A DNA stretch of 64,000 bases. Source: an uncultured delta proteobacterium (GTDB taxonomy: Bacteria > Desulfobacterota > Desulfobacteria > Desulfobacterales > JAHEIW01). The notes beneath the pieces are model-generated. The model made no database searches and was not told the origin of the DNA. It was given only the letters and a program-made list of their open reading frames with translations. The stretch is taken from NCBI GenBank assembly GCA_963706575.1, contig CAVPNL010000001.1, positions 384,001 through 448,000 of the forward strand. The letters are read 5' to 3'. The position numbers and the translations under genes are program-made. Positions 1 to 64,000 of the stretch are shown here, piece after piece (position 1 is the first letter of the stretch; every line of letters begins with the position of its first letter).

Positions 1-816
1 TTTTTAGATCATCCGGCAGAGAGTTCCAGGTTTCCATGTTCATCAGGATGTGTCCGGGAACCACGTCGTTTTGCCCGCCCAGTATTCGGTAGGGTGCGAC
101 CTCATGCCATTTGAGACCGGTTACGGCACTCACATCCCACTGGGAGGCATCGATGGTGCCCAGCTTGAGGCCCATATAAGCTTCCATGCCGCTAATATTC
201 GTTCCGCGAGCGCCTAATGCATTGTAATAATCGGCCCAGGATCCCTCAACCCTGAATTTTAGTCCCTTCATGTCCGCACAAGAGGTGATTTTTTTGGTGG
301 ACAAGGTGAAAAGCGGTCCGTAGGAATGGACATCCAGCCAATAGAGCCCCTGTTTGGCGTATTCCTTGCGCAGCAGATCCGCAAACCCGGTTTCCAAAAA
401 GAAGCTGCGAATTGCTTCCCCGGCCTGGTATACATCCGGTTCTCCGGGAAGGTTATAGGCATAGGGCAGGCCGAATTCCACTTCACCCACCGGAACGATA
501 CCGCCCCACATGGCAGCCACTGCATGCAGCATGGTCAGCGTGCCTTTCTTGGTCGCTTCGAAGAGCTGTTCACCGGGAACCAGCTCCGGATCGGCAAACA
601 CCTGGATTTTGATGCGCCCTTTGCTGAGTTTATCCGCAGTCGCTGCAAATTCTTTTAATAACTCCATGGAAAGATCGCCGCGCGGATAGGCAGATTGAAT
701 CTTCATGCGATAAACTTTTTCGGCTGCGTCGGCAGTTAAACTTCCAAAGGTGATACTGATGACAAAAAATGCCCTATCAGTAAAGCGCCGAGCAGAAATA
801 CTTTTTTCGCTTTCAT
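1..816 (-). CDS. dctP: TRAP transporter substrate-binding protein DctP (3' end beyond the window; 1-nt frameshift in the signal-peptide region at ~772-774)
   Basis: Not in the ORF track; translated by hand. RBS TAAGGAGG then ATG at 816 gives MKAKKVFLLGALLIG / AFFVISITFGSLTADAAEKVYRMKIQSAYP...GRIKIQVFADPELVPGEQLFEATKKG...DMKGLKFRV...EAYMGLKLGTIDA...HEVAPY...NMETWNSLPDDLK, a typical DctP pattern. Confidence 0.85.
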
Positions 817-1144
817 ATCTTACCTCCTTATTTGATAATTAATGCGTAATTTCAGAAATTGATTTTCTAATTTATCACCCCCCTTGCAATTAAATGAAAC
901 CCCACAGATATCTACCTGTTTATTAGGCTGTCGTTGGAAATGAACTTAAAAATGCGTGAATATGAATATGCATCATTGATGACAGGGCGGCCACCAGTGC
1001 TGCTCTGCCAATTTGGATCTGCTATATGAATTGTGGTTGCGCTGAATCTATCTGCTTTCAGAAGATTAAGCCTTACGACGAATGAAATTTATTATCTGAT
1101 TTGAGAAAATATATTTAAATTCGTTTATTTCATATCCGCGGCAT

Positions 1145-1564
1145 CTATGTCAACCGGGAAGTTCGGTAGGAGCCGACCACTGCGTCGGCTTCAATTTCCA
1201 CCAGATGATCCGGACGGGCCAGGGCCTTTACTTCTGCCATGGTAATCACGGGCCGGATCTCTTTAAACCATTCAGAGTAAGCTTTAATGTATTCCTGCCC
1301 CCTGGTGATATCGGTGACGTAAAAACGGACTCTGACCACATCCGAGATTCTGGCACCGGCCCGCTTCAACACCGCTTCAATTTTCTGTAGAATTATTTTG
1401 GTTTGCAGATAGGCATCGCCGACGCCCTCTACCTCACCCTCAGCGTTGGTGGTCGTTGTTCCGCCCACAAAGACCATATTTCCGACCCTCACCGCGCGGC
1501 TGTAACCGGCTTTTTCCTCAAAAGGTGCACCGGATGAAAAATTTTGTCTTTTTAATAAATCCAT
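1145..1564 (-). CDS. Rid (YjgF/YER057c/UK114) family protein, Rid7-like
   Basis: SSGAPFEEKAGYSRAVRVGNMVFVGGTT...DVVRVRFYVTDI...RPVITMAEVKAL...LVEIEADA; lacks the PAR arginine of RidA proper. Confidence 0.85.
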   Translation of the reverse strand: MDLLKRQNFSSGAPFEEKAGYSRAVRVGNMVFVGGTTTTNAEGEVEGVGDAYLQTKIILQKIEAVLKRAGARISDVVRVRFYVTDITRGQEYIKAYSEWFKEIRPVITMAEVKALARPDHLVEIEADAVVGSYRTSRLT

Positions 1565-1625
1565 TGCTCGGCTGCCGCCCTTTCAGTCATACAATCCGGA
1601 TTCCTTATCCTCTGACTTTGAAATC

Positions 1626-3086
1626 TTATGCCCTTTTTTCAGTCCCATAGCGGTATCGCAGATCATCGGTCATCACGCAGCGTCGAATCTGGGTAAATAT
1701 TCTGGGCCGGGTGTGTCCTTCGCCATTGGTGGCGATATGAAATGAAACAAATCCTTCACCGGTAACGCCAACGCCGCCGAGGCCGCAGGCCCCATTTTTA
1801 ACAAATGAGGCACAGCGCGCTTTGCTGGCCATTTTCTGGATGTTGGTAATGCTGTTGGAATGGATGGCCATGGTGTGGCCCATATTTTGCTCGGCGGCCA
1901 ATGCCCATTCGATGGCCTGATCGACATTCGCACAACGGACCAGTGGCAGGACCGGCATAATCTGTTCGGTCCAAACCAGGGGATGATTTTGGTCGGTTTC
2001 CAGAATGACGATTTGGGCATCGTTTCCCACTTCCAGGCCGATGGAGTTGAGTATGAATCCCGGCGTTTTGCCGATAAAGTCCATATTAATAACGCCCGGT
2101 TCAGCCGGTCCTTTGACTTCCTTGAAGATATGTTTGAGCAGCTTTTTGCCCTGATCCGCAGAAATTTCGTAGGCGCCGTATTTTTTTAGATGTTCTTTAA
2201 GTTGTTCCGCCGCGGATTCAACGACAAAAATTTCCTTTTCACTGGCGCAGGCGGTACAATTTGAAAAGGAAGCGCCCTGGATAATGCATTTTGCTGCACG
2301 GTCCAGATCCGCTGTTTCGTCAACCACAACCGGAGGATTACCGGGCCCACCGGCGATAACGCGTTTGCCGGTTGAGGTCGCAAAGTCGACCACCCCATGG
2401 CCGCCGGTTACCGCAATCATGCCGACGTCTGGATGGGTCATCAGCTCTTGGGCGGAGGGCACCGTCGGTTCTTCCAGGCAGCAGATGCAATTTGGCGGTC
2501 CCCCGGCGTTTACGATGGCATGGTTCAGATCCCGAATGACGCGGGCGGATACCTTCTTAGTTTTGGGGTGAGGATTATCGATTACCGTGTTGCCGCCGGA
2601 CATCATCATAATGGCATTGAAAATTATGGTGGGAGCGCCGTTGGTGACCGGATTAACCGAGGCAATCACGCCGATCGGCAGTCGTTCTATAATGGTGACA
2701 CCCTTATCACCGGCATAGACCTCGGGAGTTAGATCCTCCATTCCCGGCACATTGCAGGCAGAGCGGACCTTGGCCACATTGTCGTCCGGTTTGCCCAGCC
2801 CGGTTTCTTCAAATTCCATGCGGCCGTATTCATCAGCATTGGCCAGACCGGTTTCGCGAATGGCCTGGATGAACCTCCGGCGGTCTTCAACCGGTGCATC
2901 CAACAGTTTTTTCTGAGCGCTGACAGCCGCATTTATGCAGGTTCCCATGTCCCGGAAAACGCCGTCGCCTGCAGCCGGCTTTTTTTTAGAGGGATTTTCC
3001 ATCTGATGGTCATCGATATTCTGCTCGGCAAGCTTTGCAATAACCTTTTCCACGATTTGGGTGACAACTTTTTCATCAAAATCCAT
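1626..3086 (-). CDS. eutE: BMC-associated CoA-acylating aldehyde dehydrogenase (EutE/PduP family) with N-terminal encapsulation peptide
   Basis: PIGVIASVNPVTN, GNTVIDNPHP, VTGGHGVV, AGGPGNPPVVVDETAD, catalytic C-A-S-E-K-E, EQIMPVLP, FVKNG, GEGFVSFHIA; N-terminus MDFDEKVVTQIVEKVIAKL is amphipathic. Confidence 0.9.
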   Translation of the reverse strand: MDFDEKVVTQIVEKVIAKLAEQNIDDHQMENPSKKKPAAGDGVFRDMGTCINAAVSAQKKLLDAPVEDRRRFIQAIRETGLANADEYGRMEFEETGLGKPDDNVAKVRSACNVPGMEDLTPEVYAGDKGVTIIERLPIGVIASVNPVTNGAPTIIFNAIMMMSGGNTVIDNPHPKTKKVSARVIRDLNHAIVNAGGPPNCICCLEEPTVPSAQELMTHPDVGMIAVTGGHGVVDFATSTGKRVIAGGPGNPPVVVDETADLDRAAKCIIQGASFSNCTACASEKEIFVVESAAEQLKEHLKKYGAYEISADQGKKLLKHIFKEVKGPAEPGVINMDFIGKTPGFILNSIGLEVGNDAQIVILETDQNHPLVWTEQIMPVLPLVRCANVDQAIEWALAAEQNMGHTMAIHSNSITNIQKMASKARCASFVKNGACGLGGVGVTGEGFVSFHIATNGEGHTRPRIFTQIRRCVMTDDLRYRYGTEKRA

Positions 3087-3140
3087 GTGGCTTCTCTTTC
3101 CTTTTAAATAAAAATCGCTTCGCGTCTCGTTACACAGAGA

Positions 3141-4064
3141 TCAGCTGTCGTTATAATAATCCTTATTTAGCGGATCATAATCTGCCAGCTCTTCTTTTTC
3201 CTCTGAAAAGAAATCCTGCCGTCTTCTGACACCGTCTTCAATTCTCGACAGGCGCTCGGCGGTGGCATCTTTGTCCGTGTATGCGATTTCATGAACCAGG
3301 GCACCTAAAAAGGTAATGATATGTGAAAAGGGATCAATAAATGAAAAGCCTTCCATATCGACAACGACATAGTGATCCGCCAGATTAATTATGGGTGACT
3401 TCAAGGCGTCGCTCAAGCAAACCACCTGGGCCTGATACTGTTTGGCGTACTCAATGATTTCAATGGCCCGCATGGGATAGCGCGGAAAGGCAATCACAAA
3501 CAACAGCAAGGACTTACCATGCACCGCGATGTGATCCAGATTGTCGGAGGTATAAGCCGTGTCGATCAGCACCCCTTCTTTGATTTTTTTTAAGAGATAT
3601 CCCAAATAAAAGGCCAGGGAGGCTGAGGCTTTATAGCCGACCACCAGGACCGATTCTGCCTGAAAAATCATTTGCGCAAGATTTTTTATCTCTGCTTCGG
3701 AAACCGATTTCACCATATTTTCCAGGTTCGTTACCGTGTTTTGGCTGTACGCGTTTAACGTGTTAGTTGTTTTGGTTTCCGGGTCAACTTTCAGCAGCCT
3801 TTCTACACTGGTCAATTCATCGCGCAGCATTCCCTTAAGATATTGCTCAAATTCACCGTAACCGTTGAAACCCAAATCCATCACGAAACGGGTGATGGTG
3901 GGCTCACTCACCTGGCATTTTTGAGCGATTTCCTTGGCGGTTGTCAAAAAAAGCCGTTTGTAATCCTCCATCATAAAGTCCGCCACCCGGCGTTTTTTGG
4001 GTGACAGGCTGGGACGAATGCGGACAATTTGTTCAAAAAGCTCTTTTCTGACGGTTTCAATCAT
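3141..4064 (-). CDS. MurR/RpiR family transcriptional regulator (HTH + SIS)
   Basis: LSPKKRRVADF...TAKEIAQKCQVSEPTITRFVMDLGFNGYGEF HTH; SIS domain IAFPRYP...LSDALKSPIINLAD. Confidence 0.9.
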   Translation of the reverse strand: MIETVRKELFEQIVRIRPSLSPKKRRVADFMMEDYKRLFLTTAKEIAQKCQVSEPTITRFVMDLGFNGYGEFEQYLKGMLRDELTSVERLLKVDPETKTTNTLNAYSQNTVTNLENMVKSVSEAEIKNLAQMIFQAESVLVVGYKASASLAFYLGYLLKKIKEGVLIDTAYTSDNLDHIAVHGKSLLLFVIAFPRYPMRAIEIIEYAKQYQAQVVCLSDALKSPIINLADHYVVVDMEGFSFIDPFSHIITFLGALVHEIAYTDKDATAERLSRIEDGVRRRQDFFSEEKEELADYDPLNKDYYNDS

Positions 4065-4087
4065 ATTTTAGCTCATTTTATATTTTT

Positions 4088-4708
4088 CTAGTGCTCACGC
4101 CCGGACAAGGCAGCCAGGGCTGACTCTGCCGCCAGTTTACCACTGAGGACATCCGATGGCTCACCGGCGAAGTAAACCCGGCCGCTGGCACCATATACCG
4201 TGACATGATTGAGGGTGATATTGGCTGCCTTTTCGGCTTCATTGGCAGCATATCCGGCATATCCGGCCGGGACGACTTCCAGAATATAAAGGGTTTCATC
4301 GCTTAGCGATAGACTGGCAGCCCGAAACCGGTTTACGATTTGGCTCATATGCGGATCGATTCGTTCGACGGTCTCGGTGGCTAGGATCTTGGGTTTAAGA
4401 CGGTCGGTTTCTTTGCAACCCAGATAATCCAGGATAACCTCGCCGGCCTGTTTCACATCGGCGGGCGAATCGGCGTGAACCTCCAGCATGCCATAGGTTC
4501 TTTCCACTACCAGCGCCCCGGGCCGCACATTGGACCTTTTCATGACCGCATCGGTGATTGAGTTAATCTCAATGCCCGGCGCGATTTCCACAAAAAGGGC
4601 AGCCTGACCGGTTATCGGATAATAGCCGCGTGAGGTCGAGCCGATATAACCGACCATCTGTTTTTGTAATTGATCGATGTAGGCAAATGCTCTAAGATCT
4701 ATCTTCAT
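4088..4708 (-). CDS. BMC shell protein, circularly permuted tandem domain (BMC-T dp, CcmP/CsoS1D-like)
   Basis: LRAFAYIDQLQKQ, ALFVEIAPGIEIN, VVERTYGMLEVH, LYILEVVPAGYAGYAANEAEKAA, GASGRVYFAG. Confidence 0.9.
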   Translation of the reverse strand: MKIDLRAFAYIDQLQKQMVGYIGSTSRGYYPITGQAALFVEIAPGIEINSITDAVMKRSNVRPGALVVERTYGMLEVHADSPADVKQAGEVILDYLGCKETDRLKPKILATETVERIDPHMSQIVNRFRAASLSLSDETLYILEVVPAGYAGYAANEAEKAANITLNHVTVYGASGRVYFAGEPSDVLSGKLAAESALAALSGREH

Positions 4709-4711
4709 AAT

Positions 4712-5917
4712 TTATATGCTCTTCAGCCATTCGCGTTTGTTCGGACAGACAGCCGTTATGGTGGTACAGGCTGCATTTCCCTGACAGGCGCACTCTTTGT
4801 CGCCGCCCTTGCTGAATCGGCCGTAACAGAAATCGGTAATGGGTATCGACGGTTGACAATCCATGATCAGTTGGCTGATCAGCCGGCCGATTACCGGGGC
4901 CAATCCGAAGCCGTGGCCGCTAAAGCCGGTGGCAAAAACAAAACCGGGGACTTCTTCTGCAAAGCCTAACACCGGCAGGGCGTCTGACATCTGGGCGATA
5001 AGGCCTGACCACATCCGAATCACGTTTAAATTCTTCAGTATCGGGAAATAATCAATAACCATCTCGGAAATCGCCGGCCCGATGAAATGAAACAGCGGCT
5101 TGCCTTCGCGATGGATGAATTGTTCGGTGCCGACAAATCCTCCCCAAAAGAAGGAACCGTGTCCGGTTTGCCGGCCGTAAAACAACCCTTTGGCATGTCC
5201 GACCATCTGCTGAAATAACGGAGGGTAGGGCTCAGTAATCAGGGCCTCGGAAAATACAGGTCGCATCGGCAAATCCAGGCCGGCCATGTTGGCCACTTTT
5301 CGTCCGGCTACACCGGCGGCATCCACCACCAGGTCAGTTTCAAAAATGTGCTTATCGGTTACCACACCGCTAATTTTACTTTTTTTTAGTCGAACCTCCA
5401 TGACTTCTTCATGCGTAAAAAACCGGGCCCCGAGATTCTTGGCCTTTTTAAAAAAGCCGTAAGTGACCAAAAACGGATTGACATGACCGTCCGTGGGGCA
5501 GAAACTGGCACCGAGAACCTTCTCTCCGATATGAGGATTAATTTCCAACACCTGTTTGCGATCCAGCATCGTCAGCTCGAGTCCAACAGTCTTTTGGTTT
5601 TCTACCGACTGACGCATGGTTTCCAGCTCTTCTTCTGAAGTGCAGAGCCGCAGATTGCCCGCCCTTACATATTCCACATCCATATCCAGTTCTTCATGGA
5701 GGTGGCCGTATATCTGTATGCTTTCCATGGCCAACGGCATTTCTTTAAGATTGCGTGCAGACTGGCGTACACCACCGCCATTGCTGCCAGATGCTTCTCC
5801 ACCGATGTCTGATTTTTCAATCACCACCGGTTTCAGGCCTTCTTTGGCCAGATTGTAAGCGATGGCGCAGCCCATCACGCCTCCGCCGATTATAACTGCA
5901 TCTGCTTTTTCAGGCAT
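4712..5917 (-). CDS. FAD-dependent amine oxidoreductase, sarcosine oxidase beta / MgdA / DadA-like catalytic subunit
   Basis: IIGGGVMG dinucleotide fold, ASGSNGGGVRQ, DGHVNP, RMWSG, ATGFSGHGFGLAPVIG; Cys-rich C-terminal tail. Confidence 0.85.
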   Translation of the reverse strand: MPEKADAVIIGGGVMGCAIAYNLAKEGLKPVVIEKSDIGGEASGSNGGGVRQSARNLKEMPLAMESIQIYGHLHEELDMDVEYVRAGNLRLCTSEEELETMRQSVENQKTVGLELTMLDRKQVLEINPHIGEKVLGASFCPTDGHVNPFLVTYGFFKKAKNLGARFFTHEEVMEVRLKKSKISGVVTDKHIFETDLVVDAAGVAGRKVANMAGLDLPMRPVFSEALITEPYPPLFQQMVGHAKGLFYGRQTGHGSFFWGGFVGTEQFIHREGKPLFHFIGPAISEMVIDYFPILKNLNVIRMWSGLIAQMSDALPVLGFAEEVPGFVFATGFSGHGFGLAPVIGRLISQLIMDCQPSIPITDFCYGRFSKGGDKECACQGNAACTTITAVCPNKREWLKSI

Positions 5918-6007
5918 CTGTTCTCCTGTTTGAAACGTCAGGAATTCAATATTCGCTATTCGTTATTCAAAATCTTTTAAAACAATTAAAGATGTGACAA
6001 TTAAAAA

Positions 6008-6688
6008 CTAGCTATTGGCAAATGCGGACAACCTCAGCGGCCGTACCGGCCCTCTGGCGGTTGTCGGCTCTATTTCGGCAAGGCTCAATCCCAATTCTTC
6101 AGCCAGGATCTGGCTTACAAGGCGCTGACAGGTTTGCCCCTGGCACAGCCCCATTCCGGCCCGGGTGATCCGTTTAATGCCGTTTAGGGTTTGCATGCCA
6201 TTGCGAATGGCGTCTTTAATTACGCCTTTGGTAATTTCTTCACAGCGGCATATGATCATATCATCGTCATCCGATGGGATTTGTCGGGATTCAGTCGATG
6301 TCTCCTTTTTACGATTCGGTTTATCCGGTTCACGCCCTTTCAGCTGTTTAATTCGTTCGACAACCCGATTGGCAAGGGCCTCGATGGCTTCTTCTGAGAA
6401 TTGGCCACCCGATATGCCCGGCGCATGGCTTTTCGATGGTCTGTTAGCAGAGGTAGGCCGGGTAGATCGGTGCATCTTTGCTTTTTTACCAGCCGGCTGT
6501 TTAGCCGGCTGAATTGCCGCAGTCAGCGATACGGCTCCTGGAGGCGTGGTTTTGATGTGGAGCTGATGTTCTTTAATCAAATCAGCGGCGGCGGCAGATA
6601 GAATTGCACCCTCGGGAACCTCAATTTCTTTGTTAGCGCCATCGATGATTTGTTTTACCTGCTGTGAGAATATGAATACACGGGCCAT
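6008..6688 (-). CDS. BFD-like [2Fe-2S] subunit of the dehydrogenase complex, fused to a BMC-type N-terminal domain and an internal encapsulation peptide
   Basis: C-terminal IICRCEEIT...KRITRAGMGLCQGQTC...RGPVRP (SoxA/HcnB/opine oxidase C-terminal module); internal FSEEAIEALANRVVERIKQLK helix between low-complexity linkers. Confidence 0.85.
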   Translation of the reverse strand: MARVFIFSQQVKQIIDGANKEIEVPEGAILSAAAADLIKEHQLHIKTTPPGAVSLTAAIQPAKQPAGKKAKMHRSTRPTSANRPSKSHAPGISGGQFSEEAIEALANRVVERIKQLKGREPDKPNRKKETSTESRQIPSDDDDMIICRCEEITKGVIKDAIRNGMQTLNGIKRITRAGMGLCQGQTCQRLVSQILAEELGLSLAEIEPTTARGPVRPLRLSAFANS

Positions 6689-6700
6689 TTAGTTCTCCCT

Positions 6701-7318
6701 TTATGGTGTTCGACCTTTTATCTTTCCAAGTGTTTCGACGACTTTTTGGGCTGCCGCCTGAATTTCCGACTCGGTGCCGGCCATATAGATGCGTCCGGAA
6801 GCCCCAAAAAAACGGATATCAACCAGCCGGACACCGCAATGCTTCTCAGCTTCATTGGCAGCGATGGATGAATAGGCCGCCGGTGTGACCTCCAGCAGAT
6901 AGACATCGTCACCGCCTAAAATCAACATTCCCTTGCTGTTGCGGTTGATAATCACCGCCTGGTATGGATCAATTTTATTGATGATGCTGGTTGCCAGAAC
7001 ACTGGGCGCCAGACGTTCTTCCTCTTTGAGCCCCAGCTCATCCAATATCATGCTGCCGGCATGCAGAACTTCTGCCTGTTCAAACGAGTGGATTTCCAGC
7101 ATGCCATAGCGTCTTTCAACAATCATTTCCCCGGGTTTTGAATTGGTGGCCTTGAGCGCAATATCCGACAAGCGGTTGATCTCGACGCCGGGGACGACCT
7201 CCACGAAAAGGGAAGCCATGCCCTCTACAGAAAGAAAACCTCGACAGGCGCTTGCAAACAAAGATGCAAACTGGGGTTGCAACCGATCCAGATAGCAATA
7301 GGCTCTGAGTTCAGCCAT
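6701..7318 (-). CDS. BMC shell protein, circularly permuted tandem domain (second BMC-T dp paralog)
   Basis: LRAYCYLDRLQPQFAS, SLFVEVVPGVEINR, IVERRYGMLEIHS, AANEAEK, GASGRIYMAG; collinear with 4088-4708. Confidence 0.9.
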   Translation of the reverse strand: MAELRAYCYLDRLQPQFASLFASACRGFLSVEGMASLFVEVVPGVEINRLSDIALKATNSKPGEMIVERRYGMLEIHSFEQAEVLHAGSMILDELGLKEEERLAPSVLATSIINKIDPYQAVIINRNSKGMLILGGDDVYLLEVTPAAYSSIAANEAEKHCGVRLVDIRFFGASGRIYMAGTESEIQAAAQKVVETLGKIKGRTP

Positions 7319-7360
7319 TCATTTGTCTCCTTGGTAGCAGTTTAATATCTCCATCTAATG

Positions 7361-7516
7361 TTGATAATCTCGTAAAAAGTTAGAAAAGCAGCTGTTTACG
7401 AGTGTGTTTTGTATTTGGTGTTTAGTGTTTAGTATTCTAACATGCCGATATAGCATCATCTATTTCATGCCAAACACCAAACACTTGATGAATTCGGCTT
7501 TTTACGAATTCATCAA
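7361..7516. repeat. REP/MITE-like element with terminal inverted repeats
   Basis: TTGATAATCTCGTAAAAAGT (7361-7380) and GCTTTTTACGAATTCATCAA (7497-7516) are imperfect reverse complements; inner arms TTTGGTGTTT / AAACACCAAA. Confidence 0.7.
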
Positions 7517-8349
7517 TGTTCAGTCTTAATAATTTGAATCGAATACTCCTTCGCTAAATCCCGGGCCAATGGTGTCACGATTCCCCCGGGTGCCAGCGTG
7601 ATTGCATTCTGGTTTTCAGCAACGGCCATATAAATTACTTTGGCTGTAACCAGTTTTATCGCACCGGTGCTATTTTCTGTTTGCGTTTTAATTGTTGCGG
7701 GTGAAGGGATGGGGACGGTTTTGGCTGGTTTAATACCGGATAACATTTTCTGAAATGTTGAATGTAATTGATCTGTTGGACAAAAAACCATCCCGAAGCT
7801 CTCAAGTTTTCTTAAAATTTGGTCGATTTCACTGCGCAGGGCTTCATTGGCAAGGATGTCACACACCAGAAATCCGTCGCTGGCAGCCAGAACCCGTTTG
7901 CCCTGCAGCAATGCGGTGAACACGATACCGGACTCTTGATCATCACAGATCAGGCTGGCGATTTTGGCGGCTGTTTTCAGACAGAAGGTGGGTAAAACCA
8001 GTATATCGGCCTTTTGCAAAGCCTTCTCCAACCCCGCCGGTTTGACCGTATCCAAAATACATTTGATGCCGGCGCCCTCTTTGACATCGGCGCCGCAAAC
8101 CCAGGAACGGGCAGATTCAACCGTATAGACGCTGGACCGGCGGGCGGTCTCTTCTATTTTTTGGATCTGTGCAAGTGCCTGATCCAATTTGCGGACACCG
8201 GCATGAAAAATATTTAATACCGCCGGCCCTTTGCCGGGGGAATCTACAGGTCGGGACGGCGGGTTGCGCGATGATCCTTTGGGCAAGCCGGTTTCGTTGA
8301 GAACCTGTCGAACGATTTTGCTGATTTCTTTTTTGAGCTTATCCGTCAT
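7513..8349 (-). CDS. BMC-associated flavoprotein-fold / PduM-like protein with N-terminal encapsulation peptide
   Basis: N-terminal MTDKLKKEISKIVRQVLNE; core ADILVLPTFCLKTAAKIASLICDD...ALLQGKRVLAASD; C-terminal KLVTAKVI...GIVTPLARDLAKEYSIQI domain typical of BMC accessory proteins. Confidence 0.7.
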   Translation of the reverse strand: MTDKLKKEISKIVRQVLNETGLPKGSSRNPPSRPVDSPGKGPAVLNIFHAGVRKLDQALAQIQKIEETARRSSVYTVESARSWVCGADVKEGAGIKCILDTVKPAGLEKALQKADILVLPTFCLKTAAKIASLICDDQESGIVFTALLQGKRVLAASDGFLVCDILANEALRSEIDQILRKLESFGMVFCPTDQLHSTFQKMLSGIKPAKTVPIPSPATIKTQTENSTGAIKLVTAKVIYMAVAENQNAITLAPGGIVTPLARDLAKEYSIQIIKTEH

Positions 8350-8388
8350 AATTTCCTTAAAATCTCCGGCAAACGGCTGCCGAATTCA

Positions 8389-9228
8389 TCACGCCTGCAT
8401 ATTGGCGGTCGCCGTATCCCGGCAGGATAACGCGATGCCGAAGGGGGTGATGAATTGAGGAATATGCGGCCGAAACGTTTCCATACCGATGTTTTCGGCG
8501 ACGATATCTGCAAAGCCCCGCAATTCACATGTTCCGCCCACCAGACAGACTTTTTCCAGATTATCGAATTCTGCTAAATAGGAAGCCGCGATACTGGCAA
8601 TTTTTTCGATAACCGGCTGAACGATTGCCAGAACTTCCCCGTTTTTCTGGGGATTCGTTTTTATTTTCTCAGCCTGTTCGTAGTTGATTTTTTGATTGCC
8701 CGCCAAAACGAGAGACAGATGAACACCTCCTGTGGCTTCGTCATTGGAATAAATGACTTCTCCATTTTTGATAACGGCAACTCCTGTTGTGCCGCCGCCC
8801 ACATCGACAATGGCCCCGTTTTCGATTTTAAGGACCTGATTGGCGGCTGTGGGCTCATCCAAGACATTGAGCACTTCCAAACCGACCCCCTCCAGGATAT
8901 GGGTGGTGGTTCTAAGGTTGGCGGATTCGGTCTGCGGCGGGTAGGATGTCGCGCCTCTTTCGATCGGCACAGGGCTGTGCTTTCTGATTTCTTCCATCAG
9001 CTCGCGGACGGTGTTCAAGGCCCCGACATAATCGACAATCATACCGCTGCGGGCGACTTCGGTCCGGCGCATGTTGGCCGCCCGCGGCGTGCCGGTTTCA
9101 TCGATAATGATGGCGATGGTTTTATAGGTTCCCACATCAACACCGGCATATAACTGCTCGGCACCGGCAAAATTCCAGTTGTCCGGCCGGTTTACAAGTT
9201 GGCTGAGCATGTTGATCGCATCCGTCAT
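8389..9228 (-). CDS. eutJ: EutJ (actin/Hsp70-like ATPase of BMC loci)
   Basis: GVDVGT, ATSYPP, VLDEPTAA, IVDVGGGTTG, DEATGGVHLSLVLAG, LVGGTC, ITPFGIA. Confidence 0.92.
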   Translation of the reverse strand: MTDAINMLSQLVNRPDNWNFAGAEQLYAGVDVGTYKTIAIIIDETGTPRAANMRRTEVARSGMIVDYVGALNTVRELMEEIRKHSPVPIERGATSYPPQTESANLRTTTHILEGVGLEVLNVLDEPTAANQVLKIENGAIVDVGGGTTGVAVIKNGEVIYSNDEATGGVHLSLVLAGNQKINYEQAEKIKTNPQKNGEVLAIVQPVIEKIASIAASYLAEFDNLEKVCLVGGTCELRGFADIVAENIGMETFRPHIPQFITPFGIALSCRDTATANMQA

Positions 9229-9779
9229 AAAATACTCCTGGAAATTTCATCAGTGGGCGAGGGGATTACCACATGGCTCAAAACCAACCCGGTGCCTTCC
9301 AGAATATCAATGCCGGCTTCTACCGCCGCCTCTACCGAATCCACACTGCCGGTTAAATATAAAAATGACTTTCCGCCCAGGCCGGTGGCGCAACGTATTT
9401 CAATGATTTCGACATTCGCCGCTTTAACTCCGGCATCGGCGGCCATAATCGAAGAGGCCACCGAGAATGTTTCAATAATTCCCAGTGAATCGACGCGTTT
9501 AATCCTGGTGGTCGCGGTGATGGCTGCAAATATGGAAGCATGCACATTGGGAATCACGAAATCATCTACCAGAAATTCCCCGGCCACCGCCTTGCCCACT
9601 TCATTTGCGCGTTCGATAGAGTCCACATCGCCGGAAACCATCACCATGTATTTTCCGGCGCAAATGGGTTGGGCGAAAACCAGCTCGACATCGGCCGCTT
9701 TCAGCATTTCATCGCCGGCCGCCACGCCCTTGGCGATACTGTTCAGTTCGATCATGGCAATTGCTTTGAGCTCTTCCAT
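9225..9779 (-). CDS. pduT: BMC-T shell protein PduT-like (Fe-S binding)
   Basis: IELNSIAKGVAAGDEMLKAA, PICAGKY (PduT pore cysteine motif), LGIIETFS, AADAGVKAA, GLGGK; adjacent to pduS. Confidence 0.9.
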   Translation of the reverse strand: MEELKAIAMIELNSIAKGVAAGDEMLKAADVELVFAQPICAGKYMVMVSGDVDSIERANEVGKAVAGEFLVDDFVIPNVHASIFAAITATTRIKRVDSLGIIETFSVASSIMAADAGVKAANVEIIEIRCATGLGGKSFLYLTGSVDSVEAAVEAGIDILEGTGLVLSHVVIPSPTDEISRSIL

Positions 9780-9791
9780 TTTTTATATCCG

Positions 9792-11129
9792 TCAGCGGGA
9801 TTGGATTACAATTTGTTTATCATCGACAGCTGATACGGTTCCATCGATACTGGCATGCACCCTGGCACCCAGGGCGCCTTCGGGAATTTCGCCGAGCAGG
9901 TCACCTTTTTGTACACGATCACCTTCGGCGACGACAGGAAGCGCGGGTTCTCCAAGATGCTGGTTTAAAAGAATTTTAACCTGTCTGATCTTGATTTCAT
10001 CTGGAAAAAACGCCGGATGGGTATCATATTTCATGACTTCCAGACGCTCCATCAGTCTTCGAAGAGGCACCTTACGGTTGTCGAAAAACGGCGACACCCG
10101 GTATGTTTCACGTTTGGCCTCGCGTTTAACGCCTTCTGCCAGGCATTTTTGCTTCAACACCGCGTTGATTTCCCGGGGCGAGAGCATCATGGGGCAGGCG
10201 AATTTTTCGCAAACGCCGCATTCCGAACAAATCAAAGCATCTTCCAGAATTTCTCCGTTCATTCCGGGCTTATACGCCAGGTGTCGCATGATCTTATGGG
10301 GCTCAAGCGAGTGCCCGATTAAATTGCGCGGGCAAAGATCCGTGCAGCGGGAGCACTGGGTACAGGCGGACTTGGCGATAAAGCGCATGCGTTCAATGTC
10401 TTTTTGTTTATCTCTGATGATATTGTGCTCCGGCGGCAATACAATAATGCCGCTCGTTGTTTTGGTTACCGGTTCCTGCTCACCAGTGAGCACCTTGCCC
10501 ATCATGGGGCCGCCCCTCACGATTCCATAATCGGGGATAAGGGAACCGCCGGCCAGCTGGATGACCTCGTCGACAGGTGTACCGATGGGCACCTTGCAGA
10601 CCATCGGGGTGCGAACCTCTCCGCAAACCGTTAGAAAGCGTTCGGTTACCGGCTGCTGCGTCATGGCGTGCGAGACATTTAACAGAGATTCAACATTGCA
10701 AACCACTGCCAGAACATTCAGCGGGATACCGCCCTCTGGGACAACGTGGCCGATGACTTCATTGACTAAAATAAACTCATCACCTGCCGGGTAATAGTCA
10801 TCCAGTTCATAAACATCGATATGAGGGGCGTAACCGTTGCCGGCAATTTTACTTTTAAGGATTTCAAGGGCCCGCTGGTGTTTTGACTTAACGCAAACCG
10901 TGCCTTTACCGGCATTGGTGCAATCCATTACGGTGCTCAGACCGTTTAAAATGAGATCGGTGTGATGTTCGAGCAGATGCGGATCACTTACGAGCAGCGG
11001 CTCACAGGAGGCTCCGTTTGCCAGTACCTGTTCGACTTCAAACTGCAGCTTCACGTGCGTCGGAAATCCGGCGCCCCCAGCACCAACAACACCGGCAGCC
11101 CGGATCTTATCGACAATATCTGCTCTCAT
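9792..11129 (-). CDS. pduS: PduS / RnfC-like flavo-iron-sulfur protein
   Basis: AGVVGAGGAGFPTHVK, CEPLL, YPAGDE, GGPMMG, CTQCSRCTDLCP and CSECGVCEKFACP 4Fe-4S motifs, QHLGEP...GARVHASIDG. Confidence 0.92.
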   Translation of the reverse strand: MRADIVDKIRAAGVVGAGGAGFPTHVKLQFEVEQVLANGASCEPLLVSDPHLLEHHTDLILNGLSTVMDCTNAGKGTVCVKSKHQRALEILKSKIAGNGYAPHIDVYELDDYYPAGDEFILVNEVIGHVVPEGGIPLNVLAVVCNVESLLNVSHAMTQQPVTERFLTVCGEVRTPMVCKVPIGTPVDEVIQLAGGSLIPDYGIVRGGPMMGKVLTGEQEPVTKTTSGIIVLPPEHNIIRDKQKDIERMRFIAKSACTQCSRCTDLCPRNLIGHSLEPHKIMRHLAYKPGMNGEILEDALICSECGVCEKFACPMMLSPREINAVLKQKCLAEGVKREAKRETYRVSPFFDNRKVPLRRLMERLEVMKYDTHPAFFPDEIKIRQVKILLNQHLGEPALPVVAEGDRVQKGDLLGEIPEGALGARVHASIDGTVSAVDDKQIVIQSR

Positions 11130-11419
11130 TTTTTCTTCACAGGCGCGTCGTCGACCAGTTCTAGATTATCAGCAATACCGATAACGACTGCGTCTATCGG
11201 GATCGGTGTCCCCTTGTTTAGTGCTTGCATGGCCGGTGCACCCCGGGTGACAATTACCATTTCACCGAATCCGGCGCCGACTTCATCGGCAGCAACCAGG
11301 ACGTTGCCGGCCGGTTTGAGGTCCTTTCCCAGAGGCTGGATGAACAATAGCCGTAACGCGGATATCGTATCCAGCTTCTTGGTGGACCAAACGTTTCCGA
11401 TAACTTTAGCAAGTAACAT
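11126..11419 (-). CDS. eutN: BMC vertex pentamer protein (EutN/CcmL family)
   Basis: MLLAKVIGNVWSTKK...VAADEVGAGFGEMVIVTRG...PIDAVVIGIAD. Confidence 0.95.
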   Translation of the reverse strand: MLLAKVIGNVWSTKKLDTISALRLLFIQPLGKDLKPAGNVLVAADEVGAGFGEMVIVTRGAPAMQALNKGTPIPIDAVVIGIADNLELVDDAPVKKK

Positions 11420-11469
11420 TCTGATGACCCTCCAGCCTCCGAGTAAACATTAACTTTCGATCGGGATTT

Positions 11470-11781
11470 CTATTTAAGATGTTCGGCTTCCTCGATGGCT
11501 TTAAGGCTGGCTTTGACATCAGCGATATCGCCAAAAATTCCGATCATGGTTACATGCTGCGGGCAAATCCCCTTCAGGTCGAAAACACGCACCGAAGCCG
11601 CTTTTTCGGCAACATCAGCGGCTGCGATCATGTCGACCACTTTTCCCTGAATGAGTCCAACAGCTGAATAAGGGACCTCAGCCTCGGATAAGATTTTTTT
11701 CCCGACGGCACCAACACGCTGTCTGAGAAATTCAAAGACTCCCGGGGAAGGATGGGAAATTAAATGGGTACTAAATGCCAT
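11470..11781 (-). CDS. grpU: Divergent BMC hexamer, GrpU-like (GxCPQ Fe-S motif)
   Basis: Likely start ATG 11781 after GAGAGG RBS; ISHPSPG...AVGLIQGKVVDMIAAADVAEKAA...KGICPQHVTMIGIFGD. Confidence 0.8.
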   Translation of the reverse strand: MAFSTHLISHPSPGVFEFLRQRVGAVGKKILSEAEVPYSAVGLIQGKVVDMIAAADVAEKAASVRVFDLKGICPQHVTMIGIFGDIADVKASLKAIEEAEHLK

Positions 11782-12024
11782 GATAGACCTCTCAGCATTC
11801 TGTTTTTTGCGAATCGTAAGCTGCGCTGCGGCGCTAAAATTATTGAATTCACCTTTTGATTCGGCATTTTCAGTGCTATTGATGACATGCGCTGATTTCA
11901 GCCGATTGCATGCAGACAAACTCCGGCCGATCTGGTCACTGGCCACGACACATTATTTTTCACGGCGTCACCGACCAAGCCGCACGCGCTTGCAGACCAA
12001 TCCGCTTCAGAACTTCCCGGAAAA

Positions 12025-12306
12025 TTATTCTTCGGCTTTCGGAATGGTATACTCGATGTCGCTGTGCGGTCTGGGGATAACGTGCACCGAAACCAGTTCG
12101 CCGACACGTTCGGCCGCTGCGCCACCGGCATCCGTGGCCGCCTTGACGGCACCGACGTCGCCGCGCACAAACACGGCAACCAGACCGCCGCCGACAAACT
12201 CTCTACCGACAAATCGTACTTTCGCTGCTTTTACCATTGCATCGGCGGCCTCAATCGCGCCGGCCAGACCTTTGGTTTCCACCATACCTAATGCTTGTTC
12301 AGCCAT
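12025..12306 (-). CDS. Major BMC hexamer shell protein (PduA/EutM-like)
   Basis: [24 protein letters not shown]...[23 protein letters not shown]...HVIPRPH; RBS CAGGAGG. Confidence 0.97.
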
Positions 12307-12330
12307 TCTTGTTTACCTCCTGATTATAGA

Positions 12331-12834
12331 TTAGCGTTTCAATCGAATTGCGCGGGCCGTCATAGACCAGTCTCTGGGGATTTCTATGATAACCGTTGCG
12401 GTTTGATCCATTTTTTTCGTTTGTTTGACTGCGGTAACGACCGCTTCTCCTAATTCCTGCCCTGCTCTATCCAGGGCGATCACGGTTTCTCCTTTTTCCG
12501 GCAAGGGCCGATATTCATAAGGCATCTCGAGCGCCGCCATATTATCCGGCAGGCTTTCATCGACAATAAAGATGGCCTGGCCGGGGCAGATGGGCAAACA
12601 GCTGCGGCAGCCCACACAGTTATCTTCCGTTAGCACGGGAGGGGTGGTGATATCCTCACCGACGGTAATGGCATCATATTTACAGCTGGCTTCACAGGGA
12701 TTGCACGGAATGTCTTCCAGACATTCGAGCACGGCCACCGCACCCATGCGGCGCCGCGTCTCCGACGGTATGCCTTTGCCGTTTTTTAGTTCTTTTTGCG
12801 AAAGGAATCCGGTTTTGGTTGAATCAGCGGCCAT
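12331..12834 (-). CDS. 2x[4Fe-4S] ferredoxin-like subunit of the dehydrogenase complex
   Basis: ECLEDIPCNPCEASC and CVGCRSCLPICPGQAI; MPYEYRPLP...LDRAG resembles the ferredoxin partner of sarcosine/proline dehydrogenase-like clusters. Confidence 0.85.
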   Translation of the reverse strand: MAADSTKTGFLSQKELKNGKGIPSETRRRMGAVAVLECLEDIPCNPCEASCKYDAITVGEDITTPPVLTEDNCVGCRSCLPICPGQAIFIVDESLPDNMAALEMPYEYRPLPEKGETVIALDRAGQELGEAVVTAVKQTKKMDQTATVIIEIPRDWSMTARAIRLKR

Positions 12835-13928
12835 TATGCTTGCGCTTTCATTGTGTCATTCAGGTATTGCTTGGCTTTGCCCCTGGCTTCTCCATGGCTG
12901 CCGCTGCGCAAACCGACCATGCTTTTAAGTTGCACTTCGCGCTGCTTTAAAAACTCAGGCTCATCCAGATAACCGAGTCTGCAGGCAATTGCCAGTCCGG
13001 CGATACGGCCTTCGATAATTGCCGTGCTGGCCTCTTCAATGCCGGATGCATCACCGGCCACGTAAACGCCATTAACAGATGTTTCCTGGTTCAGGTTATG
13101 TGACGGTACCTTGCCGCCTAGCACCGGAGAGTCGACGATCTGGCAGCCGGTCATTCTGAGCAACTGGTTCATGGGGTTGAGGCCGACGGCGATACATACC
13201 GTATCGACATCGAATTGTTTCTCCGTACCGTGTATCGGTTTCCAATTTTCATCCACTTCAATTATCGTGGCGCCCTCAACCCGTTCTGTGCCATGCGCTG
13301 CCTTAATCGTGTGTGACATAAAAAAAGGGACTCCGGTCCGGGCGATCTTGGCAGCGTGCACAGCGTAACCGCCGATTTCGGGTGCGGCATCGATAACGGC
13401 TGCAACCTGGCAGCCGGCTTGCAGCATCTGGTAGCTGACAATGACACCGACATTGCCCGATCCCACCATAAGAATGGCTTTGCCCGGTCGGATGCCATGG
13501 ATATTGGCCATGGTCTGAGCGGCGCCGGCGCCGATGACCCCCGGCAGGGTCCAGCCGGGGAAGGGGATCATGTTCTCTGATGCGCCGGTGGCCACCAGGG
13601 TACACTGGGCCTTTACGTGCTCAATGCGATCCCGGATCAGGACGTTGAGGGCGCCGTTTTCGTAGATACCTAAAACCACTGAATTCAAAGAAACTTCAAC
13701 GTTCAGTTCCCGGGCGTCGCTCAGGAAACTGTTGCCAATATCAAATCCGCGTTCCTTGGCGTGGTGCTCCTGGGAGCCGAAAAACTTGTGGATCTGTTTG
13801 AAAAGCTGACCGCCGGGGCGGTCGTTTTCATCATAGACGACAACCTCAACGCCGTATTTAGCAGCTTCGACGGCGGCTGCCAGTCCGGCGGGACCGGCGC
13901 CGACGCATACCATTTCACATCTTCTCAC
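12834..13928 (-). CDS. FAD/NAD(P)-binding oxidoreductase, sarcosine oxidase alpha N-terminal / HcnB-like subunit
   Basis: VGAGPAGLAAA, DENDRPGGQLFKQIHKFFG, ATGASE...FPGWTLPGV.GAGAAQ, GSGNVG, VYVAGDASGIEEA; no GcvT-like C-terminal domain. Confidence 0.88.
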   Translation of the reverse strand: MRRCEMVCVGAGPAGLAAAVEAAKYGVEVVVYDENDRPGGQLFKQIHKFFGSQEHHAKERGFDIGNSFLSDARELNVEVSLNSVVLGIYENGALNVLIRDRIEHVKAQCTLVATGASENMIPFPGWTLPGVIGAGAAQTMANIHGIRPGKAILMVGSGNVGVIVSYQMLQAGCQVAAVIDAAPEIGGYAVHAAKIARTGVPFFMSHTIKAAHGTERVEGATIIEVDENWKPIHGTEKQFDVDTVCIAVGLNPMNQLLRMTGCQIVDSPVLGGKVPSHNLNQETSVNGVYVAGDASGIEEASTAIIEGRIAGLAIACRLGYLDEPEFLKQREVQLKSMVGLRSGSHGEARGKAKQYLNDTMKAQA

Positions 13929-14248
13929 GGCTTGCCTCGTGATAAATCCGGCCCGTTGCCATGTTGCGTTTCAACCACCATGCCTTCTCTTAGCGGTTCG
14001 ATACACGTTCGAATATTGGGTATGCCGTCCACCACCATGATACAATCGGTGCAACGGCCAATGGCACAAAACACGCCCCGGGGCTCATTTCGTTTGGTGG
14101 TGTAACGGTGGATCAGCACCCCGTTGCTTCGCAGCGCAATCGCAATCGGTTCGCCGGCAAAACCTTCCATGGTTTTGCCGTCAAAGGTGAAGCGGACCTT
14201 GGGACCTTTTTCGAACACTCCCAGAATCGGATGTTCTTCAATGCGCAT
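13925..14248 (-). CDS. [2Fe-2S] subunit (Fer2_4, HcnA / sarcosine oxidase alpha N-terminus-like)
   Basis: MRIEEHPILG...FTFDGK...GEPIAIAL...PRGVFCAIGRCTDCIMVVDGIPNIRTC. Confidence 0.88.
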   Translation of the reverse strand: MRIEEHPILGVFEKGPKVRFTFDGKTMEGFAGEPIAIALRSNGVLIHRYTTKRNEPRGVFCAIGRCTDCIMVVDGIPNIRTCIEPLREGMVVETQHGNGPDLSRGKP

Positions 14249-14283
14249 TATCAAGAATCCAATAAAAATTTATATTCATCCGA

Positions 14284-15594
14284 CTAACAGAAACCAAACA
14301 TTTCACCAAAAGTATAATTGCTGCCCACCAGAGGGATACCGGTCATGGCGCAGGCTTCAAGGGTCAAGGACCGCAGGTCTTCTCTTTCCATGCTGTGCAA
14401 TTTGGTTTTGCCGGCGGCTTTGGCAATAATGACGGCTTCATTCGTCAGGGCCTGAATATAGTTCGCAACTCGTTGGGCGGCTTTTTCGATATCGAGCCGT
14501 TGTCTTAATTGAGGATCCTGGGTTCCGATCCCGTAGGCGCAGCGGCCTTCGTGACACCGTAAACAAACCACACATCCCATGGCAACCATGGCGCCGGTGC
14601 CGATGGCAACCGCATCCGCCCCGATGGCAATGGCTTTGGCAACATCGGCGCCGTCTTTGATGCCGCCTGAGACAATCAGGCTGACTTCGTCCTTCACACC
14701 CATGTCTTCCAAGGCGCGCACGGCCTGGACCAGTGCCGGCAGGGTCGGTATTCCCAGGTTGTTCGAAGCCACCACCGGCGCAGCGCCCGTGCCGGCTTCG
14801 CCACCGTCGATGACAATACCGTCTATGCCCGCTTTGACGGCAATTTTTACGTCTTCCCAGACTCTACCCGCGGCTATTTTTAAAAATATGGGAATCTGAC
14901 TGTCGGTAATGTCCCGCAGTTCTTCCATTTTCAGGCATAGATCATCGGCTCCGAAAATATCGCCGTGGCGGGGGTGGCTGTGTAAATCAATGCCTTCCGG
15001 CAGCTGCCGGAAAGCGGCGATTTCCTTGGTGATTTTGCTGGCCATCAAATGGCCGGCCAGACCCGGTTTGGCGCCGATGCCCACAATGATTTCGAGTGCA
15101 TCGGCAGCCTCGATGTTGCGCAGGGTAAATGCCATACGACTGGGCAGAATTTGGACCACCTGCTTATAGGAATTGTCTCTTTCTTCAGGCAGCAAGCCGC
15201 CCTCACCGTTGTTGATGGATGTGCCGACGATATCGGTGGCTTTTGCCAGCGCCGTTTTGGCTTCTTTGCTCAGCGCGCCGTAAGACATTCCGGAAATCAA
15301 AATAGGCGTTTCAACGACCAGCGGTTTTTTGGCAAAACGGGCTCCCAAGACGGTCTGGGTTTTGCAATCCTCGCGATAGGTGTCGATGGACATTCGCGTC
15401 AGCTGGGAGGGCAGAACCAGTAAATCGTCAAAATTGGGGTATTTTCTGGGGGTGCCGCAGCCACGGATGCGGTGTTTGCCCATCTGGGCCTTATATTTGA
15501 CTTCTGAAATCGATTCCGGGTTCCAGACCCCTCTTTGAACATCTTTGACCCGAGGCGTTTTATCGGTTGCTTTTTTTTCGTCTTTTTTTGCCAT
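14284..15594 (-). CDS. mgsC: FMN-binding glutamate synthase family protein, N-methylglutamate synthase subunit C (MgsC/GlxD-like)
   Basis: NFDDLL...YREDCKTQTVLGARFAKKPL...GMSYGALS, GAKPG.GHL, GIDLHSHPRH, IDGGEAGTG, SGGIKDGADVAKAIAIGAD, [3Fe-4S] motif CVVCLRCHEGRC; stand-alone size 436 aa. Confidence 0.8.
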   Translation of the reverse strand: MAKKDEKKATDKTPRVKDVQRGVWNPESISEVKYKAQMGKHRIRGCGTPRKYPNFDDLLVLPSQLTRMSIDTYREDCKTQTVLGARFAKKPLVVETPILISGMSYGALSKEAKTALAKATDIVGTSINNGEGGLLPEERDNSYKQVVQILPSRMAFTLRNIEAADALEIIVGIGAKPGLAGHLMASKITKEIAAFRQLPEGIDLHSHPRHGDIFGADDLCLKMEELRDITDSQIPIFLKIAAGRVWEDVKIAVKAGIDGIVIDGGEAGTGAAPVVASNNLGIPTLPALVQAVRALEDMGVKDEVSLIVSGGIKDGADVAKAIAIGADAVAIGTGAMVAMGCVVCLRCHEGRCAYGIGTQDPQLRQRLDIEKAAQRVANYIQALTNEAVIIAKAAGKTKLHSMEREDLRSLTLEACAMTGIPLVGSNYTFGEMFGFC

Positions 15595-16295
15595 TATTCC
15601 TGAGCCCTTTGTTTATGGGTTGGTTTAAAAAGGACGTATTCGTGGCGGCCATAAATTTTTGGAACAATGCTTTGAAACTCGTTGACATCCTGATCGATCC
15701 CGTATTTTTGAAACAGGGGCTTTAGCACCTTTTTTTCTTTTGGATCGATGGGAACGATGCGGACGTTGCCGCCCAGCTTTTTTTCGACCGCAGGATCCAT
15801 CACATGAATAACGCCGTCATACATGGATTCCCCGATACCTTCGCCGACTTCTCCTAAAACAACGATTCGGCCGCCGAGCGTCATCTTTCCGGTCCAGCGT
15901 CCGACACTGCCGCAGACAATCAGGGTGCCGCCTTTCATGCCCCAGCCGGCTCGGCTGCCGCTGTTGCCCTTGATCACCACAGTGCCGCCGACCATCGAAG
16001 GCGCCGCATTGCTGCCGGTGTTCATTTCGACGATGATTTCGCCGGCCGTCATGTTGTCGCCCGTATACCAGCCGGTATTTCCCTCCACCACAATGGTCGG
16101 CCCTTCAAGAAATCCGCCCGTGTAAAATCCGGTGCTGCCGTGAACGGTAATCGTTCCCTTTCCGATCAAGGCCGTGGCGAAGTTGTGCATGGAATGGGGG
16201 TTGTCAATTTCAATTTGGTCTTCGGTTTTAATCAATTCCTTAAGCTTGCGATTGACTTCTCGGGAGCTCATTTTTTTTAAATCTAAACGGACCAT
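15594..16295 (-). CDS. mgsB: GXGXG beta-helix protein, N-methylglutamate synthase subunit B (MgsB/GlxC-like)
   Basis: Likely start MVRLDLKKMSSREVN, overlapping the mgsA stop; repeated G-x-x-G-x-x-x-G rungs (GSTGFYTGG, GNTGWYTG, GNSGSRAG, GEVGEGIGESMY). Confidence 0.8.
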   Translation of the reverse strand: MVRLDLKKMSSREVNRKLKELIKTEDQIEIDNPHSMHNFATALIGKGTITVHGSTGFYTGGFLEGPTIVVEGNTGWYTGDNMTAGEIIVEMNTGSNAAPSMVGGTVVIKGNSGSRAGWGMKGGTLIVCGSVGRWTGKMTLGGRIVVLGEVGEGIGESMYDGVIHVMDPAVEKKLGGNVRIVPIDPKEKKVLKPLFQKYGIDQDVNEFQSIVPKIYGRHEYVLFKPTHKQRAQE

Positions 16296-17183
16296 ACCTG
16301 CACGCCTCCTGGATCCATCTCCGTTGCATAAACATCGGAGACAATTGGGGTTAAACAAATTTGCTCAGACCCAAAGAGCACGGTGGCATCACCTTTTTCA
16401 AAATACAACATCGGCTTTATGCCCAGCCGATCTCTCAAGGCACCCAGCTGATTCTCCGTGCTGACAAGCAAGGTGAAGACACCGTCGAATGTATCCAATC
16501 CCAGGTTAAGGGCCTGTTCCAGATCCAATCCTTTTTCCTTCATGTGATAGGCAATGAAATGGGCGGCCATTTCCGAGTCATTGTTGGTTTTGAAGCGGAT
16601 CCCCCAGTTTTGCATTTTGCGGCGCATGTTGAAGTAATTGGTGAATTGTCCGTTGTGCACAATTGCCAGCTCCGGATAAAGGTAGGACACAAAGGGATGG
16701 GCAAAATTGATGTTTTCCACGCTTTCGGTGGCCAGGCGTACATGGCCGATTCCGTGGCTGCCTTTGACTTCCGGAATTTTGTGGCATTGCCGCAATTCTT
16801 CAGCGGAGCCCTCATCCTTGTATATCTTGATGCGTTTACCGATGGAGTGGACACACAGATTTGGATGCGAATCAATTGCCCAATTCAAATCGCTGATTTT
16901 ATGCCGGATCCATATCGATGGACGCCTCGTAAAAGGTGAAAATGCCCTGTCCCTGATAGATCCGGTAATCAGACGGCGTGCCGAATTTTTGAATAATTTC
17001 TTCAAGCGCCTGCTGATAACTTGCCTCCGTCAGGGAAACGCGCAGGTCGATGGTGTCGCGGTTTTCGTAAATGGCCACGCCGGTGGCATCTTTGCCCCGG
17101 TGGATGAGCTCATTTAGCATGTTAATCAGATCATTGCCCAGGGTAGGGGAGTCTTTGGTAATAATGCCTGCAATTCCACACAC
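16283..17183 (-). CDS. mgsA: Class II (Ntn) glutamine amidotransferase, N-methylglutamate synthase subunit A (MgsA/GlxB-like); 1-nt frameshift at ~16901
   Basis: GTG start MCGIAG (N-terminal Cys), HRGKDATG; continues in another frame with GIGHVRLATES, AHPF, VHNGQFTNY, NDSE, RDRLGIKP. Removing one base gives ~299 aa. Confidence 0.8.
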
Positions 17184-17220
17184 AACACACCTCCCATTTT
17201 TGACGGCTTATCCGTGAATG

Positions 17221-18561
17221 TTACAAGTGATATGAATATTCATTAAATTCCCAATCGGTGACGTGAGTCCGGAAGCGTTCAAGTTCGTGTTCTTTAAGGG
17301 CCAGAAAGGCCTGAATCAATTCCGGCCCTAATGCTTCACAGAGGACGGTGTCTTCCTTCAGGTCCTGCAGCGCATCACGCAGGTGGAAGGTGACGGTTTC
17401 ATAAGTTCCGGGTTCAGATCCGTAAATATCGTCCGGTGCAGGTTCGCCGGGATCAATCTTATTTTGGATGCCATCCAGGCCAGCGGCCAATACGGCAGCC
17501 ATCGCCAGGTACGGGTTGGCCGATGCACAGGGCGCCCTGTTCTCCACGCGGGTGCCCGAACCTCTTTCAGCGGGTACGCGGCAATACACCGTGCGATTGT
17601 CCCAGCCCCAGGCCAGGTAAAATGGACAAAATGCACCCAGCACAAAACGGGCGTAAGAATTAATCGTAGGCGCCAAAATGGCCGACATCCCCCTGGCATG
17701 GACCATCTGGCCGCCCAGAAAGTGGCGCAACTGGTCGGATACGCCATCTTTTCCTTTGGGATCGTCAAATAGATTTTTCCTGGACTTCGGATCACTGACA
17801 GATACGTGAATGTGGTACCCGCTGCCGCCGCTTTCGGTCTTAGGACGTCCCATGAACGTCAGCAGAAGGTTATTCATGGCAGCGACTTCTTTGCATACAT
17901 ATTTGAAGGTGAAGGTCTGGTCGGCCATTTTGAGGGCTTCTTCGTACTTCCAGTTCACTTCATACTGGCCCGGGAAGAATTCATGGTTTAAGTAGATGAT
18001 TTCAAGGCCCAGTTCGATAAAGGTATTCTGAAGCAGTCGCAGCATACCTTGTGGGTCAACAAGCGGGTTTACCTGGTAGACGCAGGAAGGGCTGGTATTG
18101 TAAGACTGGCCGTCAGCATCGCCACCCTGGTTGAAAAGAAAAAATTCGAGCTCCGAGGCTGCTACGGGGTCCAGTTTCAGGTCCTGATATTGTTTTATAA
18201 TGCGCTGCAAAACATAACGCGGATCCATGGGCAGGGGTTCTCCGTCAGGCCCATAGGTGTTGCCGATGAAACGAGCAGTGCCCTCCAAATGCGGCAAGAC
18301 AGCAAAGGTATTCAGATCCGGTTTGACCGTCATGTCGCGCCATTGGATTTCATCTCCCACCCCGGAGCCCATGGCCACATCATTGGCAAAATCAATCGCA
18401 TAGGTGGCCTGAACGTGCTGCACACCTTCTTCGATCATTTCTTCCAGTCGACCGGCCGGAATGAGCTTGCTGCGACATATACCGTGAAGATCAGGAAAAT
18501 CAACGCGCAGGGAATCCACATTTGCCGCTATAATTCTCTCCTTAATCTGCTTAAGGTCCAT
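17221..18561 (-). CDS. Glutamine synthetase-like gamma-glutamylamide synthetase (GmaS/GlnT/PuuA-like)
   Basis: DLHGICRSK, ASELEFFL, HEFFPGQYE, TFMGRP...GSGYHIHVS, APTINSYAR, WGWDNRT, RVENRAP...NPYL; directly upstream of mgsABC, as gmaS/glnT is in known clusters. Confidence 0.85.
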   Translation of the reverse strand: MDLKQIKERIIAANVDSLRVDFPDLHGICRSKLIPAGRLEEMIEEGVQHVQATYAIDFANDVAMGSGVGDEIQWRDMTVKPDLNTFAVLPHLEGTARFIGNTYGPDGEPLPMDPRYVLQRIIKQYQDLKLDPVAASELEFFLFNQGGDADGQSYNTSPSCVYQVNPLVDPQGMLRLLQNTFIELGLEIIYLNHEFFPGQYEVNWKYEEALKMADQTFTFKYVCKEVAAMNNLLLTFMGRPKTESGGSGYHIHVSVSDPKSRKNLFDDPKGKDGVSDQLRHFLGGQMVHARGMSAILAPTINSYARFVLGAFCPFYLAWGWDNRTVYCRVPAERGSGTRVENRAPCASANPYLAMAAVLAAGLDGIQNKIDPGEPAPDDIYGSEPGTYETVTFHLRDALQDLKEDTVLCEALGPELIQAFLALKEHELERFRTHVTDWEFNEYSYHL

Positions 18562-18632
18562 ATTCCCCCCTTTCTGAGGAAGCATGAATGATGTTCATAT
18601 AATAAATATTTCTAATCAATTGGGACGAACTG

Positions 18633-18694
18633 ATGTAATTGATCATTCATAATGGGGCTTGATATGTAATATCTCATTCATTTTCTTGAGTCAA
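18633..18694 (-). promoter_or_regulatory. Putative sigma70 promoter of the BMC operon with two tandem operator-like repeats
   Basis: Minus-strand TTGACT (18694-18689)-N17-TATTAC; ATGTAATTGATCATTCAT (18633-18650) and ATGTAATATCTCATTCAT (18664-18681), 31 bp apart. Confidence 0.6.
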
Positions 18695-18941
18695 GTAAAA
18701 TTTGAGGTTCCATGTTCAATTGACAATACTTAAATTAAAAGTTTTGAATAATTATATATTATACTGTAATAATTAATAAAATATTTTATAGGCCTAAAGA
18801 TAGAACATGCAGAATTGAGAAAAGTATTGACTATTTTTCCTGGGAATTATTACTAGAACCGGGTAGAATCCAGATAGGAACGAAAACGACTTGAGCAAAA
18901 CCAAGGCAAAAAGTGGAAAAGTTTCACATTGGAGGTAAGTC

Positions 18942-19880
18942 ATGCATGACAACCGAATGGCGGTTATCGGAATAGGGGCTACCGGGACGGTTTTGGCTGC
19001 GATGCTTTTGCGTAACTATCCCGACACCTTTCTTATCGGCAGCACCCCGGCTTTGGGTGAAAAGCTGAGTAGAAAGGGTATTTTTGTTTCAGGCGAAATT
19101 TCTTGTAAAGCCTCAGTCAAAAATTATTCCTGTCAAATCGGATCTCTTAAAGATTTCAGACCGTCTTCAATCTTTCTGACCACTAAAACCTTTCACCTGG
19201 AAGGAATTCTCAATCACCTGCGAACGGTGTTTGAGCCCGGAATGAAAATAATTTCCTGTCAGAACGGATTGGGACCTGAGGATCTTGTCGCGGATCGATT
19301 CGGCCGGGATTCGACCCTGCGAATGTCGCTAAATTATGGCGTATCATTGAAGCGTGCCGCAGAAGCTCAAGTCACTTTTTTCAATCGGCCCAATCATTTA
19401 GGCAGCCTGTCGGGGGTAAATCAAAACCTGGGGCTACAACTCGCTGATCGGATCAGCGGCTGCGGATTGGAAACCGAACTTGTTGATGACATAAAATTAT
19501 TTGTATGGAAAAAAATGATTATGAAATGTACCATGGCGTCAATATGTGCGGTGACAGATAAGACCATCAAGGAAGCTTTGGAATATCCGCCCACACGGGA
19601 AATCGCAGATGCCTGCTTTAAGGAAGCCCTCGCGGTTGCCAGGGCAATGGGCTATGACCTGGGAGAAGATTACCTCCAACAGGCGCTCGGCTATCTGCAA
19701 AAGGTCGGCATCCATAAAGATTCGATGTGCAATGATATCGAAAACAAAACGCCAACCGAAATTGATTTTTTGGGCGCCAAAGTCGTCGAGTATGCGCGCC
19801 TCAAAGGGATTTCAACCCCATTTTATGCCACCATGACCAACCTGGTTAAGGCGATTGAAAGTAATTATTTGGAGAAGTAA
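18942..19880 (+). CDS. Ketopantoate reductase (PanE/ApbA) family oxidoreductase
   Basis: VIGIGATG, LTTKT, CQNGLG, WKKMIMK, SMCND...TEIDFL. Confidence 0.85.
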   Translation: MHDNRMAVIGIGATGTVLAAMLLRNYPDTFLIGSTPALGEKLSRKGIFVSGEISCKASVKNYSCQIGSLKDFRPSSIFLTTKTFHLEGILNHLRTVFEPGMKIISCQNGLGPEDLVADRFGRDSTLRMSLNYGVSLKRAAEAQVTFFNRPNHLGSLSGVNQNLGLQLADRISGCGLETELVDDIKLFVWKKMIMKCTMASICAVTDKTIKEALEYPPTREIADACFKEALAVARAMGYDLGEDYLQQALGYLQKVGIHKDSMCNDIENKTPTEIDFLGAKVVEYARLKGISTPFYATMTNLVKAIESNYLEK

Positions 19881-20022
19881 ACGTTTCAAACAATAGCTAG
19901 TTTTTTCCTCATTCTGTAATTTTCCAGGACTTGCCCTAAGGTACCTCCGACGCTTTCATTCGTGCACATTGGTTGAGAATTTTTAGAGATGCTACCCATG
20001 GCCTTGTCTTTGAAAGAAAATC

Positions 20023-20053
20023 TTGACCCCAAATTTGGTATACAGTATACAAA
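20023..20053 (+). promoter_or_regulatory. Putative promoter with GTATAC-A-GTATAC palindromic operator
   Basis: TTGACC (20023-20028)-N17-TATACA, overlapped by TTGGTATACAGTATACAA. Confidence 0.55.
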
Positions 20054-20116
20054 ACTCTTCAGGTGATCCTAAAAAACGTTATCCTTTTATTTTTGGTTTA
20101 GCCAAAAGGCATTGCG

Positions 20117-20620
20117 ATGAATGAAAACTCAATTATGGACCAGCTGGTGTATGATTCTGCCTCCGGCGCATTGACTTACCGAGATATCAGGTATGTGGTC
20201 ATCCGTCCTGAGACGATTGTCGGTTTTCAGAAAACCATAGAAAAACACAGCCGGAAGGGGGCTCAGGATGCCCTGTTTCAAGGAGGCTATCAGGGGGGAT
20301 ATCTCTCGGCCAAAAAATTCAAAGAAATGCAAAACCTTTCAGACAGTGAGACCATCAACTTTATGATGACCATGGGGGCTGAAATCGGATGGGGACATTT
20401 TCAACTGATAGATTATGATTTTGAAAACGACAAATTGCAAATCAAGGTTGAAAATTCTGCTTTTGCAGAAGCATACGGTGAATCAACGGAAGGTGTGTGT
20501 CATTTAATCAACGGCGTGCTCAGCGGCCTTGCCACAGTTCTTTTTGGGCGCAATTGTATGGGTTCCGAAATCGAGTGTTTGGCCAAGGGGGATAAGCATT
20601 GTGTTTTTCACATCAGATAA
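20117..20620 (+). CDS. V4R (4-vinyl reductase) small-molecule-binding domain protein
   Basis: IGWGHF...VENSAFAEAYG...VCHLINGVLSG...EIECLAKGDKHCVF. Confidence 0.85.
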   Translation: MNENSIMDQLVYDSASGALTYRDIRYVVIRPETIVGFQKTIEKHSRKGAQDALFQGGYQGGYLSAKKFKEMQNLSDSETINFMMTMGAEIGWGHFQLIDYDFENDKLQIKVENSAFAEAYGESTEGVCHLINGVLSGLATVLFGRNCMGSEIECLAKGDKHCVFHIR

Positions 20621-20632
20621 AAGGGGTTTCCA

Positions 20633-22177
20633 ATGATCCGGTCTATGAATATTGCCTGGTGGGTGCAACGCTGGAGTGATCTGCATCCGGACAAACCGGC
20701 TGTCATTTTTGAAGAAGAACAAATTTCCTATTCCGAACTGAACCAACGTGCCAATCGGGCCAGTTGCTGGTTGCAGTCGTTGGGAATCGAAAAAGGCGAT
20801 CGCGTGACGGTTATGCTGAACAACTGCCCTGAGTTTCTTGAACTTTTCCTGGCCTGCGCACGGCTGGGGGCCATTTTTGTGCCGCTTAATTTTCGGTCGG
20901 CCCCCCCGGAGCTGGATTATTTTCTTAAAAACTGTCGTCCCCGGCTGTTTGTATTCGGACACGAATTTATGGATAACGTAAAAAAACTGGATTTTGAAAA
21001 TACCCGACCGCAGGTGTTGTTATCATCGGTCGGCAAAGCGCCGGCCGATACAACAGTTGTAGATTATATCCGCGAATCGGCTGTCTTTGACGGCCGCAAA
21101 CCTTTTCTCACGCCTTCTTTGGGCCCGACCGATCCGGAAGAGCCCCAGGTCATCATGTATACCTCCGGCACCACCGGTCGGCCAAAAGGTGCCGTGCTCA
21201 GTCACCGCAAGACGTTTTTCAACTGCCTGAATGCCGACATCTTTTTTAAGATGCATTTTGACGACATCATGCTCGTCATATTGCCCCTGTTTCATTCCGG
21301 CGGTCTTTTTATCCAGGCATCGCCTGTCATCTACAAAGGCGCTACCATGGTCATGCATCCCAAATTTGACCCGCTAAAAGTCTATCAGGATATAGAGCGA
21401 TACAAGGTTACCAAATTTTTAGGTGTTCCGACCGTTTATCGGGCGCTTGTTAAAGTTGACCCGCAAGAAAGAGGAGATATTTCGTCCTTAAAGGTATGCG
21501 CCGGAGGAGGGGAGAAGACCACTCCCGAGTTGTTTGAAAAATGCAGAGAAGCCGGACTGGCGTTTCGCCAGGTCATGGGGCAAACGGAAACCTCGATATT
21601 GCTGTGGGCTTCGGAGGAAGATTCTTTTCGCAAACCGGGCACGGTGGGTCGGCCGGTATTTCACGCTGAAGTCAATATCGTGGATAAAAACGGTCGTCCG
21701 GTAAAACCTGGAGACGTCGGTGAGATCGTTGTGCGCGGCTCCATTATGATGAAGGAATACTGGCAGGACCCGGTCAGAACCGAAGAAACTATTCGAAACG
21801 GAATGCTCTACACCGGGGATCTTGCCCGTAGGGATGAAGAAGGCTATTATTTTCTGATCGACCGCGCAAGGGATATGTATATTACCGGCGGAGAAAATGT
21901 CTATCCGGCCGAAGTTGAGCGTATCTTAAGAGAGCACCCCGAAATTGAAGATATTGCCGTGGTGGGTGTGCCGGACGAAAGATGGGGGGAAGTCGGTCAG
22001 GCTTTTGTCATTCCCAAAAAAGATTTAAATTTCAGTGCTGATGGCCTCATTGGGTATTGCAAAGAGCGGATGGCAAAATTTAAATGCCCCAAACAGGTTG
22101 TACTCTGTGAAGATTTTCCACGGACTTCTCTTGGTAAAGTCCGTAAGCGGGAACTCATTAAAAATTCAAACAGCTAA
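20633..22177 (+). CDS. Acyl-CoA synthetase (ANL superfamily, FACL/MenE-like)
   Basis: MYTSGTTGRPKG, GQTE, YTGDLA, GGENVYPAEVE, PRTSLGKV. Confidence 0.92.
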   Translation: MIRSMNIAWWVQRWSDLHPDKPAVIFEEEQISYSELNQRANRASCWLQSLGIEKGDRVTVMLNNCPEFLELFLACARLGAIFVPLNFRSAPPELDYFLKNCRPRLFVFGHEFMDNVKKLDFENTRPQVLLSSVGKAPADTTVVDYIRESAVFDGRKPFLTPSLGPTDPEEPQVIMYTSGTTGRPKGAVLSHRKTFFNCLNADIFFKMHFDDIMLVILPLFHSGGLFIQASPVIYKGATMVMHPKFDPLKVYQDIERYKVTKFLGVPTVYRALVKVDPQERGDISSLKVCAGGGEKTTPELFEKCREAGLAFRQVMGQTETSILLWASEEDSFRKPGTVGRPVFHAEVNIVDKNGRPVKPGDVGEIVVRGSIMMKEYWQDPVRTEETIRNGMLYTGDLARRDEEGYYFLIDRARDMYITGGENVYPAEVERILREHPEIEDIAVVGVPDERWGEVGQAFVIPKKDLNFSADGLIGYCKERMAKFKCPKQVVLCEDFPRTSLGKVRKRELIKNSNS

Positions 22178-22254
22178 ACCTTTAGAAATGGTTTCAAAAC
22201 CACTTCTAGGGTCATGATACGCAAGCAATTTACAAAACACGGTTTTATTTTAGG

Positions 22255-22365
22255 TTTCAGGTGTCAGGTGTAAGACGACAGAAGACAGATGAACAAACTG
22301 CAAGATGAAGCAACCTATCCGCCTCTGTTTTCTGTTCTCTGTCATCTGTTTACTGACACCTGAAA
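22255..22365. repeat. Heptamer-based inverted-repeat hairpin between convergent genes
   Basis: Perfect 13-bp IR TTTCAGGTGTCAG (22255-22267) / CTGACACCTGAAA (22353-22365), with inner GACAGAAGACAGA vs TCTGTTTTCTGTTCTCTGTCATCTG arms. Confidence 0.7.
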
Positions 22366-22381
22366 ACATAAACACTAATTG

Positions 22382-23530
22382 CTATTTCGCCTTGCCCAGC
22401 AAATTATTGGAAATGATTACTTTCTCTACCTCTTTTGTGCCTTCGTAGATTTCGAGAACTTTACAGTCCCGGTAAAAGCGGGCAATATCATACTCGTTGA
22501 AAAAACCGTACCCGCCGTGCATTTGTAACGCCTCCTGGGCGACTGTGACGGCATTTTGGGCACAATACCATTTGGCCATTGCAATCAGGCCATGGTCCTC
22601 CTGGCCACTGTCGATGGTCCAGGCCGCTCGGTAGTATAGTGAACGTCCGGCTTCAATCAGAGTTGCCATTTCAGCAATCTTAAACCGAATGCCTTGAAAT
22701 GAAGCTATTTTTTTGCCAAATTGTTCTCTTTCCTTGATATGTTTGACGGCCTGCTCCAAAGCTCCCTGTGCAAGACCGACACCCTGAGCGCACACGGTAA
22801 TTCTTTCACGATTAAAAAGCCCCAGAATATGAGCAAAGCCTTCCTGCTCTTTTCCAATTAGATTGGTTGTCGGCACGCGCACATCTTTGAACACGACTTC
22901 AGCACAATCGGCTGCGCGGATACCCAGTTTATTTTTTAATTTGTTGGCTTGATATCCTGCTCTGTCGGTTTCAACCATGATGAGACTATATTGTCTATGG
23001 CGGGGCGCTTCCGGATGCGTTTTGCAAAACACCAGAATATAATCTGCCAGGGTGGCATTGCTGATGAACATTTTGCTACCGTTGATGATATACTCGTCCC
23101 TATCTCTAACAGCGGTTGTCTGGGCACTGGTGACATCCGATCCGGCATCCGGCTCGGTGATGGCGGTCCCCATAATCGCTTTAGCTTCCACCAGCGGTGT
23201 CAGATATTTTTTCTTTTGCTCCTCGCTGGCATGATCAATGATAATCTCGGCGCCAAAGGTCGTGGAGATGATGGCCTGGGATAGTCCGGGATCAATTCGC
23301 CAGAACTCTTCAACAATTAGGGCCTTTTCAAAAAAACCCAAGCCAAAACCGCCATATTCTTCAGGGATATACGACCCCACAAAACCAAGTTCCCGGGCCT
23401 TTTCAAGCAGGGCCATATCCAGTTCTTCCTTTAGGTCACATTCCTGAGCTACTGCAGGGAATTCGCCTTCGGCAAATTCCCTGGCCGCAAGTTTGATACC
23501 CTGCTGCTCCTTGTTCAATTTAAAATCCAT
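22382..23530 (-). CDS. Acyl-CoA dehydrogenase
   Basis: MDFKLNKEQ start after GAGGAGG; ITEPDAGSD, NGSKMFISN, KLGIRA, REQFGKKI, QMHGGYG, IYEGTKEV. Confidence 0.93.
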   Translation of the reverse strand: MDFKLNKEQQGIKLAAREFAEGEFPAVAQECDLKEELDMALLEKARELGFVGSYIPEEYGGFGLGFFEKALIVEEFWRIDPGLSQAIISTTFGAEIIIDHASEEQKKKYLTPLVEAKAIMGTAITEPDAGSDVTSAQTTAVRDRDEYIINGSKMFISNATLADYILVFCKTHPEAPRHRQYSLIMVETDRAGYQANKLKNKLGIRAADCAEVVFKDVRVPTTNLIGKEQEGFAHILGLFNRERITVCAQGVGLAQGALEQAVKHIKEREQFGKKIASFQGIRFKIAEMATLIEAGRSLYYRAAWTIDSGQEDHGLIAMAKWYCAQNAVTVAQEALQMHGGYGFFNEYDIARFYRDCKVLEIYEGTKEVEKVIISNNLLGKAK

Positions 23531-23637
23531 AATTAAAATCCTCCTCAAAAAACGGAATCGATTGAAAAGCGCAATTTGAATTTATATGACATCTGTTTGT
23601 GCAAAGCGATTCGTCGGGAACACAGCGATTGATAAAA

Positions 23638-24396
23638 TCAGGGAATCGTTAATCCGCCGTCAATGATGACATGCTCGCCAACAATATAACCGGCAAGATC
23701 TGATGCCAGGAATACAACCAGATTGGCGATCTCGGCGGGATCAGCGAACCGTTTGATGGGCACTCCTTTTAAAATCAATTCCCGTGATCCTTTTTGTAGA
23801 AATTGATCCACCAATTCTGTGTCGACAGGACCCGGCCCCACAGCGTTGACATTGATATTGTATTTGATCCATTCAATCGCCACTGACCGGGTAAAATGAA
23901 TAATGGCGGCCTTGCTGGAATGATAGGACGCATTTTTCGGTCCGGCGATGACGCCTCCCGTAGAGGCCATGTTGATGATTTTTCCGTACTTTTGTTCAAT
24001 CATATAGCGGCCGGCTGCCTGTGCACACAAGAAATAGGCCTTTAAGTTGACCGCCATCACTTTATCCCAGTCATCCTCGGTCTGTTCCATTAAGGCTGCG
24101 GGGGCCATGATGGCCGCGTTGTTAACTAAAATATGCAAACCGCCCAGCTGATCGATGGCCGTCGACATGAGTCGATCGACGGCTTCCTTGCGAGTCACAT
24201 CGGTGGGCACCGGCACTCCCTGGCATCCTTTTGACCGGATTTCTTCGGCCGTCTTTTCCAGTTGAACAGCCGTTCTGGCGGCCAAAACGACATCAGCACC
24301 GGCTTCAGCCAGGGCAATGGCGATGGCCTTTCCGATACCCCGTCCGGCGCCGGTGACAACCGCCACTTTTCCTTTCAGGTCGATTTCTATTGCCAT
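23638..24396 (-). CDS. Short-chain dehydrogenase/reductase
   Basis: TGAGRGIG, NNAA, YHSSK catalytic motif, IDGG. Confidence 0.92.
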   Translation of the reverse strand: MAIEIDLKGKVAVVTGAGRGIGKAIAIALAEAGADVVLAARTAVQLEKTAEEIRSKGCQGVPVPTDVTRKEAVDRLMSTAIDQLGGLHILVNNAAIMAPAALMEQTEDDWDKVMAVNLKAYFLCAQAAGRYMIEQKYGKIINMASTGGVIAGPKNASYHSSKAAIIHFTRSVAIEWIKYNINVNAVGPGPVDTELVDQFLQKGSRELILKGVPIKRFADPAEIANLVVFLASDLAGYIVGEHVIIDGGLTIP

Positions 24397-24439
24397 GCGT
24401 ATTTTCCTCCTGACGCTGCAGTAGCAAAAATCTCAGCTT

Positions 24440-24563
24440 GAAGCCATCTCGAAAATAGGATTTTGGTTCAAGATTCCGTCTTCGCCAAAAGGCTTCGCCG
24501 GGACATGCGAGGCACCAATCCCGCCAAAGGCGGGAGGTCAAAAGACATTTTTGAGATGGCTTC
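24440..24563. repeat. REP/MITE-like element with 17-bp terminal inverted repeats
   Basis: GAAGCCATCTCGAAAAT (24440-24456) / ATTTTTGAGATGGCTTC (24547-24563), 16/17 match; internal CCCGCCAAAGGCGGG hairpin. Confidence 0.72.
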
Positions 24564-25304
24564 TTACATCATAAAAGAGCCACCATCACAATTTATCGTT
24601 TGCCCGGTAATATAAGAAGCTTCATCCGAAGCCAGAAATACGGCCAGATTGGCCACTTCCATCGGATCTCCGAATCTGCCGAGGGGAATCCCGGATTTAA
24701 GTTTTTCCTGGGCTTCCGGTGGGACTGCTTTAAGCATGTCTGTCCAGATGGTTCCCGGAGAGATGCAGTTGCAGGTCACATTCTTACGACAAAGCTCTTT
24801 GGCCGCGGTGCGGGTCATGCCGACCACACCACCTTTAGAGGTCGCATAGTTCAGCTGTCCCGGGTTGCCAAATCTCGAAGTTGATGAAACATTAATGATG
24901 GTTCCTTTGCCTTGTTGCCGCATGTAGATCGCTGCCGCTTGCAGACAATTAAAACTGCCCTTCAAATTTACGTCTATCACCTGGTCCCATTGTTCCTCGG
25001 TCATTTTGTGCAGAATCGCATCCCTTGTGATGGCCGCATTATTTACCAGTATATCAAGATCACCCAAAATTTTAACCGTATCCGCCACCATGGATTCAAC
25101 AAACGCCTTTTGCGAAATATCACCGACAGCCATAAAGCATTTTCCGTTCATATCATTGACTTTGGACGCCACTTCTTTGAGGGCGTGCTCATCTATATCG
25201 CACAGGGTCACTTTAGCGCCTTCAGCAATAAACCTCAAAACCATGGCTTCACCGATGCCACGCGCTGCTCCGGTAACAATTGCCACTTTTTCTTTAAGTC
25301 GCAT
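24564..25304 (-). CDS. FabG-like 3-oxoacyl-CoA/ACP reductase (SDR)
   Basis: TGAARGIG, NNAAITRD, GNPGQLNYATSKGG, IPLGRFG, YITGQTI. Confidence 0.9.
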   Translation of the reverse strand: MRLKEKVAIVTGAARGIGEAMVLRFIAEGAKVTLCDIDEHALKEVASKVNDMNGKCFMAVGDISQKAFVESMVADTVKILGDLDILVNNAAITRDAILHKMTEEQWDQVIDVNLKGSFNCLQAAAIYMRQQGKGTIINVSSTSRFGNPGQLNYATSKGGVVGMTRTAAKELCRKNVTCNCISPGTIWTDMLKAVPPEAQEKLKSGIPLGRFGDPMEVANLAVFLASDEASYITGQTINCDGGSFMM

Positions 25305-25323
25305 CGTTTTCTCCTTTTAAAAA

Positions 25324-25758
25324 TTATGATTTATCCATGGGGTAGAGGACTTCAAACTGCCCGGTCAACTTGATCTCTCCCTTTTGATCTTTGGCCTCGG
25401 TATGACACAAAATGCGAAGGTTTTCGTCTTCTGCGACTTTCTCAGTTACGGTGGCACTGACTGAAATCGTATCGCCCGCAAATGTCATCCCCTTAAAACG
25501 CACCTGAAACCGCTTCAAATATCGTTTCGGCGCCCAGCAGGTAATGGCCTGGCCGACAAAGCCCATAATCAATAGCCCCTGTGCAATTACGCCCTTTAAA
25601 CCCGCCTTTTGAGCGACAGCGTCATCGGTATGCAGGGGATTAAAATCGCCTGAGGCCCCGGCATAGCGAACCAGTTGAGTCTTCGTTACCGGATCTTTTA
25701 CAACGATAGGGAGCATATCGCCAACTTCTATTTCACTAAAATTTACGTAAGGCGCCAT
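25324..25758 (-). CDS. MaoC-like (R)-specific enoyl-CoA hydratase, catalytic subunit
   Basis: YAGASGDFNPLHTD...VIAQG hydratase-2 motif. Confidence 0.88.
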   Translation of the reverse strand: MAPYVNFSEIEVGDMLPIVVKDPVTKTQLVRYAGASGDFNPLHTDDAVAQKAGLKGVIAQGLLIMGFVGQAITCWAPKRYLKRFQVRFKGMTFAGDTISVSATVTEKVAEDENLRILCHTEAKDQKGEIKLTGQFEVLYPMDKS

Positions 25759-25779
25759 GTTGTTATTCTGTTTCTATTT

Positions 25780-26229
25780 CTATAATCGTTCTATTATTAA
25801 AGATCTGGCCTTTAGGACGGTCTGGTCTTTTTGGTTGGTGAAAATGGTTTGCAGTGTAATCAGATCAAGACTTCCCGATTTGGTTTCCTTTTCAACAATC
25901 GATTCACAGGACATCTGACAGTGCAACACATCTCCGGGAAAAATTTCACCGATATATTCATATTCTTCCTCTCCATGCAGAACGCGCTCAAGCGGCACAT
26001 CGAGCATTTTGAAGATTTCGAGGTAAGCGCCGGTGAACTCCTGAAATGCCATCGTAATGTAAGTGGGCGGGCAGGGGGTATCCGGGTAACCTTCAGCTTC
26101 CGCCTTAGATCTGTCCAGGTAGATCGGGTTGTCATCCCCGATGGCAGCCATCAATTCCCGGATCTTTACGCGCTCGACTTCCAAGAGATAGGTCGGCAAT
26201 TTTACACCGATCTTTGATTTGTCTGCCAT
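25780..26229 (-). CDS. MaoC dehydratase N-terminal-type partner subunit (HadA/HadC-like)
   Basis: VERVKIRELMAAIGDDNPIY...PPTY...LHGEEEYEY. Confidence 0.85.
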   Translation of the reverse strand: MADKSKIGVKLPTYLLEVERVKIRELMAAIGDDNPIYLDRSKAEAEGYPDTPCPPTYITMAFQEFTGAYLEIFKMLDVPLERVLHGEEEYEYIGEIFPGDVLHCQMSCESIVEKETKSGSLDLITLQTIFTNQKDQTVLKARSLIIERL

Positions 26230-26254
26230 AGGTTCAGTCTTTCATTCGCCTTCA

Positions 26255-27475
26255 TTAAACTTGTAAAATAATGGATTCTCCCTGGCCAAGTCCACCACAA
26301 ATGGCGGCTGCACCGCTGCCGCCTCCCCGGCGCATCAATTCATACATCAATGTCATGGTGATACGCGCTCCACTGGCCCCAACCGGGTGCCCAATGGCAA
26401 TGGCGCCGCCGTTGACATTGGTGATCTCCTGAAGGGCGTTGTATTTATAGGCATCCATTTCGGCCAAGGCCTTTAACGAAACCAGGGTAACGGCCGCAAA
26501 CGCCTCGTTGATTTCGATGAGATCCAGGTCGTCGATAGTTTTTTGGGTGTTGGAAAGCGCCTTATTAATGGCCTTGGCGGGCAGGGTGGCCATATAGTTG
26601 GGTTCCGCCGCATCCCAGGCCATGGTTTCAATGGCGGCCAGGGGTTGAAGACCCAGTTTGTCGGCCTTCTTGCGGCTCATGATCACAATCGCCGAACCAC
26701 CGGCGTTCATCCCCGGCGCATTTCCGGCAGTCACGGTTGGGCTGCCGTATATGGTCCTGAGTTTTGCCAGTTTTTCCAAAGAGGTCTTGCGCGGCGGTTC
26801 GTCTCGGTCGAAGACAATGGGATCACCCTTGCGCTGGGGGATCTCAAGTGCCATGATTTCTTGGCCGACTTTATATTTTCCTTCTTCATAGGCTGCTGCC
26901 CAGCGTTCTTGGCTTCTCAGGCCCCAATTGTCTTGCTCCGCCCTGTCAATTTCGAATTCCAAAGCGACTTCACCGGCATCCAGCGCCACCGGATTGAAGC
27001 CTTTTTTGCCGTACCCCAGCTCAAACAGGATATCGACCATCTGGATATGGCCCAACCGGTTACCCCAGCGGCCGCTTTTGGCTTCCACCAGGTGACAGGC
27101 GTTGCCCATATTTTCTGCCCCGCAGGCAATTGCCACATCTGCTTCCCCGGAACGGATGGCACGAAACCCTAATCGCAGTGCCGTCATGGACGAACAGCAC
27201 GCCCGATCGAGGGTCAGGGAGATGCTGTCGGACGGAAATCCCGCCAGCAGGGTGATTTGCCTGGCCGGGACATTCAAATAGGGGGCATATTCGGCGGGAA
27301 TACAGGTTCCGTAATAAAGCTCATCCACCTCCGCAGGATCGAGTTGAATCCGATTGAGCGCTTCCTTAACCACCATGACACCCAGATCGATGCTGGGAAC
27401 ATCCTTGAGAACCCCGTCAAAGCGACCGAAAGGGGTTCTGACCGCACTGACAATGACCGCATCGGTACTATCCAT
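26255..27475 (-). CDS. Thiolase (acetyl-CoA C-acyltransferase)
   Basis: Likely start MDSTDAVIVSAVRTPFG; DRACCSS, VTAGNA, EINEAFA, GHPVGASG, CGGLGQG. Confidence 0.93.
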   Translation of the reverse strand: MDSTDAVIVSAVRTPFGRFDGVLKDVPSIDLGVMVVKEALNRIQLDPAEVDELYYGTCIPAEYAPYLNVPARQITLLAGFPSDSISLTLDRACCSSMTALRLGFRAIRSGEADVAIACGAENMGNACHLVEAKSGRWGNRLGHIQMVDILFELGYGKKGFNPVALDAGEVALEFEIDRAEQDNWGLRSQERWAAAYEEGKYKVGQEIMALEIPQRKGDPIVFDRDEPPRKTSLEKLAKLRTIYGSPTVTAGNAPGMNAGGSAIVIMSRKKADKLGLQPLAAIETMAWDAAEPNYMATLPAKAINKALSNTQKTIDDLDLIEINEAFAAVTLVSLKALAEMDAYKYNALQEITNVNGGAIAIGHPVGASGARITMTLMYELMRRGGGSGAAAICGGLGQGESIILQV

Positions 27476-27506
27476 AATGTTTTCCTTGTTTTTACGCGTT
27501 AACGGT

Positions 27507-29058
27507 TTAAACCGGCATGATGCCGTGCTTGCGGGGCGATTGCGATGCACTGCTTTTTATCAAGCATCTTAAGGGCCTGGATCGTTTTTATTCGGGTCTC
27601 GGCCGGATCGATGATGTCGTCAATCACCCGTAAACCTGCTGCCAGGTAAGGCGTTGCGTAATTTTTTTCATATTCTGCAATAAATTTTTGACGGGCAGCT
27701 GCAGGATCCGACGCGCTGGCAATTTCTTTGGCCCAGATGACCTCAGCAGCGCCTTCCGGGCCCATGGAAGCGCATTCCGCCGTGGGCCAGGCGTAGACCA
27801 GGTCGATCCCCAGTTCCTTGGGGCCCATAGCCGACCAACCGCCACCGTACGCCTTGCGCAGGATGATCGTGATCATGGGCACCGTGGCTTCAGAATAGGC
27901 GTAGAGCATTTTTGCGCCGTGGCGGATGATTCCTCCGTACTCCTGGTCAATGCCCGGCAGAAAGGCAGTCGTGTCCATTAAGGTGACGATGGGGATGTTA
28001 AATGCATCCAGGATCTGAATAAATCGGGCACCCTTATCGGATGCATTGATATCGATGCTGCCACCTAAAAATTTGGACTGGTTGGCAATAATGCCGATAC
28101 TGCGACCATCCATTCTGGCAAGGCCGATCACCAGATTGGGCGCATATTCCGGTTTGATTTCTAAAAACTGTCCATCATCTACAATTTCCTGAATGACCCG
28201 ACGCACATCATAGACTTTTTTCTTTTCAGCCGGCACGATTTCCAGCAGCCCCGGGCATCGTCTCCCAGGGTCATCTGTGGTGGCGATCCTGGGCGGTTTC
28301 TCAAAGCAATTGGGCGGAAAATAGGACAATAGCGCTTTGATCGTTTCCAGACAATCATCGTCATTTTCGGTTTCAAGGTCGGCCACGCCGCTCTTTCTGC
28401 AGTGAATCTGTGAGCCGCCCAACTCATCGGGGCTGGTTTCCGCTCCGGTGACCGCCTTGATCGCTGCCGGTCCGGTAATGAACATGAAGCTGGTCTTTTT
28501 GGTCATCAGGATAAAGTCCATTAGCGCCGGTGAGTAAACAGACCCCCCCGCCGAAGGTCCCATAATGGCCGCAATTTGGGGGATGACGCCGGAACACCTC
28601 GCGTTTTGGTAAAATAGCCGGGCAAAGGTAATATTTTCAGATCCCTCCTGAAGTCGTGCACCGGCCGAATCATAAAGGCCGATCAAGGGAACCTTTTGTT
28701 CATACGCCATGGCAGCCAGATCCGCCATTTTCTTCTGGTGCACCGGGCCGGCAGAACCGCCCATCACCGTAAAATCCTGGGAATATATAAAAACGGTCTG
28801 GCCTTGAATCTCCCCGTAGCCGGTAACCACCCCATCTGCCGGAAGCATCTTTTTATCCATGCCCAGACGATTGCAGCGATGGTATGCAAAAAGTCCCAAT
28901 TCAACGAATGTGTCCGGATCCAGCAGTTTTTGAATCCGCTCTCGGGCAGTCAGCTTTCCTTTTTTATGCTGGGCTTCAATTTTGGCCGAACCGCCCCCTA
29001 GTTCCAATTCGGCGCGTCGCTCTTTCAGTTCTTGGATTTTATCTTTCATCAAGCTCAT
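27507..29058 (-). CDS. Acyl-CoA carboxylase/decarboxylase carboxyltransferase subunit (PccB/MmdA-like); 1-nt frameshift at ~27549
   Basis: GKLTARERI, QDFTVMGGS, DSAGARLQEG, GPSAGG, IIRHGAK, RKAYGG; the conserved C-terminus (ASQSPRKHGIMPV*) lies in the +1 frame, ending at 27507. Confidence 0.9.
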
Positions 29059-29101
29059 CACTTTGCCTTTCGAATTGATGCGTGAATCCATCCGGTTTGA
29101 C

Positions 29102-30319
29102 TCAGATTACCCCTTCATCTTTCAATCGCTGAATATCTTCCTTGCCATAATCCAAAAAATTCCGAAGGATATCCTCTGTATGCTCTCCCAGCAGCGGTGC
29201 TGCCTTGCGGATATCACCGGGGGTTTTAGACATTTTTACCGGTGGGCCAGCAATCTGAAGCAGGCCTGCAATAGGATGCTGGACTTCGACCAGCATTTCT
29301 CTGGCCTTAACCTGAGGACATTTGAAGATATCATCCACCGTTTGCACCGGTGCGACCGGCACATCATGTTTGATCAACAATTCAACCAGCGCATCCCGAT
29401 TGTTGGATTTGACCCAGGTCTCGATGATGGGTCTGAGATAATGGTAATTTTCAGCGCGTCCCGACATGGATTGGAGTTCGGGTTTTTCGAGCAGATGATC
29501 CTGTTTCATGGTATGGCAGAAGTTTTGCCAATGTTTTTCCCAGTGGCCGGCAATAACGATATATTTTCCATCCTTTGTTTCGAAACAATCATAAGGCGCA
29601 TAAAGGGGATGTGCATTTCCTTCCCGGCCTGAAATGATACCGGATATGGAGTACATCATGATCGCGCGTTCGATCATATAAAGCATGGTATCATACATGG
29701 CGCAATCCACATGTTGTCCCTTACCGGTTTTGTTGGCATCGTGTAAAGCCACCATTGTCGCAAATGCGGCAATGGTGGACGTCCAGATATCGCCAATCCC
29801 CGGGCCGACCTTATAGGGCATCCCGCCTTTGGGGCCGGTCATGGCCATTACTCCGCCCATGGCCTGGGCGATTAGATCAAAGGCGGGTCGTTCTCGATAG
29901 GGGCCGGTATGGCCAAATCCCGAAATGCTGGTATAGACAATTCTGGGGTTTATGGCGCTTAACGTTTCGTAGTCCAACCCCAGACGATCCATTACAGCGG
30001 GTCGGAAATTTTCGACAACAATATGGGCGGATTTCACCAATTCTTTTACAATGGCAACACCTTTTGGGTGTTTGAGATTGAGCGTCATGCTTTTTTTGTT
30101 ACGGCTGATGGATAGAAAGAATCCTCCCGCGCGGTGGTCATTGTCTTGCTGGGAAAAGGGTCCGATACTTCGCGTATTATCTCCGGTGCCCGGCTGTTCG
30201 ATTTTAATAACTTCGGCGCCATAATCACCCAGCATCATGGTGGCATATGGGCCGGCCAGCATCAGTGTGAAATCAAGCACCCGGATATCTTTGAGCGCCT
30301 GCTGAGAAGGTGGATTCAT
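29102..30319 (-). CDS. Family III CoA-transferase (CaiB/BaiF)
   Basis: RVLDFTLMLAGP, GAEVIKIE, RNKKS, ENFRP, SISGFG, catalytic Asp in GIGDI, APLLGEHT. Confidence 0.93.
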   Translation of the reverse strand: MNPPSQQALKDIRVLDFTLMLAGPYATMMLGDYGAEVIKIEQPGTGDNTRSIGPFSQQDNDHRAGGFFLSISRNKKSMTLNLKHPKGVAIVKELVKSAHIVVENFRPAVMDRLGLDYETLSAINPRIVYTSISGFGHTGPYRERPAFDLIAQAMGGVMAMTGPKGGMPYKVGPGIGDIWTSTIAAFATMVALHDANKTGKGQHVDCAMYDTMLYMIERAIMMYSISGIISGREGNAHPLYAPYDCFETKDGKYIVIAGHWEKHWQNFCHTMKQDHLLEKPELQSMSGRAENYHYLRPIIETWVKSNNRDALVELLIKHDVPVAPVQTVDDIFKCPQVKAREMLVEVQHPIAGLLQIAGPPVKMSKTPGDIRKAAPLLGEHTEDILRNFLDYGKEDIQRLKDEGVI

Positions 30320-30406
30320 TTCCAGCTCATCATCGTTGTTCGGATCACCCGTTTGAGATGGGCTTCTGGTTTAGGAAGAGCGCAATTTTATTGCCATTAA
30401 AAATTT

Positions 30407-30458
30407 AATTAAATTTTGAATTATTTTTGGATTATATTCGGCGGTCTGAGGATGTCAA
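30407..30458 (-). promoter_or_regulatory. sigma70 promoter plus 16-bp operator for the CoA-transferase/beta-oxidation operon
   Basis: Minus-strand TTGACA (30458-30453)-N16-TATAAT (30436-30431); operator AATTAAATTTTGAATT at 30407-30422. Confidence 0.7.
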
Positions 30459-30572
30459 GAAAAATTTTTTCTTAGACGCATGGCGACCAGCTTTTATATA
30501 AATCTTATCATTTATATTGTAAACAAGGAATGTTACCGGTGAAATGGCGTTAAGAACAGATTGAACTTTTGC

Positions 30573-30615
30573 TTGACAGGAATTAATTATTGAATTAAAG
30601 AAAAAATTAAATTTT
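30573..30615 (+). promoter_or_regulatory. Promoter/operator upstream of trpB2
   Basis: TTGACA 30573-30578 followed by AATTAATTATTGAATT (30581-30596) and AATTAAATTTT. Confidence 0.65.
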
Positions 30616-31026
30616 ATTCATTTTTTGAAGCTCAGGCAATTAGGGATACAACTTGAGGTAACCGAATTAAATTCAACGTCTACAAATCAAACAGCACCGC
30701 TTTACAAAAGAGACAGAGTAGGATAATAAACGCATTTGATTGTATTCCCGAAATTTCTACAAACTAATATTTCGCTAAGCGATTGATAAAATTTATAATT
30801 AATTTTTTAAGCGGATAGACTTCTTGCGCTTTCGCCGGGTCGGACGGATAGCAAATCTAAGCACCTAAAAGGCTTTACCGGTTTTATAAATTAATAATTT
30901 GGGGGGAAATCCATGAAAGGAGGTGTGAGAATCTAAAAGGATTTATTTTCAGTCATATTGCTAAAACGAAGGGCATGGGTTGTTGATGTCTAAATAGTGC
31001 ATAAAATAAATTTAAGGAGGGTTCTT

Positions 31027-32409
31027 ATGAAAACTAAAAAGATTTTTTTGCCTGAGTCTGAGTTGCCGCGGTACTGGTATAATATTTTGCCCGACATGCC
31101 GACACCGATGGAGCCACCTCTTCATCCGGGGACCGGCCAACCGGTGGGGCCAGATGATCTGGAACCGCTTATCCCCATGGCAATAATCGAACAAGAAGTG
31201 AGTCAAGAACGCGAGATCCCTATCCCGGAAGAGGTCCTTGAAAAATATGCCATCTGGCGACCCTCACCCCTTTATCGCGCCTTTGCCCTTGAGGAAGCGC
31301 TTGGCACGCCTGCCAAGATCTATTTCAAGAACGAGGGGGTTAGTCCTGCTGGAAGCCATAAGCCCAACACAGCGGTTGCCCAGGCGTATTACAATAAAGT
31401 AGCCGGAACCAAGCAAATATATACGGAGACCGGAGCCGGCCAATGGGGAAGTGCGCTCTCTTTTGCCTGCGCCCTCTTTGGGTTGCCCGTTCAAGTCTTC
31501 ATGGTCAAAGTCAGTTTTTTTCAGAAACCCATGCGGCGGGTGATGATGGAGACCTGGGGGGGCAAATGCGTACCCAGTCCCTCCACCGAAACCCAGGTGG
31601 GCCGAAATATCCTTGAAAAAGACCCGGATAACCTGGGCAGTCTGGGTATCGCCATCAGTGAAGGCGTGGAAAAAGTCGTACAAGACCCGGACGCCAAATA
31701 CTGTCTGGGAAGTGCCTTAAATCATGTGCTTCTGCATCAGACCATAAATGGTCTTGAATGCCAAAAACAGATGAAAATTGCCGGAGACTATCCGGATGTG
31801 ATTATCGGGTGCTCAGGCGGTGGAAGTAATTTTGGCGGCATCATGCTTCCGTTTGCCAGAGATAAGATCAATGGCAAAGATATTGATATTATCGGCGTCG
31901 AACCCACCTCCTGTCCGACCATGACCCGGGGACCGTTTGCCTACGACTTTGCCGACACTGCTGGAACCACACCGCTTTTCCCCATGCATACCGTGGGTCA
32001 TGAGTTCATGCCGCCGGCCATCCATGCCGGAGGCTTGAGATATCATGGTAATGCCCCGATTAACAGCCAACTCCTTTTGGACGGCATCATCAGGGCCGAG
32101 GCCATCTCCCAGCTCGAAACCTTTGAAGCCGGTGTTATGTTTGCCAGGTGCGAAGGATTCATCACAGCCCCGGAGACCAACCATGCCTTAGCCCAGGCCA
32201 TCCGCGAAGCCAAGAAGGCCAAGGAAGAAGGCAAAGAAAAGGTTATTCTCTTTAACTGGAGCGGACACGGGCTGATCGACATGAACGCTTATGAGGCTTA
32301 TCTTGCCGGCGATCTTGAAGATTACGCACTTTCAGAAGAAGAGCTAACCCGAGCACTGGCACAGCTTGACGATCTGCCGAAACCCAAGCAATACGTTCCT
32401 GTGAAATAA
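31027..32409 (+). CDS. trpB2: TrpB2 (type 2 tryptophan synthase beta chain-like PLP enzyme)
   Basis: [47 protein letters not shown] (PLP lysine), [30 protein letters not shown]; no trpA nearby. Confidence 0.93.
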
Positions 32410-32427
32410 AGTCAATGTGCTGATCTG

Positions 32428-32456
32428 ATACCGGGGGCTTTTTTAGCCCCCGGTAT
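32428..32456 (+). terminator. Hairpin after trpB2 (putative terminator or processing site)
   Basis: ATACCGGGGGCT-TTTTT-AGCCCCCGGTAT, perfect 12-bp stem; no clear U tract. Confidence 0.55.
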
Positions 32457-32478
32457 TCGGTAATGAATAAGGTACGAG

Positions 32479-32760
32479 ATGAGCAAGCCATCAAAACCGC
32501 CGGATGACGATTTTGAGATTCGGTGCCCCAAGCTCGGGCACCAAATTTATTTTTCCTATTGCGCCAAAGAGAACCAGGGGGTTCCCTGTTACCGGACCCT
32601 TGATTGCTGGTTTGGGCATTTTGAGGTTGAAGCATTCCTTAAAAAAACGCTGACACCTGCCGAATGGAAAGCGGCGTTCACCAATCCTCCCAAACCCAAG
32701 ATTGCCTCATTGCTTGAAATGATCGAACAGGCAAAAAATAGGCAGACGAAAGAATCTTAA
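32479..32760 (+). CDS. Hypothetical small Cys-containing protein
   Basis: RCPKLGHQIYFSYC...PCYRTLDCW, four Cys plus His; AAGG RBS upstream. Confidence 0.6.
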   Translation: MSKPSKPPDDDFEIRCPKLGHQIYFSYCAKENQGVPCYRTLDCWFGHFEVEAFLKKTLTPAEWKAAFTNPPKPKIASLLEMIEQAKNRQTKES

Positions 32761-32810
32761 AGGGAAAGGGAATCTGCGGTGCCCATCAAACCTACCGCAA
32801 CATTCAATCG

Positions 32811-33518
32811 ATGTATTTTTGCCATTCACCAGAAATAAAAAAACAATTTCCCCGGATTGTATCGGGCGCCATGTTTATTGATACGATTCACCCGGGTGTT
32901 GATGCCGAACCTTATCTTAAACCCTGGTACCAGAATGCCCGCAGCCGTCTAGAGACACAAACCGAATCGCAGATGCCTGAGATCAGTGCCTGGCGCAAGG
33001 CATACAGCCAGATGGGCTTAAAGCCCACCAAATATCGTTCTGCGGCCGAAGCACTGTTAAGACGGTTTCGGCGTGAAGACGATTTGCCCCGCCTGCACCC
33101 CCTGGTGGATTACTGCAATGCGCTTTCCCTGGCCTTTGCGATTCCGGTAGCGGCTTTTGATCTGGACCGGGTCGCAGAATACATCGAAGTCCGACACGCC
33201 AAAGGAACAGAGCAGCATCTGGCGTTTGGTGGTAAAATGGAACACCCATCACCGGACGAAGTCATTTTATGCGATGCTCTGGATCATGCGCACGGCAGGC
33301 GCTGGACATTTCGACAAAGCTGGCAGTCCATCGTCACACCCGAAACAAAAAAAGTGTTGGTTCTCAGCGAAGCCATGCATGAATCCGCCGATGTCGATGT
33401 GCCCGTGTTGATGGACCAACTGGCTGAAGGTATTAGCGCCCTGTGGTCGCCCCCCAAACAGCGTGGCATGATCACCGCTGCATCCGACCGGCTCGAAGTT
33501 TTAGCAACGCCATCCTAA
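32811..33518 (+). CDS. B3/B4 domain protein (PheRS-editing-domain-like)
   Basis: ISAWRKAYSQMGLKPTKYRSAAEALLRR...LPRLHPLVDYCNALSL...AFDLD...RRWTFRQS. Confidence 0.85.
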   Translation: MYFCHSPEIKKQFPRIVSGAMFIDTIHPGVDAEPYLKPWYQNARSRLETQTESQMPEISAWRKAYSQMGLKPTKYRSAAEALLRRFRREDDLPRLHPLVDYCNALSLAFAIPVAAFDLDRVAEYIEVRHAKGTEQHLAFGGKMEHPSPDEVILCDALDHAHGRRWTFRQSWQSIVTPETKKVLVLSEAMHESADVDVPVLMDQLAEGISALWSPPKQRGMITAASDRLEVLATPS

Positions 33519-33692
33519 GCCTTATTTTTGATTTTCATCCAAATCGAAAAAATGCTGCTGTAAATCGTCGCAGTGCAGAAAAAATCGATACCGATCGATT
33601 TTTTTGAATAGGCGGATTGTTTCAGAAGGGCCAATGAAAACATGAAAATGATGCGGGGGACAGCATGAAACCGTCCCCCGTCAAATGGATCG

Positions 33693-34280
33693 TTATTGTA
33701 CCGCGGCAAATCCGAGATCAAAGGCCTTTAGATTCGACTCCAGGAAGGCCTTTTTGGTTGAAGTCGAAATGGTCTCTTTCATATCTGCTGCACTGATGGG
33801 AATCGTTTCTGAGCCGATCAGCGCTCCCAGCATGACCATGTTCAAGGACAACGGATTGCCGGCTTTTTCAGCCAGGGCGGATCCGTCAAAAGCGATGACC
33901 TTATCGATTTTGGATTTGATCAATGACATAATTTCTTCCAAAGGTGGATAAACACCCTGTCCCAGAGCCGCGGTGAACGGTTGCATCGATCTTGTGTTGG
34001 TGATCACAACGGTTTTGCGGTTGCATTTACTCAGACCCCGCAGGGTTTCAAGGGGTTCGAAACTCAGGAATACATCGCTTTCGCCGGGAGAAATTATGGG
34101 GCTGCTGATGTCGCCCAATAAAACAGCTGATTCCACAATTCCTCCGCGTTGCGCCATGCCGTGTATCTCACTGGCAACCACGGGCATGCCCAGCGTAAGG
34201 GCGGCCTCGCCCAGAAGATTTGTGGCCAAAAGATTTCCCTGGCCGCCGACACCGATAACGACTATTTTTTTAGGTTCCAT
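33693..34280 (-). CDS. iorB: Indolepyruvate:ferredoxin oxidoreductase beta subunit
   Basis: GVGGQGNLL, SEIHGMAQRGG, FEPLETLR, NMVMLGAL. Confidence 0.92.
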   Translation of the reverse strand: MEPKKIVVIGVGGQGNLLATNLLGEAALTLGMPVVASEIHGMAQRGGIVESAVLLGDISSPIISPGESDVFLSFEPLETLRGLSKCNRKTVVITNTRSMQPFTAALGQGVYPPLEEIMSLIKSKIDKVIAFDGSALAEKAGNPLSLNMVMLGALIGSETIPISAADMKETISTSTKKAFLESNLKAFDLGFAAVQ

Positions 34281-34295
34281 AAAAGCCTCCCGCTA

Positions 34296-36152
34296 TTATT
34301 CTTTTATTGGCAAAATTGCATTTTCAGGACAGATTTGCGCGCATACCGTGCACCCGGTGCAAAGATGTTTATGGATTCCCACTTTTTCATCTTCCACATA
34401 CATGGCCGGGCAGGCCAGTTTGTTTAAGCAAATCTTGTGGTTCTGGCATTTCTCCTGATTGATATAAAAGGGCTTTGAGCGTTTCAGCTGGCTCGTGGCC
34501 CTGGCAAACAGGGGACACATCTCCTCAGAAATGATGACCGATATGCCGTCATATTCAGCCGACGCTTTAATTTTTTCTATGGCACTTTTAACCCTGAAAG
34601 GCCGGATCAGATGCACATCTTCAACGCCACACCCTCTGACGATCTGCTCGATGGAAACGCGTGTGCGCGGGACGCCCAGGCCCAGGGGCTCGGTGTCCAC
34701 GCCGGGGTGGATCTGGTATCCGGTCATCGCCGTCGTACCGTTGTCCAGGATGACCAGAGTGAATTTGTGATTGTTGTGGACGCCATTGATCAGGCCGGTG
34801 ATGCCGGAATGAAAAAAAGTGGAATCGCCGATGAAACCGACCACTTTTTGATCGGTGGCCTGGGAAAAGCCGCAGGAAGAAGTCGCTGAAGATCCCATGC
34901 AAATAATGAAATCGGCCATGTTAAAAGGCGGCATAATCCCTAAAGTATAACATCCGATATCGGTGGGATAGACTGTATCCGATCCATAGACCTCTTTGAC
35001 CGCGTAATAAGTGGCCCGGTGGGGGCAGCCCGCACACAGGTTCGGAGGGCGCCCGGGCAAAGCCGGCACATCAGAGAGTTCCGGAATTTCAGGCAGGCTG
35101 CAATCCACACCGAAATATTCGGCAATGGCCTGTCGAACCATACCCGGATTATATTCTAGGAGGCGCGATAAAGAACCCACCCCTTTGCCGTTTATTGCAA
35201 TGGTCATATCGTTTCGGTGGGCCAATGCCTGCAGTTCTCTTTCGTTCAGGGGCTCAAGCTCTTCGACGACGAGTACTTTTTCTACCTGGTTCATAAACTC
35301 CAGACACAGCTTCTCGGGTAACGGCCAGGAGAATCCCAGCTTTAAAATACTTACCTGATCGGAAATGCCCAGATCCGATACGGCATCCATCACATAATTG
35401 AAGCTCACGCCGTTGGCAACAATTCCCCATTTCCCCTTGCCGATGATTTCGTTGTACGTCCAGGTTTCGGCGATTTCCTGTGCCTGTTGATATTTTTGCA
35501 AAAGGTGCTGATGAAGCACCCGGGAGTGAGCCGGCATGGTGACCCACTGGGCAGGGTTCTTTTCGAATCGGCCCTTTGTTTTGAACGGCTTTAATTCACC
35601 TAGCTCGACTTTGCCCCGAATGTGGTTCAGGCGTGTGGTGGTTCGTAAAAGCACCGGTAGCTTGAGCGTTTCGGATAGGTCGAAGGCCAGGGTGGCGACA
35701 TCTTTCATTTCTTGCGCATTGGTGGGTTCCAATAAAGGAATACCGGCGAGACGGGCATACTGCCGGTTGTCCTGTTCATTTTGACTCGAGAAAAGATAAG
35801 GGTCGTCAGCGTTAACGATGACCATGCCCCCCTCTACGCCCACATATGCCAGGGACATCAAGGGGTCGGCGGCCACATTGAGCCCGACCTGTTTCATGGT
35901 GACCATCGTTCTGAGACCACTGGCAGCCGCAGCTGAACCCACTTCCATCGCGACTTTCTCATTGGTTGAGTACTCGAAGTAAAGGTCCGTCTCCTGACTG
36001 ATGTCAAAAAATTGGGCGGGGATTTCAGACGAGGGGGTTCCCGGGTAGCAGGTGGCAAACGACATTCCGGCCTCAAGGGCTCCCCGGGCAATGGCTTCAT
36101 TGCCCAGAAGGAACATGGCTTTACCCGGCGAATCGGTTAATAGCTTGTGCAT
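34296..36152 (-). CDS. iorA: Indolepyruvate:ferredoxin oxidoreductase alpha subunit
   Basis: LLGNEAIARG, YPGTPSSEI, NEKVAME, SSQNEQDNR, RPPNLCAGCPHR, DIGCYTLG, IGDSTFFHSG, LDNGTTAMTG, C-terminal 4Fe-4S motifs. Confidence 0.94.
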   Translation of the reverse strand: MHKLLTDSPGKAMFLLGNEAIARGALEAGMSFATCYPGTPSSEIPAQFFDISQETDLYFEYSTNEKVAMEVGSAAAASGLRTMVTMKQVGLNVAADPLMSLAYVGVEGGMVIVNADDPYLFSSQNEQDNRQYARLAGIPLLEPTNAQEMKDVATLAFDLSETLKLPVLLRTTTRLNHIRGKVELGELKPFKTKGRFEKNPAQWVTMPAHSRVLHQHLLQKYQQAQEIAETWTYNEIIGKGKWGIVANGVSFNYVMDAVSDLGISDQVSILKLGFSWPLPEKLCLEFMNQVEKVLVVEELEPLNERELQALAHRNDMTIAINGKGVGSLSRLLEYNPGMVRQAIAEYFGVDCSLPEIPELSDVPALPGRPPNLCAGCPHRATYYAVKEVYGSDTVYPTDIGCYTLGIMPPFNMADFIICMGSSATSSCGFSQATDQKVVGFIGDSTFFHSGITGLINGVHNNHKFTLVILDNGTTAMTGYQIHPGVDTEPLGLGVPRTRVSIEQIVRGCGVEDVHLIRPFRVKSAIEKIKASAEYDGISVIISEEMCPLFARATSQLKRSKPFYINQEKCQNHKICLNKLACPAMYVEDEKVGIHKHLCTGCTVCAQICPENAILPIKE

Positions 36153-36240
36153 GATTACCTCCAATGGTTTCAAATTCAGAATTTATTATTTTTCAAAATT
36201 TTTTGGATTTAATTGTCGTCAGAAACCGAATTCTAAAAAT

Positions 36241-36960
36241 TTATTTATGGGGCAGATAAGGATCTCGATTTTTCATAAAGTCTTTGTAAATTTTATAATG
36301 TTCTGTTTCTTCGTAGCGAATCCGTTTAACGGGCATTTGGTCAAAACTATAGATATCCGCACCGGGACACGCCAATAAAATCGGAGAATGGGTCGCAATA
36401 ATAAATTGGGCATGACCGGCTATGCTCATATCACATAATATGGTCAACAGCTCCAACTGACTTTTCGGAGACAGCGCGGTTTCGGGTTCGTCAAGAAAAT
36501 AGAGGCCCTTGATTTTATAGCGACCCCTGAAAAGCGACATCAGCGATTGACCGTGGGACTGGGTGATTAAAGATTCTCCGCCAAAATATTTAAATATTTC
36601 CGGATTTACGGTGGCGCCTTCATCCAGGTATTTGGCAAAATCCTTGAACGTCGCAGAGGAGAAAAATGATCCCGGCACGCTGCCATCCGTCCACTTTACC
36701 GCCATAAAAAGGTACAGGACTTTTTCATAGGGATTGGGCTTATAACGGGTGCCGCCAAGACCTTGCCAAATTGGAATGTTGCACTTTTTACATATGGCGG
36801 TGAGCAGCGTAGATTTTCCGGTTCCATTTTCGCCTACGAAAAAGGTCACCGGTTTACGAAAGGCGATGCTGGCGGTGGTTTGAAAAATAGCCTGATTGAA
36901 CGGGTAGTGGTCTTTGGTTGGATATTTTTCTGGAAAAAGGGTGATCTCCTCGAGATGCAT
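36241..36960 (-). CDS. Stand-alone ABC/AAA-type ATPase
   Basis: Walker A GENGTGKST, QSHGQS signature, LYFLDEPETALSP, IIATHSPILL. Confidence 0.85.
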   Translation of the reverse strand: MHLEEITLFPEKYPTKDHYPFNQAIFQTTASIAFRKPVTFFVGENGTGKSTLLTAICKKCNIPIWQGLGGTRYKPNPYEKVLYLFMAVKWTDGSVPGSFFSSATFKDFAKYLDEGATVNPEIFKYFGGESLITQSHGQSLMSLFRGRYKIKGLYFLDEPETALSPKSQLELLTILCDMSIAGHAQFIIATHSPILLACPGADIYSFDQMPVKRIRYEETEHYKIYKDFMKNRDPYLPHK

Positions 36961-36990
36961 TGAATCGTCTCTCCAATCGGATACTGAATT

Positions 36991-37046
36991 AATTAATTTT
37001 TGAATTATTTTTTATGGGTTATATGGATAAGATGGCTTCAGGTCAA
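36991..37046 (-). promoter_or_regulatory. Promoter/operator for the ATPase-iorAB unit
   Basis: Minus-strand TTGACC (37046-37041)-N17-TATAAC; operator AATTAATTTTTGAATT at 36991-37006. Confidence 0.65.
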
Positions 37047-37193
37047 GGAAAAATTTAATCTGGCCTGAAAATTATCATCGAGGTTTATTTAAAAACCAAC
37101 TTATAATCAAATATTTGAAATTATTATGGTAAATTTAGTTTTCGGTTTCCTGATTTTTTTTAACTTTACCCCTGTTGAATCTATGATAATATA

Positions 37194-37238
37194 TTGACTC
37201 TTTTATCAAATTAAATTAAATAAAAAATTAAATTAAAT
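37194..37238 (+). promoter_or_regulatory. Promoter with degenerate operator upstream of serC
   Basis: TTGACT 37194-37199, then TTTATCAAATTAAATT at the same offset as the other rightward sites, then AATTAAATT. Confidence 0.5.
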
Positions 37239-37379
37239 AGAATCAGATTCGCATAGTAGACAGAATCTGCCGTCTTGTATTCAAACGGCGTTTTTGTTTA
37301 AATCAAGAGCACATTCATCTATCGAGAAAGACCAAATTAGCCCAAAATCGATCGTTGAAAATTAAGGGAGGAATAGAAG

Positions 37380-38468
37380 ATGGCAAACAGAATATTCAAT
37401 TTTTCAGCCGGGCCCTGCACGTTGCCGCTACCCGCACTCGAAAAAGCGCAGACCGAGTTCGTTGATTACCAGGGTGCTGGAATGTCCCTGACCGAAATGA
37501 GTCACCGGGGCAAACATTACGATGATGTGCACTATGCCGCCATCGCCAATATCCGTGAAGTGCTCAACGTGCCGGAAAGCCACGATGTTTTGTTTATCCA
37601 GGGCGGCGCTACATTGCAGTTTGCCATGGTCCCCTTGAACTTCATAATAGATGGCAAAAGTGCAGAATTTCTCAATACAGGAACCTGGGTCAAAAAAGCG
37701 ATTGCCGATGCCGAAAAGATAGGACCGACCCGTATTGTCTGGACCGGAGAGTCCGAAAATTTTACGCGTATCCCCGGCAAAGATGAGTATAAAGTAGGAG
37801 AAGATGCCGCTTATCTCCACATTTGCGGCAACGAGACCATCGGCGGAATCGAGTACCATGTGTATCCGGATACGTCAGCGGTGCCGCTGGTTGCGGATAT
37901 GTCTTCTCATATCATGTCGCGACCGATCGACTGGAGCAAACTCGACCTGGCGTTTGCCGGTGCTCAGAAAAATCTGGGTCCTGCCGGCCTGGCACTGGTT
38001 ATCATCAATAAAGCTCTTTTGGACAAGTGTAAAGACGGCCTGCCGGCCTATCTGTCCTATAAAACCCATGCCGCTAAAGATTCGCTGTATAACACGCCTC
38101 CGGTGTTTGCCATTTATATGATGAAGCTAACCATTGACTGGGTAAAATCCGAGGGCGGACTGGCTGAAATGGAAAAAAGGGCGCTGGCGCGTTCCGGCGC
38201 GCTTTACGACACCATCGACAGCTCTGGGGGATGGTATCGCTGCCCGGTGGACAAAGCCTCTCGCTCCCGCATGAATGTTTGTTTCCGTCTGCCGACAGAA
38301 GAGCTGGAGACAAAGTTCATTGCTGAAGCGCTAACAGCCAATTTTTCCGGCCTTAAGGGTCACCGTTCAGTTGGCGGTTGCCGGGCATCTATGTACAATG
38401 CCATGCCGCTGGAAGGTGCCGAAAAACTGGCGGAATTTATGGCGGACTTTAAAAAGAAAAACGCTTGA
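37380..38468 (+). CDS. serC: Phosphoserine aminotransferase
   Basis: FNFSAGP, EMSHRG, FIQGGATLQF, NETIGG, ADMSS, AGAQKNLGPAG (PLP lysine), LYNTPP, RSRMNV, GHRSVGGCRASMYNA. Confidence 0.95.
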   Translation: MANRIFNFSAGPCTLPLPALEKAQTEFVDYQGAGMSLTEMSHRGKHYDDVHYAAIANIREVLNVPESHDVLFIQGGATLQFAMVPLNFIIDGKSAEFLNTGTWVKKAIADAEKIGPTRIVWTGESENFTRIPGKDEYKVGEDAAYLHICGNETIGGIEYHVYPDTSAVPLVADMSSHIMSRPIDWSKLDLAFAGAQKNLGPAGLALVIINKALLDKCKDGLPAYLSYKTHAAKDSLYNTPPVFAIYMMKLTIDWVKSEGGLAEMEKRALARSGALYDTIDSSGGWYRCPVDKASRSRMNVCFRLPTEELETKFIAEALTANFSGLKGHRSVGGCRASMYNAMPLEGAEKLAEFMADFKKKNA

Positions 38469-38550
38469 TCAGTAAATTAGGGGAGGGGCTTAGTTCCAAC
38501 CCATAGAACCGGAACTTTTTCACCTTTGGGTCGTGCAGGTTTTTAAATTT

Positions 38551-39765
38551 TTAATCTGACATTCTCAAATCTTTCGCAAAAAGCCAACCGGCAAGCCCAC
38601 ATAAGGCACCCCCGATTCCAATCAGCAAAAATAGGGTGGGTGCATCTATCCATTCCAGGATCAAACCAGACAGTCCCGCAGATATTGCCGACATTCCCAC
38701 CACCGAAAGATGCATCAAGGCAAAAATTCGACCGGTCATATTGGCCGGGACGATATCTTGAATCAACGATGTTCGGGGTACAACCAGCAGCGGGATCGCG
38801 ACAGCGTGAATGGTAACGAGAATAGCCGCGGCACTCAAGGATTGAACAAAATAAATCGGGATAAAGGTAATACCATCCCAGATTATTCCGGTGAGCAGAA
38901 GATAGCCCTTTTTGAAACGGCCCCCGAAAAGAAAAAGGCCGCCGCTGCCGATAAGGGTTCCAACGGCAAAACAAGACATGATTATCGCGTAGGCGGCTGC
39001 GTCCAATCCAAGGGTTTCTCTAACGAACACCGGCGTGCCAACAATTGCCGGTCCCATGATCAAAAGATTATCGGCAATGGTGATCAACAACAGTGGAAAG
39101 ATCACCGAGTGTCTTAAAGCGAAAAGCAGTCCATCCTTGACTTCTTTCAGACCGGTGGCGTCTTTGGTGCTTCCCGAGAATTTCCGGACCGGCCGAATAA
39201 AAAATACGAGGACAAACGAAAACAAATAGGCTGACGAACAGGCTGTAAAGAGATGAACGTTTCCGAAATAATGCAGCAAGAAACCCGCGATAGCAGGACC
39301 GAGCAGCAGCGAAATTTGCCAGGATGTCTGAATGAGCGAGTTCGCTTTCAATAGGCCTTCTTTGGCAACGATCTGCGGTACAAACGCGTCTTTGGCGGGG
39401 TTGAAAAAGGTCGCTGCTATCGCAATGGCAAAGGCATTGATTCCCAGGAATTGAGGATTTAAGAAATCGACGAAAAAAGCGATAGGGATCAAAAAGACCA
39501 GAATAAAGCGAAACGCATCAGATACAAGCATTATTTTTCTTCGATCGCTATGATCAGCAGTAACACCGGCAACCATTGAAAGCAGAACGGCAGGCAAATA
39601 CGAGGCCATGGCAACCATACCGGTGACTGAAGTGGAGCCGGAAAGTTCCAGGACCAGCCACAGCAATCCGATTTGATAGATCGAATCACCACTCTGAGAG
39701 GCCATCTGCCCCAGCCAGAGCAAGGCCAGATTCCGATTTTGAAATATCTTTTGGAAATAAGTCAT
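38551..39765 (-). CDS. MFS transporter (DHA3/MefA-like)
   Basis: LWLGQMASQSGD, AGVTADHSDRRKIM motif A, about 12 hydrophobic segments. Confidence 0.88.
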   Translation of the reverse strand: MTYFQKIFQNRNLALLWLGQMASQSGDSIYQIGLLWLVLELSGSTSVTGMVAMASYLPAVLLSMVAGVTADHSDRRKIMLVSDAFRFILVFLIPIAFFVDFLNPQFLGINAFAIAIAATFFNPAKDAFVPQIVAKEGLLKANSLIQTSWQISLLLGPAIAGFLLHYFGNVHLFTACSSAYLFSFVLVFFIRPVRKFSGSTKDATGLKEVKDGLLFALRHSVIFPLLLITIADNLLIMGPAIVGTPVFVRETLGLDAAAYAIIMSCFAVGTLIGSGGLFLFGGRFKKGYLLLTGIIWDGITFIPIYFVQSLSAAAILVTIHAVAIPLLVVPRTSLIQDIVPANMTGRIFALMHLSVVGMSAISAGLSGLILEWIDAPTLFLLIGIGGALCGLAGWLFAKDLRMSD

Positions 39766-39845
39766 AAGATAATGAATAATGAATGATCGGGCAGGGAGAT
39801 GATTTGATTTGCCCAGAGAAAGCGAATCAATGTCGCCATAAATTT

Positions 39846-39897
39846 AATTAAATATTGAATTCTTTTTACGATGATCATCGAATTTAAACTTTGTCAA
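39846..39897 (-). promoter_or_regulatory. Operator and -35 box upstream of the MFS gene
   Basis: AATTAAATATTGAATT at 39846-39861 (near-perfect palindrome); minus-strand TTGACA at 39897-39892. Confidence 0.6.
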
Positions 39898-40017
39898 ATA
39901 ATGATCACCTCCTATCGAAAAATTCGCGTAAATTGATTGAATTATAAAGTAATATCTATCTAACGCCATGCGGTTAATTTCACTGTCGGATCCTGCATTG
40001 AATAAAGGACTTTTCTC

Positions 40018-40060
40018 TTGACAGGGATTAATTATTGAATTAAAAGTGAAATTAAATTTA
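40018..40060 (+). promoter_or_regulatory. Promoter/operator upstream of the gntR-mutase-Mo enzyme operon
   Basis: TTGACA 40018-40023, GATTAATTATTGAATT 40026-40041, AATTAAATTT; nearly identical to 30573-30615. Confidence 0.68.
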
Positions 40061-40077
40061 ACCGTTTACGAAAGAAA

Positions 40078-40758
40078 ATGACGATGAAAAATGAGAAAGA
40101 AAACAAGACTCTTATAGAGGACGCATACCGTAAAATCAAGCAGATGATCTTTCAGCAAAAGGTCATCCCTGGACAGCGACTGGTTTACAGTGATTTGTGC
40201 AAGCTTTTTGACATGTCCAGAACCCCGATTATTAATGCACTTACTCGACTCGAACAGGAAGGCTTTCTTGTTTCCGAGGCCTTCCGCGGTTTTCAGGTAA
40301 AACCCATCGACCTTCAGGAACTCTGGGACCTTTTCGAAGTGCGCGAAGCACTTGAGTCGTATGCCGTCGAAAAAGCCATCGAAAGAGCCGAGCCTTTAGA
40401 TTTTGAAATACTTGAGGAAAAACTTCGCAATCATCAGCAATACATGCCGGACAGCTACACCCCCAAAAAATTCATGGTGGATGCTGAATTTCATGTTCAG
40501 ATCGCGGCGATGACCAAAAATAAAGTTCTGGAGAAAATGCTGAAGACAAATTTGGAGCACGTCAATCTTCGCTTCCGTTTGGACAGTTGCGATTCTTCAA
40601 GAATGCCGCTGGCGGTTGAGGAGCATCATGAGCTGGTGGAAAGGATGAAGAAGAAGGATGTGTTAAAGAGCGTTGAAATTATCCGAATGCATGTGCGCAG
40701 TGCGCGGGATACGTGTCTAAATTGTCTGTCCATGGAAGAGGAGACAATTGGTCTTTAA
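40078..40758 (+). CDS. GntR family transcriptional regulator (FCD domain)
   Basis: AYRKIKQMI...PGQRL...MSRTPIINALTRLEQEG wHTH; REALE, DAEFH...N, EHHELV FCD residues. Confidence 0.92.
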   Translation: MTMKNEKENKTLIEDAYRKIKQMIFQQKVIPGQRLVYSDLCKLFDMSRTPIINALTRLEQEGFLVSEAFRGFQVKPIDLQELWDLFEVREALESYAVEKAIERAEPLDFEILEEKLRNHQQYMPDSYTPKKFMVDAEFHVQIAAMTKNKVLEKMLKTNLEHVNLRFRLDSCDSSRMPLAVEEHHELVERMKKKDVLKSVEIIRMHVRSARDTCLNCLSMEEETIGL

Positions 40759-40801
40759 TGGATGGGATCGTACTGGCCATTTATTACGCAGGTAAATGAC
40801 G

Positions 40802-42480
40802 ATGGATCAAGGACAGATAAAAAAGGAAATGAAGGCGTGGGAACAAACCGCGCTTAAACGTGTATTGGACAAAAGCTGCTGAACGTGAGGCCGTCTTTAC
40901 CACCGAAAGCGGAATTCCGGTAAAGCGCCTTTACACACCATTGGATTTGCCGGATGCGGACTATAATGGCGATCTGGGTTACCCCGGAGAATATCCCTAT
41001 ACCCGCGGGGTTTATCCCACGATGTATCGCGGACGCCTCTGGACCATGCGAAACTATGCCGGATTTGGCACGGCGGAAGATACCAATAAACGCTTTCGCT
41101 ATCTTCTGGAACAGGGAATGCCGGGATTGTCCGTTGCTTTCGATCTGCCCACCCAGGTTGGATATGATTCCGACCACCCGATGTCAGAAGGCGCAGTGGG
41201 TCGCGTTGGCGTGGCGGTGGACACTCTGGCGGATATGGAGATCATTTTCAATGATATTCCGTTAGACCGGGTTTCGACTTCCATGACCATCAATTCGCCG
41301 GCCACCGTTTTGCTGGCCATGTACATCGCCGTCGGGGAGAAGCAGGGTGTCCCCAAAGAAAAGTTGATGGGCACCACCCAGAACGATATTTTAAAAGAAT
41401 TTATTGCCAGAGGAACCTATATCTTCCCGCCGGAGCCGAGCCTGAAGCTGACCATGGATGTCATTGAGTATTGTTACAAACATGTTCCCAAGTGGAATAC
41501 CCTCAGTATCACCGGATATCATTTCAGAGAGGCCGGTGCAAATGCCATCCAGGAACTGGCCTTTACCCTGGCAGATGCGATCCTCTATATCGAGAATGCG
41601 CTGGAACGCGGTCTGGATGTGGATGATTTTGCGCCCCGATTGTCTTACAGCCTGTCATGCCACCGGGATTTATTCGAGGAAGTGGCCAAATACCGGGCTG
41701 CCAGACGAATGTTCGCAAAAATTGTCAAAGAACGTTTTAATGCTCAAAACCCCAAGAGCTGCCTGTTCAGGACATACAGCGGATCGTGCGGATCAACCTT
41801 GACGCCCCAGCAACCGCAGAATAATATTGTTCGTATCGCCATGCATGCCCTGATGGGGGTTTTGGGCGGCCATCAAGCGATCCATACGGCCTGCTGGGAT
41901 GAGGGTTATGCCATTCCGACCGAAGACTCCGCTCGCCTGGCATTAAGGACCCAACAGATCCTGGCCCACGAGAGCGGTCTTTGTAACACCATTGATCCGC
42001 TGGCCGGTTCCTATTACGTGGAAGCCTTAACCGATGAAATCGAAAAACGGACCTCGGAATATTTAAACAAAATCGATGAAATGGGAGGGATGCTTAAAGC
42101 CATTGAAAACGGTTTTGTCTTCAGAGAGATTCAGGAATCCAGTGTTGAATTTCAGCGCAAGGTGGACAGCGGAGAGAAAGTCATCGTGGGACTGAACAAG
42201 TTCGTCATGCCGGAAGAAGAAGATGTTGAGCAACAGGATATATTTGAATACGATCAACGGATTGAGAAAATTCAGCAAGAAAAACTGGCACAGGTAAAAG
42301 CCAAAAGGGATGCGAAACAGGTGACTGCAGGCTTTGCAGAAGTTAGATCGCGCCATCGATCAAAACGGAAATCTGATGCCGTATATCGTCGATGCTGTCC
42401 AGTGTTACGCCAGTCTTGGCGAAATATGCGGCGTCATGCGGCAGAAATGGGGGGAGTACAGCCCGCCCATCTATCTATAA
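40802..42480 (+). CDS. B12-dependent acyl-CoA mutase, large subunit (split methylmalonyl-CoA mutase family); two 1-nt frameshifts (~40874, ~42325)
   Basis: MDQGQIKKEMKAWEQTALKRVLDK / AAERE.FTTESGIPV, PGEYPYTRGVY, WTMRNYAGFG, GLSVAFDLPTQ, QNDILKEFIARG, GYHFREAG, DPLAGSYYVE; native C-terminus NLMPYIVDAVQCYASLGEICGVMRQKWGEY in the +1 frame, stop at 42480. Confidence 0.9.
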
Positions 42481-42519
42481 CCCATCTCAAAACACAATCG
42501 GAAAACCGGGAAACATACC

Positions 42520-42924
42520 ATGCAAAAACATAAGACGCGTGTTCTGATTGCGAAAGTTGGGCTCGACAGTCATGACCGCGGCGCTAAAATAGTTGCCCGA
42601 TCCCTGCGAGATGCCGGCTTGGAGGTGATCTACACCGGAATCCGCCAAAGCGTGGACCAGGTTATCAGCGCTGTCGTACAGGAAGACGTGGATTTGCTGG
42701 GTCTTAGCTTTTTGGCCGGTGATCATTTGGTCCTGGCGCCAAAGGTAATCCAGGGGCTAAAAGAAAAAGGCCGAGCGGATATCCCGTTACTGGTGGGCGG
42801 CATTATCTTAAAGCGTCACGTTGAAGAACTGGTAAAGATGGGTGTAAAAAAAGTATTTTTACCCGGAACCCCACTGAAGGAAATCGTCAACTATATTCAG
42901 GAAAATGTGTCCCCGCCTTCCTGA
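42520..42924 (+). CDS. Cobalamin-binding small subunit of the acyl-CoA mutase
   Basis: KVGLDSHDRGAK (DxHxxG), LRDAGLEVIYTG, GLSFLAG, VGGII. Confidence 0.93.
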   Translation: MQKHKTRVLIAKVGLDSHDRGAKIVARSLRDAGLEVIYTGIRQSVDQVISAVVQEDVDLLGLSFLAGDHLVLAPKVIQGLKEKGRADIPLLVGGIILKRHVEELVKMGVKKVFLPGTPLKEIVNYIQENVSPPS

Positions 42925-43011
42925 ACGAATCATGAATTCATTGGCATACAGGATTTTCTGAACTTGAAATATGAAAGATAACGGCAAGTGTGCGGAAAGG
43001 GAACGAGTTCG

Positions 43012-45309
43012 ATGACATCATTGAATTATATTGGGAAAAGGCTTCGCAAAAAGGACGGCCGTGAAAAGGTTACCGGACGTGCCATTTACGGACAGGACCT
43101 TGTCTTGCCCAGAATGCTTTATGGTAAAATTCTATACAGCCTTTACCCCCATGCAAAAATCCGCTCAATTGATACCCGCAAAGCCAGGCGGGTACCCGGT
43201 GTCAGAGTTATCCTGACCGGAGACGACATCCCCGATATTCGAATCGGGTTTATCAAGGATAATATGCCCATAAATAAAGGGATCGTGCGCTGGGCCGGTG
43301 ACGAGATAGCGGCAGTAGCAGCAGAATCTGAAGAAGCAGCCGAGGAAGCCTTAGGGTTAATTGAAGTCGACTATGAAGAGCTTCCCGCTGTTTTTACCCC
43401 CGAAGAGGCGCTGGCCGAGGGGGCCCCGATTCTCCACGAAGGGCGCAAATCAAACCGCATTGATGAGATTTGCCGCACCTACCGCAAAGGGAACATTGAA
43501 GAAGGCTTTGCCAAATCCGATATCGTGTTGGAGGAAACCTATCATCTTCAGCATATGCAGCATTGCACCATGGGCACCTATTTTTGTGCGGCGTCTTTTG
43601 ATGCTTCCGGCAGACTGACTGTCTGGTCGCCAACTCAGGTGCCGTTCATTCTCCAGCGGGATATTGCCGATGCCTTGGGCATCAGCGGTCGCGATATTCG
43701 TATTTTGCAACCGACCATCGGAGGCGCTTTTGGTAAAGCACTCGACATGTACGCTTTTGAGGTCATTACGGTGCTGCTGGCCCAAAAAGCAGGCCGGCCT
43801 GTTAAAATCGTGTTTACACGGGAAGAGGAATTTAGCATCGCCTGCAAAAGACAGGCGGCTCAGATTACATTGAAGCACGGCGTTACCAAAGACGGGAAAC
43901 TGATGGCACGCAAAGTTGATATTTTAATGAATGCCGGCGCTTATGTTTCCTGGGGGCCGCTTTCCTCCTGGACCATGGTTCAAACCTTTGGTTCATTTTA
44001 TGAAGTGCCGCATATCGACTTCCTGTGCACACCCGTTTATACCAATATGCCGATCTGCGGCTCAATGCGCGGATACGGTAATCCCCAGGCTCACTTTGCG
44101 CTTGAGTCCCAAATGGACATGCTGGCCGAAGAACTGGGAATGGATGCCGTGGAATTTCGTAAAATCAATGCCAACGAGCCTTACAAAACCACCGAACAGG
44201 GAATCGGGATTACCAGTTGCGGATACATTGAATGTTTGGATGCGGCTTCAGAAGGAATCGGATGGAAGGAAAAACGGGGAAAGCAAACATCACCGGCGCC
44301 CAATAAAGTGCGGGGCATTGGTCTGGCCGGGATGTGGCATGTCGGTGGCGGATCTCGCATCTATCGATCCGATGGCTGCGGGGCCATTGTTAAAATTGAT
44401 GATTTTGGCAATGTCTTTCTCCTGACAGGGGCTTCCGAGATTGGGCAGGGATCCGATACCTCTCTTTGCCAGATCGTGGCGGATGTCCTGGGCGTTCCCT
44501 ATGACAGCATAACTCTGGTAAACAATGATACCGACATCACACCCTGGGATGTTGGCTGTCATGCCAGCCGTACGACCTTTATCGGCGGTAAAGCCGCCTT
44601 ATTTGCCGCCCGCGATGCCCGCAATCAACTGCTGGAAGCTGCCGGGGAAGTTTTTGAAATATCTCCCGAGGATCTTGATATTTATGACGGCATCATTTTC
44701 CCAAAAGATGCACCGAGCAAGGGCATGGCTTTTGAAAAGGTGGTTCGACGCAAACACTTCCAGAGCGGCGGTGATCTCATTATTGGGAAAGGATTTTATG
44801 ATCCGCCGACAACGTTGCTGAGTCCCAAGGATTCGCACGGCAATGTATCGGCGGCCTATACCTTTGCCGGTCAGGCAGTGGAAATTGAAGTGGATACCGA
44901 AACCGGACAGGTCGCGGTCATCAATGCCTCGGTGGCCCACGATATTGGCAAAACCATTAATCCCGTCGGACTTGAGGGTCAGATTGAAGGTGGCGCTGTC
45001 ATGGGATTGGGTTACGCTCTGTTTGAAGAAAGCGAGATCGAGGAGGGCCGGGTAATCAATCCGACGTTTGCCGATTACCATCTGCCGACAAGCCTTGACG
45101 CACCGCCGCTTCAAATTAAGATGGTGGAAACCGATGATCCGGAAGGACCTTTTGGCGCCAAAGGAATTGGCGAATGTGCTTCCATCGCACTGGCACCCGC
45201 TATCGCCAATGCCATTTATGATGCGGTGGGTGTGCGCGTCTATTCATTACCCATGACGCCGCAGAAGGTTTATCAAGCGATCATGAAGAAGAAAATGAAT
45301 AAGACCTGA
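43012..45309 (+). CDS. Xanthine dehydrogenase family molybdopterin-binding subunit
   Basis: EKVTGRAIY, IGGAFGK, MRGYGNPQ, GASEIGQGS, ASRTT, GQIEGG, GPFGAKGIGE. Confidence 0.92.
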   Translation: MTSLNYIGKRLRKKDGREKVTGRAIYGQDLVLPRMLYGKILYSLYPHAKIRSIDTRKARRVPGVRVILTGDDIPDIRIGFIKDNMPINKGIVRWAGDEIAAVAAESEEAAEEALGLIEVDYEELPAVFTPEEALAEGAPILHEGRKSNRIDEICRTYRKGNIEEGFAKSDIVLEETYHLQHMQHCTMGTYFCAASFDASGRLTVWSPTQVPFILQRDIADALGISGRDIRILQPTIGGAFGKALDMYAFEVITVLLAQKAGRPVKIVFTREEEFSIACKRQAAQITLKHGVTKDGKLMARKVDILMNAGAYVSWGPLSSWTMVQTFGSFYEVPHIDFLCTPVYTNMPICGSMRGYGNPQAHFALESQMDMLAEELGMDAVEFRKINANEPYKTTEQGIGITSCGYIECLDAASEGIGWKEKRGKQTSPAPNKVRGIGLAGMWHVGGGSRIYRSDGCGAIVKIDDFGNVFLLTGASEIGQGSDTSLCQIVADVLGVPYDSITLVNNDTDITPWDVGCHASRTTFIGGKAALFAARDARNQLLEAAGEVFEISPEDLDIYDGIIFPKDAPSKGMAFEKVVRRKHFQSGGDLIIGKGFYDPPTTLLSPKDSHGNVSAAYTFAGQAVEIEVDTETGQVAVINASVAHDIGKTINPVGLEGQIEGGAVMGLGYALFEESEIEEGRVINPTFADYHLPTSLDAPPLQIKMVETDDPEGPFGAKGIGECASIALAPAIANAIYDAVGVRVYSLPMTPQKVYQAIMKKKMNKT

Positions 45310-45371
45310 TGGGATGAGGGCTGATTGGTCTGTTGATATAATGCCATTTGAACACAAAGAGGATGATCTAA

Positions 45372-45851
45372 ATGATTTTTGAGGACCATTTTTTAATCGA
45401 GGCTTCGCGGCCCGCTGTATGGGCATATATATGGGATCCGGAGAAGATGAGCCGCTGCGTTCCCGGGGTGGAAGAGGTTGTTGCAGAATCCGATGACAGC
45501 TATTCGGTGCGGGTCAAAACCCGGGTGGGATTCCTGTCGGCCACTTTTAATCTGGGTGTCAAGATTATGGAAGCTGAAGAGCCGGTTCGTCTAATGTCTG
45601 TTTTCGAAGGCAAAGACAGCAAGATTGCCAGCCGGCTAAAGCAGGTCAATACCATGGAGTTGGTTGACGTATCCGCCACCCGGACAGAGATGCGCTATAA
45701 GAGCGAAGTGACGTTGATGGGCAAAATGGCAACCCTGGGTCGCACTGTGATTAAGGGCAAGGCCAAACAAATGATGAAAGAGTTCAGTCAGAAATTGAAG
45801 ACGGAAATCGAGAAAGCCGAAGCGGAAAAGGCAGCGGCCAAGGAGGAATAA
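45372..45851 (+). CDS. CoxG/SRPBCC domain protein
   Basis: VWAYIWDPEKMSRCVPG...GKMATLGRTVI; lies inside the Mo-hydroxylase cluster. Confidence 0.85.
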   Translation: MIFEDHFLIEASRPAVWAYIWDPEKMSRCVPGVEEVVAESDDSYSVRVKTRVGFLSATFNLGVKIMEAEEPVRLMSVFEGKDSKIASRLKQVNTMELVDVSATRTEMRYKSEVTLMGKMATLGRTVIKGKAKQMMKEFSQKLKTEIEKAEAEKAAAKEE

Positions 45852-46724
45852 ATGCAGTCCTTTGAATATTTCGAGGCCAAAAGCCTTGAAGAAGTGGTTC
45901 AGACACTGGCATCCGGTGAAGAGGTTCGCGTGCTGGCCGGCGGATGCGGTATATTGCTTTTGATGAAACAGAACCTTTATTTCCCCCAGGCGCTGGTTAA
46001 TATCAAAAAAATTCCGGGTTTAAAAACCATTGAGCAAGACAACGGGACCATGCATATCGGCACCCTGGCCACCCATAATGAGGTTAGGGGCACGCCCTTG
46101 GTGGAGGAAAAGCTGCCGCTGCTTTCAGAAGCCCTGAGCTATGTGGCCACAAATCGCATTCGCAACATGGCTACTCTGGGCGGCACCCTGGCACATGCGG
46201 ACCCAACTTCCGATGCGGCGCCGGCCCTGCTGGCCCTTGAAGCGAAGGTGGTGGTGATGGGCAGCCAGGGTGAGCGGGTAATTGAACTGGCCGCCTTCTT
46301 TAAAGATTATTTTGAAACCGTACTGGAGCCCAGCGAGGTGCTTAAGGAAATCATTGTGCCGCTGCCGCCCGTGAAGGCCAGAGGTTTTTATACCCGCTTT
46401 CAGGTACGCAAGGCCATGGACAAAGCCATGCCGGGAGTAGCGGTTCTTATTGATTTGGAAGAAGATAAAAAGACGATTCGTTCAGCCCGGATTGGTCTAA
46501 GTGGAGTGGGCAACTGCTGTTTGCGACTTGAAGAGGCTGAACAATTTCTAGCGGGCAAGGAAGATCATGCGGATATTCGTCAAAAGATCGGGGACATCAT
46601 CAAGGCAACAATTGATCCGGTGGAAGAGTATCATTTTACGGTGGATTACAAAAAGCAGATAGCGGCCGTGTTTTTACAACGGGTGTTTGCAGAGGCCTAT
46701 TCAAGAGCTTCAAGTTCAAGCTAG
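45852..46724 (+). CDS. Xanthine dehydrogenase family FAD-binding subunit (CoxM-like)
   Basis: FEYFEAKSLEE, LAGG, IRNMATLGGTLAHADP.SD. Confidence 0.9.
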   Translation: MQSFEYFEAKSLEEVVQTLASGEEVRVLAGGCGILLLMKQNLYFPQALVNIKKIPGLKTIEQDNGTMHIGTLATHNEVRGTPLVEEKLPLLSEALSYVATNRIRNMATLGGTLAHADPTSDAAPALLALEAKVVVMGSQGERVIELAAFFKDYFETVLEPSEVLKEIIVPLPPVKARGFYTRFQVRKAMDKAMPGVAVLIDLEEDKKTIRSARIGLSGVGNCCLRLEEAEQFLAGKEDHADIRQKIGDIIKATIDPVEEYHFTVDYKKQIAAVFLQRVFAEAYSRASSSS

Positions 46725-46739
46725 CAAAGGGGAGCAGAT

Positions 46740-47216
46740 ATGGATCAGCGATATGTGGAGTTATCTATCAATGGTGACCAATACCGGATATCGGTACAGC
46801 CCAATGAATTTTTAGCCGATGTATTGCGCAACAAACTGGATTTAACCGGAACAAAAACAGCTTGCGATATGGGCGTGTGCGGTTCCTGCACGGTGTTGTT
46901 GGACGGGTTGCCGGTCAGTTCGTGTTTGACGCTGGTGGTGGATGCTGAAGGAAAAGAAATTACGACAATAGAGGGACTGGAAAGCGCCGACGGTGAACTG
47001 CATCCGGTCCAGGAGTCATTTTTAGACAAAGGGGCGGTGCAGTGCGGATTTTGCACTGCCGGCATGGTGATGACCACCAAGGGATTCTTAGACAAAAATC
47101 CCAATCCCACAGAACAGGAGATCCGCCAGGCGCTATCGGGAAATATCTGCCGCTGCACCGGTTATGCCAAAATTGTGGAGGCGGTTGAGGATGCCGCCAA
47201 AAAAATGCAGCGTTGA
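46740..47216 (+). CDS. Xanthine dehydrogenase family 2x[2Fe-2S] subunit (CoxS-like)
   Basis: GTKTACDMGVCGSCTV...SC, QCGFCTAG, GNICRCTGY. Confidence 0.94.
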   Translation: MDQRYVELSINGDQYRISVQPNEFLADVLRNKLDLTGTKTACDMGVCGSCTVLLDGLPVSSCLTLVVDAEGKEITTIEGLESADGELHPVQESFLDKGAVQCGFCTAGMVMTTKGFLDKNPNPTEQEIRQALSGNICRCTGYAKIVEAVEDAAKKMQR

Positions 47217-47243
47217 TGAAAAGATCAGGAGCGCGATCTTGTG

Positions 47244-48431
47244 CTAAATGATTTTGCGCTCCTTAAACTGCTTCAATTCTTCATCTGAATATCCCAGAAT
47301 CCCACCAATGATTTCTTTGTTGTGCTCACCGAATCGTGGCGGAAATGAAAGCTGGCGGCCCAATCCTTCAAGGTAGGGTGTCAGATTGGGGGCCGGGGGC
47401 ATCGTGATTTTTGTACCGGTTAGCGGGTCTTCAGCGGATAAAAGGCGTTGTTGCACCAGTGGATCTGCCAGCACCTCGGGAATTGAATTTATTTTGCTTA
47501 CTGGGACTGTAATGGCATTAAACAGCTCGATCAGTTCCGCTGATGAATGATTTTTTGTAATCTCATTAATGGCGTTGTTCATCTTTGGGACGTTTTCGAT
47601 TCGACCCGCGTTGGTTTGATACTCGGATTTATCAAGTGATTGAAAAATCTCCTGCGACACCATTGCTTTCCACTGGCGGTCATTACCTACAGCCAGATAG
47701 ATATAGCCGTCGTTTGTTTTATAAACCGATAGGGGAGCAAAAAATTCATGCGTATTGCCCCGGCGGGTGATCGTTCGCCCCAGACTGGTAAAGGTAATGG
47801 GAATGGTAATCCAGGATAGGGAAGATTCGTACATGGACATATTCATACAGGATCCCTCACCGGTAACCTCGCGCTTATAAAGCGCTTTCATTACCAGTCC
47901 GTAACAGTGTTCACTTGTGCCCATGTCGGGAAGCGGAATGCCGGTTACATAGGGTTCACCTTCCTTCTCACCGGTCAGGTCCATCAGACCCGATCTGGCC
48001 TGCAAGATCGGATCATAGGCCGGCTCATTGCTTTGCGGTCCGAAGCCCGTAATGCCCAGCCAAATGATATCTGGCTTTAGCGCCTTTATGGTTTCATAAT
48101 CGATCCCCAGTTTTTCGTAGTTGCGCGGAAGCTGGTTGGTGGCAAAAATGTCGACTTTTAATTCCTGAATTAGATTACGGAAAATTTTTTGGCCCTCGGG
48201 GTCCGCAAGATTGAGCGTCATGGCTTTTTTGCCGGAATTGATACAGAGGTAATAGGTATTCATCCGCTCTTCATTTAACAGGTTCCATCCAACCAGTCTG
48301 TTCGGGTCTCCATACACGGGGTGTTCCAGCCGGATCACGTTAATTCCGTCATGAGCCAATCGATATGTCAAATACGGCAGGACCGTTGCCTGTTCCAGGG
48401 ACAGAACAGTAAGGTTTTTAAAAAATTCCAT
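47244..48431 (-). CDS. Family III CoA-transferase (divergent CaiB/BaiF)
   Basis: VLSLEQATVLPY, NSGKKAMTLNL, ITGFG, AYDPILQARSG, LPDM, PPRFGEHN. Confidence 0.88.
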   Translation of the reverse strand: MEFFKNLTVLSLEQATVLPYLTYRLAHDGINVIRLEHPVYGDPNRLVGWNLLNEERMNTYYLCINSGKKAMTLNLADPEGQKIFRNLIQELKVDIFATNQLPRNYEKLGIDYETIKALKPDIIWLGITGFGPQSNEPAYDPILQARSGLMDLTGEKEGEPYVTGIPLPDMGTSEHCYGLVMKALYKREVTGEGSCMNMSMYESSLSWITIPITFTSLGRTITRRGNTHEFFAPLSVYKTNDGYIYLAVGNDRQWKAMVSQEIFQSLDKSEYQTNAGRIENVPKMNNAINEITKNHSSAELIELFNAITVPVSKINSIPEVLADPLVQQRLLSAEDPLTGTKITMPPAPNLTPYLEGLGRQLSFPPRFGEHNKEIIGGILGYSDEELKQFKERKII

Positions 48432-48606
48432 TACTCACCTCCGAGTTTGTCTTGACATCTTTAAGGGATATATATAATTCAGTATTTTATTTTTAACGCG
48501 ATGCCATCAATTCTTCTGAGATCCAGCCATGGATGCGGCCCCTGCCCTTATCCGTGTAGCAGGATCTTTAAAATGCGTGCACCCGCGAAACACGAGGAGT
48601 TCGGTA

Positions 48607-49008
48607 ATGATTAAGAAAATAAGTCACATTGGTCTGGCCGTTGACAATCTAGCGGAAGCCAGAGCCTTTTTCGATGAAACGTTCGATTTTTCCGTGTCCG
48701 CTCAAGAGCAATTCGGAGAGCTGCTATTTTCTTTTATTTCTCTTGGCGAAACCGATTTGGAACTCCTCCAGTCCACCACTCCTGAAGGACAGATCGCCAA
48801 ATTTATCAACAAAAGAGGGCAGGGTATCCATCATATCTCATTGGAAGTCGATGATATCCAGGCTGAATTGGACCGTCTCAAAACCAAAGGACTGCAACTT
48901 ATTAATGAGAAACCTTACCGCAACGCCCATCAGGAGTTGGTTGCCTTTATTCACCCGAAAAGCACTTATGGGATTTTATTCGAGCTCATCCAGTCTAAAG
49001 AGAAATAG
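48607..49008 (+). CDS. mce: Methylmalonyl-CoA epimerase family (VOC fold)
   Basis: GAGGAG RBS; ISHIGLAV, LELLQ, KFINKRGQGIHHISLEVDDI, AFIHPKSTYGILFELIQ. Confidence 0.88.
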   Translation: MIKKISHIGLAVDNLAEARAFFDETFDFSVSAQEQFGELLFSFISLGETDLELLQSTTPEGQIAKFINKRGQGIHHISLEVDDIQAELDRLKTKGLQLINEKPYRNAHQELVAFIHPKSTYGILFELIQSKEK

Positions 49009-49031
49009 GCCCACTTAAATCACGGTTTGCA

Positions 49032-49352
49032 TCAATCTCCGGTAAGCTCGCCATATCCCAAGGGGGTCAATATTTTAGATTCCTCGGGTCCGGTGATATC
49101 CCAAATAATCGGTGTCCATTTTTGGATTTCGGGATCGTTAAACAGCTTTTCCCGTATTTGTTGAAACTCGGTAAAATCTTTAAACGCATAAAGATCCGTC
49201 ACCTCATCATAGGCGCCAACACTTGTTTTCCAGGCCGCCACCAGCCGCTGACCATGTTTTTTCATTGCCGGAAGCAAATGTTCTTCAAAAATTTTGCACC
49301 ACTCCTGCATCTTGCCACGTTGCACTTTCACGGTTACGTGCAAATATATCAT
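49032..49352 (-). CDS. NIPSNAP family protein
   Basis: MIYLHVTVKVQRGKM...LVAAWKTSVG...LYAFKD...ESKILTP pattern; 106 aa; GGAGGA RBS. Confidence 0.72.
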   Translation of the reverse strand: MIYLHVTVKVQRGKMQEWCKIFEEHLLPAMKKHGQRLVAAWKTSVGAYDEVTDLYAFKDFTEFQQIREKLFNDPEIQKWTPIIWDITGPEESKILTPLGYGELTGD

Positions 49353-49473
49353 TGTTATCCTCCTTTGACTTGAATCCTATGGTTTCAAATGAATACCGAG
49401 ATCGGCTATCCAGAAACTCAAATTATATTTCAGGTGTTTGTTATTGAAGATACCGCTGCAAATGCCTTGCAGA

Positions 49474-50178
49474 TCATTTTGACAGTTTTTCCTGCAAAGT
49501 CGATATCAACTCATCCGTATCAAGCACTTTACCGAAGAAAGCCGCCCAGTTTCTCATAGTGTAGATCTGATCTTCCTCGGTAAATGTGGCGCTGGCGTCA
49601 TCGACCATGATGACCTTATACCCCAGATCCCAGGCGCTGCGGGCGGTGCTTCCCACGCAGACATCGGTAGCCGTTCCGACGACCACCACCGTGTCGATGC
49701 CGGCCATTCGCATGCGGTGATTGAGGGAAGTACCCATAAATGCACTGCGGGTTGCTTTGGGTATGACCAGTTCGCCCCGCTGAGGCTCGAGTTCTTCAAG
49801 GACCTTGAACTCAAAGTCCTCGGTGGTAAAGGCCGGGACTTCTTTGAGGCGTGCCTGTCTGAGGGGATGCAGGTCGCTTCCATCCAGCAGAGATGCGCCA
49901 AATGCGCCATAAAAGACCCGCATCTTGTTTTTCCTGAAAAAATCCAGCAGCTTGGCGCAGTTGGGAATAACAATTTTTAATCGATCCGAATAATATTGAG
50001 CGGCTTCCGGATCCGAGTCGATATAATTTTTTAGGACGCCGTAATCCGGATGGGCCACATAGTACTGCATATCAATCACCAACAGGGCCATGTTTGCGGG
50101 CTCCACCGGGAATTCGCCCACTGCCTGAGGGATTCTGTCCAGTCCCTTTTGCCAAGCTTTATTACCACTTGTTCCCAT
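49474..50178 (-). CDS. Isochorismatase-family cysteine hydrolase
   Basis: Asp-Lys-Cys triad: LVIDMQ, PKATRSAF, ATDVCVGSTAR. Confidence 0.9.
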   Translation of the reverse strand: MGTSGNKAWQKGLDRIPQAVGEFPVEPANMALLVIDMQYYVAHPDYGVLKNYIDSDPEAAQYYSDRLKIVIPNCAKLLDFFRKNKMRVFYGAFGASLLDGSDLHPLRQARLKEVPAFTTEDFEFKVLEELEPQRGELVIPKATRSAFMGTSLNHRMRMAGIDTVVVVGTATDVCVGSTARSAWDLGYKVIMVDDASATFTEEDQIYTMRNWAAFFGKVLDTDELISTLQEKLSK

Positions 50179-50227
50179 ATTTTATCCTCCTTTGATAAGA
50201 ATGGTTGTCTGCGTTCGAGTTTGTCGT

Positions 50228-51355
50228 TTAGGGCTTACACCGCATCTCGAGGTAGGGCGGCGTTAATTCTTCACATCCGGTGTCGGTTACCAGTAATGTG
50301 CTGCAGCAGGTCACCAGGGCCGGTTCAACTTCGACAATTTGCAGGATAAAGGGGGTCCAGGGCTCAATCACCTGCTGGCCGCTCATGCCCATGTCCACCG
50401 GGCCGAAGGAAAGGCCCAGGTTGGCCCCGACTCGACGCCAGTAATCCTGCCCCTTTGCAGCGCGGTAAACGTTGTTGGCGGCCTTATACGTGTCTCCCGA
50501 AATCGCGCCCGGTTTGAGCGCCTCTTTGGCGGCCAGGTACATGTCGCGCACCAGTTTATGCGCATCGATGATTTCAGGATTTGGGTTTTCTCCAAGAAAA
50601 ACGGTTGCCTGAGCGCCTGCCAGGTATTGACATTCGGTGCCCCAGACTTCGACCGTGGCGATATCATTCACATTCAAACGGCGATTGACGGCGGTATCGT
50701 GCATGTAACCGCCTTTTGGGCCTGACCATATCCACATCTTGGGTACTTCAACATCGGACTGGCCGGCCCGATACATGGCATGTTGAATCTCAGCGATGAT
50801 TTCGTAGGGATAAAGACCGGCCCGTATCAATTCCAGCCCTTTTTGAAATCCGATATTGGTCATTTCAGCCGCCTTGCGGTAGTAGGCGACTTCCTGTTCA
50901 GACAGGGCGATGCGGATATTCTCGACCAGCCAGCTGGCATTTTTTAAATCTGCTTGGGGCAGGGCGTTTTTCATCTGATTGAACTGAAAAACCGTCATAA
51001 ATGCCTCTTCAACGCCGATGGTGCCCGTGGTAGCACCGCATTCTTCAACGAGTTCCGCCAGCATCGCATAGTGGTCTTCATGGTCCTTATAAAATCGGGG
51101 ATTTGGGGCCAGCTGGGTTTCAGCGGCCGAACATTCGATCACCCGGGTCATAAAACGCATTTCACCTTTCTGGGTGATGATCAGGGGCAAAAGGGGCAGG
51201 GTCCAGTTCATTGCTGCGGCCCGATATCCGGCCACCCAGTAAATATTTTGAGCCCGGGTGAGTATAATGGCATCCAGACCTTCCTGCAACATGCGCTTTT
51301 TAACCTTTTCAAGTCTTTGGCCGTATTCCTCATTCGAGAAAGGCAAAATACCCAT
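50228..51355 (-). CDS. M24 (pita-bread) fold hydrolase, creatinase/ectoine hydrolase-like
   Basis: FSNEEYGQRLEKV...GLDAII...NIYWVAGY creatinase N-domain; metal ligands largely replaced (RVGANLG, CCST), His retained in GYMHDT. Confidence 0.8.
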   Translation of the reverse strand: MGILPFSNEEYGQRLEKVKKRMLQEGLDAIILTRAQNIYWVAGYRAAAMNWTLPLLPLIITQKGEMRFMTRVIECSAAETQLAPNPRFYKDHEDHYAMLAELVEECGATTGTIGVEEAFMTVFQFNQMKNALPQADLKNASWLVENIRIALSEQEVAYYRKAAEMTNIGFQKGLELIRAGLYPYEIIAEIQHAMYRAGQSDVEVPKMWIWSGPKGGYMHDTAVNRRLNVNDIATVEVWGTECQYLAGAQATVFLGENPNPEIIDAHKLVRDMYLAAKEALKPGAISGDTYKAANNVYRAAKGQDYWRRVGANLGLSFGPVDMGMSGQQVIEPWTPFILQIVEVEPALVTCCSTLLVTDTGCEELTPPYLEMRCKP

Positions 51356-51429
51356 CGATTAATCCCCCTGTAACGATCAGTTTGTGTACAAAAATTCTTG
51401 ATGTCAGTGGTAATTTTAATGCATAAATT

Positions 51430-51477
51430 AATTAATTATTGAATTATTTTTATGATAGATATCCGAAATTAAGTCAA
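51430..51477 (-). promoter_or_regulatory. Operator and -35 box upstream of the hydrolase operon
   Basis: AATTAATTATTGAATT 51430-51445; minus-strand TTGACT 51477-51472. Confidence 0.6.
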
Positions 51478-51629
51478 GGAAAAAAAGAATCTCGGCATTA
51501 CGTTCCTGGAACCGGTTGAACATAAAGTTTTCAATTGTTTAACCTGAAACTAATTTTATACAATTTATTCAAATAATTAAATCTTTGTCCGAAATGTTTT
51601 ATATTTTTTCTGCATTTACATGTTTTTGC

Positions 51630-51672
51630 TTGACGGAGTTTTCATATTGAATTAAATATGGAATTAATTTTA
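51630..51672 (+). promoter_or_regulatory. Promoter/operator upstream of the CoA ligase-ABC transporter operon
   Basis: TTGACG 51630-51635, GTTTTCATATTGAATT 51638-51653, AATTAATTTT. Confidence 0.6.
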
Positions 51673-51814
51673 TCAAATTTGTGTTTACTAAAGACAGGTT
51701 TAGATTGTCTCAAAAGAATTTGATTTTGTTTTCAGATCCCATAATGAATTTGATAAAAATGGCTCGTATGGGCACCATCTTTTAATTTAATTCATTCATA
51801 AGGGAGCATCGGCC

Positions 51815-53365
51815 ATGCATCTAAGGGAAGTTTTGCTAAGAGAAGCACGGCGCAACGCCAATGTGGATGCGTTTATCTATGGGAACCAGCGCATGAGTTT
51901 CTATCAACTCAAAGAAAGAGGGTGTCGTCTGGCAAATGCACTTTCTGCATTGGGAGTGAAGCCAGGAGATCGGGTCGGGATTCTTCTTTATAACTGCTTT
52001 GAATATCCTGAGGTGCTCTGGGCCAATTTTATGCTGGGATCGGTTGCCGTAACGCTTAACTTTCGTCTGGTATCGGACGAGATCTTATATGCGCAAGAAG
52101 TGGCAGATGTCAATGTTTTGATACTGGGGGAAGAGTTTATCGAGCAAATCGAGCCGATTAAAGATCGTCTGGGGATTGATCATTACATCTGTCTTGGCAA
52201 AGAAGCCCAGCCGGACATGTCGTTTTATTCGGATTTAATGGAAAACGCAAGGGCGGATATTCCTCCTTTTACCGGAAATGATCGAGACGCCGCTGTGGTT
52301 TTGTTTACTTCGGGAACCGCTGCCTTTCCAAAGGCGGTGGTGCTCACCCACCAAAACCTCATCACGGCTGGCCTGGTCTGGGCGGCGGATATGGATATTC
52401 GGTATGGTGACAATTGCCTGGTGGTCACACCGTTCTATCACATCGGGGCGGTAGGGTATCATCTGGCTCACGCCATTTCTGGATCCAGTACCACCTGTTT
52501 TCCACAGCCTTCCTGGGATCCGGAGCTTTTTCTAAAAATCGTTGAAAAGGAAAGATGCACCTATCTGTATATTACGCCGGGGATGTATCGACAGGTTTTT
52601 TCCGTACCGAAATTTAAAGAATATGATCTCAGCTCATGGCGTACCTGTATCACCGGTTCGGAACCGGTACCCAGAGCCACCATCGAAGAGATGGCCGAAT
52701 ACCTTCCCCAGGGCCGCATCTACAATGCGTACGGGCTGACAGAAGCGACCGGACCCGCTGTTTCGGTGGCCAAGCATGAAATGGCCATTGAAAAAGCGCC
52801 ATCTGTGGGGCGGCCGTTCGTGAATACGGACATTCGGGTGATGGGTGAAGACGGAGAAGAATGCCGGACGGGCGAAGTGGGCGAAATAGCGGTAAAAGGT
52901 GATCAGGTCATGCGTGAATATTTGAATGATCCGGATACCACCAACGCCACGCTGAAAGCGGGTTGGCTCTATACCGGAGATCTGGGACAGATGGACGGCG
53001 ATGGATATCTATATGTCGTGGACCGTAAGAAGGACATCATTATCAGCGGTGGCGAGAACATCTCTTCGGTGGAGGTTGAATCCACTCTTTACAAACACCC
53101 CAAAATTATGGAAGCCGCTGTCATCGGGATTCCGGATGCCAAATTTGGCGAAGGCGTCTGTGCCGTCGTTGTCCCCCGGGAAGGCCAGGAGATCGCCGAA
53201 CAAGAAGTTCTGATGTACTGCAAAGAACATCTTGCCAGTTACAAAAAACCGCGGAAGGTGATTTTCACTGACGCGCTCCCACGGAATCCCTCTGGTAAAG
53301 TATTGAAACGGGATTTAAGGAAGCGTTACGCCGGCAGCGAAAAGAAGGTCTTTGCGCGCAAGTAG
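51815..53365 (+). CDS. Acyl/aryl-CoA ligase (ANL superfamily)
   Basis: LFTSGTAAFPK, YGLTE, WLYTGDLG, SGGENISSVEVE, LPRNPSGKVLK. Confidence 0.92.
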   Translation: MHLREVLLREARRNANVDAFIYGNQRMSFYQLKERGCRLANALSALGVKPGDRVGILLYNCFEYPEVLWANFMLGSVAVTLNFRLVSDEILYAQEVADVNVLILGEEFIEQIEPIKDRLGIDHYICLGKEAQPDMSFYSDLMENARADIPPFTGNDRDAAVVLFTSGTAAFPKAVVLTHQNLITAGLVWAADMDIRYGDNCLVVTPFYHIGAVGYHLAHAISGSSTTCFPQPSWDPELFLKIVEKERCTYLYITPGMYRQVFSVPKFKEYDLSSWRTCITGSEPVPRATIEEMAEYLPQGRIYNAYGLTEATGPAVSVAKHEMAIEKAPSVGRPFVNTDIRVMGEDGEECRTGEVGEIAVKGDQVMREYLNDPDTTNATLKAGWLYTGDLGQMDGDGYLYVVDRKKDIIISGGENISSVEVESTLYKHPKIMEAAVIGIPDAKFGEGVCAVVVPREGQEIAEQEVLMYCKEHLASYKKPRKVIFTDALPRNPSGKVLKRDLRKRYAGSEKKVFARK

Positions 53366-53484
53366 CTGAGATAAAGAATTATCAAAATAGGCCAAGCGAA
53401 AAATAGTTCCGTTATAAATGGTCTCAAACATTTTGACTGTTTTAAGCGCCATTGTAAACCGATATTTAGTGAAAGAAAAATCTG

Positions 53485-54408
53485 TTGAAATCGCACTTTC
53501 TCATATTACCCATATTTGTGGCAGCGATTTTTCTCTTTCCGCTGGTATTTCCTGAATCCTATTGGATAACGGTTTTCATATATGTGGGCATCTATGGCCT
53601 GATTGTTGTTGGCTACGACCTTCTTTTGGGTTATTGCGGTCAGATTTCCCTGGGACATAACGCCCTGTTTGCGATCGGGGCATACGCCACCGCCATTACA
53701 ACCACCTGGTTTGGCTGGTCTCCAATATTCGGCATCATTGGTGGCATATTCATTACCTGCCTGATCGCCTATGTTGTTGGAATTCCCACTTTGAGGCTTC
53801 GTGGTTACTATTTGGCCATTGCCACGATGGGATTCGCCTTTATCGTTGAATCGCTGATCAGGACCCAGTACTTTGGCGGGTCTTCGGGCATTTCAGGAAT
53901 CCCTCATCTTTCCGTCTTAGGCTATACCTTCGATTCTGACCGCAGTTATTACTATCTTGTCTGGAGCATTGTTTTCCTGGCGGCTGTTGTTTGCTTGCGA
54001 ATTGGTGAAACGGCACTTGGCAGAAGCATGAAGGCCGTGCATACCGACGAAGAGGCTGCCGGATGCATGGGAATCAATGTTGCCAAAACCAAAATTCAGG
54101 TATTTGTATTTAGCGCCGCGCTGGCAGCTATCGCCGGCAGTTTATATGCCCATTATGGGACGGTTATTTCTCCCAATAGTTTCAATATTATGCTGTCGGT
54201 GAAACTGCTGCTGATGCTTTTCCTGGGAGGCGCCGGCAGCATATACGGGGGGCTTATCGGTGCCTTAATTTTGTTTGCACTGCCTGAATTTCTGGAACAT
54301 ATGGAGAGACTTGAACTGGCAATTGAAGGCCTTGTGTTCATGCTCATTCTTATTTTTCTGCCTAAAGGTTTAGTTGGGGGATTAAACCGATTATTGAATT
54401 TAAGATAG
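53485..54408 (+). CDS. livM: HAAT (Liv-type) ABC transporter permease LivM-like
   Basis: GYCGQISLGH, LRLRGYYLAIAT, GRSMKAV..DE.AA..MGIN, LGGAGS. Confidence 0.88.
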   Translation: MKSHFLILPIFVAAIFLFPLVFPESYWITVFIYVGIYGLIVVGYDLLLGYCGQISLGHNALFAIGAYATAITTTWFGWSPIFGIIGGIFITCLIAYVVGIPTLRLRGYYLAIATMGFAFIVESLIRTQYFGGSSGISGIPHLSVLGYTFDSDRSYYYLVWSIVFLAAVVCLRIGETALGRSMKAVHTDEEAAGCMGINVAKTKIQVFVFSAALAAIAGSLYAHYGTVISPNSFNIMLSVKLLLMLFLGGAGSIYGGLIGALILFALPEFLEHMERLELAIEGLVFMLILIFLPKGLVGGLNRLLNLR

Positions 54409-54470
54409 ATAATAATCCGATATAATAAAAAAAATATAGCTCGGACTAAAGACGGTCACCGTAACAGGAT

Positions 54471-55265
54471 ATGGCAAACACGCACCGGCAAATTTTAAAA
54501 GGTCGATCAATCTCGAAAAATTTTGGAGGCCTACAAGCCCTGCTGAACGTCGATTTTGAGGTCGAAAACGGAATGATCTTTGCCATTATCGGGCCCAACG
54601 GTGCGGGTAAAACAACTCTGTTCAATCTTATATCCGGCTTTGACAGAGATTATTCGGGCGAATTCATTTTTAAAGATGTGTCCCTGGGTCAATTTCCGCC
54701 ACACGATATCACCTTGCGAGGAATTGCCAGGACGTTTCAAAATGTCAGGCTTTTTAAAAATCTTTCAGTACTCGAAAATGTTGCAGTGGGATGTCATGGA
54801 TGGGCGGCTCCAATTTATTCTCGCGCCATATTCGGTTTTAAGTCTAACCGGCAGGAGGAACATACCATTAAAGCGTATGCCCTGGAGATGCTGGACTTTG
54901 TAGGATTGGCGGATAAAAGAAACACGGAAGTCGAATCCCTTTCTTTAGGTGAGCAAAAGCTATTGGAAATCGCACGTGCACTGGCGGCCAAGCCCAAACT
55001 GTTGCTGTTAGATGAACCCGGAGCCGGGCTGAACGATCGGGAGATGGACAACTTAGAGGAGATTATTTTTAAAAATAAAGAAAACGGAATTACCCAGATT
55101 ATTGTTGAACACAATATGAAATTCATCATGAGCATTTCAGATGAAATTATGGTGCTTAATTTCGGAAACAAAATCGCTTATGGTCCCCCTAAACTAATTG
55201 TCAGCGATGAAAGCGTAATTGAAGTATATCTGGGCAAGGAAGAGAATCTTGTTAGAACTGAATAA
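54471..55265 (+). CDS. livG: HAAT ABC transporter ATPase LivG-like
   Basis: FGGLQAL, GPNGAGKTT, GIARTFQ, LLLLDEP, VEHNM. Confidence 0.9.
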   Translation: MANTHRQILKGRSISKNFGGLQALLNVDFEVENGMIFAIIGPNGAGKTTLFNLISGFDRDYSGEFIFKDVSLGQFPPHDITLRGIARTFQNVRLFKNLSVLENVAVGCHGWAAPIYSRAIFGFKSNRQEEHTIKAYALEMLDFVGLADKRNTEVESLSLGEQKLLEIARALAAKPKLLLLDEPGAGLNDREMDNLEEIIFKNKENGITQIIVEHNMKFIMSISDEIMVLNFGNKIAYGPPKLIVSDESVIEVYLGKEENLVRTE

Positions 55266-55962
55266 TGTCACATCCGGTTACGGAAAATTTCAAGTCCTAA
55301 AAGAGGTCTCCATAAAAGTGAATGCAGGCGAAATCGTTTGCGTGGTTGGCGCCAATGGTGCCGGTAAAACGACCATGATGCGGGCGCTTTCAGGTATTAT
55401 TCCCATCTGGCAGGGTGGTAAATCCTTTAACCGTAAAGATGTGACCCGGCTCAGTGCAGCAAAATTAACCAAAGCGGGCATCATACAGATACCGGAAGGT
55501 CGATTGATCATCAAGGAACTCTCGGTTGAAGACAATCTTCGTTTAGGCGCATACTCCCACTATTTTAAGCTGGGCAAAGCCGAATACCGAAAAGATCTGG
55601 ATTCTGTCTATGAACTGTTTCCCATACTGTACAAAAGAACGCGTCAAAAAGCCGGTACACTGTCAGGCGGAGAACAACAGATGCTGGCCATTGGGCGGGG
55701 TCTGATGGGCAGACCCAAAATGCTCTTACTTGATGAACCCTCTCTGGGGCTCGCGCCGCTGGTGGTTTCCACCATTTTTAAGGTTATCAAAGAACTTAAT
55801 CAGAACGGATTGCCGATTCTTCTCGTTGAGCAAAACGTGAGGGCTGCCATGCAAATTTCAAATCGGGGGTATGTCCTGGAAACCGGGTCGGTTGTCTTAG
55901 AAGGAAGATGTGAAGATCTTCTAAACGATGAAAAGATCGTGCGGGCCTACATGGGTGCGTAA
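55249..55962 (+). CDS. livF: HAAT ABC transporter ATPase LivF-like
   Basis: Likely TTG start at 55249; GANGAGKTT, PEGR, AGTLSGGEQQMLAIGR, LDEPSLGLAP, LVEQN. Confidence 0.9.
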   Translation: MLELNNVTSGYGKFQVLKEVSIKVNAGEIVCVVGANGAGKTTMMRALSGIIPIWQGGKSFNRKDVTRLSAAKLTKAGIIQIPEGRLIIKELSVEDNLRLGAYSHYFKLGKAEYRKDLDSVYELFPILYKRTRQKAGTLSGGEQQMLAIGRGLMGRPKMLLLDEPSLGLAPLVVSTIFKVIKELNQNGLPILLVEQNVRAAMQISNRGYVLETGSVVLEGRCEDLLNDEKIVRAYMGA

Positions 55963-56074
55963 TCTCTAACAACAGGAGGTAATAGGGTCAAAAAGGTGCA
56001 AGGGATGGAATGTGAGTGACCAATCAAAATGTTACCACTTATTAAAAACGCATTAAAAATGAAAGGAGGATACC

Positions 56075-57256
56075 GTGAAAAGATCAACATTATTTGTGAT
56101 AGCCATCGCTATCGTCGCCATTTTTGTCTGTTCGCAAACCGTGTTTGCAGCTGATACAATTAAAATTGGTGCTGCTTATGGGATGACCGGCCGAATTGGC
56201 TGGATCGGAGAGGATTGTGTCAATGGCGCAAATTTAGTTGTCGATGAAATCAACGCCAAGGGTGGGATTAATGGAAAGAAAATTGAATTGGTTGTCTACG
56301 ATACCAAAAATAATGCCGACACAGCCAGAACGATTTTTGAAAAATTGGTCAAAAAGGATAAGGTCGTGGCAATCATAGGGCCCGTCGTCACCCAGGCAAC
56401 TCAAACCGTCATGCCCATTGCTGAGAAATACAAAATCCCTTACGCAGCGGTTTCAGGTGGCATCGAGATCAATGCCAAAATCCTGCCCGATTATAATAAT
56501 CAGGGAAAAAAAAGTTATACCTGGGCCATGAGTATCGGTACTCCCAGACAGAATGAAGTCAAAACCATCTGGCTTCAGAAAAAGGGCTTTAAAAAACTGG
56601 GCAATATCGAGCCGTTGTCCCAGATGGGAGAGCTTTCAACAGCCACTTATGACCAGTGGGCCCAACAGTACGGCATGGAGGTTGTCGCAAAAGAAAAATT
56701 TGACAACAAAGGCACCGATTTCACAACCCAGATGTCAAAGCTCAAAGCGGCCGGTGCGGATTCCATCGGAACGATGGCATCCGGCGGCCCGGCGGTGACT
56801 CTTGTTAAAAACAGGGATCAGGTTGGCATGCAAGGCGCACCGATGATGGTTTCCGATGCCAATCTCTCCAAAAAGTTTATCGGCCTGCTGGGAGAAAACA
56901 CTGCCAACGTATACACTGTTGGCGCTAAGATCAGCTTTCCCCAGCACCTGGATGCAAGTGATCCGCAGAAACAAATCATTGCGGATTTTCAGAAGAAATT
57001 TGAAGCCAAATTCGGAAAAGGTCCCAAGAGCTGGTTTTTTGCCTCGGTGGGCTATGATAGCGCTCTGATGTTTGTAAAAGCGATTGAACAGGCCGGAACC
57101 GATGGCGAGAAAATTCGGGATTGGGTAGAAGGTCAGTCGAAATTTCAGGGGGTTCAGGCAGTATATTCCTGGAGTGCCTTGGATCACCGCGGAATCGGAG
57201 TGGATCAATGTTCGGTTCTGGGAATTAAAGACGGCGATTGGGTGCCGGCTCAATAA
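56075..57256 (+). CDS. HAAT ABC transporter periplasmic substrate-binding protein
   Basis: Signal peptide MKRST...VFA; IKIGA, INAKGGINGKKIELVVYD, DFTTQMSKLK, GYDS, DHRG; strong RBS AAAGGAGG. Confidence 0.9.
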   Translation: MKRSTLFVIAIAIVAIFVCSQTVFAADTIKIGAAYGMTGRIGWIGEDCVNGANLVVDEINAKGGINGKKIELVVYDTKNNADTARTIFEKLVKKDKVVAIIGPVVTQATQTVMPIAEKYKIPYAAVSGGIEINAKILPDYNNQGKKSYTWAMSIGTPRQNEVKTIWLQKKGFKKLGNIEPLSQMGELSTATYDQWAQQYGMEVVAKEKFDNKGTDFTTQMSKLKAAGADSIGTMASGGPAVTLVKNRDQVGMQGAPMMVSDANLSKKFIGLLGENTANVYTVGAKISFPQHLDASDPQKQIIADFQKKFEAKFGKGPKSWFFASVGYDSALMFVKAIEQAGTDGEKIRDWVEGQSKFQGVQAVYSWSALDHRGIGVDQCSVLGIKDGDWVPAQ

Positions 57257-57266
57257 TATTTGTCTG

Positions 57267-57307
57267 ACGGGAAAGGCTCGCAAGAACCGATGAGCCTTTC
57301 CCGTTTT
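57267..57307 (+). terminator. Stem-loop after the binding-protein gene (terminator/attenuator)
   Basis: ACGGGAAAGGCTC-N12-GAGCCTTTCCCGT followed by TTT. Confidence 0.65.
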
Positions 57308-57343
57308 AATGATTTTCAAGGGATGTAATCTAGGAGTAAGGCA

Positions 57344-58216
57344 TTGGACACGTTTTCACTCTATGTTCAATTTATCATTTCGGGCCTAACCATGGGAGCC
57401 ATCTATGCCATGGTGGGTATCGGCTTTTCCTTCATCTACCGGGTCACCACGGTATTGAATTTTGCTCAAGGTGAATTTCTTATGTTGGGTGGTATGGTGG
57501 CCATCACGATGACGTCTGTTATGGGGTCATCTCTTATATTCGCCCTGATCCTTGCTATTCTGGCGGTAACGCTAACCGGCATGCTGTTTCATCTGGGAGC
57601 CATTCGGGTGCTCGGAAAGGCCGAACCGGTTAGAATGATTCTGATCACTATCGCGGGGTCCATGTTTTTACAGGGTGTCGCTTATCTAATCTGGGGAACG
57701 GATGATTACAAACTGCCGGCACTCGTTAAAACCGGAACCATCAATATTTTCGGGGCGGCTGTCAACTCTCAGGTAATTCCGGTATTCATAGCTGCATTTT
57801 TAATCTCCTTTATTTTAAAAATCTTTTTCGACAAGACTATCTGGGGTAAAGCCAGCACCTCCTGTGCTGAAAGTCACGAAGCGTCCATGTTACTGGGCAT
57901 AAATGTTGATCGCATGGGAATGCTGAGTTTTGCCATGTCCGCCGGAATCGGGGCAATCGGTGGTATTTTGATTGCGCCGATTTCCTTGATGCAATACCAA
58001 AAAGGTGTCCCCCTGGCGATTAAAGGCATTGCCGGTGCGGTCATTGGGGGTCTCGGTAACATCTGGGGTGCATTGATAGGCGGCTTGATACTGGGGCTGG
58101 CTGAGGCGCTGAGCGCCGGTTTCATTGCATCTTACATGACCGACGTGGTTGTATTTGTGATTCTGATCCTGGTCCTGTTTATCAGACCGGAGGGCCTGTT
58201 AAAATCCAAATTATAA
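57344..58216 (+). CDS. livH: HAAT ABC transporter permease LivH-like
   Basis: GLTMGAIYAMVGIGF, LNFAQGEF, GGLGNIWGA, RPEGL. Confidence 0.88.
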   Translation: MDTFSLYVQFIISGLTMGAIYAMVGIGFSFIYRVTTVLNFAQGEFLMLGGMVAITMTSVMGSSLIFALILAILAVTLTGMLFHLGAIRVLGKAEPVRMILITIAGSMFLQGVAYLIWGTDDYKLPALVKTGTINIFGAAVNSQVIPVFIAAFLISFILKIFFDKTIWGKASTSCAESHEASMLLGINVDRMGMLSFAMSAGIGAIGGILIAPISLMQYQKGVPLAIKGIAGAVIGGLGNIWGALIGGLILGLAEALSAGFIASYMTDVVVFVILILVLFIRPEGLLKSKL

Positions 58217-58250
58217 ATACGAGGCTGTCCAATATCGGAAACCTCTTTGT

Positions 58251-58946
58251 CTAGTAAAATAATGTAACCAGCTGCTTGAACATAGAGTAAATCAATGGAA
58301 TAAATATTGCCGGCAGACAATTCCCGACTTTTATCTTTACCACTTCAAGCATATTGAAGCCCATGGCCACAATCAGTAATCCACCGACGGCCGACATCTG
58401 GGTGATGACTTCCGGTGTTAAAAATTGCTTCATAAATGAAGCGCTGACCGTGATTAATCCCTGATACAGAAATACGGATGCGGCCGAAAATAGAACACCA
58501 ATTCCCATCGATGCCGCAAATATGATGGAACCGAGCCCATCCAGTACCGATTTGGCGAACAGGGTGTCATGATTGCCGGTCAGGCCGCTCTCCAAAGCCC
58601 CAACAATTGCCATTGACCCCACACAGTAAAGCAAACTGGTGGTGACAAAACCCTTTGATATGCTGCTACCGGTTTTTGCGAATTTTTCCTCCAGCCAGTT
58701 TCCCAAATTGTTGACTCGATCCTCGATTCTGATAAGTTCTCCAATGATCGTTCCGAAGGACAGGCTGCAAATAAGGATGATAAACGCATCCGTCTTCCAG
58801 GCCATCTTGAGGCCGATCAAGATGACGGCAAACGCCACGGCATGAATCAAAGAATCCGTCATCTTTGTTGGAATAAATCGACTGAAAATGAGGCCGATAA
58901 GACTGCCGCCAATTATGGCCATCGTATTGACAAACGTTCCTAACAT
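58251..58946 (-). CDS. DUF554 (YdfK/YqgA) membrane protein
   Basis: GTFVN, GFVTTSLLYCVGSMAIVG, KSVLDG, YQG, VGNCLPA. Confidence 0.85.
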   Translation of the reverse strand: MLGTFVNTMAIIGGSLIGLIFSRFIPTKMTDSLIHAVAFAVILIGLKMAWKTDAFIILICSLSFGTIIGELIRIEDRVNNLGNWLEEKFAKTGSSISKGFVTTSLLYCVGSMAIVGALESGLTGNHDTLFAKSVLDGLGSIIFAASMGIGVLFSAASVFLYQGLITVSASFMKQFLTPEVITQMSAVGGLLIVAMGFNMLEVVKIKVGNCLPAIFIPLIYSMFKQLVTLFY

Positions 58947-58980
58947 CTTAATCTCCGGTCCTGTTGAATACCCAGTGAAT

Positions 58981-60333
58981 TTATCTATTTTTCTCCGATA
59001 TTGTGATAATTTGATTGGCAGCCTTTATTCCAGAGTTAAAGCTGGCTTCTAAGCTTGAGATGGGAAAGCTCTCGCCGGCAAAATAAATATTTTGCCACCC
59101 GATTTCAAGAAAACCGCGAACAGTCTCTCTTTTGGCCAGTTGCCCCGGTGGAAGTTGCAGTGCGCCATGTTCCCATCGATAGATCTTTTGAAAAATCACT
59201 TTATTTGAAAACTTTGGGAAAATCGCATCCAGTTCATTTAAAACCAGTTTGGCTATCTTCTGATCTGTTTCGTGTAACAACCTGCGACTGGCTCTTTCTT
59301 GAAGTATGCAAGTTGCAAGCGTTTTTCCGGGGGGTACGCGCCCGGGTCCTTTATGCTGATCGAAAACCACATTACCCAGGATATCAAATTCAGATCGTAA
59401 CAGATTATTGATCATGGCGACATCCTCAACTTTATAGTCTGTCGCCGTTGCCACCACTATGGATGGTGTGTAAATAACGCTGCGAAAATATTCATTCAGC
59501 TTTTGCGGCAAGCTCTCTATGAGTCGGGGCACAATGGGTAGGGGAATGGCCAGGACAATTACGTCAAAGGTAAGTAAGCGCGAATCAATTCCTCCGACCT
59601 CGATTTCATAGGGTCCGTTTTCACCAAGTTTGGTGATTTTGCGTACTGGTGAATTCAGCCGAATATCCAAATCTAATTTCATGCGATCCGCTAAAGTCCC
59701 CATTCCGTTATCAAAGGCAAATATTTTGAATTTTGACAGGTTTCTTAACAAGGCCAGAAGGGAAACCTTTGAATTGCTTTCAGGGGAGCCTAATAAAATT
59801 TCACCTAAGATGGGGTAGGCGATGCGCTCCAGAATCTGTTCGTCATAATGTTTGCATAAAAAATCTGTAACCGATTCATTTTCCAGTTCAAACGTTTTTT
59901 GAGTCGGCCGGTCCAAATTTGACGCTCTACCGAGTGAACGGGCATAAAGGAACAGTTTGACCATGTCTTTTTTGTTTTTTATGGAAAGCAGTTTGTAGGT
60001 TAGAAAATCTGAGGGGGAACCGATCTTTATGGGATATCGCTTGCCATTATAATATGTTGCAGCGGTACCTGAAGTCGGAACCAGGGATTTACGCAATCCG
60101 ACCTGGCTCAAAAATCCTTTTAGATTTCTGTAAAATTCAGGAATTGTATAGGCCGCCTTGTCGATAATAAAGCCATCTACGGCTTCTGAGCTCATTCGTC
60201 CACCGACAAAAGATCTACTTTCAAAAAGAACCGGTTTAAAACCAGCTTGTGCCAAATGGTAGCCTGCAGCAAGGCCGGAAATACCGCTGCCCACAATGGC
60301 GACCTGTGGTAATATTTTATCCCTTTGAATCAT
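58981..60333 (-). CDS. FAD-dependent oxidoreductase (protoporphyrinogen oxidase / amine oxidase superfamily)
   Basis: IVGSGISGLAAG, VGGRMSS, GMGTL, YRWEHG, YFAGE...EASFNSG. Confidence 0.8.
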   Translation of the reverse strand: MIQRDKILPQVAIVGSGISGLAAGYHLAQAGFKPVLFESRSFVGGRMSSEAVDGFIIDKAAYTIPEFYRNLKGFLSQVGLRKSLVPTSGTAATYYNGKRYPIKIGSPSDFLTYKLLSIKNKKDMVKLFLYARSLGRASNLDRPTQKTFELENESVTDFLCKHYDEQILERIAYPILGEILLGSPESNSKVSLLALLRNLSKFKIFAFDNGMGTLADRMKLDLDIRLNSPVRKITKLGENGPYEIEVGGIDSRLLTFDVIVLAIPLPIVPRLIESLPQKLNEYFRSVIYTPSIVVATATDYKVEDVAMINNLLRSEFDILGNVVFDQHKGPGRVPPGKTLATCILQERASRRLLHETDQKIAKLVLNELDAIFPKFSNKVIFQKIYRWEHGALQLPPGQLAKRETVRGFLEIGWQNIYFAGESFPISSLEASFNSGIKAANQIITISEKNR

Positions 60334-60471
60334 TAACCAATGCCGCTAATTACCATCGTTTGTACCACGTTGAGAGTTTTACAAAGCATATAATGATGGG
60401 GAAATATTGAAAGCGAATATACATACGGGACAAGAAAAGGATCCGTGTTCTCATCTGGTCCAAGGCGCGGG

Positions 60472-61572
60472 TCAGATTTCAGGAATAATATCAACAGAAA
60501 AACCTAATCCGTCCACTAAAATTGAGCGGTAGGTGTCAAAAACCCTATCTTTAATTTCCGCTTGGGTGTCGGGAGGAGTCTGGGCGATCATAATTCCACT
60601 TTTGAGGATACAGGCCTGAATGTTTTTGGATGGGTTGAAAGTGGTGCCGAATTGTCCTGTGGATTGAATCGGAAAATGATTTTTCTTCAAAAGCTTTTCC
60701 AGTTGATTCAGGTCAACCTTGATTCGTTGGTTGGGCGACAGGACAAAATTCCGGCGCCCGTCTCTGGCACATGTTTCTTCAAAAAAACGGTCTTTAATTT
60801 CTTCCGGCGGGCCATCCGGATGAGTGCCGCATACCTTGCAATTATCCACGGATTGCATTTCCAGGATGTTGAATTCAAATTCTCTGAGATCGATGTAGAG
60901 CAACTTGTTATAAAGCTTGGGTTGCTGTCCGATAATGAATCTCACCGCCTCTGAAACCTGAACCGAAGAAACCATGCCGATAACCGATGGATGTACACCG
61001 ACCACCCCGCAGACCGGCAGGTCCCCATCCTTGAGCCCGGGCATAAAGCATTCCAGACAAAACGTTTGCCCGGGGATTAAGGTCGAAGCGTTTCCAAACG
61101 CTTCTATCGCGGCGCCAAAGACGTAGGGGATTTTAAACTTGTTGCAGATGCGGTTCACCAGATAACGGGGCTCCGGCCGATCCAGGCCGTCAATTACAAT
61201 ATCCATCCCGCCAATGAGTTCCTCGGCGTTGATCGAATTCAAAGACTCAGGAATCGGATCCAGTTTCACGTCCGGGTTGAGCTTGCTCAGTTTTTGGTGG
61301 GCAATCTCCACTTTCGGCATACCGACGCAATCGGCATCATAAAGATGCTGGCGGTGAAGATCGGAGCGGGAAACAATATCCCGATCCACAATACGCAAAT
61401 ACCCGATGCCCATGCCGACAAGCTGGGTGGCAATCGGTGAACCCAGGCCTCCCACGCCAATCAGGCATGCTCTGGCGTTACGCAGTTTGAGCTGTCCGTC
61501 ATAACCGATGTCGGCCAGAACAATCTGTCTTGAATAGGTTTCCAGCTCTTTTTCGGTGAGTTCCTTTTGCAT
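60472..61572 (-). CDS. HesA/MoeB/ThiF family adenylyltransferase
   Basis: YSRQI, IGVGGLGS, VDRDIV..SDLHRQ, DGLD, CLEC and CKVC zinc motifs. Confidence 0.9.
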   Translation of the reverse strand: MQKELTEKELETYSRQIVLADIGYDGQLKLRNARACLIGVGGLGSPIATQLVGMGIGYLRIVDRDIVSRSDLHRQHLYDADCVGMPKVEIAHQKLSKLNPDVKLDPIPESLNSINAEELIGGMDIVIDGLDRPEPRYLVNRICNKFKIPYVFGAAIEAFGNASTLIPGQTFCLECFMPGLKDGDLPVCGVVGVHPSVIGMVSSVQVSEAVRFIIGQQPKLYNKLLYIDLREFEFNILEMQSVDNCKVCGTHPDGPPEEIKDRFFEETCARDGRRNFVLSPNQRIKVDLNQLEKLLKKNHFPIQSTGQFGTTFNPSKNIQACILKSGIMIAQTPPDTQAEIKDRVFDTYRSILVDGLGFSVDIIPEI

Positions 61573-61698
61573 TTACCCCCTTACCTTATTAGATAAATTG
61601 CCGGCGGTTTTAGACTGAATTTAAAATACCATCAATTTACAGAGAAGTTCAAATAATTTATCATAAAATAAGGGTGGTAATGGTGTTGCGATTCAATC

Positions 61699-62265
61699 TC
61701 ATTCTCTGAATGGTTTTTTTGCTTCTATTTGAACATCCACGTTTGTCCCATTAGAGGTTACATCAAATACCGGCGAAAGCTTACTTAATGCTTTTAGTCT
61801 TTTTAGATTTTCGGTATCCGTTTTAACTTTAAAATTAACACGGATGTTCTTATATCCCCTGCGAACATCCTTCGAGAGCCCCAGAAAACCACGCAGATCG
61901 ATATCACCCTCTAGTTCTGACTCCAATTCATCGATTTTGATACCGCGAATGGCTGCATGATATATTAGCGTGGAGGTCAGGCAACCCGCCAGCGCATTCA
62001 AAAGGTGTTCCACTGGATTTGCACCGATATCCTCGCCGGCGAGAACGGGGGGTTCGTCACAATCCAGCTCAAATGATTTGAGATGGGAGATCTCCTGATT
62101 GGTGCCGTAAAAACTGCTGACCGTTGAACGGTTGTGGCCGCCGCTGATCCAGTTATTGTGAAGCCGAAACTTGAATTTGGCAAGTTCTGGCTTTTCTTCT
62201 ATGGCTTTGACAGCATTTTCCACCGTGCTGACGTTAACGCCGTTTAAAATTTTATCATCAGACAT
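61699..62265 (-). CDS. OsmC family protein
   Basis: DEPPVLAGEDIGANPVEHLLNALAGC...LEGDIDLRGFLG...SPVFD. Confidence 0.88.
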   Translation of the reverse strand: MSDDKILNGVNVSTVENAVKAIEEKPELAKFKFRLHNNWISGGHNRSTVSSFYGTNQEISHLKSFELDCDEPPVLAGEDIGANPVEHLLNALAGCLTSTLIYHAAIRGIKIDELESELEGDIDLRGFLGLSKDVRRGYKNIRVNFKVKTDTENLKRLKALSKLSPVFDVTSNGTNVDVQIEAKKPFRE

Positions 62266-62754
62266 CTTTATGTCTCCTTTTTAAGTTGTTGCCCTGAAAT
62301 GCGTGTGGCGATTTTAATTGTAAGCAGGGCATATTGGAAAGAAAAGAAAAAAGCCTTTAGGATAGGTCTCTGTGTTCAGAACATGATTCGAGATTCGGAA
62401 GTAGGTCCTACTGATGATCAATAACAAAGAAAGGTCAGGAGTAGGTGAGTTTCAATATCACATCGGTTGATAGAATACAGGGCCTAATGCAGAAAGGGTA
62501 TGTATAAATTATTCAAAGTCAAGAAACAGGTTTCATATCTTCCTTGATTAACTCTTTGACTTTTTCCATCTCTTTATCGCGTCCAAGGCGATAATCGTTA
62601 ATTGAACGGGATACCCTAATATCAGGTATAACCTCTCGATCAGGATTATCCCCAGGTAGTGTATAGATAGCCAATTAATACAATTGAAAAAAAGGCGAGT
62701 CTTCTGGTGGGGATAATAATTTGTTAATTTTTTAATAGAGGTTAATTGAGAATT

Positions 62755-64000
62755 CTATTCAATTTTATTGAAATGTAAACCCCTGAATCCAATATAAACA
62801 ATAGATTGCTTCACTTCTCCATTTTTATCCTTAATAAAGTCTATCTTGAAATCCCCGATATTTTTCGAATCCCCGAAAAATTGAGTTTCACTTACTGGAA
62901 TGAGCTCAACTTTGTCGAAAAAAGAGGTCCGTGTATAAAGCTTATCTCCCTCTCTGAAAACGGGTGCTACAATACCATGCTTTTTTGCCTCGTATTTTCC
63001 TGTTAGCTCATCAAGGATTTCAGGAGGTAATTTAACCGCTTTTTTAAGCGATGCTGAAGGCACGATTGAGGGAATGATGTATTTTAGCAAGAATCCTTCA
63101 GGGCCTGAATGGCCCTTCGGATTAAACACTTTGCTGGTAAAAACAGCAACCAAATCCAACTGCGGTATGATAAATATTTTTTGTCCCCCATGTCCCGAGG
63201 CAAAAAGTACTTCAATTGTTTGGTTGCTCATGGTTGCTTTCCCGAGCCACCATTGATATCCGTATCCTATTCCAGGCGCATCAATATGTCTTTTTGTAGA
63301 TTCCGCGACCCATTCCTGGGATACGATCTGCCGATCTTTCCATTTGCCATTTTTCAGTATCATATAGCCAATTTTGGCCATATCTCGTGGTCTTAAATGG
63401 AGACCGCCATCTGTTTGAATATTGCCATCCGGAAATTTATCCCAGTGATAATCTGAAATTTCCAGTGGAGCGAAAAGATATTGCCCGGCAAATTTATCGA
63501 TGTACAGACCGGATGTGTTTTTTACAATCCCACCCAGAAGAATGGTTAGCCCGCTGTTGTAATAGAATTGTTCTCCCGGTGCCGCGATTACATTTCGGTC
63601 GAGGACAAATCCGATGGGGTCCCCGCTGTCATACATTTGGTAGGTTGTATGTCCCGGATCTCTGCGCGAGTATTTCATGGCCTCCCAATCCAGTCCGGCA
63701 GCCATGGTGAGTAGGTGTTGAAGGGTAATCGGATATTTTTGATCAATCCATTTCGTGCCCGCATATTCGGGAAAAAACGCGTAAGCCTTCGCCTGGACAT
63801 CAGCCGCTATTTTTTGGTCTATTGCAATGCCGATTAAAATCGATGTGATACTTTTGCTAACCGAGGCCAGAAAATGCAATCTTTCCCGATTGTACCCATA
63901 AAAGTATTCTTCAAGGACAAGTTCTCCGTTTTTAATCAGCAGAATGCTGTGAATGTTCCTGTCATTTCCGCCGAGAATATCGAGCATCATTTCAGCAATT
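62755..64000 (-). CDS. Serine hydrolase, beta-lactamase class C-like family (5' end probably beyond the window)
   Basis: SxxK (ASVSKS), HLLTMAAG, FYYNSG, LRPRDMAKIG, YGYQWW, GHGGQ; frame is open to the window edge. Confidence 0.85.
   Translation of the reverse strand, partial: IAEMMLDILGGNDRNIHSILLIKNGELVLEEYFYGYNRERLHFLASVSKSITSILIGIAIDQKIAADVQAKAYAFFPEYAGTKWIDQKYPITLQHLLTMAAGLDWEAMKYSRRDPGHTTYQMYDSGDPIGFVLDRNVIAAPGEQFYYNSGLTILLGGIVKNTSGLYIDKFAGQYLFAPLEISDYHWDKFPDGNIQTDGGLHLRPRDMAKIGYMILKNGKWKDRQIVSQEWVAESTKRHIDAPGIGYGYQWWLGKATMSNQTIEVLFASGHGGQKIFIIPQLDLVAVFTSKVFNPKGHSGPEGFLLKYIIPSIVPSASLKKAVKLPPEILDELTGKYEAKKHGIVAPVFREGDKLYTRTSFFDKVELIPVSETQFFGDSKNIGDFKIDFIKDKNGEVKQSIVYIGFRGLHFNKIE

Follow-up and report, generated by a model that had tools for sequence, protein, structure and literature searches.

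A GntR-associated gene cluster in an uncultured delta proteobacterium as a candidate variant of anaerobic indoleacetate breakdown

The iaa pathway was reportedly described by Ebenau-Jehle in 2012 and Schuhle in 2016, and Wilkes et al. (2002, cited in PMC8360864) are said to have described how (1-methylalkyl)succinyl-CoA is rearranged in its carbon skeleton and decarboxylated when alkanes are degraded anaerobically. The bbs operon is responsible for benzylsuccinate beta-oxidation in anaerobic toluene degraders. Ectoine hydrolase DoeA and creatinase are M24 'pita-bread' hydrolases that have lost the metal site of the peptidases; their targets are C-N bonds in compounds other than peptides, and the reaction of DoeA is a ring opening. 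In PMC8360864, the iaa cluster is associated with anaerobic indoleacetate degradation in Aromatoleum aromaticum and Azoarcus evansii, orthologous operons are predicted in Desulfatiglans anilini, other sulfate reducers, and Ferroglobus placidus, and a GGG motif is given as the mark of IaaF orthologues.

The window, meaning the whole 64,000-nucleotide stretch analysed (C1:384001-448000), comes from the 5.67 Mb genome of an uncultured delta proteobacterium, a relative of sulfate reducers. Gene classes listed in the sequence-only reading were all found in their places with Pfam and NCBIfam profiles, and the genes considered here are as follows.

20633-22177, AMP-ligase 1, next to a V4R gene (Pfam, NCBIfam)
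22382-23548, minus strand, acyl-CoA dehydrogenase, last gene of the minus-strand operon (Pfam)
23638-24396 and 24564-25304, minus strand, two adjacent SDR genes (Pfam)
25324-26229, minus strand, MaoC pair, HadB-HadA-like hydratase subunits (Pfam, NCBIfam)
26255-27550, minus strand, thiolase (Pfam, NCBIfam)
27499-29091, minus strand, carboxyltransferase of the MmdA/PccB family (TIGR01117, 710 bits against a cut-off of 998)
29102-30319, minus strand, family III CoA-transferase 1 (Pfam, NCBIfam)
30997-32409, plus strand, TrpB2, a TrpB-like PLP enzyme (NF009057, 707 bits, above cut-off)
32811-33518, plus strand, stand-alone B3/4-domain protein (Pfam)
33693-34280 (iorB), 34296-36173 (iorA), and 36241-36960 (AAA_21 ATPase), minus strand, indolepyruvate:ferredoxin oxidoreductase operon
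37380-38468, plus strand, SerC (NCBIfam)
38551-39765, minus strand, MFS transporter (Pfam)
40078-40758, plus strand, GntR/FCD regulator (Pfam)
40860-42533 (large) and 42520-42924 (B12-binding), plus strand, split B12 acyl-CoA mutase (Pfam, NCBIfam)
42988-47216, plus strand, Mo hydroxylase: large subunit, CoxG, FAD subunit, and 2Fe-2S subunit (Pfam, NCBIfam)
47244-48431, minus strand, family III CoA-transferase 2, IaaL type (tree)
48529-49008, plus strand, methylmalonyl-CoA-epimerase-family protein (TIGR03081, above cut-off)
49032-49352 (NIPSNAP), 49474-50178 (isochorismatase-like Cys-hydrolase), and 50228-51355 (M24 hydrolase), minus strand, one operon
51815-53365, plus strand, FadD-type acyl-CoA ligase (profiles)
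to 58216, plus strand, Liv-type ABC transporter: permease, two ATPases, binding protein (56075-57256), permease

The locus resembles the iaa system in the proposed order of its chemistry, which runs from a CoA ester through a Mo hydroxylase, ring hydrolysis, a family III CoA-transferase, and a B12 mutase yielding a substituted malonyl-CoA to beta-oxidation. Uptake that depends on a binding protein and a regulator of its own are further common features. It differs in having an M24 hydrolase, a Cys-hydrolase, and a NIPSNAP protein in place of the hydantoinase-like pair, a FadD-type ligase rather than the PaaK-type IaaB, a MaoC pair and two SDRs instead of the fused hydratase/dehydrogenase, a GntR regulator with its own operator, and TrpB2 and IorAB attached to the regulon. 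Judged from the sequence, three iaa hallmarks are replaced, namely the ATP-dependent hydantoinase pair, the PaaK-type ligase, and the IaaF (GGG) dehydrogenase, the last of these by the epimerase, the carboxyltransferase, and an ordinary acyl-CoA dehydrogenase with a YEG motif. The differences noted earlier, in which M24 and Cys-hydrolases stand for the hydantoinase, an epimerase and a carboxyltransferase are added, and MaoC and SDR proteins stand for the crotonase module, are real. The trio of epimerase, methylmalonyl-CoA mutase (MCM)-like mutase, and carboxyltransferase is shared with the alkane pathway, where it removes the carboxyl group of a substituted malonyl-CoA before beta-oxidation, but the window has no glycyl-radical fumarate-adding enzyme, and the succinyl moiety would instead come from ring opening. 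The bbs operon, whose substrate is an aryl-substituted dicarboxyl-CoA as would be the case here, likewise has family III CoA-transferases, an acyl-CoA dehydrogenase, a thiolase, and a side-by-side SDR pair (BbsCD). The hydratase here is of the MaoC rather than the crotonase type, however, and bbs contains nothing equivalent to the Mo hydroxylase, mutase, or hydrolases.

Genes across the locus share an operator, as had been claimed. The motif ATTAATTATTGAATTAA has 10 matches with at most three mismatches in the window, within 21 kb, whereas 100 shuffles averaged 0.55 and never gave more than 3. Throughout the 5.67 Mb genome 69 such matches occur, but the operator proper is confined to this region, and the window holds all three of the sites with zero or one mismatch and five of the eight with at most two. 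The operator is joined to a TTGACA box and is kept in distant relatives whose clusters share only 70-80% identity, and the TTGACA-operator layout precedes gntR orthologues (70-75%) in loci L072, L073, and L075. The control elements in the window are listed below.

30458-30431, minus strand, perfect sigma-70 promoter (TTGACA-16-TATAAT, 12/12), directly upstream of the operator pair of CoA-transferase 1
30396-30412 and 30408-30424, minus strand, two overlapping operators, after the sigma-70 promoter and before CoA-transferase 1
30573-30598, plus strand, TTGACA box and perfect operator, 400 nt upstream of trpB2
36992-37008, operator with 2 mismatches, preceding the AAA-iorAB operon by 32 nt, kept in L015
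39844-39863, operator pair upstream of the MFS gene, in the divergent control region 39844-40043
40018-40023 and 40027-40043, TTGACA box and perfect operator ahead of gntR, in the same divergent control region
51416-51447, operator sites in the divergent control region 51416-51667, between the M24 operon and the ligase
51630-51635 and 51651-51667, TTGACG box and operator ahead of the FadD-type ligase

The GntR/FCD protein is presumed to bind the operator, and repression would follow from its binding at operators that overlap promoters or lie directly after them. No operator site accompanies the V4R gene or the first ligase (20117-22177), and nothing places these two genes in the regulon.

The operators before trpB2 and iorAB link the regulon to indole and tryptophan, a connection that had been drawn earlier from the two enzymes and that the sites support. 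TrpB2 is the only TrpB-like gene found in the genome, and its layout of TTGACA box and operator recurs in G590; iorA, which scored 763 bits against TIGR03336 (above cut-off), adjoins gntR together with the AAA gene in L082. In 21 metagenome loci, chosen for an M24 protein with 68% identity or more, the DNA seen contained no TrpB2, and iorA only in L082. The trpB2 promoter closely copies that of gntR, and no terminator-like site was found between it and trpB2. It may be a duplicate of the gntR promoter and possibly a rearrangement relic, so the recruitment of trpB2 to the regulon may be recent.

Kinship with iaa-type proteins was assessed in quick IQ-TREE trees with SH-aLRT support, using as references the hydantoinase-plus-mutase clusters of the same genome, a Desulfosporosinus MAG, and a Rhodobiaceae MAG. 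Here "iaa-type" refers to gene context and to the GGG mark in one cluster (the acyl-CoA dehydrogenase of L023), as the trees contain no Aromatoleum Iaa sequences. The Mo large subunit fell in a 12-row clade (support 99, 33 rows) with all three Mo subunits of these clusters, apart from 4-hydroxybenzoyl-CoA reductase-like and other clades, and CoA-transferase 2 fell in a 10-row clade (support 100, 17 rows) with all three hydantoinase-cluster transferases, being 70% identical to that of the genome's own cluster. The mutase clade (support 99, 16 rows) was apart from the genome's other paralogues and was sister to the three hydantoinase-linked mutases, with a node support of only 83. The kinship stands for the Mo subunit and CoA-transferase 2 and more weakly for the mutase. 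CoA-transferase 1 was rejected as an IaaL type, its clade having no iaa-type transferases. The window ligase was likewise rejected as the PaaK type used for indoleacetate; it is of the FadD13 or feruloyl-CoA-synthetase type, whereas each of the three hydantoinase clusters has PaaK-type ligases.

Among solved structures, the Mo large subunit is closest to the alpha subunit of 4-hydroxybenzoyl-CoA reductase (HcrABC, PDB 1RM6), at 483 bits with the next match at 305, which suggests a CoA-thioester substrate for the Mo enzyme. However, the subunit scores 673 against TIGR03194, under the cut-off of 994, and the FAD subunit has 290 amino acids and no Fe-S insertion, where the genome's third cluster has 332-334 amino acids with the extra segment. 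The lack of this segment speaks for a hydroxylase and against a reductase.

None of the five metal ligands (Asp/Asp/His/Glu/Glu) is present in the M24 protein, and the same holds for DoeA in that alignment. DoeA/EutD and creatinase, with the common Creatinase_N and M24 fold, are its best solved-structure matches, but at only 62 bits and with a wholly unlike gene context, and it scores 121 against an NCBIfam ectoine-hydrolase cut-off of 575. The Cys-hydrolase has an Asp36-Lys141-Cys174 triad, as read from its sequence. The M24, Cys-hydrolase, and NIPSNAP trio is kept in 19-20 of the 21 loci.

In the minus-strand operon, the acyl-CoA dehydrogenase has the canonical YEG motif (translation ...LEIYEGTKEVEK), and its best NCBIfam matches, acryloyl-CoA reductase and glutaryl-CoA dehydrogenase, are both under cut-off. 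The MaoC pair is single-copy in the genome. In the compact clusters L071 and L076 the SDR pair is 78-81% conserved and the thiolase is 74% identical; the MaoC pair was not seen in either, nor was any acyl-CoA dehydrogenase or hydratase. The carboxyltransferase is 81% identical to those of the compact clusters, 73% to that of G088, and 51% to the housekeeping copy C6:793441, and we regard it as a specialised paralogue.

We propose, with a probability of roughly one half, that positions of about 22.4-58.2 kb form one regulon under GntR control, by which an N-heterocyclic aryl-acetic acid, most likely indoleacetate or indoleacetyl-CoA, would be broken down as a CoA ester without oxygen; this estimate applies to the indolic substrate and to the reading as a whole. 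All chemical steps are inferred. The substrate would be taken up via the ABC transporter and activated by the FadD-type ligase, or indoleacetyl-CoA might be made directly from indolepyruvate by IorAB, with TrpB2 feeding free indole into tryptophan. The HcrA-like Mo hydroxylase would oxidise the ring carbon beside the nitrogen to a lactam, which the metal-independent M24 hydrolase and/or the Cys-hydrolase, with NIPSNAP as a possible helper, could open without ATP to (2-aminophenyl)succinyl-CoA. The IaaL-type transferase would then reposition the CoA, the B12 mutase would form (2-aminobenzyl)malonyl-CoA, and the epimerase and carboxyltransferase would remove the carboxyl group, as in anaerobic alkylsuccinate metabolism. 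The ordinary dehydrogenase, MaoC hydratase, SDR pair, and thiolase would finish beta-oxidation to 2-aminobenzoyl-CoA and acetyl-CoA. The iaa-variant reading keeps the pathway logic and three core proteins tied to iaa-like clusters, while the dehydrogenase is YEG rather than GGG and the ligase is not PaaK.

Several observations count against this proposal. The ligase is not of the PaaK type, two C-N hydrolases and NIPSNAP are strictly conserved, though indoleacetate needs only one ring-opening step, TrpB2 and IorAB are nearly absent from the 21 metagenome loci, and the trpB2 promoter is possibly a relic. The Mo subunit is only 44-46% identical between otherwise close clusters, L071 and L076 are without dehydrogenase or hydratase, and the sister node of the mutase, at 83, adds to these. 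A rather doubtful alternative is that the same architecture, in which a CoA ester is hydroxylated by the Mo enzyme, its ring opened at a C-N bond without ATP, and the product taken through CoA transfer, B12 rearrangement, decarboxylation, and thiolysis, serves another N-heterocyclic or amino-aromatic acid. Candidates are the carboxylate or acetate of a pyridine, pyrrole, imidazole, or quinoline, or a different metabolite of tryptophan. Two amidine/amide-type hydrolases with NIPSNAP suit indole less well than a ring in which two C-N bonds can be hydrolysed, the M24 protein is like the ring-amidine hydrolase DoeA and creatinase, and 4-hydroxybenzoyl-CoA reductase, which the Mo subunit most resembles, acts para to an aroyl-CoA thioester. 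The FadD-type ligase and the core clusters without TrpB2 or IorAB point the same way. Furthermore, the genome owns a separate, complete-looking hydantoinase-type cluster with PaaK ligases, to which indoleacetate could be left, so the window regulon may take another substrate. Against this, the Mo subunit and the transferase group with hydantoinase-type iaa-like clusters, as the mutase does with less support, operators precede IorAB and TrpB2, and by our reasoning a nicotinate-type route needing a mutase could not be drawn up. In addition, G088, a 100% complete genome in which no Hydantoinase_B was found, has an M24-type cluster whose transferase is of the IaaL type (70%) and whose Mo subunit is related (45-48%).

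The hydantoinase-type cluster starts about 41 kb past the window end and includes the genome's only two Hydantoinase_B genes (C1:495767 and C1:513713), in keeping with the earlier remark that no hydantoinase/oxoprolinase pair lies in the window. That this cluster carries out the upper steps on indoleacetate while the window supplies the missing lower part, decarboxylation and beta-oxidation, and a second upper branch seems improbable to us. No acyl-CoA dehydrogenase, hydratase, or carboxyltransferase was found in the 40 kb examined there, the sole GGG-motif dehydrogenase in the genome lies elsewhere, on a different contig (C3:80009-81031), and shares only 34% identity with the IaaF-like reference, and the window has the MaoC pair and dehydrogenase missing from the compact clusters. 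Yet the hydantoinase cluster lacks the operator (L012 has a single match with three mismatches, L013 none), a Mo enzyme, mutase, transferase, ligase, and transporter are all encoded in the window itself, and G088 does without any hydantoinase.

At the Tyr, Arg, and His positions the mutase agrees with methylmalonyl-CoA mutase, and it reads YSGSCGSTLT where the housekeeping paralogue has HCQTSGWSLT, like the iaa-type mutases at that stretch (FAGTGGSTLT, IAGGGGFGLT, and LFGGGGSGLT). A propionyl-CoA to succinyl-CoA (methylmalonyl-CoA) module on an unrelated catabolic operon, which these residues, the epimerase's TIGR03081 score, and the MmdA-like carboxyltransferase would suit, is very hard to sustain given that departure from the QTSGW stretch, a mutase score of 591 against the MCM equivalog cut-off of 876, its clade apart from the housekeeping paralogues, its position in compact clusters directly after gntR and before the M24 gene, and a separate housekeeping set on C6 whose epimerase (C6:789539), fused MCM, and carboxyltransferase are 41%, 47%, and 51% identical to the window proteins.

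The regulon is a member of a conserved, hitherto undescribed cluster family that recurs in many marine-sediment bacteria and was seen in the 21 metagenome loci, two near-identical Desulfobacterales MAGs (L014 and L015), G088, and G590. If the proposed substrate is right, the family would represent a variant of anaerobic indoleacetate (auxin) breakdown with three signature enzymes swapped for unrelated ones. An ortholog of the B3/4-domain protein occurs in one of 200 other genomes of the order, where it lies apart from TrpB2. SerC is single-copy and probably housekeeping, and a divergent TrpB2-SerC pair is found in genus members G593 and G595.

Pfam and NCBIfam scans of all long ORFs from 18.9 to 64 kb of the window recovered the gene classes named by the sequence-only reading, each at its coordinates. 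The regulon (about 22.4-58.2 kb) represents a cluster type in which an M24 hydrolase, an isochorismatase-like cysteine hydrolase, and a NIPSNAP protein are found instead of a hydantoinase. No hydantoinase was found in the window, and a genome search placed the only two Hydantoinase_B genes of the source genome (5.67 Mb in 25 contigs, 91.8% complete) in another cluster, which bears out the previous claim that the window lacks a hydantoinase pair. Within this assembly the window corresponds to C1:384001-448000. In a second genome carrying an M24-type cluster (G088, 100% complete), no Hydantoinase_B was found, which suggests that this type of cluster is able to stand alone.

To our knowledge, the anaerobic indoleacetate (iaa) pathway of denitrifiers is the sole oxygen-free route worked out so far, and its molybdenum (Mo) enzyme and hydantoinase-like enzyme were reportedly described by Ebenau-Jehle in 2012. 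In one account of the pathway, the ligase IaaB activates indoleacetate, and IaaL (a CoA-transferase) and IaaGH (a mutase) act in later steps (PMC8360864). The same account assigns an oxidative decarboxylation to IaaF, describes GGG in place of YEG in IaaF orthologues, gives the physiological electron acceptor of IaaF as still unknown, and reports predicted iaa operons in Ferroglobus and in sulfate reducers, Desulfatiglans anilini among them (PMC8360864).

References of the iaa type were defined by gene context, as three clusters encoding both hydantoinase and mutase. One lies in the source genome itself (C1:~489-515.5 kb) and encodes a CoA-transferase, GntR, mutase subunits, two hydantoinase A/B pairs, two PaaK-type ligases, a thiolase-like protein, a Mo hydroxylase, an ABC transporter, and a glyoxalase-fold protein; no acyl-CoA dehydrogenase was found in it. 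The other two, from a Desulfosporosinus MAG (L017) and a Rhodobiaceae MAG (L023), were found as relatives of the Mo subunit. Quick maximum-likelihood trees with SH-aLRT support were built with these references included and contained no Aromatoleum sequences. Among 33 Mo large subunits, those of the window and of related compact clusters formed one clade of 12 with all three references (SH-aLRT 99). CoA-transferase 2 (47244-48431) fell in a clade of 10 of the 17 transferases, again with all three references (support 100), and is 70% identical to the transferase in the hydantoinase cluster of the same genome. CoA-transferase 1 (29102-30319) was placed elsewhere in the tree, apart from that clade. 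The split B12 mutase (40860-42924) formed its own clade (99) with those of a third cluster in the source genome and of G088; this clade was sister to the three references (support 83), to which the window mutase is 45-54% identical, and was set apart from other paralogues. Measured against these context-defined references, the kinship with iaa proteins proposed from the sequence alone stands for the Mo subunit and CoA-transferase 2 and fails for CoA-transferase 1, and the mutase is probably a sister lineage.

The likeness to an iaa cluster is therefore partial. Iaa clusters encode a Mo dehydrogenase of the xanthine oxidase family, and the large subunit in the window is of that cluster type; they also encode an IaaL-type family III CoA-transferase, which is matched by CoA-transferase 2. 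IaaB is PaaK-like, as are ligases with an AMP-binding_C_2 domain in all three hydantoinase clusters, but both AMP-ligases of the window contain AMP-binding and AMP-binding_C domains and are of the FadD type (PRK06187/FadD13). The ATP-dependent hydantoinase/oxoprolinase-like enzyme of iaa clusters is missing from the window. The signature of the IaaF subclass, GGG, is missing as well, since the acyl-CoA dehydrogenase of the regulon translates as IYEGT; the L023 dehydrogenase has IGGGT. The sole GGG dehydrogenase of the source genome (C3:80009-81031) is 34% identical to an IaaF-like reference.

The M24 protein is rare in this order, with matches above 31% identity in only the source genome and G088 among 201 genomes, and a sample of 401 genomes of the phylum added a single match at E <= 1e-35, with 29% identity. 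In a large protein collection about 35 M24 clusters were at least 52% identical, all from metagenomes or MAGs; no cultured organism was found among them, and their names were generic (Xaa-Pro dipeptidase and the like). We compared 21 metagenome loci of 4 kb or more whose M24 protein reaches 68% identity or higher. The isochorismatase-family gene followed the M24 gene in 20 of these, with the exception ending at the M24 gene, and NIPSNAP followed in 19. More distant M24 relatives from soil metagenomes (37-44% identity) were without isochorismatase or NIPSNAP neighbors, although ORF picking on these high-GC loci was unreliable.

A compact form of the cluster was evident in six loci (L071-L076). 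One arm encodes two SDR proteins, a thiolase, a carboxyltransferase, and CoA-transferase 1. The divergent arm begins with GntR, the large and small mutase subunits, M24, isochorismatase, NIPSNAP, and ligase, continues with an ADP-forming-CoA-ligase-like gene and the Mo FAD, 2Fe-2S, and large subunits, and is followed by CoA-transferase 2 and epimerase. Outside this core are the MaoC pair, the 388-aa dehydrogenase of the window, the ABC transporter, TrpB2, B3/4, SerC, and MFS, and iorA with the AAA gene recurs beside gntR solely in the metagenome contig L082. The compact form has a Mo large subunit only 44-46% identical to that of the window, compared to 70-84% for its neighbors. L082 is a mosaic, in which the mutase, GntR, and iorA are 95%, 92%, and 94% identical to those of the window, and the compact-cluster type is represented by M24 (76%), the ligase (74%), and the Mo large subunit (45%). 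The divergent Mo subunit and this mosaic are evidence for exchange of modules between close relatives.

In G088 the gene set is split over two contigs, and its M24 gene (C20:26288-27455) lies in two frames covering residues 1-172 and 170-371, which reflects a frameshift or a fault in the assembly. The hydantoinase-type cluster L017 and two M24-type clusters, those of G088 and L076, have an ADP-forming acyl-CoA-synthetase-like gene in common, and L017 and G088 share MeaB as well.

Sequence words of the window were matched in 20 sequencing runs from 15 studies. Contigs from four RNA-labelled runs (three studies) covered 28-30 of the 30 bins into which 40000-58300 was divided, for the most part at 90-95% identity, but were rejected as a sign of transcription or induction because they belong to relatives and may reflect DNA carry-over.

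A shared operator is evident across the regulon. A k-mer comparison across intergenic regions identified one common 17-mer, ATTAATTATTGAATTAA, with the palindromic form TTAAT-N6-ATTAA. At up to three mismatches it had 10 matches in the window, all within 30396-51667, compared to 0.55 on average and at most 3 in shuffled sequence, confirming the single common motif that had been proposed. The whole genome has 69 matches at this threshold, and the window holds all three sites with 0-1 mismatch and five of the eight with two or fewer. The outside matches that were inspected (C3:19-31 kb, C2, C9, and C18) were treated as chance matches since they lie inside or beside glycosyltransferase, histidine-kinase, and similar genes in AT-rich DNA. 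The sites in the window fall in four divergent control regions:

Control region 1: ahead of CoA-transferase 1 and trpB2
Control region 2: ahead of AAA-iorAB, opposite serC
Control region 3: ahead of the MFS gene and gntR
Control region 4: ahead of the M24 operon and the ligase-ABC operon

On the plus strand, a TTGACA box precedes the 17-mer by 2-3 nt at two sites (30582 and 40027), and a TTGACG box is found 15 nt ahead of a third (51651), which is the one before the ligase. On the minus strand, a pair of operators (30396-30424) is just downstream of a 12/12 sigma-70 promoter. An operator just past or overlapping a promoter is the usual layout for repression. The TTGACA box at 2-3 nt was also present in L072, L074, L075, L076, L082, and L083, and the motif and this layout were kept across L072-L076, L082, and L083, where the proteins are just 70-80% identical. 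The operator was not found in the two other Mo-hydroxylase/mutase clusters of the source genome or in the hydantoinase-type L017 and L023, which suggests that it belongs to this family of clusters. The predicted operator is presumably bound by the GntR protein of the regulon (40078-40758). About 50 nt are nearly repeated before trpB2 (30567-30610) and gntR (40010-40060), comprising a -35 box, the operator, and then ATTAAATT. It seems that a compact control region between CoA-transferase 1 and gntR was split and duplicated when the segment from trpB2 to the MFS gene came between them.

The connection to indole comes from TrpB2 and IorAB. TrpB2 scored above its NCBIfam cut-off and iorA above that for IOR-alpha. 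In the source genome, at 91.8% completeness, searches recovered neither TrpA nor IGPS, nor a canonical trpB above cut-off. This may indicate tryptophan auxotrophy with salvage of indole by TrpB2, or a gap in the assembly. Of 12 genomes of the genus, 4 had a TrpA match, and two that are both 97% complete (G028 and G595) had none. TrpB2 is common among relatives, occurring in 19 of 21 genomes with an identity mostly near 63%, and is divergently paired with SerC in two genomes of the genus, and TrpB2 and SerC in the window probably mark an ancestral biosynthetic spot. In another genome of the genus (G590), TrpB2 (94% identity) adjoins CoA-transferase 1 (93%) with a perfect operator, so at least two species have TrpB2 placed under the operator, possibly via rearrangement. 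Rfam had no matches in the window at gathering thresholds, so the 400-nt leader before trpB2 is without a known riboswitch or T-box. The B3/4 protein had a sole orthologue among 200 other genomes of the order (G139, 59% identity), with no genes of the window beside it.

The mutase scored below the cut-off of NF006944 (cut-off 876 bits; large subunit 591, small subunit 112) and is 45-47% identical to a fused housekeeping paralogue on contig C6. Its best match among solved structures was 2-hydroxyisobutyryl-CoA mutase, but it is without the Ile/Asp pair that we take to characterize that enzyme. It retains the Tyr, Arg, and His positions of methylmalonyl-CoA mutase (MCM), which presumably bind a carboxylated substrate. 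A stretch that possibly lines the acyl pocket, by our assumption, reads YSGSCGSTLT compared to the housekeeping HCQTSGWSLT, with small residues replacing QTSGW much as in the three references. Separate housekeeping genes for epimerase, MCM, and carboxyltransferase are located on C6, which suggests that the trio of epimerase, mutase, and carboxyltransferase in the regulon is a specialized set. A role of this trio in methylmalonyl metabolism only was rejected on the same grounds, the housekeeping set elsewhere and the mutase score below the MCM cut-off.

The closest solved structures to the M24 protein were the ectoine hydrolase DoeA, prolidases, and creatinase, all low-scoring. Aligned to prolidases 5CDL and 1WN1, it has other residues at all five metal-ligand positions, which we take to be Asp, Asp, His, Glu, and Glu in those enzymes, and the same holds for DoeA. 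In the isochorismatase-family protein, D36 (IDMQ), K141 (PKATRSAF), and C174 (TDVCV) are intact in the sequence, motifs that we take to be the Asp-Lys-Cys triad of isochorismatase-like cysteine hydrolases. By far the nearest solved structure to the Mo large subunit was 4-hydroxybenzoyl-CoA reductase (4-HBCR), and a CoA ester would fit as its substrate. The FAD subunit is of normal length in the Pfam scan, which makes a hydroxylase likelier than a reductase.

Gene content, regulon, conservation, and family relations are established for this cluster, and its substrate and all of its chemical steps are inferred. To the boldest reading, which starts from free indole, we assign roughly one chance in five. 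Indole would be activated by serine via TrpB2 and then enter IorAB and a hydantoinase-free, ATP-independent iaa-type route to 2-aminobenzoyl-CoA. Free indole and serine would first give tryptophan, instead of indole being hydroxylated to oxindole, and tryptophan would be transaminated and converted by IorAB to indoleacetyl-CoA. The Mo hydroxylase would act next, followed by a metal-free M24 lactam hydrolase with the cysteine hydrolase, and then the IaaL-type transferase, the B12 mutase, and the epimerase with the carboxyltransferase would lead to 2-aminobenzoyl-CoA. In the mechanism proposed for the regulon, the M24 and isochorismatase-family hydrolases would take the place of the ATP-dependent hydantoinase-family enzyme. 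The two known creatinine routes offer a parallel for swapping a hydantoinase-family enzyme for such hydrolases. The epimerase and carboxyltransferase would take the place of IaaF, as has precedent in anaerobic alkylsuccinate metabolism. Nicotinate-type and imidazole-acetate-type routes were set aside by reasoning alone, as neither requires a mutase.

If the reading with TrpB2 as the first step holds, this would constitute a 'serine-addition' activation, comparable in logic to the addition of fumarate to hydrocarbons, and a new enzymatic way of opening the oxindole ring. Indole, metabolites of tryptophan, and auxin are abundant signals and waste in anoxic sediments and guts. More broadly, the regulon appears to be a conserved, regulated, and environmentally widespread alternative design of the iaa pathway with three non-orthologous replacements, a second such design in uncultured relatives of sulfate reducers from sediment, estuary, and marine metagenomes. 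It would avoid an ATP-consuming lactam hydrolase, which counts for energy-limited anaerobes, and an epimerase and a carboxyltransferase would do the work of IaaF, an unusual oxidative decarboxylase. The regulon also suggests candidate functions for three families, namely a metal-ligand-free M24 subfamily, the cysteine hydrolase, and bacterial NIPSNAP, and the defined operator-repressor pair offers a handle for finding the true inducer. In a full-text literature search, no paper described the M24-type form, and none combined indoleacetate with isochorismatase or creatinase; the iaa operons already listed for sulfate reducers in print lay outside the reach of this search and may include the form.

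The third Mo-hydroxylase/mutase cluster of the source genome (C1:~232000-272000) encodes a mutase, epimerase, and GntR that are 72%, 75%, and 59% identical to those of the window, along with a carboxyltransferase, 3HCDH, SDR, and a 595-aa dehydrogenase. The FAD subunits of its two Mo enzymes are 332-334 aa long and carry a 4-HBCR-like extra segment. Three ligases, one of the PaaK type and two of the FadD type, are encoded as well, along with Amidohydro_2, a nitroreductase, OYE, and an ABC transporter, and the window's operator is absent.

Beside the regulon, a stand-alone V4R-domain protein is encoded directly upstream of a FadD-type ligase and convergent with the dehydrogenase (20117-22177), without an operator site. 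V4R domains bind small molecules, and the two genes may form a separate sensor/ligase pair. The locus upstream of 18.6 kb is unrelated to the regulon. Here the minus strand holds a long array of several gene groups (1626-18585), one of which contains GlnA-like, GATase, GXGXG, and Glu_synthase-domain genes with sarcosine-oxidase-like parts (DAO, SO_alpha_A3/BFD, Fer2_4, and Pyr_redox_2). The array also contains two BMC shell genes (9225-9779 and 11470-11946), an RnfC/Nuo51-like gene, an actin-fold ATPase, and an aldehyde dehydrogenase, and looks like an N-methylglutamate-type amine pathway beside microcompartment shell genes.

Follow-up and report, generated by a model that had tools for sequence, protein, structure and literature searches.

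Gene content of the locus

The locus at positions 31027-38468 lies in a 64,000-nucleotide stretch of DNA, hereafter the window, from a Desulfobacterales MAG, a relative of sulfate reducers from sediment (genome 5.67 Mb; assembly 91.8% complete). Here trpB2, iorBA and serC lie within a catabolic island resembling the iaa gene cluster, with the following genes and flanking blocks.

31027-32409, + strand: trpB2, stand-alone TrpB-like PLP enzyme (NF009057, 706.7 bits)
32479-32760, + strand: 93-aa ORF with four Cys (small ORF), conserved partner downstream of trpB2
32811-33518, + strand: stand-alone B3_4-domain gene, PheRS-beta-like domain (PF03483, 78 bits)
33693-34280, - strand: iorB (PF01558)
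34296-36152, - strand: iorA, indolepyruvate:ferredoxin oxidoreductase (IOR) alpha family (TIGR03336, 763 bits)
36241-36960, - strand: ABC-type ATPase of 239 aa, heading the iorAB operon (partial AAA_21 and AAA_15 matches)
37380-38468, + strand: serC, phosphoserine aminotransferase (TIGR01364, 475.7 bits)
22382-30319, - strand: operon of a CoA-transferase III (29102-30319), carboxyltransferase (27499-29091), thiolase, two MaoC hydratases, two SDRs and acyl-CoA dehydrogenase (22382-23548), by Pfam and NCBIfam
38551-47216: MFS transporter (- strand), region 3 operator sites, GntR/FCD regulator, B12 mutase large and small subunits, XDH-family Mo-hydroxylase (MoL, CoxG, FAD, 2Fe-2S)
47244-58216: second CoA-transferase III, glyoxalase-fold protein, isochorismatase-family hydrolase, M24 (DoeA-like) hydrolase, region 4 operator sites, AMP-forming CoA ligase, Liv-type ABC transporter

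A preliminary description of this DNA had placed trpB2, serC and iorAB inside one 7.5-kb stretch, which the profile scores and coordinates confirmed, and had suggested that these genes activate indole through tryptophan. The 93-aa ORF, the B3_4 gene and the ABC-type ATPase also lie inside the stretch and were absent from that earlier gene list. The iorA gene starts with an ATG at 36152, preceded by GGAGG. The operon at 22382-30319 is proposed to be a side-chain decarboxylation and beta-oxidation branch, and this block also adjoins trpB2 in loci G005 and L130. A B3_4 gene in this position, after trpB2 and the small ORF, is restricted to the closest relatives (L046, L128 and L129).

A shared operator

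A two-site, AT-rich operator was found in four divergent intergenic regions (30320-31026, 36961-37379, 39766-40077 and 51356-51814; regions 1 to 4).

Site A, one per region: 30401-30428, 36985-37012, 39840-39867, 51424-51451
Site B, TTGAC-linked, 170-220 bp from site A: 30567-30614, 37188-37235, 40012-40059, 51624-51671

In region 1, site A (37.4 bits by PWM) lies downstream of the TATAAT-like box of the minus-strand operon, and site B, on the plus strand with TTGACA (35.7 bits), lies ca. 410 nt upstream of trpB2. Site A of region 2 (32.3 bits) is directly upstream of the ATPase-iorAB operon and is fully conserved in L129, a locus from another metagenome whose IorA is 94% identical. Site B of region 2, on the plus strand, overlaps a putative serC promoter (TTGACT-17-TAAATA) and shares 63% identity with the reference copy.

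The PWM was trained on seven good sites and scanned across the whole genome. These sites scored 29-40 bits, values that are circular since the same sites formed the training set; outside them, no place in the 5.67 Mb exceeded 24 bits. Good operator copies front both trpB2-small ORF-B3_4 and ATPase-iorA-iorB, and the motif found in all four promoter regions bears out the shared operator claimed earlier. The serC-proximal site B reached only ca. 21 bits, which is background; a dozen AT-rich places, either unrelated or shifted, score at least as high. The earlier label 'degenerate' is therefore correct and errs, if at all, on the generous side. This block is still conserved in L129 although serC is deleted there. 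The claim that trpB2, iorAB and, with a degenerate copy, serC each stand behind the operator accordingly holds well for the first two; the background score of the serC copy argues against indole entry through tryptophan. Judged by the motif, the operons would form a single regulon, except for serC's own site.

TrpB2 and its small partner

The window TrpB2 scored far above the cut-offs of its own family (NF009057, 706.7 vs 366 bits; TIGR01415, 618 vs 518.85), whereas the canonical trpB profile TIGR00263 gave only 139 bits against a cut-off of 392. The closest solved structures are the Sulfolobus TrpB2 chains 6hul, 4qys and 6hte. The PLP-lysine motif SHKPN (H111, K112, P113, N114) and GGGSNF (G264-F269) are invariant in 40 aligned sequences including the window's, and the catalytic motifs are intact at the sequence level, in keeping with activation of indole. 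TrpB2 enzymes are described as using O-phosphoserine and binding indole tightly (Busch 2014; Hettwer & Sterner 2002, cited in PMC11917138), and O-phosphoserine-dependent indole salvage by TrpB2 is also attributed to Hiyama 2014 (cited in PMC11085991); by analogy with the family, the window enzyme would share both properties.

This trpB2 is the sole TrpB-like gene of the genome. The island's pair of trpB2 and small ORF shares 63% identity with the genus type and 72-78% with an IOR-linked clade, and the genus-typical trpB2 has been replaced by the island's. The stem branch of the window lineage is long (0.37). In 62 of 97 loci, trpB2 is followed by the 93-aa four-Cys ORF, which is unannotated and has C16, C28, C37, C43 and W44 conserved in its protein. 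Its AF2 model has a pLDDT of 83.8; no Pfam family matched it, and a fold comparison with the PDB gave no match.

serC and tryptophan biosynthesis

SerC exceeded its equivalog cut-off (475.7 vs 443.6 bits with TIGR01364) and was the sole match to do so in the assembly; a second, weak match was rejected as SerC, being a NifS/IscS desulfurase. In six of six fetched same-genus loci, a serC 82-85% identical to the window's is divergent from trpB2, and this genus-wide layout comes without catabolic neighbours, which argues against the indole reading. The trpB2-serC pairing is ancestral in the genus; serC, a resident and vertically inherited housekeeping gene, has come to lie inside the island. In L129, the MFS gene adjoins the ATPase gene, with a 31-residue serC remnant between them.

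Separate housekeeping serC and trpAB, proposed earlier as a check, were not found: the assembly, 91.8% complete, yielded no trpE (chorismate-binding enzyme), trpC (IGPS), trpA or trpB1, and among 18 same-genus genomes only 4 carry trpA. By its gene content the genome appears to be that of a tryptophan auxotroph, and since these trp genes were not found, TrpB2 also has an obvious anabolic role. The preliminary description was right that trpB2 stands without trpA, missing from window and assembly alike, and that serC lacks serA and serB in the window; both are encoded elsewhere in the genome. It was also right that no aromatic aminotransferase is visible, as none of class I/II occurred among the 59 window ORFs scanned, while several are encoded elsewhere. 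No tryptophanase-sized Beta_elim_lyase gene was found, and indole would therefore be of extracellular origin.

iorAB and the ATPase

IorA scored above its family cut-off (TIGR03336, 763 vs 650.9 bits) and IorB just below two (NF005323, 206.8 vs 238; TIGR03334, 191.7 vs 205.8). The genome has four iorA paralogues, and sequence does not fix their arylpyruvate substrate. The window IorA shares 59% identity with the paralogue at C1:326k and 38-41% with trpB2-linked IorA of other genomes, and nothing above 62% was found in 150 genomes of the order; both results speak against indole entry through tryptophan. On sequence grounds, the window iorAB is a paralogue distinct from, and not orthologous to, the trpB2-linked iorAB elsewhere. 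Window-type IorA orthologues (63-76% identity) are usually preceded by a CoA-ligase gene (23 of 34 metagenome loci among the matches listed). Walker A, a signature-like SHGQS, Walker B and the H-loop are conserved in the ATPase, homologues of which (50-72% identity) adjoin trpB2, iorB or trpD in 7 of the 34 loci of the window's TrpB2 clade. The ATPase gene and iorA are joined on two RNA-library contigs.

Linkage of trpB2 and iorAB in other genomes

The TrpB2 clade of the window comprises 33 tree rows (aLRT 99) and 34 loci, 28 of them with at least 2.1 kb downstream. Co-directional trpB2-small ORF-iorA-iorB was found in 19 of the 34 loci, equal to 19 of the 28 informative ones, and L076, L102 and L115, all Desulfobacterales MAGs, have a single serA-trpB2-small ORF-iorA-iorB-serC array; both observations favour the activation of indole. 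As the serC of these three operons is likewise the sole one of each genome, the ser genes are also needed for serine synthesis. The gene order in L031 is TrpB2-small-SerA-IorA-IorB. Two more TrpB2 lineages are linked to IOR in other gene orders. The order TrpB2-small-aminotransferase-X-IorB-IorA occurs in 7 of 8 tree rows of a separate clade, that of Syntrophorhabdus/Syntrophus. This last arrangement, and the starred tree branches, which require that the IOR linkage was gained or lost at least seven times, again point to indole activation; the trpF-trpB-trpA directly preceding the Syntrophorhabdus array points against it.

XDH-family Mo-hydroxylase genes within 10 kb (8 of 34 clade loci) and a MocA/PucB-like gene after iorB (L066, L086, L094 and L062) are further points in favour. 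In L055, L071 and L082, the Mo-hydroxylase genes immediately precede trpB2 in the same orientation, accompanied by an IaaL-like CoA-transferase that shares 66% identity with that of the window. Against the indole reading, housekeeping genes surround most trpB2-iorAB operons, for example in L066, L086, L094 and L062. Three of five genomes with the operon have trpA, and the operon is therefore not confined to auxotrophs. The conserved trpB2-serC-iorAB synteny proposed earlier as a check was present in part: TrpB2-IOR recurs and serC joins it in three arrays, but serC is lost in L129. A literature search found no description of trpB2 operons with iorAB, serA, serC or Mo-hydroxylase genes, nor of the conserved 93-aa partner.

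Comparison with known systems

The iaa cluster for anaerobic indoleacetate degradation is described in Aromatoleum aromaticum and predicted in Desulfatiglans anilini, other sulfate reducers and Ferroglobus placidus, according to PMC8360864, which cites Ebenau-Jehle 2012 and Schuhle 2016. In the decarboxylating acyl-CoA dehydrogenase of IaaF type, GGG replaces YEG (PMC8360864). Unlike IaaF, the window dehydrogenase reads EIYEGT, with the canonical YEG, and the window has a carboxyltransferase (mmdA-like, 710 bits) instead. Common to both are a CoA ligase (IaaB), a family-III CoA-transferase (IaaL-like), the large and small B12 mutase subunits (IaaGH-like), beta-oxidation to an aminobenzoyl-CoA, a binding-protein transporter and local regulators, a likeness confined to the domains (PF01642, PF02310, two cases of PF02515 and two of AMP-binding). 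The iaa pathway uses a hydantoinase-type ring-opening enzyme; no member of the hydantoinase family was found among the 59 window ORFs scanned, where M24 (DoeA-like) and isochorismatase-family hydrolases occur instead. The window also differs from iaa in having the entry genes trpB2, small ORF, iorAB and serC within the regulon.

Ferroglobus placidus reportedly degrades tryptophan via IOR to indoleacetyl-CoA, so that IorAB links tryptophan to an iaa-like pathway there, as it would in the window; to our knowledge, no role has been proposed there for TrpB2 or serine-pathway genes. The known TrpB2 indole-salvage synthases belong to the same family as the window enzyme by HMM and closest structures and likewise have no TrpA partner, whereas the window trpB2 has a catabolic regulon and a conserved 93-aa partner, and its relatives share operons with iorAB, serA, serC and Mo-hydroxylase genes. 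Bifidobacterium converts exogenous indole via tryptophan to indole-3-lactate (PMC11085991; PMC12672768), a precedent that favours the indole reading. That route, as presented in PMC11085991, shares with the one considered here a TrpB reaction taking in exogenous indole and an indolepyruvate-derived product, but it uses canonical TrpB with serine and excretes its end product, whereas a CoA ester and then ring degradation would follow here. The published anaerobic indole route, in Desulfobacterium indolicum and consortia, runs through oxindole, isatin and anthranilate (PMC6221969), which argues against indole entry through tryptophan. It has in common with the window its substrate, the type of organism (a sulfate-reducing Desulfobacterales relative) and end products at the anthranilate level; it differs in hydroxylating free indole with no C3 donor, and its genes are not named in the passages of PMC6221969 drawn on here.

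Possible entry of indole through tryptophan

TrpB2, IOR and the sole serC occur in a co-regulated island, and similar pairings are found in other anaerobes; indole may therefore be degraded via tryptophan. We tentatively favour, at a probability a little short of even, the reading in which this stretch provides the way into an iaa-like, operator-controlled island that breaks down indolic compounds anaerobically, with tryptophan as the branch point to protein and IorAB. Free indole and O-phosphoserine, supplied by SerA and SerC, would be joined to tryptophan by TrpB2, probably with the 93-aa protein. With no de novo trp genes detected, protein synthesis would claim part of the tryptophan, and the remainder would be transaminated to indolepyruvate by SerC or by a class I/II aminotransferase encoded elsewhere. 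IorAB would oxidise indolepyruvate to indoleacetyl-CoA, which would yield 2-aminobenzoyl-CoA through the action of the Mo-hydroxylase, a hydrolase of the M24 or isochorismatase family that opens the ring, CoA-transferases, B12 mutase and carboxyltransferase, together with beta-oxidation. The recurrent TrpB2-IOR linkage, sometimes with serA/serC and often with XDH-family Mo-hydroxylases or a MocA-like gene, and the good operators at trpB2 and ATPase-iorAB support the activation of indole proposed earlier; the background-level operator of serC, the non-orthologous iorAB and the anabolic task that auxotrophy gives to TrpB2 do not. The preliminary description had named a sole, constitutive serC and unconserved synteny as arguments against its proposal, and both are partly borne out by the sole vertical serC, its operator and its loss in L129.

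It is conceivable, though rather unlikely, that tryptophan and indoleacetate are the only compounds which the island breaks down, with IorAB as the entry for the former and the AMP-forming ligase for the latter. The trpB2-small pair and serC would then serve anabolic indole salvage, their position being historical because the island inserted at an old trpB2/serC locus. The genus-typical divergent layout, the sole and orthologous serC with its degenerate operator copy, the lack of detected de novo trp genes and the loss of serC from the L129 island all suit this account. Against it, the island has its own trpB2-small pair of the other lineage, a full operator and promoter stand directly ahead of that pair, and G005, L128 and L130 retain the pair alongside the beta-oxidation block; the repeated linkage of TrpB2 to IOR and Mo-hydroxylase genes elsewhere would be left unexplained.

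We consider it decidedly improbable that all these are amino-acid biosynthesis genes, with IorAB reductively carboxylating indoleacetyl-CoA to indolepyruvate, a transaminase forming tryptophan from it, TrpB2 making tryptophan from indole, and serA and serC belonging to the module because they supply phosphoserine. IOR-dependent aryl-acid assimilation is known in methanogens, and the arrays with sole serA and serC, the trpF-trpB-trpA genes in Syntrophorhabdus, the housekeeping neighbours in L066, L086, L094 and L062, the missing de novo pathway and the CoA-ligase gene ahead of window-type iorA orthologues agree with such salvage. In the window's genome, however, the shared operator additionally controls genes whose products would break down indoleacetyl-CoA, the L055, L071 and L082 arrays combine Mo-hydroxylase and IaaL-like transferase genes with trpB2-iorAB, and the operon extends beyond auxotrophs. 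A variant, highly improbable in our judgement, would have the Mo-hydroxylase convert indole to oxindole, TrpB2 and phosphoserine form oxindolylalanine, and transamination and IorAB give 2-oxindole-3-acetyl-CoA, entering the iaa-like pathway past its hydroxylation step. Oxindole is the first intermediate observed in anaerobic cultures in PMC6221969, and the Mo-hydroxylase genes directly upstream of trpB2 in L055, L071 and L082 and the long TrpB2 stem branch would accord with this; acceptance of oxindole by a natural TrpB2 is, however, without evidence, and the window Mo subunit most resembles enzymes of the 4-hydroxybenzoyl-CoA reductase type, which act on CoA esters (673 bits, below cut-off).

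Returning to the entry of indole through tryptophan, a broader form of it, which we regard as a speculative and improbable extension, is a widespread, undescribed anaerobic activation of indole by a two-component TrpB2/four-Cys enzyme. SerC, with tryptophan as amino donor to 3-phosphohydroxypyruvate, would regenerate phosphoserine, giving a net conversion of indole and 3-phosphoglycerate to indolepyruvate and phosphate without a dedicated aromatic aminotransferase, and IorAB would supply indoleacetyl-CoA for ring degradation. If so, the serA-trpB2-small ORF-iorAB-serC arrays of the Desulfobacterales MAGs would represent this SerC/TrpB2 cycle in compact form.

Gene content of the trpB2-serC stretch

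The assembly that contains the window (G000) comprises 5.67 Mb in 25 contigs, with a completeness of 91.8% and a contamination of 6.4%, and close relatives carry titles of Desulfobacterales metagenome-assembled genomes (MAGs). Pfam and NCBIfam scans confirmed all three gene sets named in the preliminary description (trpB2, iorBA and serC). These genes, those lying among them and the flanks, which at domain level form a gene set matching the iaa pathway, are as follows.

22382-30319, -, left flank: CoA-transferase III, mmdA-like carboxyltransferase, thiolase, two MaoC hydratases, two SDRs, ACAD
31027-32409, +, trpB2 (NF009057, 706.7 bits)
32479-32760, +, 93-aa protein gene
32811-33518, +, B3_4-domain gene
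33693-34280, -, iorB (Pfam/NCBIfam scans)
34296-36152, -, iorA (TIGR03336, 763 bits)
36241-36960, -, 239-aa ABC-type ATPase gene, preceding iorA on the same strand
37380-38468, +, serC (TIGR01364, 475.7 bits, over cut-off)
within 38551-58216, right flank: MFS, GntR/FCD (40078-40758), B12 mutase, XDH-family Mo-hydroxylase, second CoA-transferase III, glyoxalase-fold protein, isochorismatase-family hydrolase, M24 (DoeA-like) hydrolase, AMP-forming ligase, Liv-type ABC transporter

We regard the gene set as a variant form of the known iaa cluster. The latter encodes a hydantoinase-like enzyme, in place of which the window has the M24 and isochorismatase-family hydrolases. In alkylmalonyl-CoA pathways, decarboxylation is carried out by a carboxyltransferase, and the island of iaa-like genes holds an mmdA-like carboxyltransferase gene at 27499-29091. 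Whereas GGG is found in all IaaF orthologues (PMC8360864), the ACAD of the window (22382-23548) has the canonical YEG. This suggests that the (aminobenzyl)malonyl-CoA intermediate is decarboxylated by the carboxyltransferase and not by an IaaF-type enzyme. We also considered an alkylsuccinate-type pathway, with which the mutase, the carboxyltransferase and beta-oxidation would be shared, but rejected it as the main reading: the window holds no glycyl-radical enzyme gene and does have Mo-hydroxylase, amidohydrolases, iorAB and trpB2.

Contigs from RNA libraries matched most genes of the stretch with 90-99% likeness; such matches are blind to level, strand and induction and may stem from DNA carry-over, and they were not counted as evidence of expression, just as gaps in the coverage carry no information.

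Serine and tryptophan genes in the genome and genus

No separate housekeeping serC was found: the serC of the window is the sole SerC gene of the assembly, a second, weak match being a NifS/IscS desulfurase. Two serB matches scored above the cut-off, and serA (TIGR01327, 656.8 bits) lies at C1:465440-467020 on the contig of the window, in the order serA-iorA3-iorB3 (+), as part of a second module:

C1:463079-477475 (locus L127), 17 kb right of the window: ECH/3HCDH fusion (-), serA-iorA3-iorB3 (+), class-III aminotransferase (-), saccharopine-dehydrogenase-like gene (-), second Mo-hydroxylase consisting of a fused FeS/Mo hydroxylase and a FAD subunit (-), ACAD (-)

The module mirrors the flanks of the serA-trpB2-iorAB-serC array of another locus, L102.

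A housekeeping trpAB was likewise absent: neither trpA nor canonical trpB (trpB1), IGPS or a chorismate-binding enzyme was found in the assembly, which does hold an aro operon and a solitary trpD. No Beta_elim_lyase of tryptophanase size was found in it either, the one strong match being a 354-aa frame. trpD is located on contig C25, and a second, frameshifted trpD on C15 lies beside the aro operon and is followed by unrelated genes. Among 18 same-genus genomes, trpA was present in four and was absent from two of the three that are 97% complete, while TrpB2 was present in 13 of the 18 and in all 12 other sampled families of the order. An assembly gap was considered, since the C25 trpD sits 365 bp from the contig end. 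Because the C15 copy shows trpD followed by unrelated genes and 14 of the 18 genus genomes are without trpA, real loss is more likely than a gap, short of certainty at 91.8% completeness. The distribution suggests that de novo Trp synthesis was lost at genus level and TrpB2 kept.

The trpD/DAHP synthase/DHQ synthase locus exists in two versions (C25:1-10568 and C15:494000-504000), whose TrpD proteins are about 80% identical, the C15 copy being split by frameshifts. The twin locus suggests that the MAG mixes strains or is contaminated, or that one duplicate is decaying.

History of the trpB2/serC locus

In all six fetched same-genus loci, a trpB2 (58-63% identity to that of the window) is divergent to serC (82-85% identity), and three of these loci (L033, L039 and L040) have the CoA ligase gene of window 20633-22177 next to the pair. 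G000 has, in the 14.6 kb from that ligase gene to serC, the beta-oxidation block, a trpB2 from a different lineage, the small ORF, B3_4, iorBA and the ATPase gene, and to the right of serC the DNA likewise belongs to the island. The beta-oxidation block adjoins a window-type trpB2 in two same-genus genomes (G005 and G014) and on metagenome contigs L128-L130, whose IorA proteins are 94-97% identical to that of the window. On L129, a 94%-identical island, serC is missing: the distance from the MFS to the ATPase gene is 340 bp (L129:1760-2100 versus window 36961-38550), with a 31-residue serC remnant in between (tblastn E 2.8e-6). The genus-wide serC locus and the L129 deletion thus indicate that serC is a resident housekeeping gene, which later became dispensable in the island in at least one population.

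Operator sites in the divergent promoter regions

Four divergent intergenic regions (30320-31026, 36961-37379, 39766-40077 and 51356-51814; regions 1 to 4) have one architecture in common: two sites 170-220 bp apart, of which site A stands beside the minus-strand gene directly 3' of a TATAAT-like box and site B is fused to the TTGACA of the plus-strand gene. The operator core, as read from the sequences, consists of AATTAA-like hexamers at 12-bp spacing. The motif was derived from repeat families, and a PWM of seven good sites was then scanned genome-wide. These seven scored 29-40 bits, high by construction as they are the training sites; what is informative is the absence of an eighth good site, scores being at most 24 bits everywhere else in the genome. 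Of the operator that the preliminary description gave as shared by trpB2, iorAB and, in degenerate form, serC, good sites lie in all four regions; the serC-proximal site B (37188-37235) scored about 21 bits, a value matched or surpassed at some twelve AT-rich positions that are unrelated or shifted, and is at background.

The sequence upstream of serC in G000 shows no homology to the intergenic region that separates trpB2 and serC elsewhere in the genus; the serC promoter has thus been replaced by an island-type region, whose site B has decayed. On L129, region 2 retains both of its blocks in full despite the loss of serC, so that its site B may act on the promoter of the ATPase-iorAB operon, for instance through looping.

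A TGTATAC-G-GTATACA palindrome nested in TTGACT...AGTCAA is conserved in the genus-typical region (L033:10435-10764, with equivalents in L038, L039, L040, L044 and L045) and absent from G000; it is likely the operator of a different regulator. The roughly 410 nt from the promoter/operator of region 1 to the trpB2 start (30620-31026) hold a 7-codon ORF (MKGGVRI) after a GGGGG run and gave no Rfam match, and a search of the whole window at the gathering threshold found no RNA family, with no riboswitch, T-box or leader before trpB2.

Linkage of TrpB2 with IOR in other genomes

We compared 97 TrpB2 loci (80 from genome contigs and 17 from relatives) after dropping duplicates (L026 = L046, L028 = L055, L041 = L058). 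The TrpB2 of the window fell in a 33-row clade (aLRT 99), and clade counts refer to the 34 loci with at least 72% identity to it. trpB2, the small ORF, iorA and iorB were co-directional in 19 of the 34; six more were uninformative, with less than 1.4 kb of downstream sequence, and nine had enough sequence and no IOR. serA stood immediately 5' of trpB2 in five (L076, L088, L102, L115 and L078), and in three (L076, L102 and L115) iorB was directly followed by serC, each time the only serC of its genome. Mo-hydroxylase genes occurred within 10 kb in 8/34. In L055, L071 and L082, the array is MoFAD-MoFeS-MoL and then trpB2-small-iorA-iorB, with a glyoxalase-fold gene in between in L055 and L082 and a divergent CoA-transferase gene upstream, whose product is 66% identical to the second one of the window. 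Four further-annotated clade loci have a MocA/PucB-like gene after the array and otherwise housekeeping neighbours.

Outside the clade, one genome (G028) has TrpB2-small-SerA-IorA-IorB, and in a Syntrophorhabdus/Syntrophus clade the order is TrpB2-small-class I/II aminotransferase-IorA-like fragment-IorB-IorA (7/8 tree rows), an array that may be preceded by trpD...trpF-trpB-trpA. IOR linkage needs at least seven changes on well-supported tree branches, the loci coming from related genomes and not being independent trials. That gene order varies among them nevertheless speaks for the set having been put together more than once.

The IorA of the window shares no more than 38-41% identity with the trpB2-linked IorAs, to which the serA-linked IorA3 of G000 is 49-50% identical (76% to that of G028). 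When 151 genomes of the order were searched with the IorA of the window, matches reached at most 62% identity, equivalent to the paralogue IorA1, and hence gave no context for window-type iorA, which came from a metagenome scan. There, 34 loci were listed with orthologues at 63-76% identity, and in 23 of them the gene followed one for a CoA ligase; an IorA of 80% identity (L141) follows the ATPase, beside Mo-hydroxylase and MFS genes. Conserved synteny, for which the preliminary description proposed to look, was therefore found as a recurrent trpB2-IOR linkage that ser genes join in some loci, but as an association of families and not of the exact genes of the window.

The 93-aa protein and the ABC-type ATPase

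The 93-aa protein gene lies directly 3' of trpB2 in 62 of the 97 loci (for example L073:11377-11640 and L059:11436-11672), from Thermodesulfobacteriota, Planctomycetota, Nitrospirota, KSB1 and Calditrichota, and in some the trpB2 stop and its start codon overlap. Four Cys and one Trp are conserved, and the AF2 model is confident (pLDDT 83.8). The protein has no annotation and no Pfam family, a Foldseek search of the model against PDB gave no match at E <= 0.001, and an Atlas search returned 'hypothetical protein' clusters only. It is a candidate partner or regulator of TrpB2, and the conserved pair offers a concrete, cheap biochemical lead under any reading.

The 239-aa minimal ABC-type ATPase has Walker A, SHGQS, Walker B and an H-loop. 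Homologues (50-72% identity) adjoin trpB2 or iorB in L055 (14939-15652), L071, L082, L111, L097, L123, L029 and L141. Within the clade, the gene adjoins trpB2, iorB or trpD in 7/34 loci, being directly downstream of trpD in L055, L071 and L082.

Possible roles of tryptophan formation from indole

The preliminary description had proposed that indole and phosphoserine are converted through Trp and indolepyruvate to indoleacetyl-CoA. The linkage of TrpB2 with IOR, ser genes and XDH-type Mo-hydroxylase, together with co-regulation with degradation genes in G000, matches that prediction, and the serA-trpB2-iorAB-serC arrays, which have no dedicated aminotransferase, would fit SerC acting as the transaminase. 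On the other side, the ser genes are single-copy housekeeping genes, many trpB2-IOR arrays stand in housekeeping or trp-biosynthetic contexts, and G000 needs TrpB2 to make any Trp. Weighing both sides, our tentative preference is therefore for an amphibolic reading, with indole-derived Trp as a presumed branch point. Purely anabolic salvage by trpB2 and serC ranks next and is rather unlikely, and a reverse-IOR salvage module, ranked third, is improbable.

If TrpB2 feeds catabolism, a biosynthetic enzyme would be the activating step for an unreactive heteroaromatic, at the cost of one phosphoserine. In spirit this would resemble the way in which phenol or aniline is activated at the expense of ATP. 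If true, the genes would serve as markers of indole turnover, both in anoxic sediments and in guts.

The published anaerobic route runs via oxindole and may also apply here; the review passages covered describe anaerobic indole degradation through intermediates only, without named genes (PMC6221969). A combination of this route with TrpB2 is a very improbable account of the island. A full-text literature search returned no paper with a catabolic role for TrpB2 or a TrpB2-iorAB link; the papers covered ascribe to stand-alone TrpB2 nothing beyond 'indole salvage'. The nearest precedent is the conversion of indole through Trp to indolelactate in Bifidobacterium (PMC11085991).

A neighbouring microcompartment cluster

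A minus-strand cluster at 7513-18585 of the window holds two BMC shell-domain genes (9225-9779 and 11470-11946), an RnfC/Nuo51-like gene, ferredoxin and flavoprotein genes, split glutamate-synthase-like genes (GATase, GXGXG, Glu_synthase; 14284-17005) and a glutamine-synthetase-like gene (17221-18585). It resembles gamma-glutamyl or N-methylglutamate-type amine pathways beside a microcompartment.
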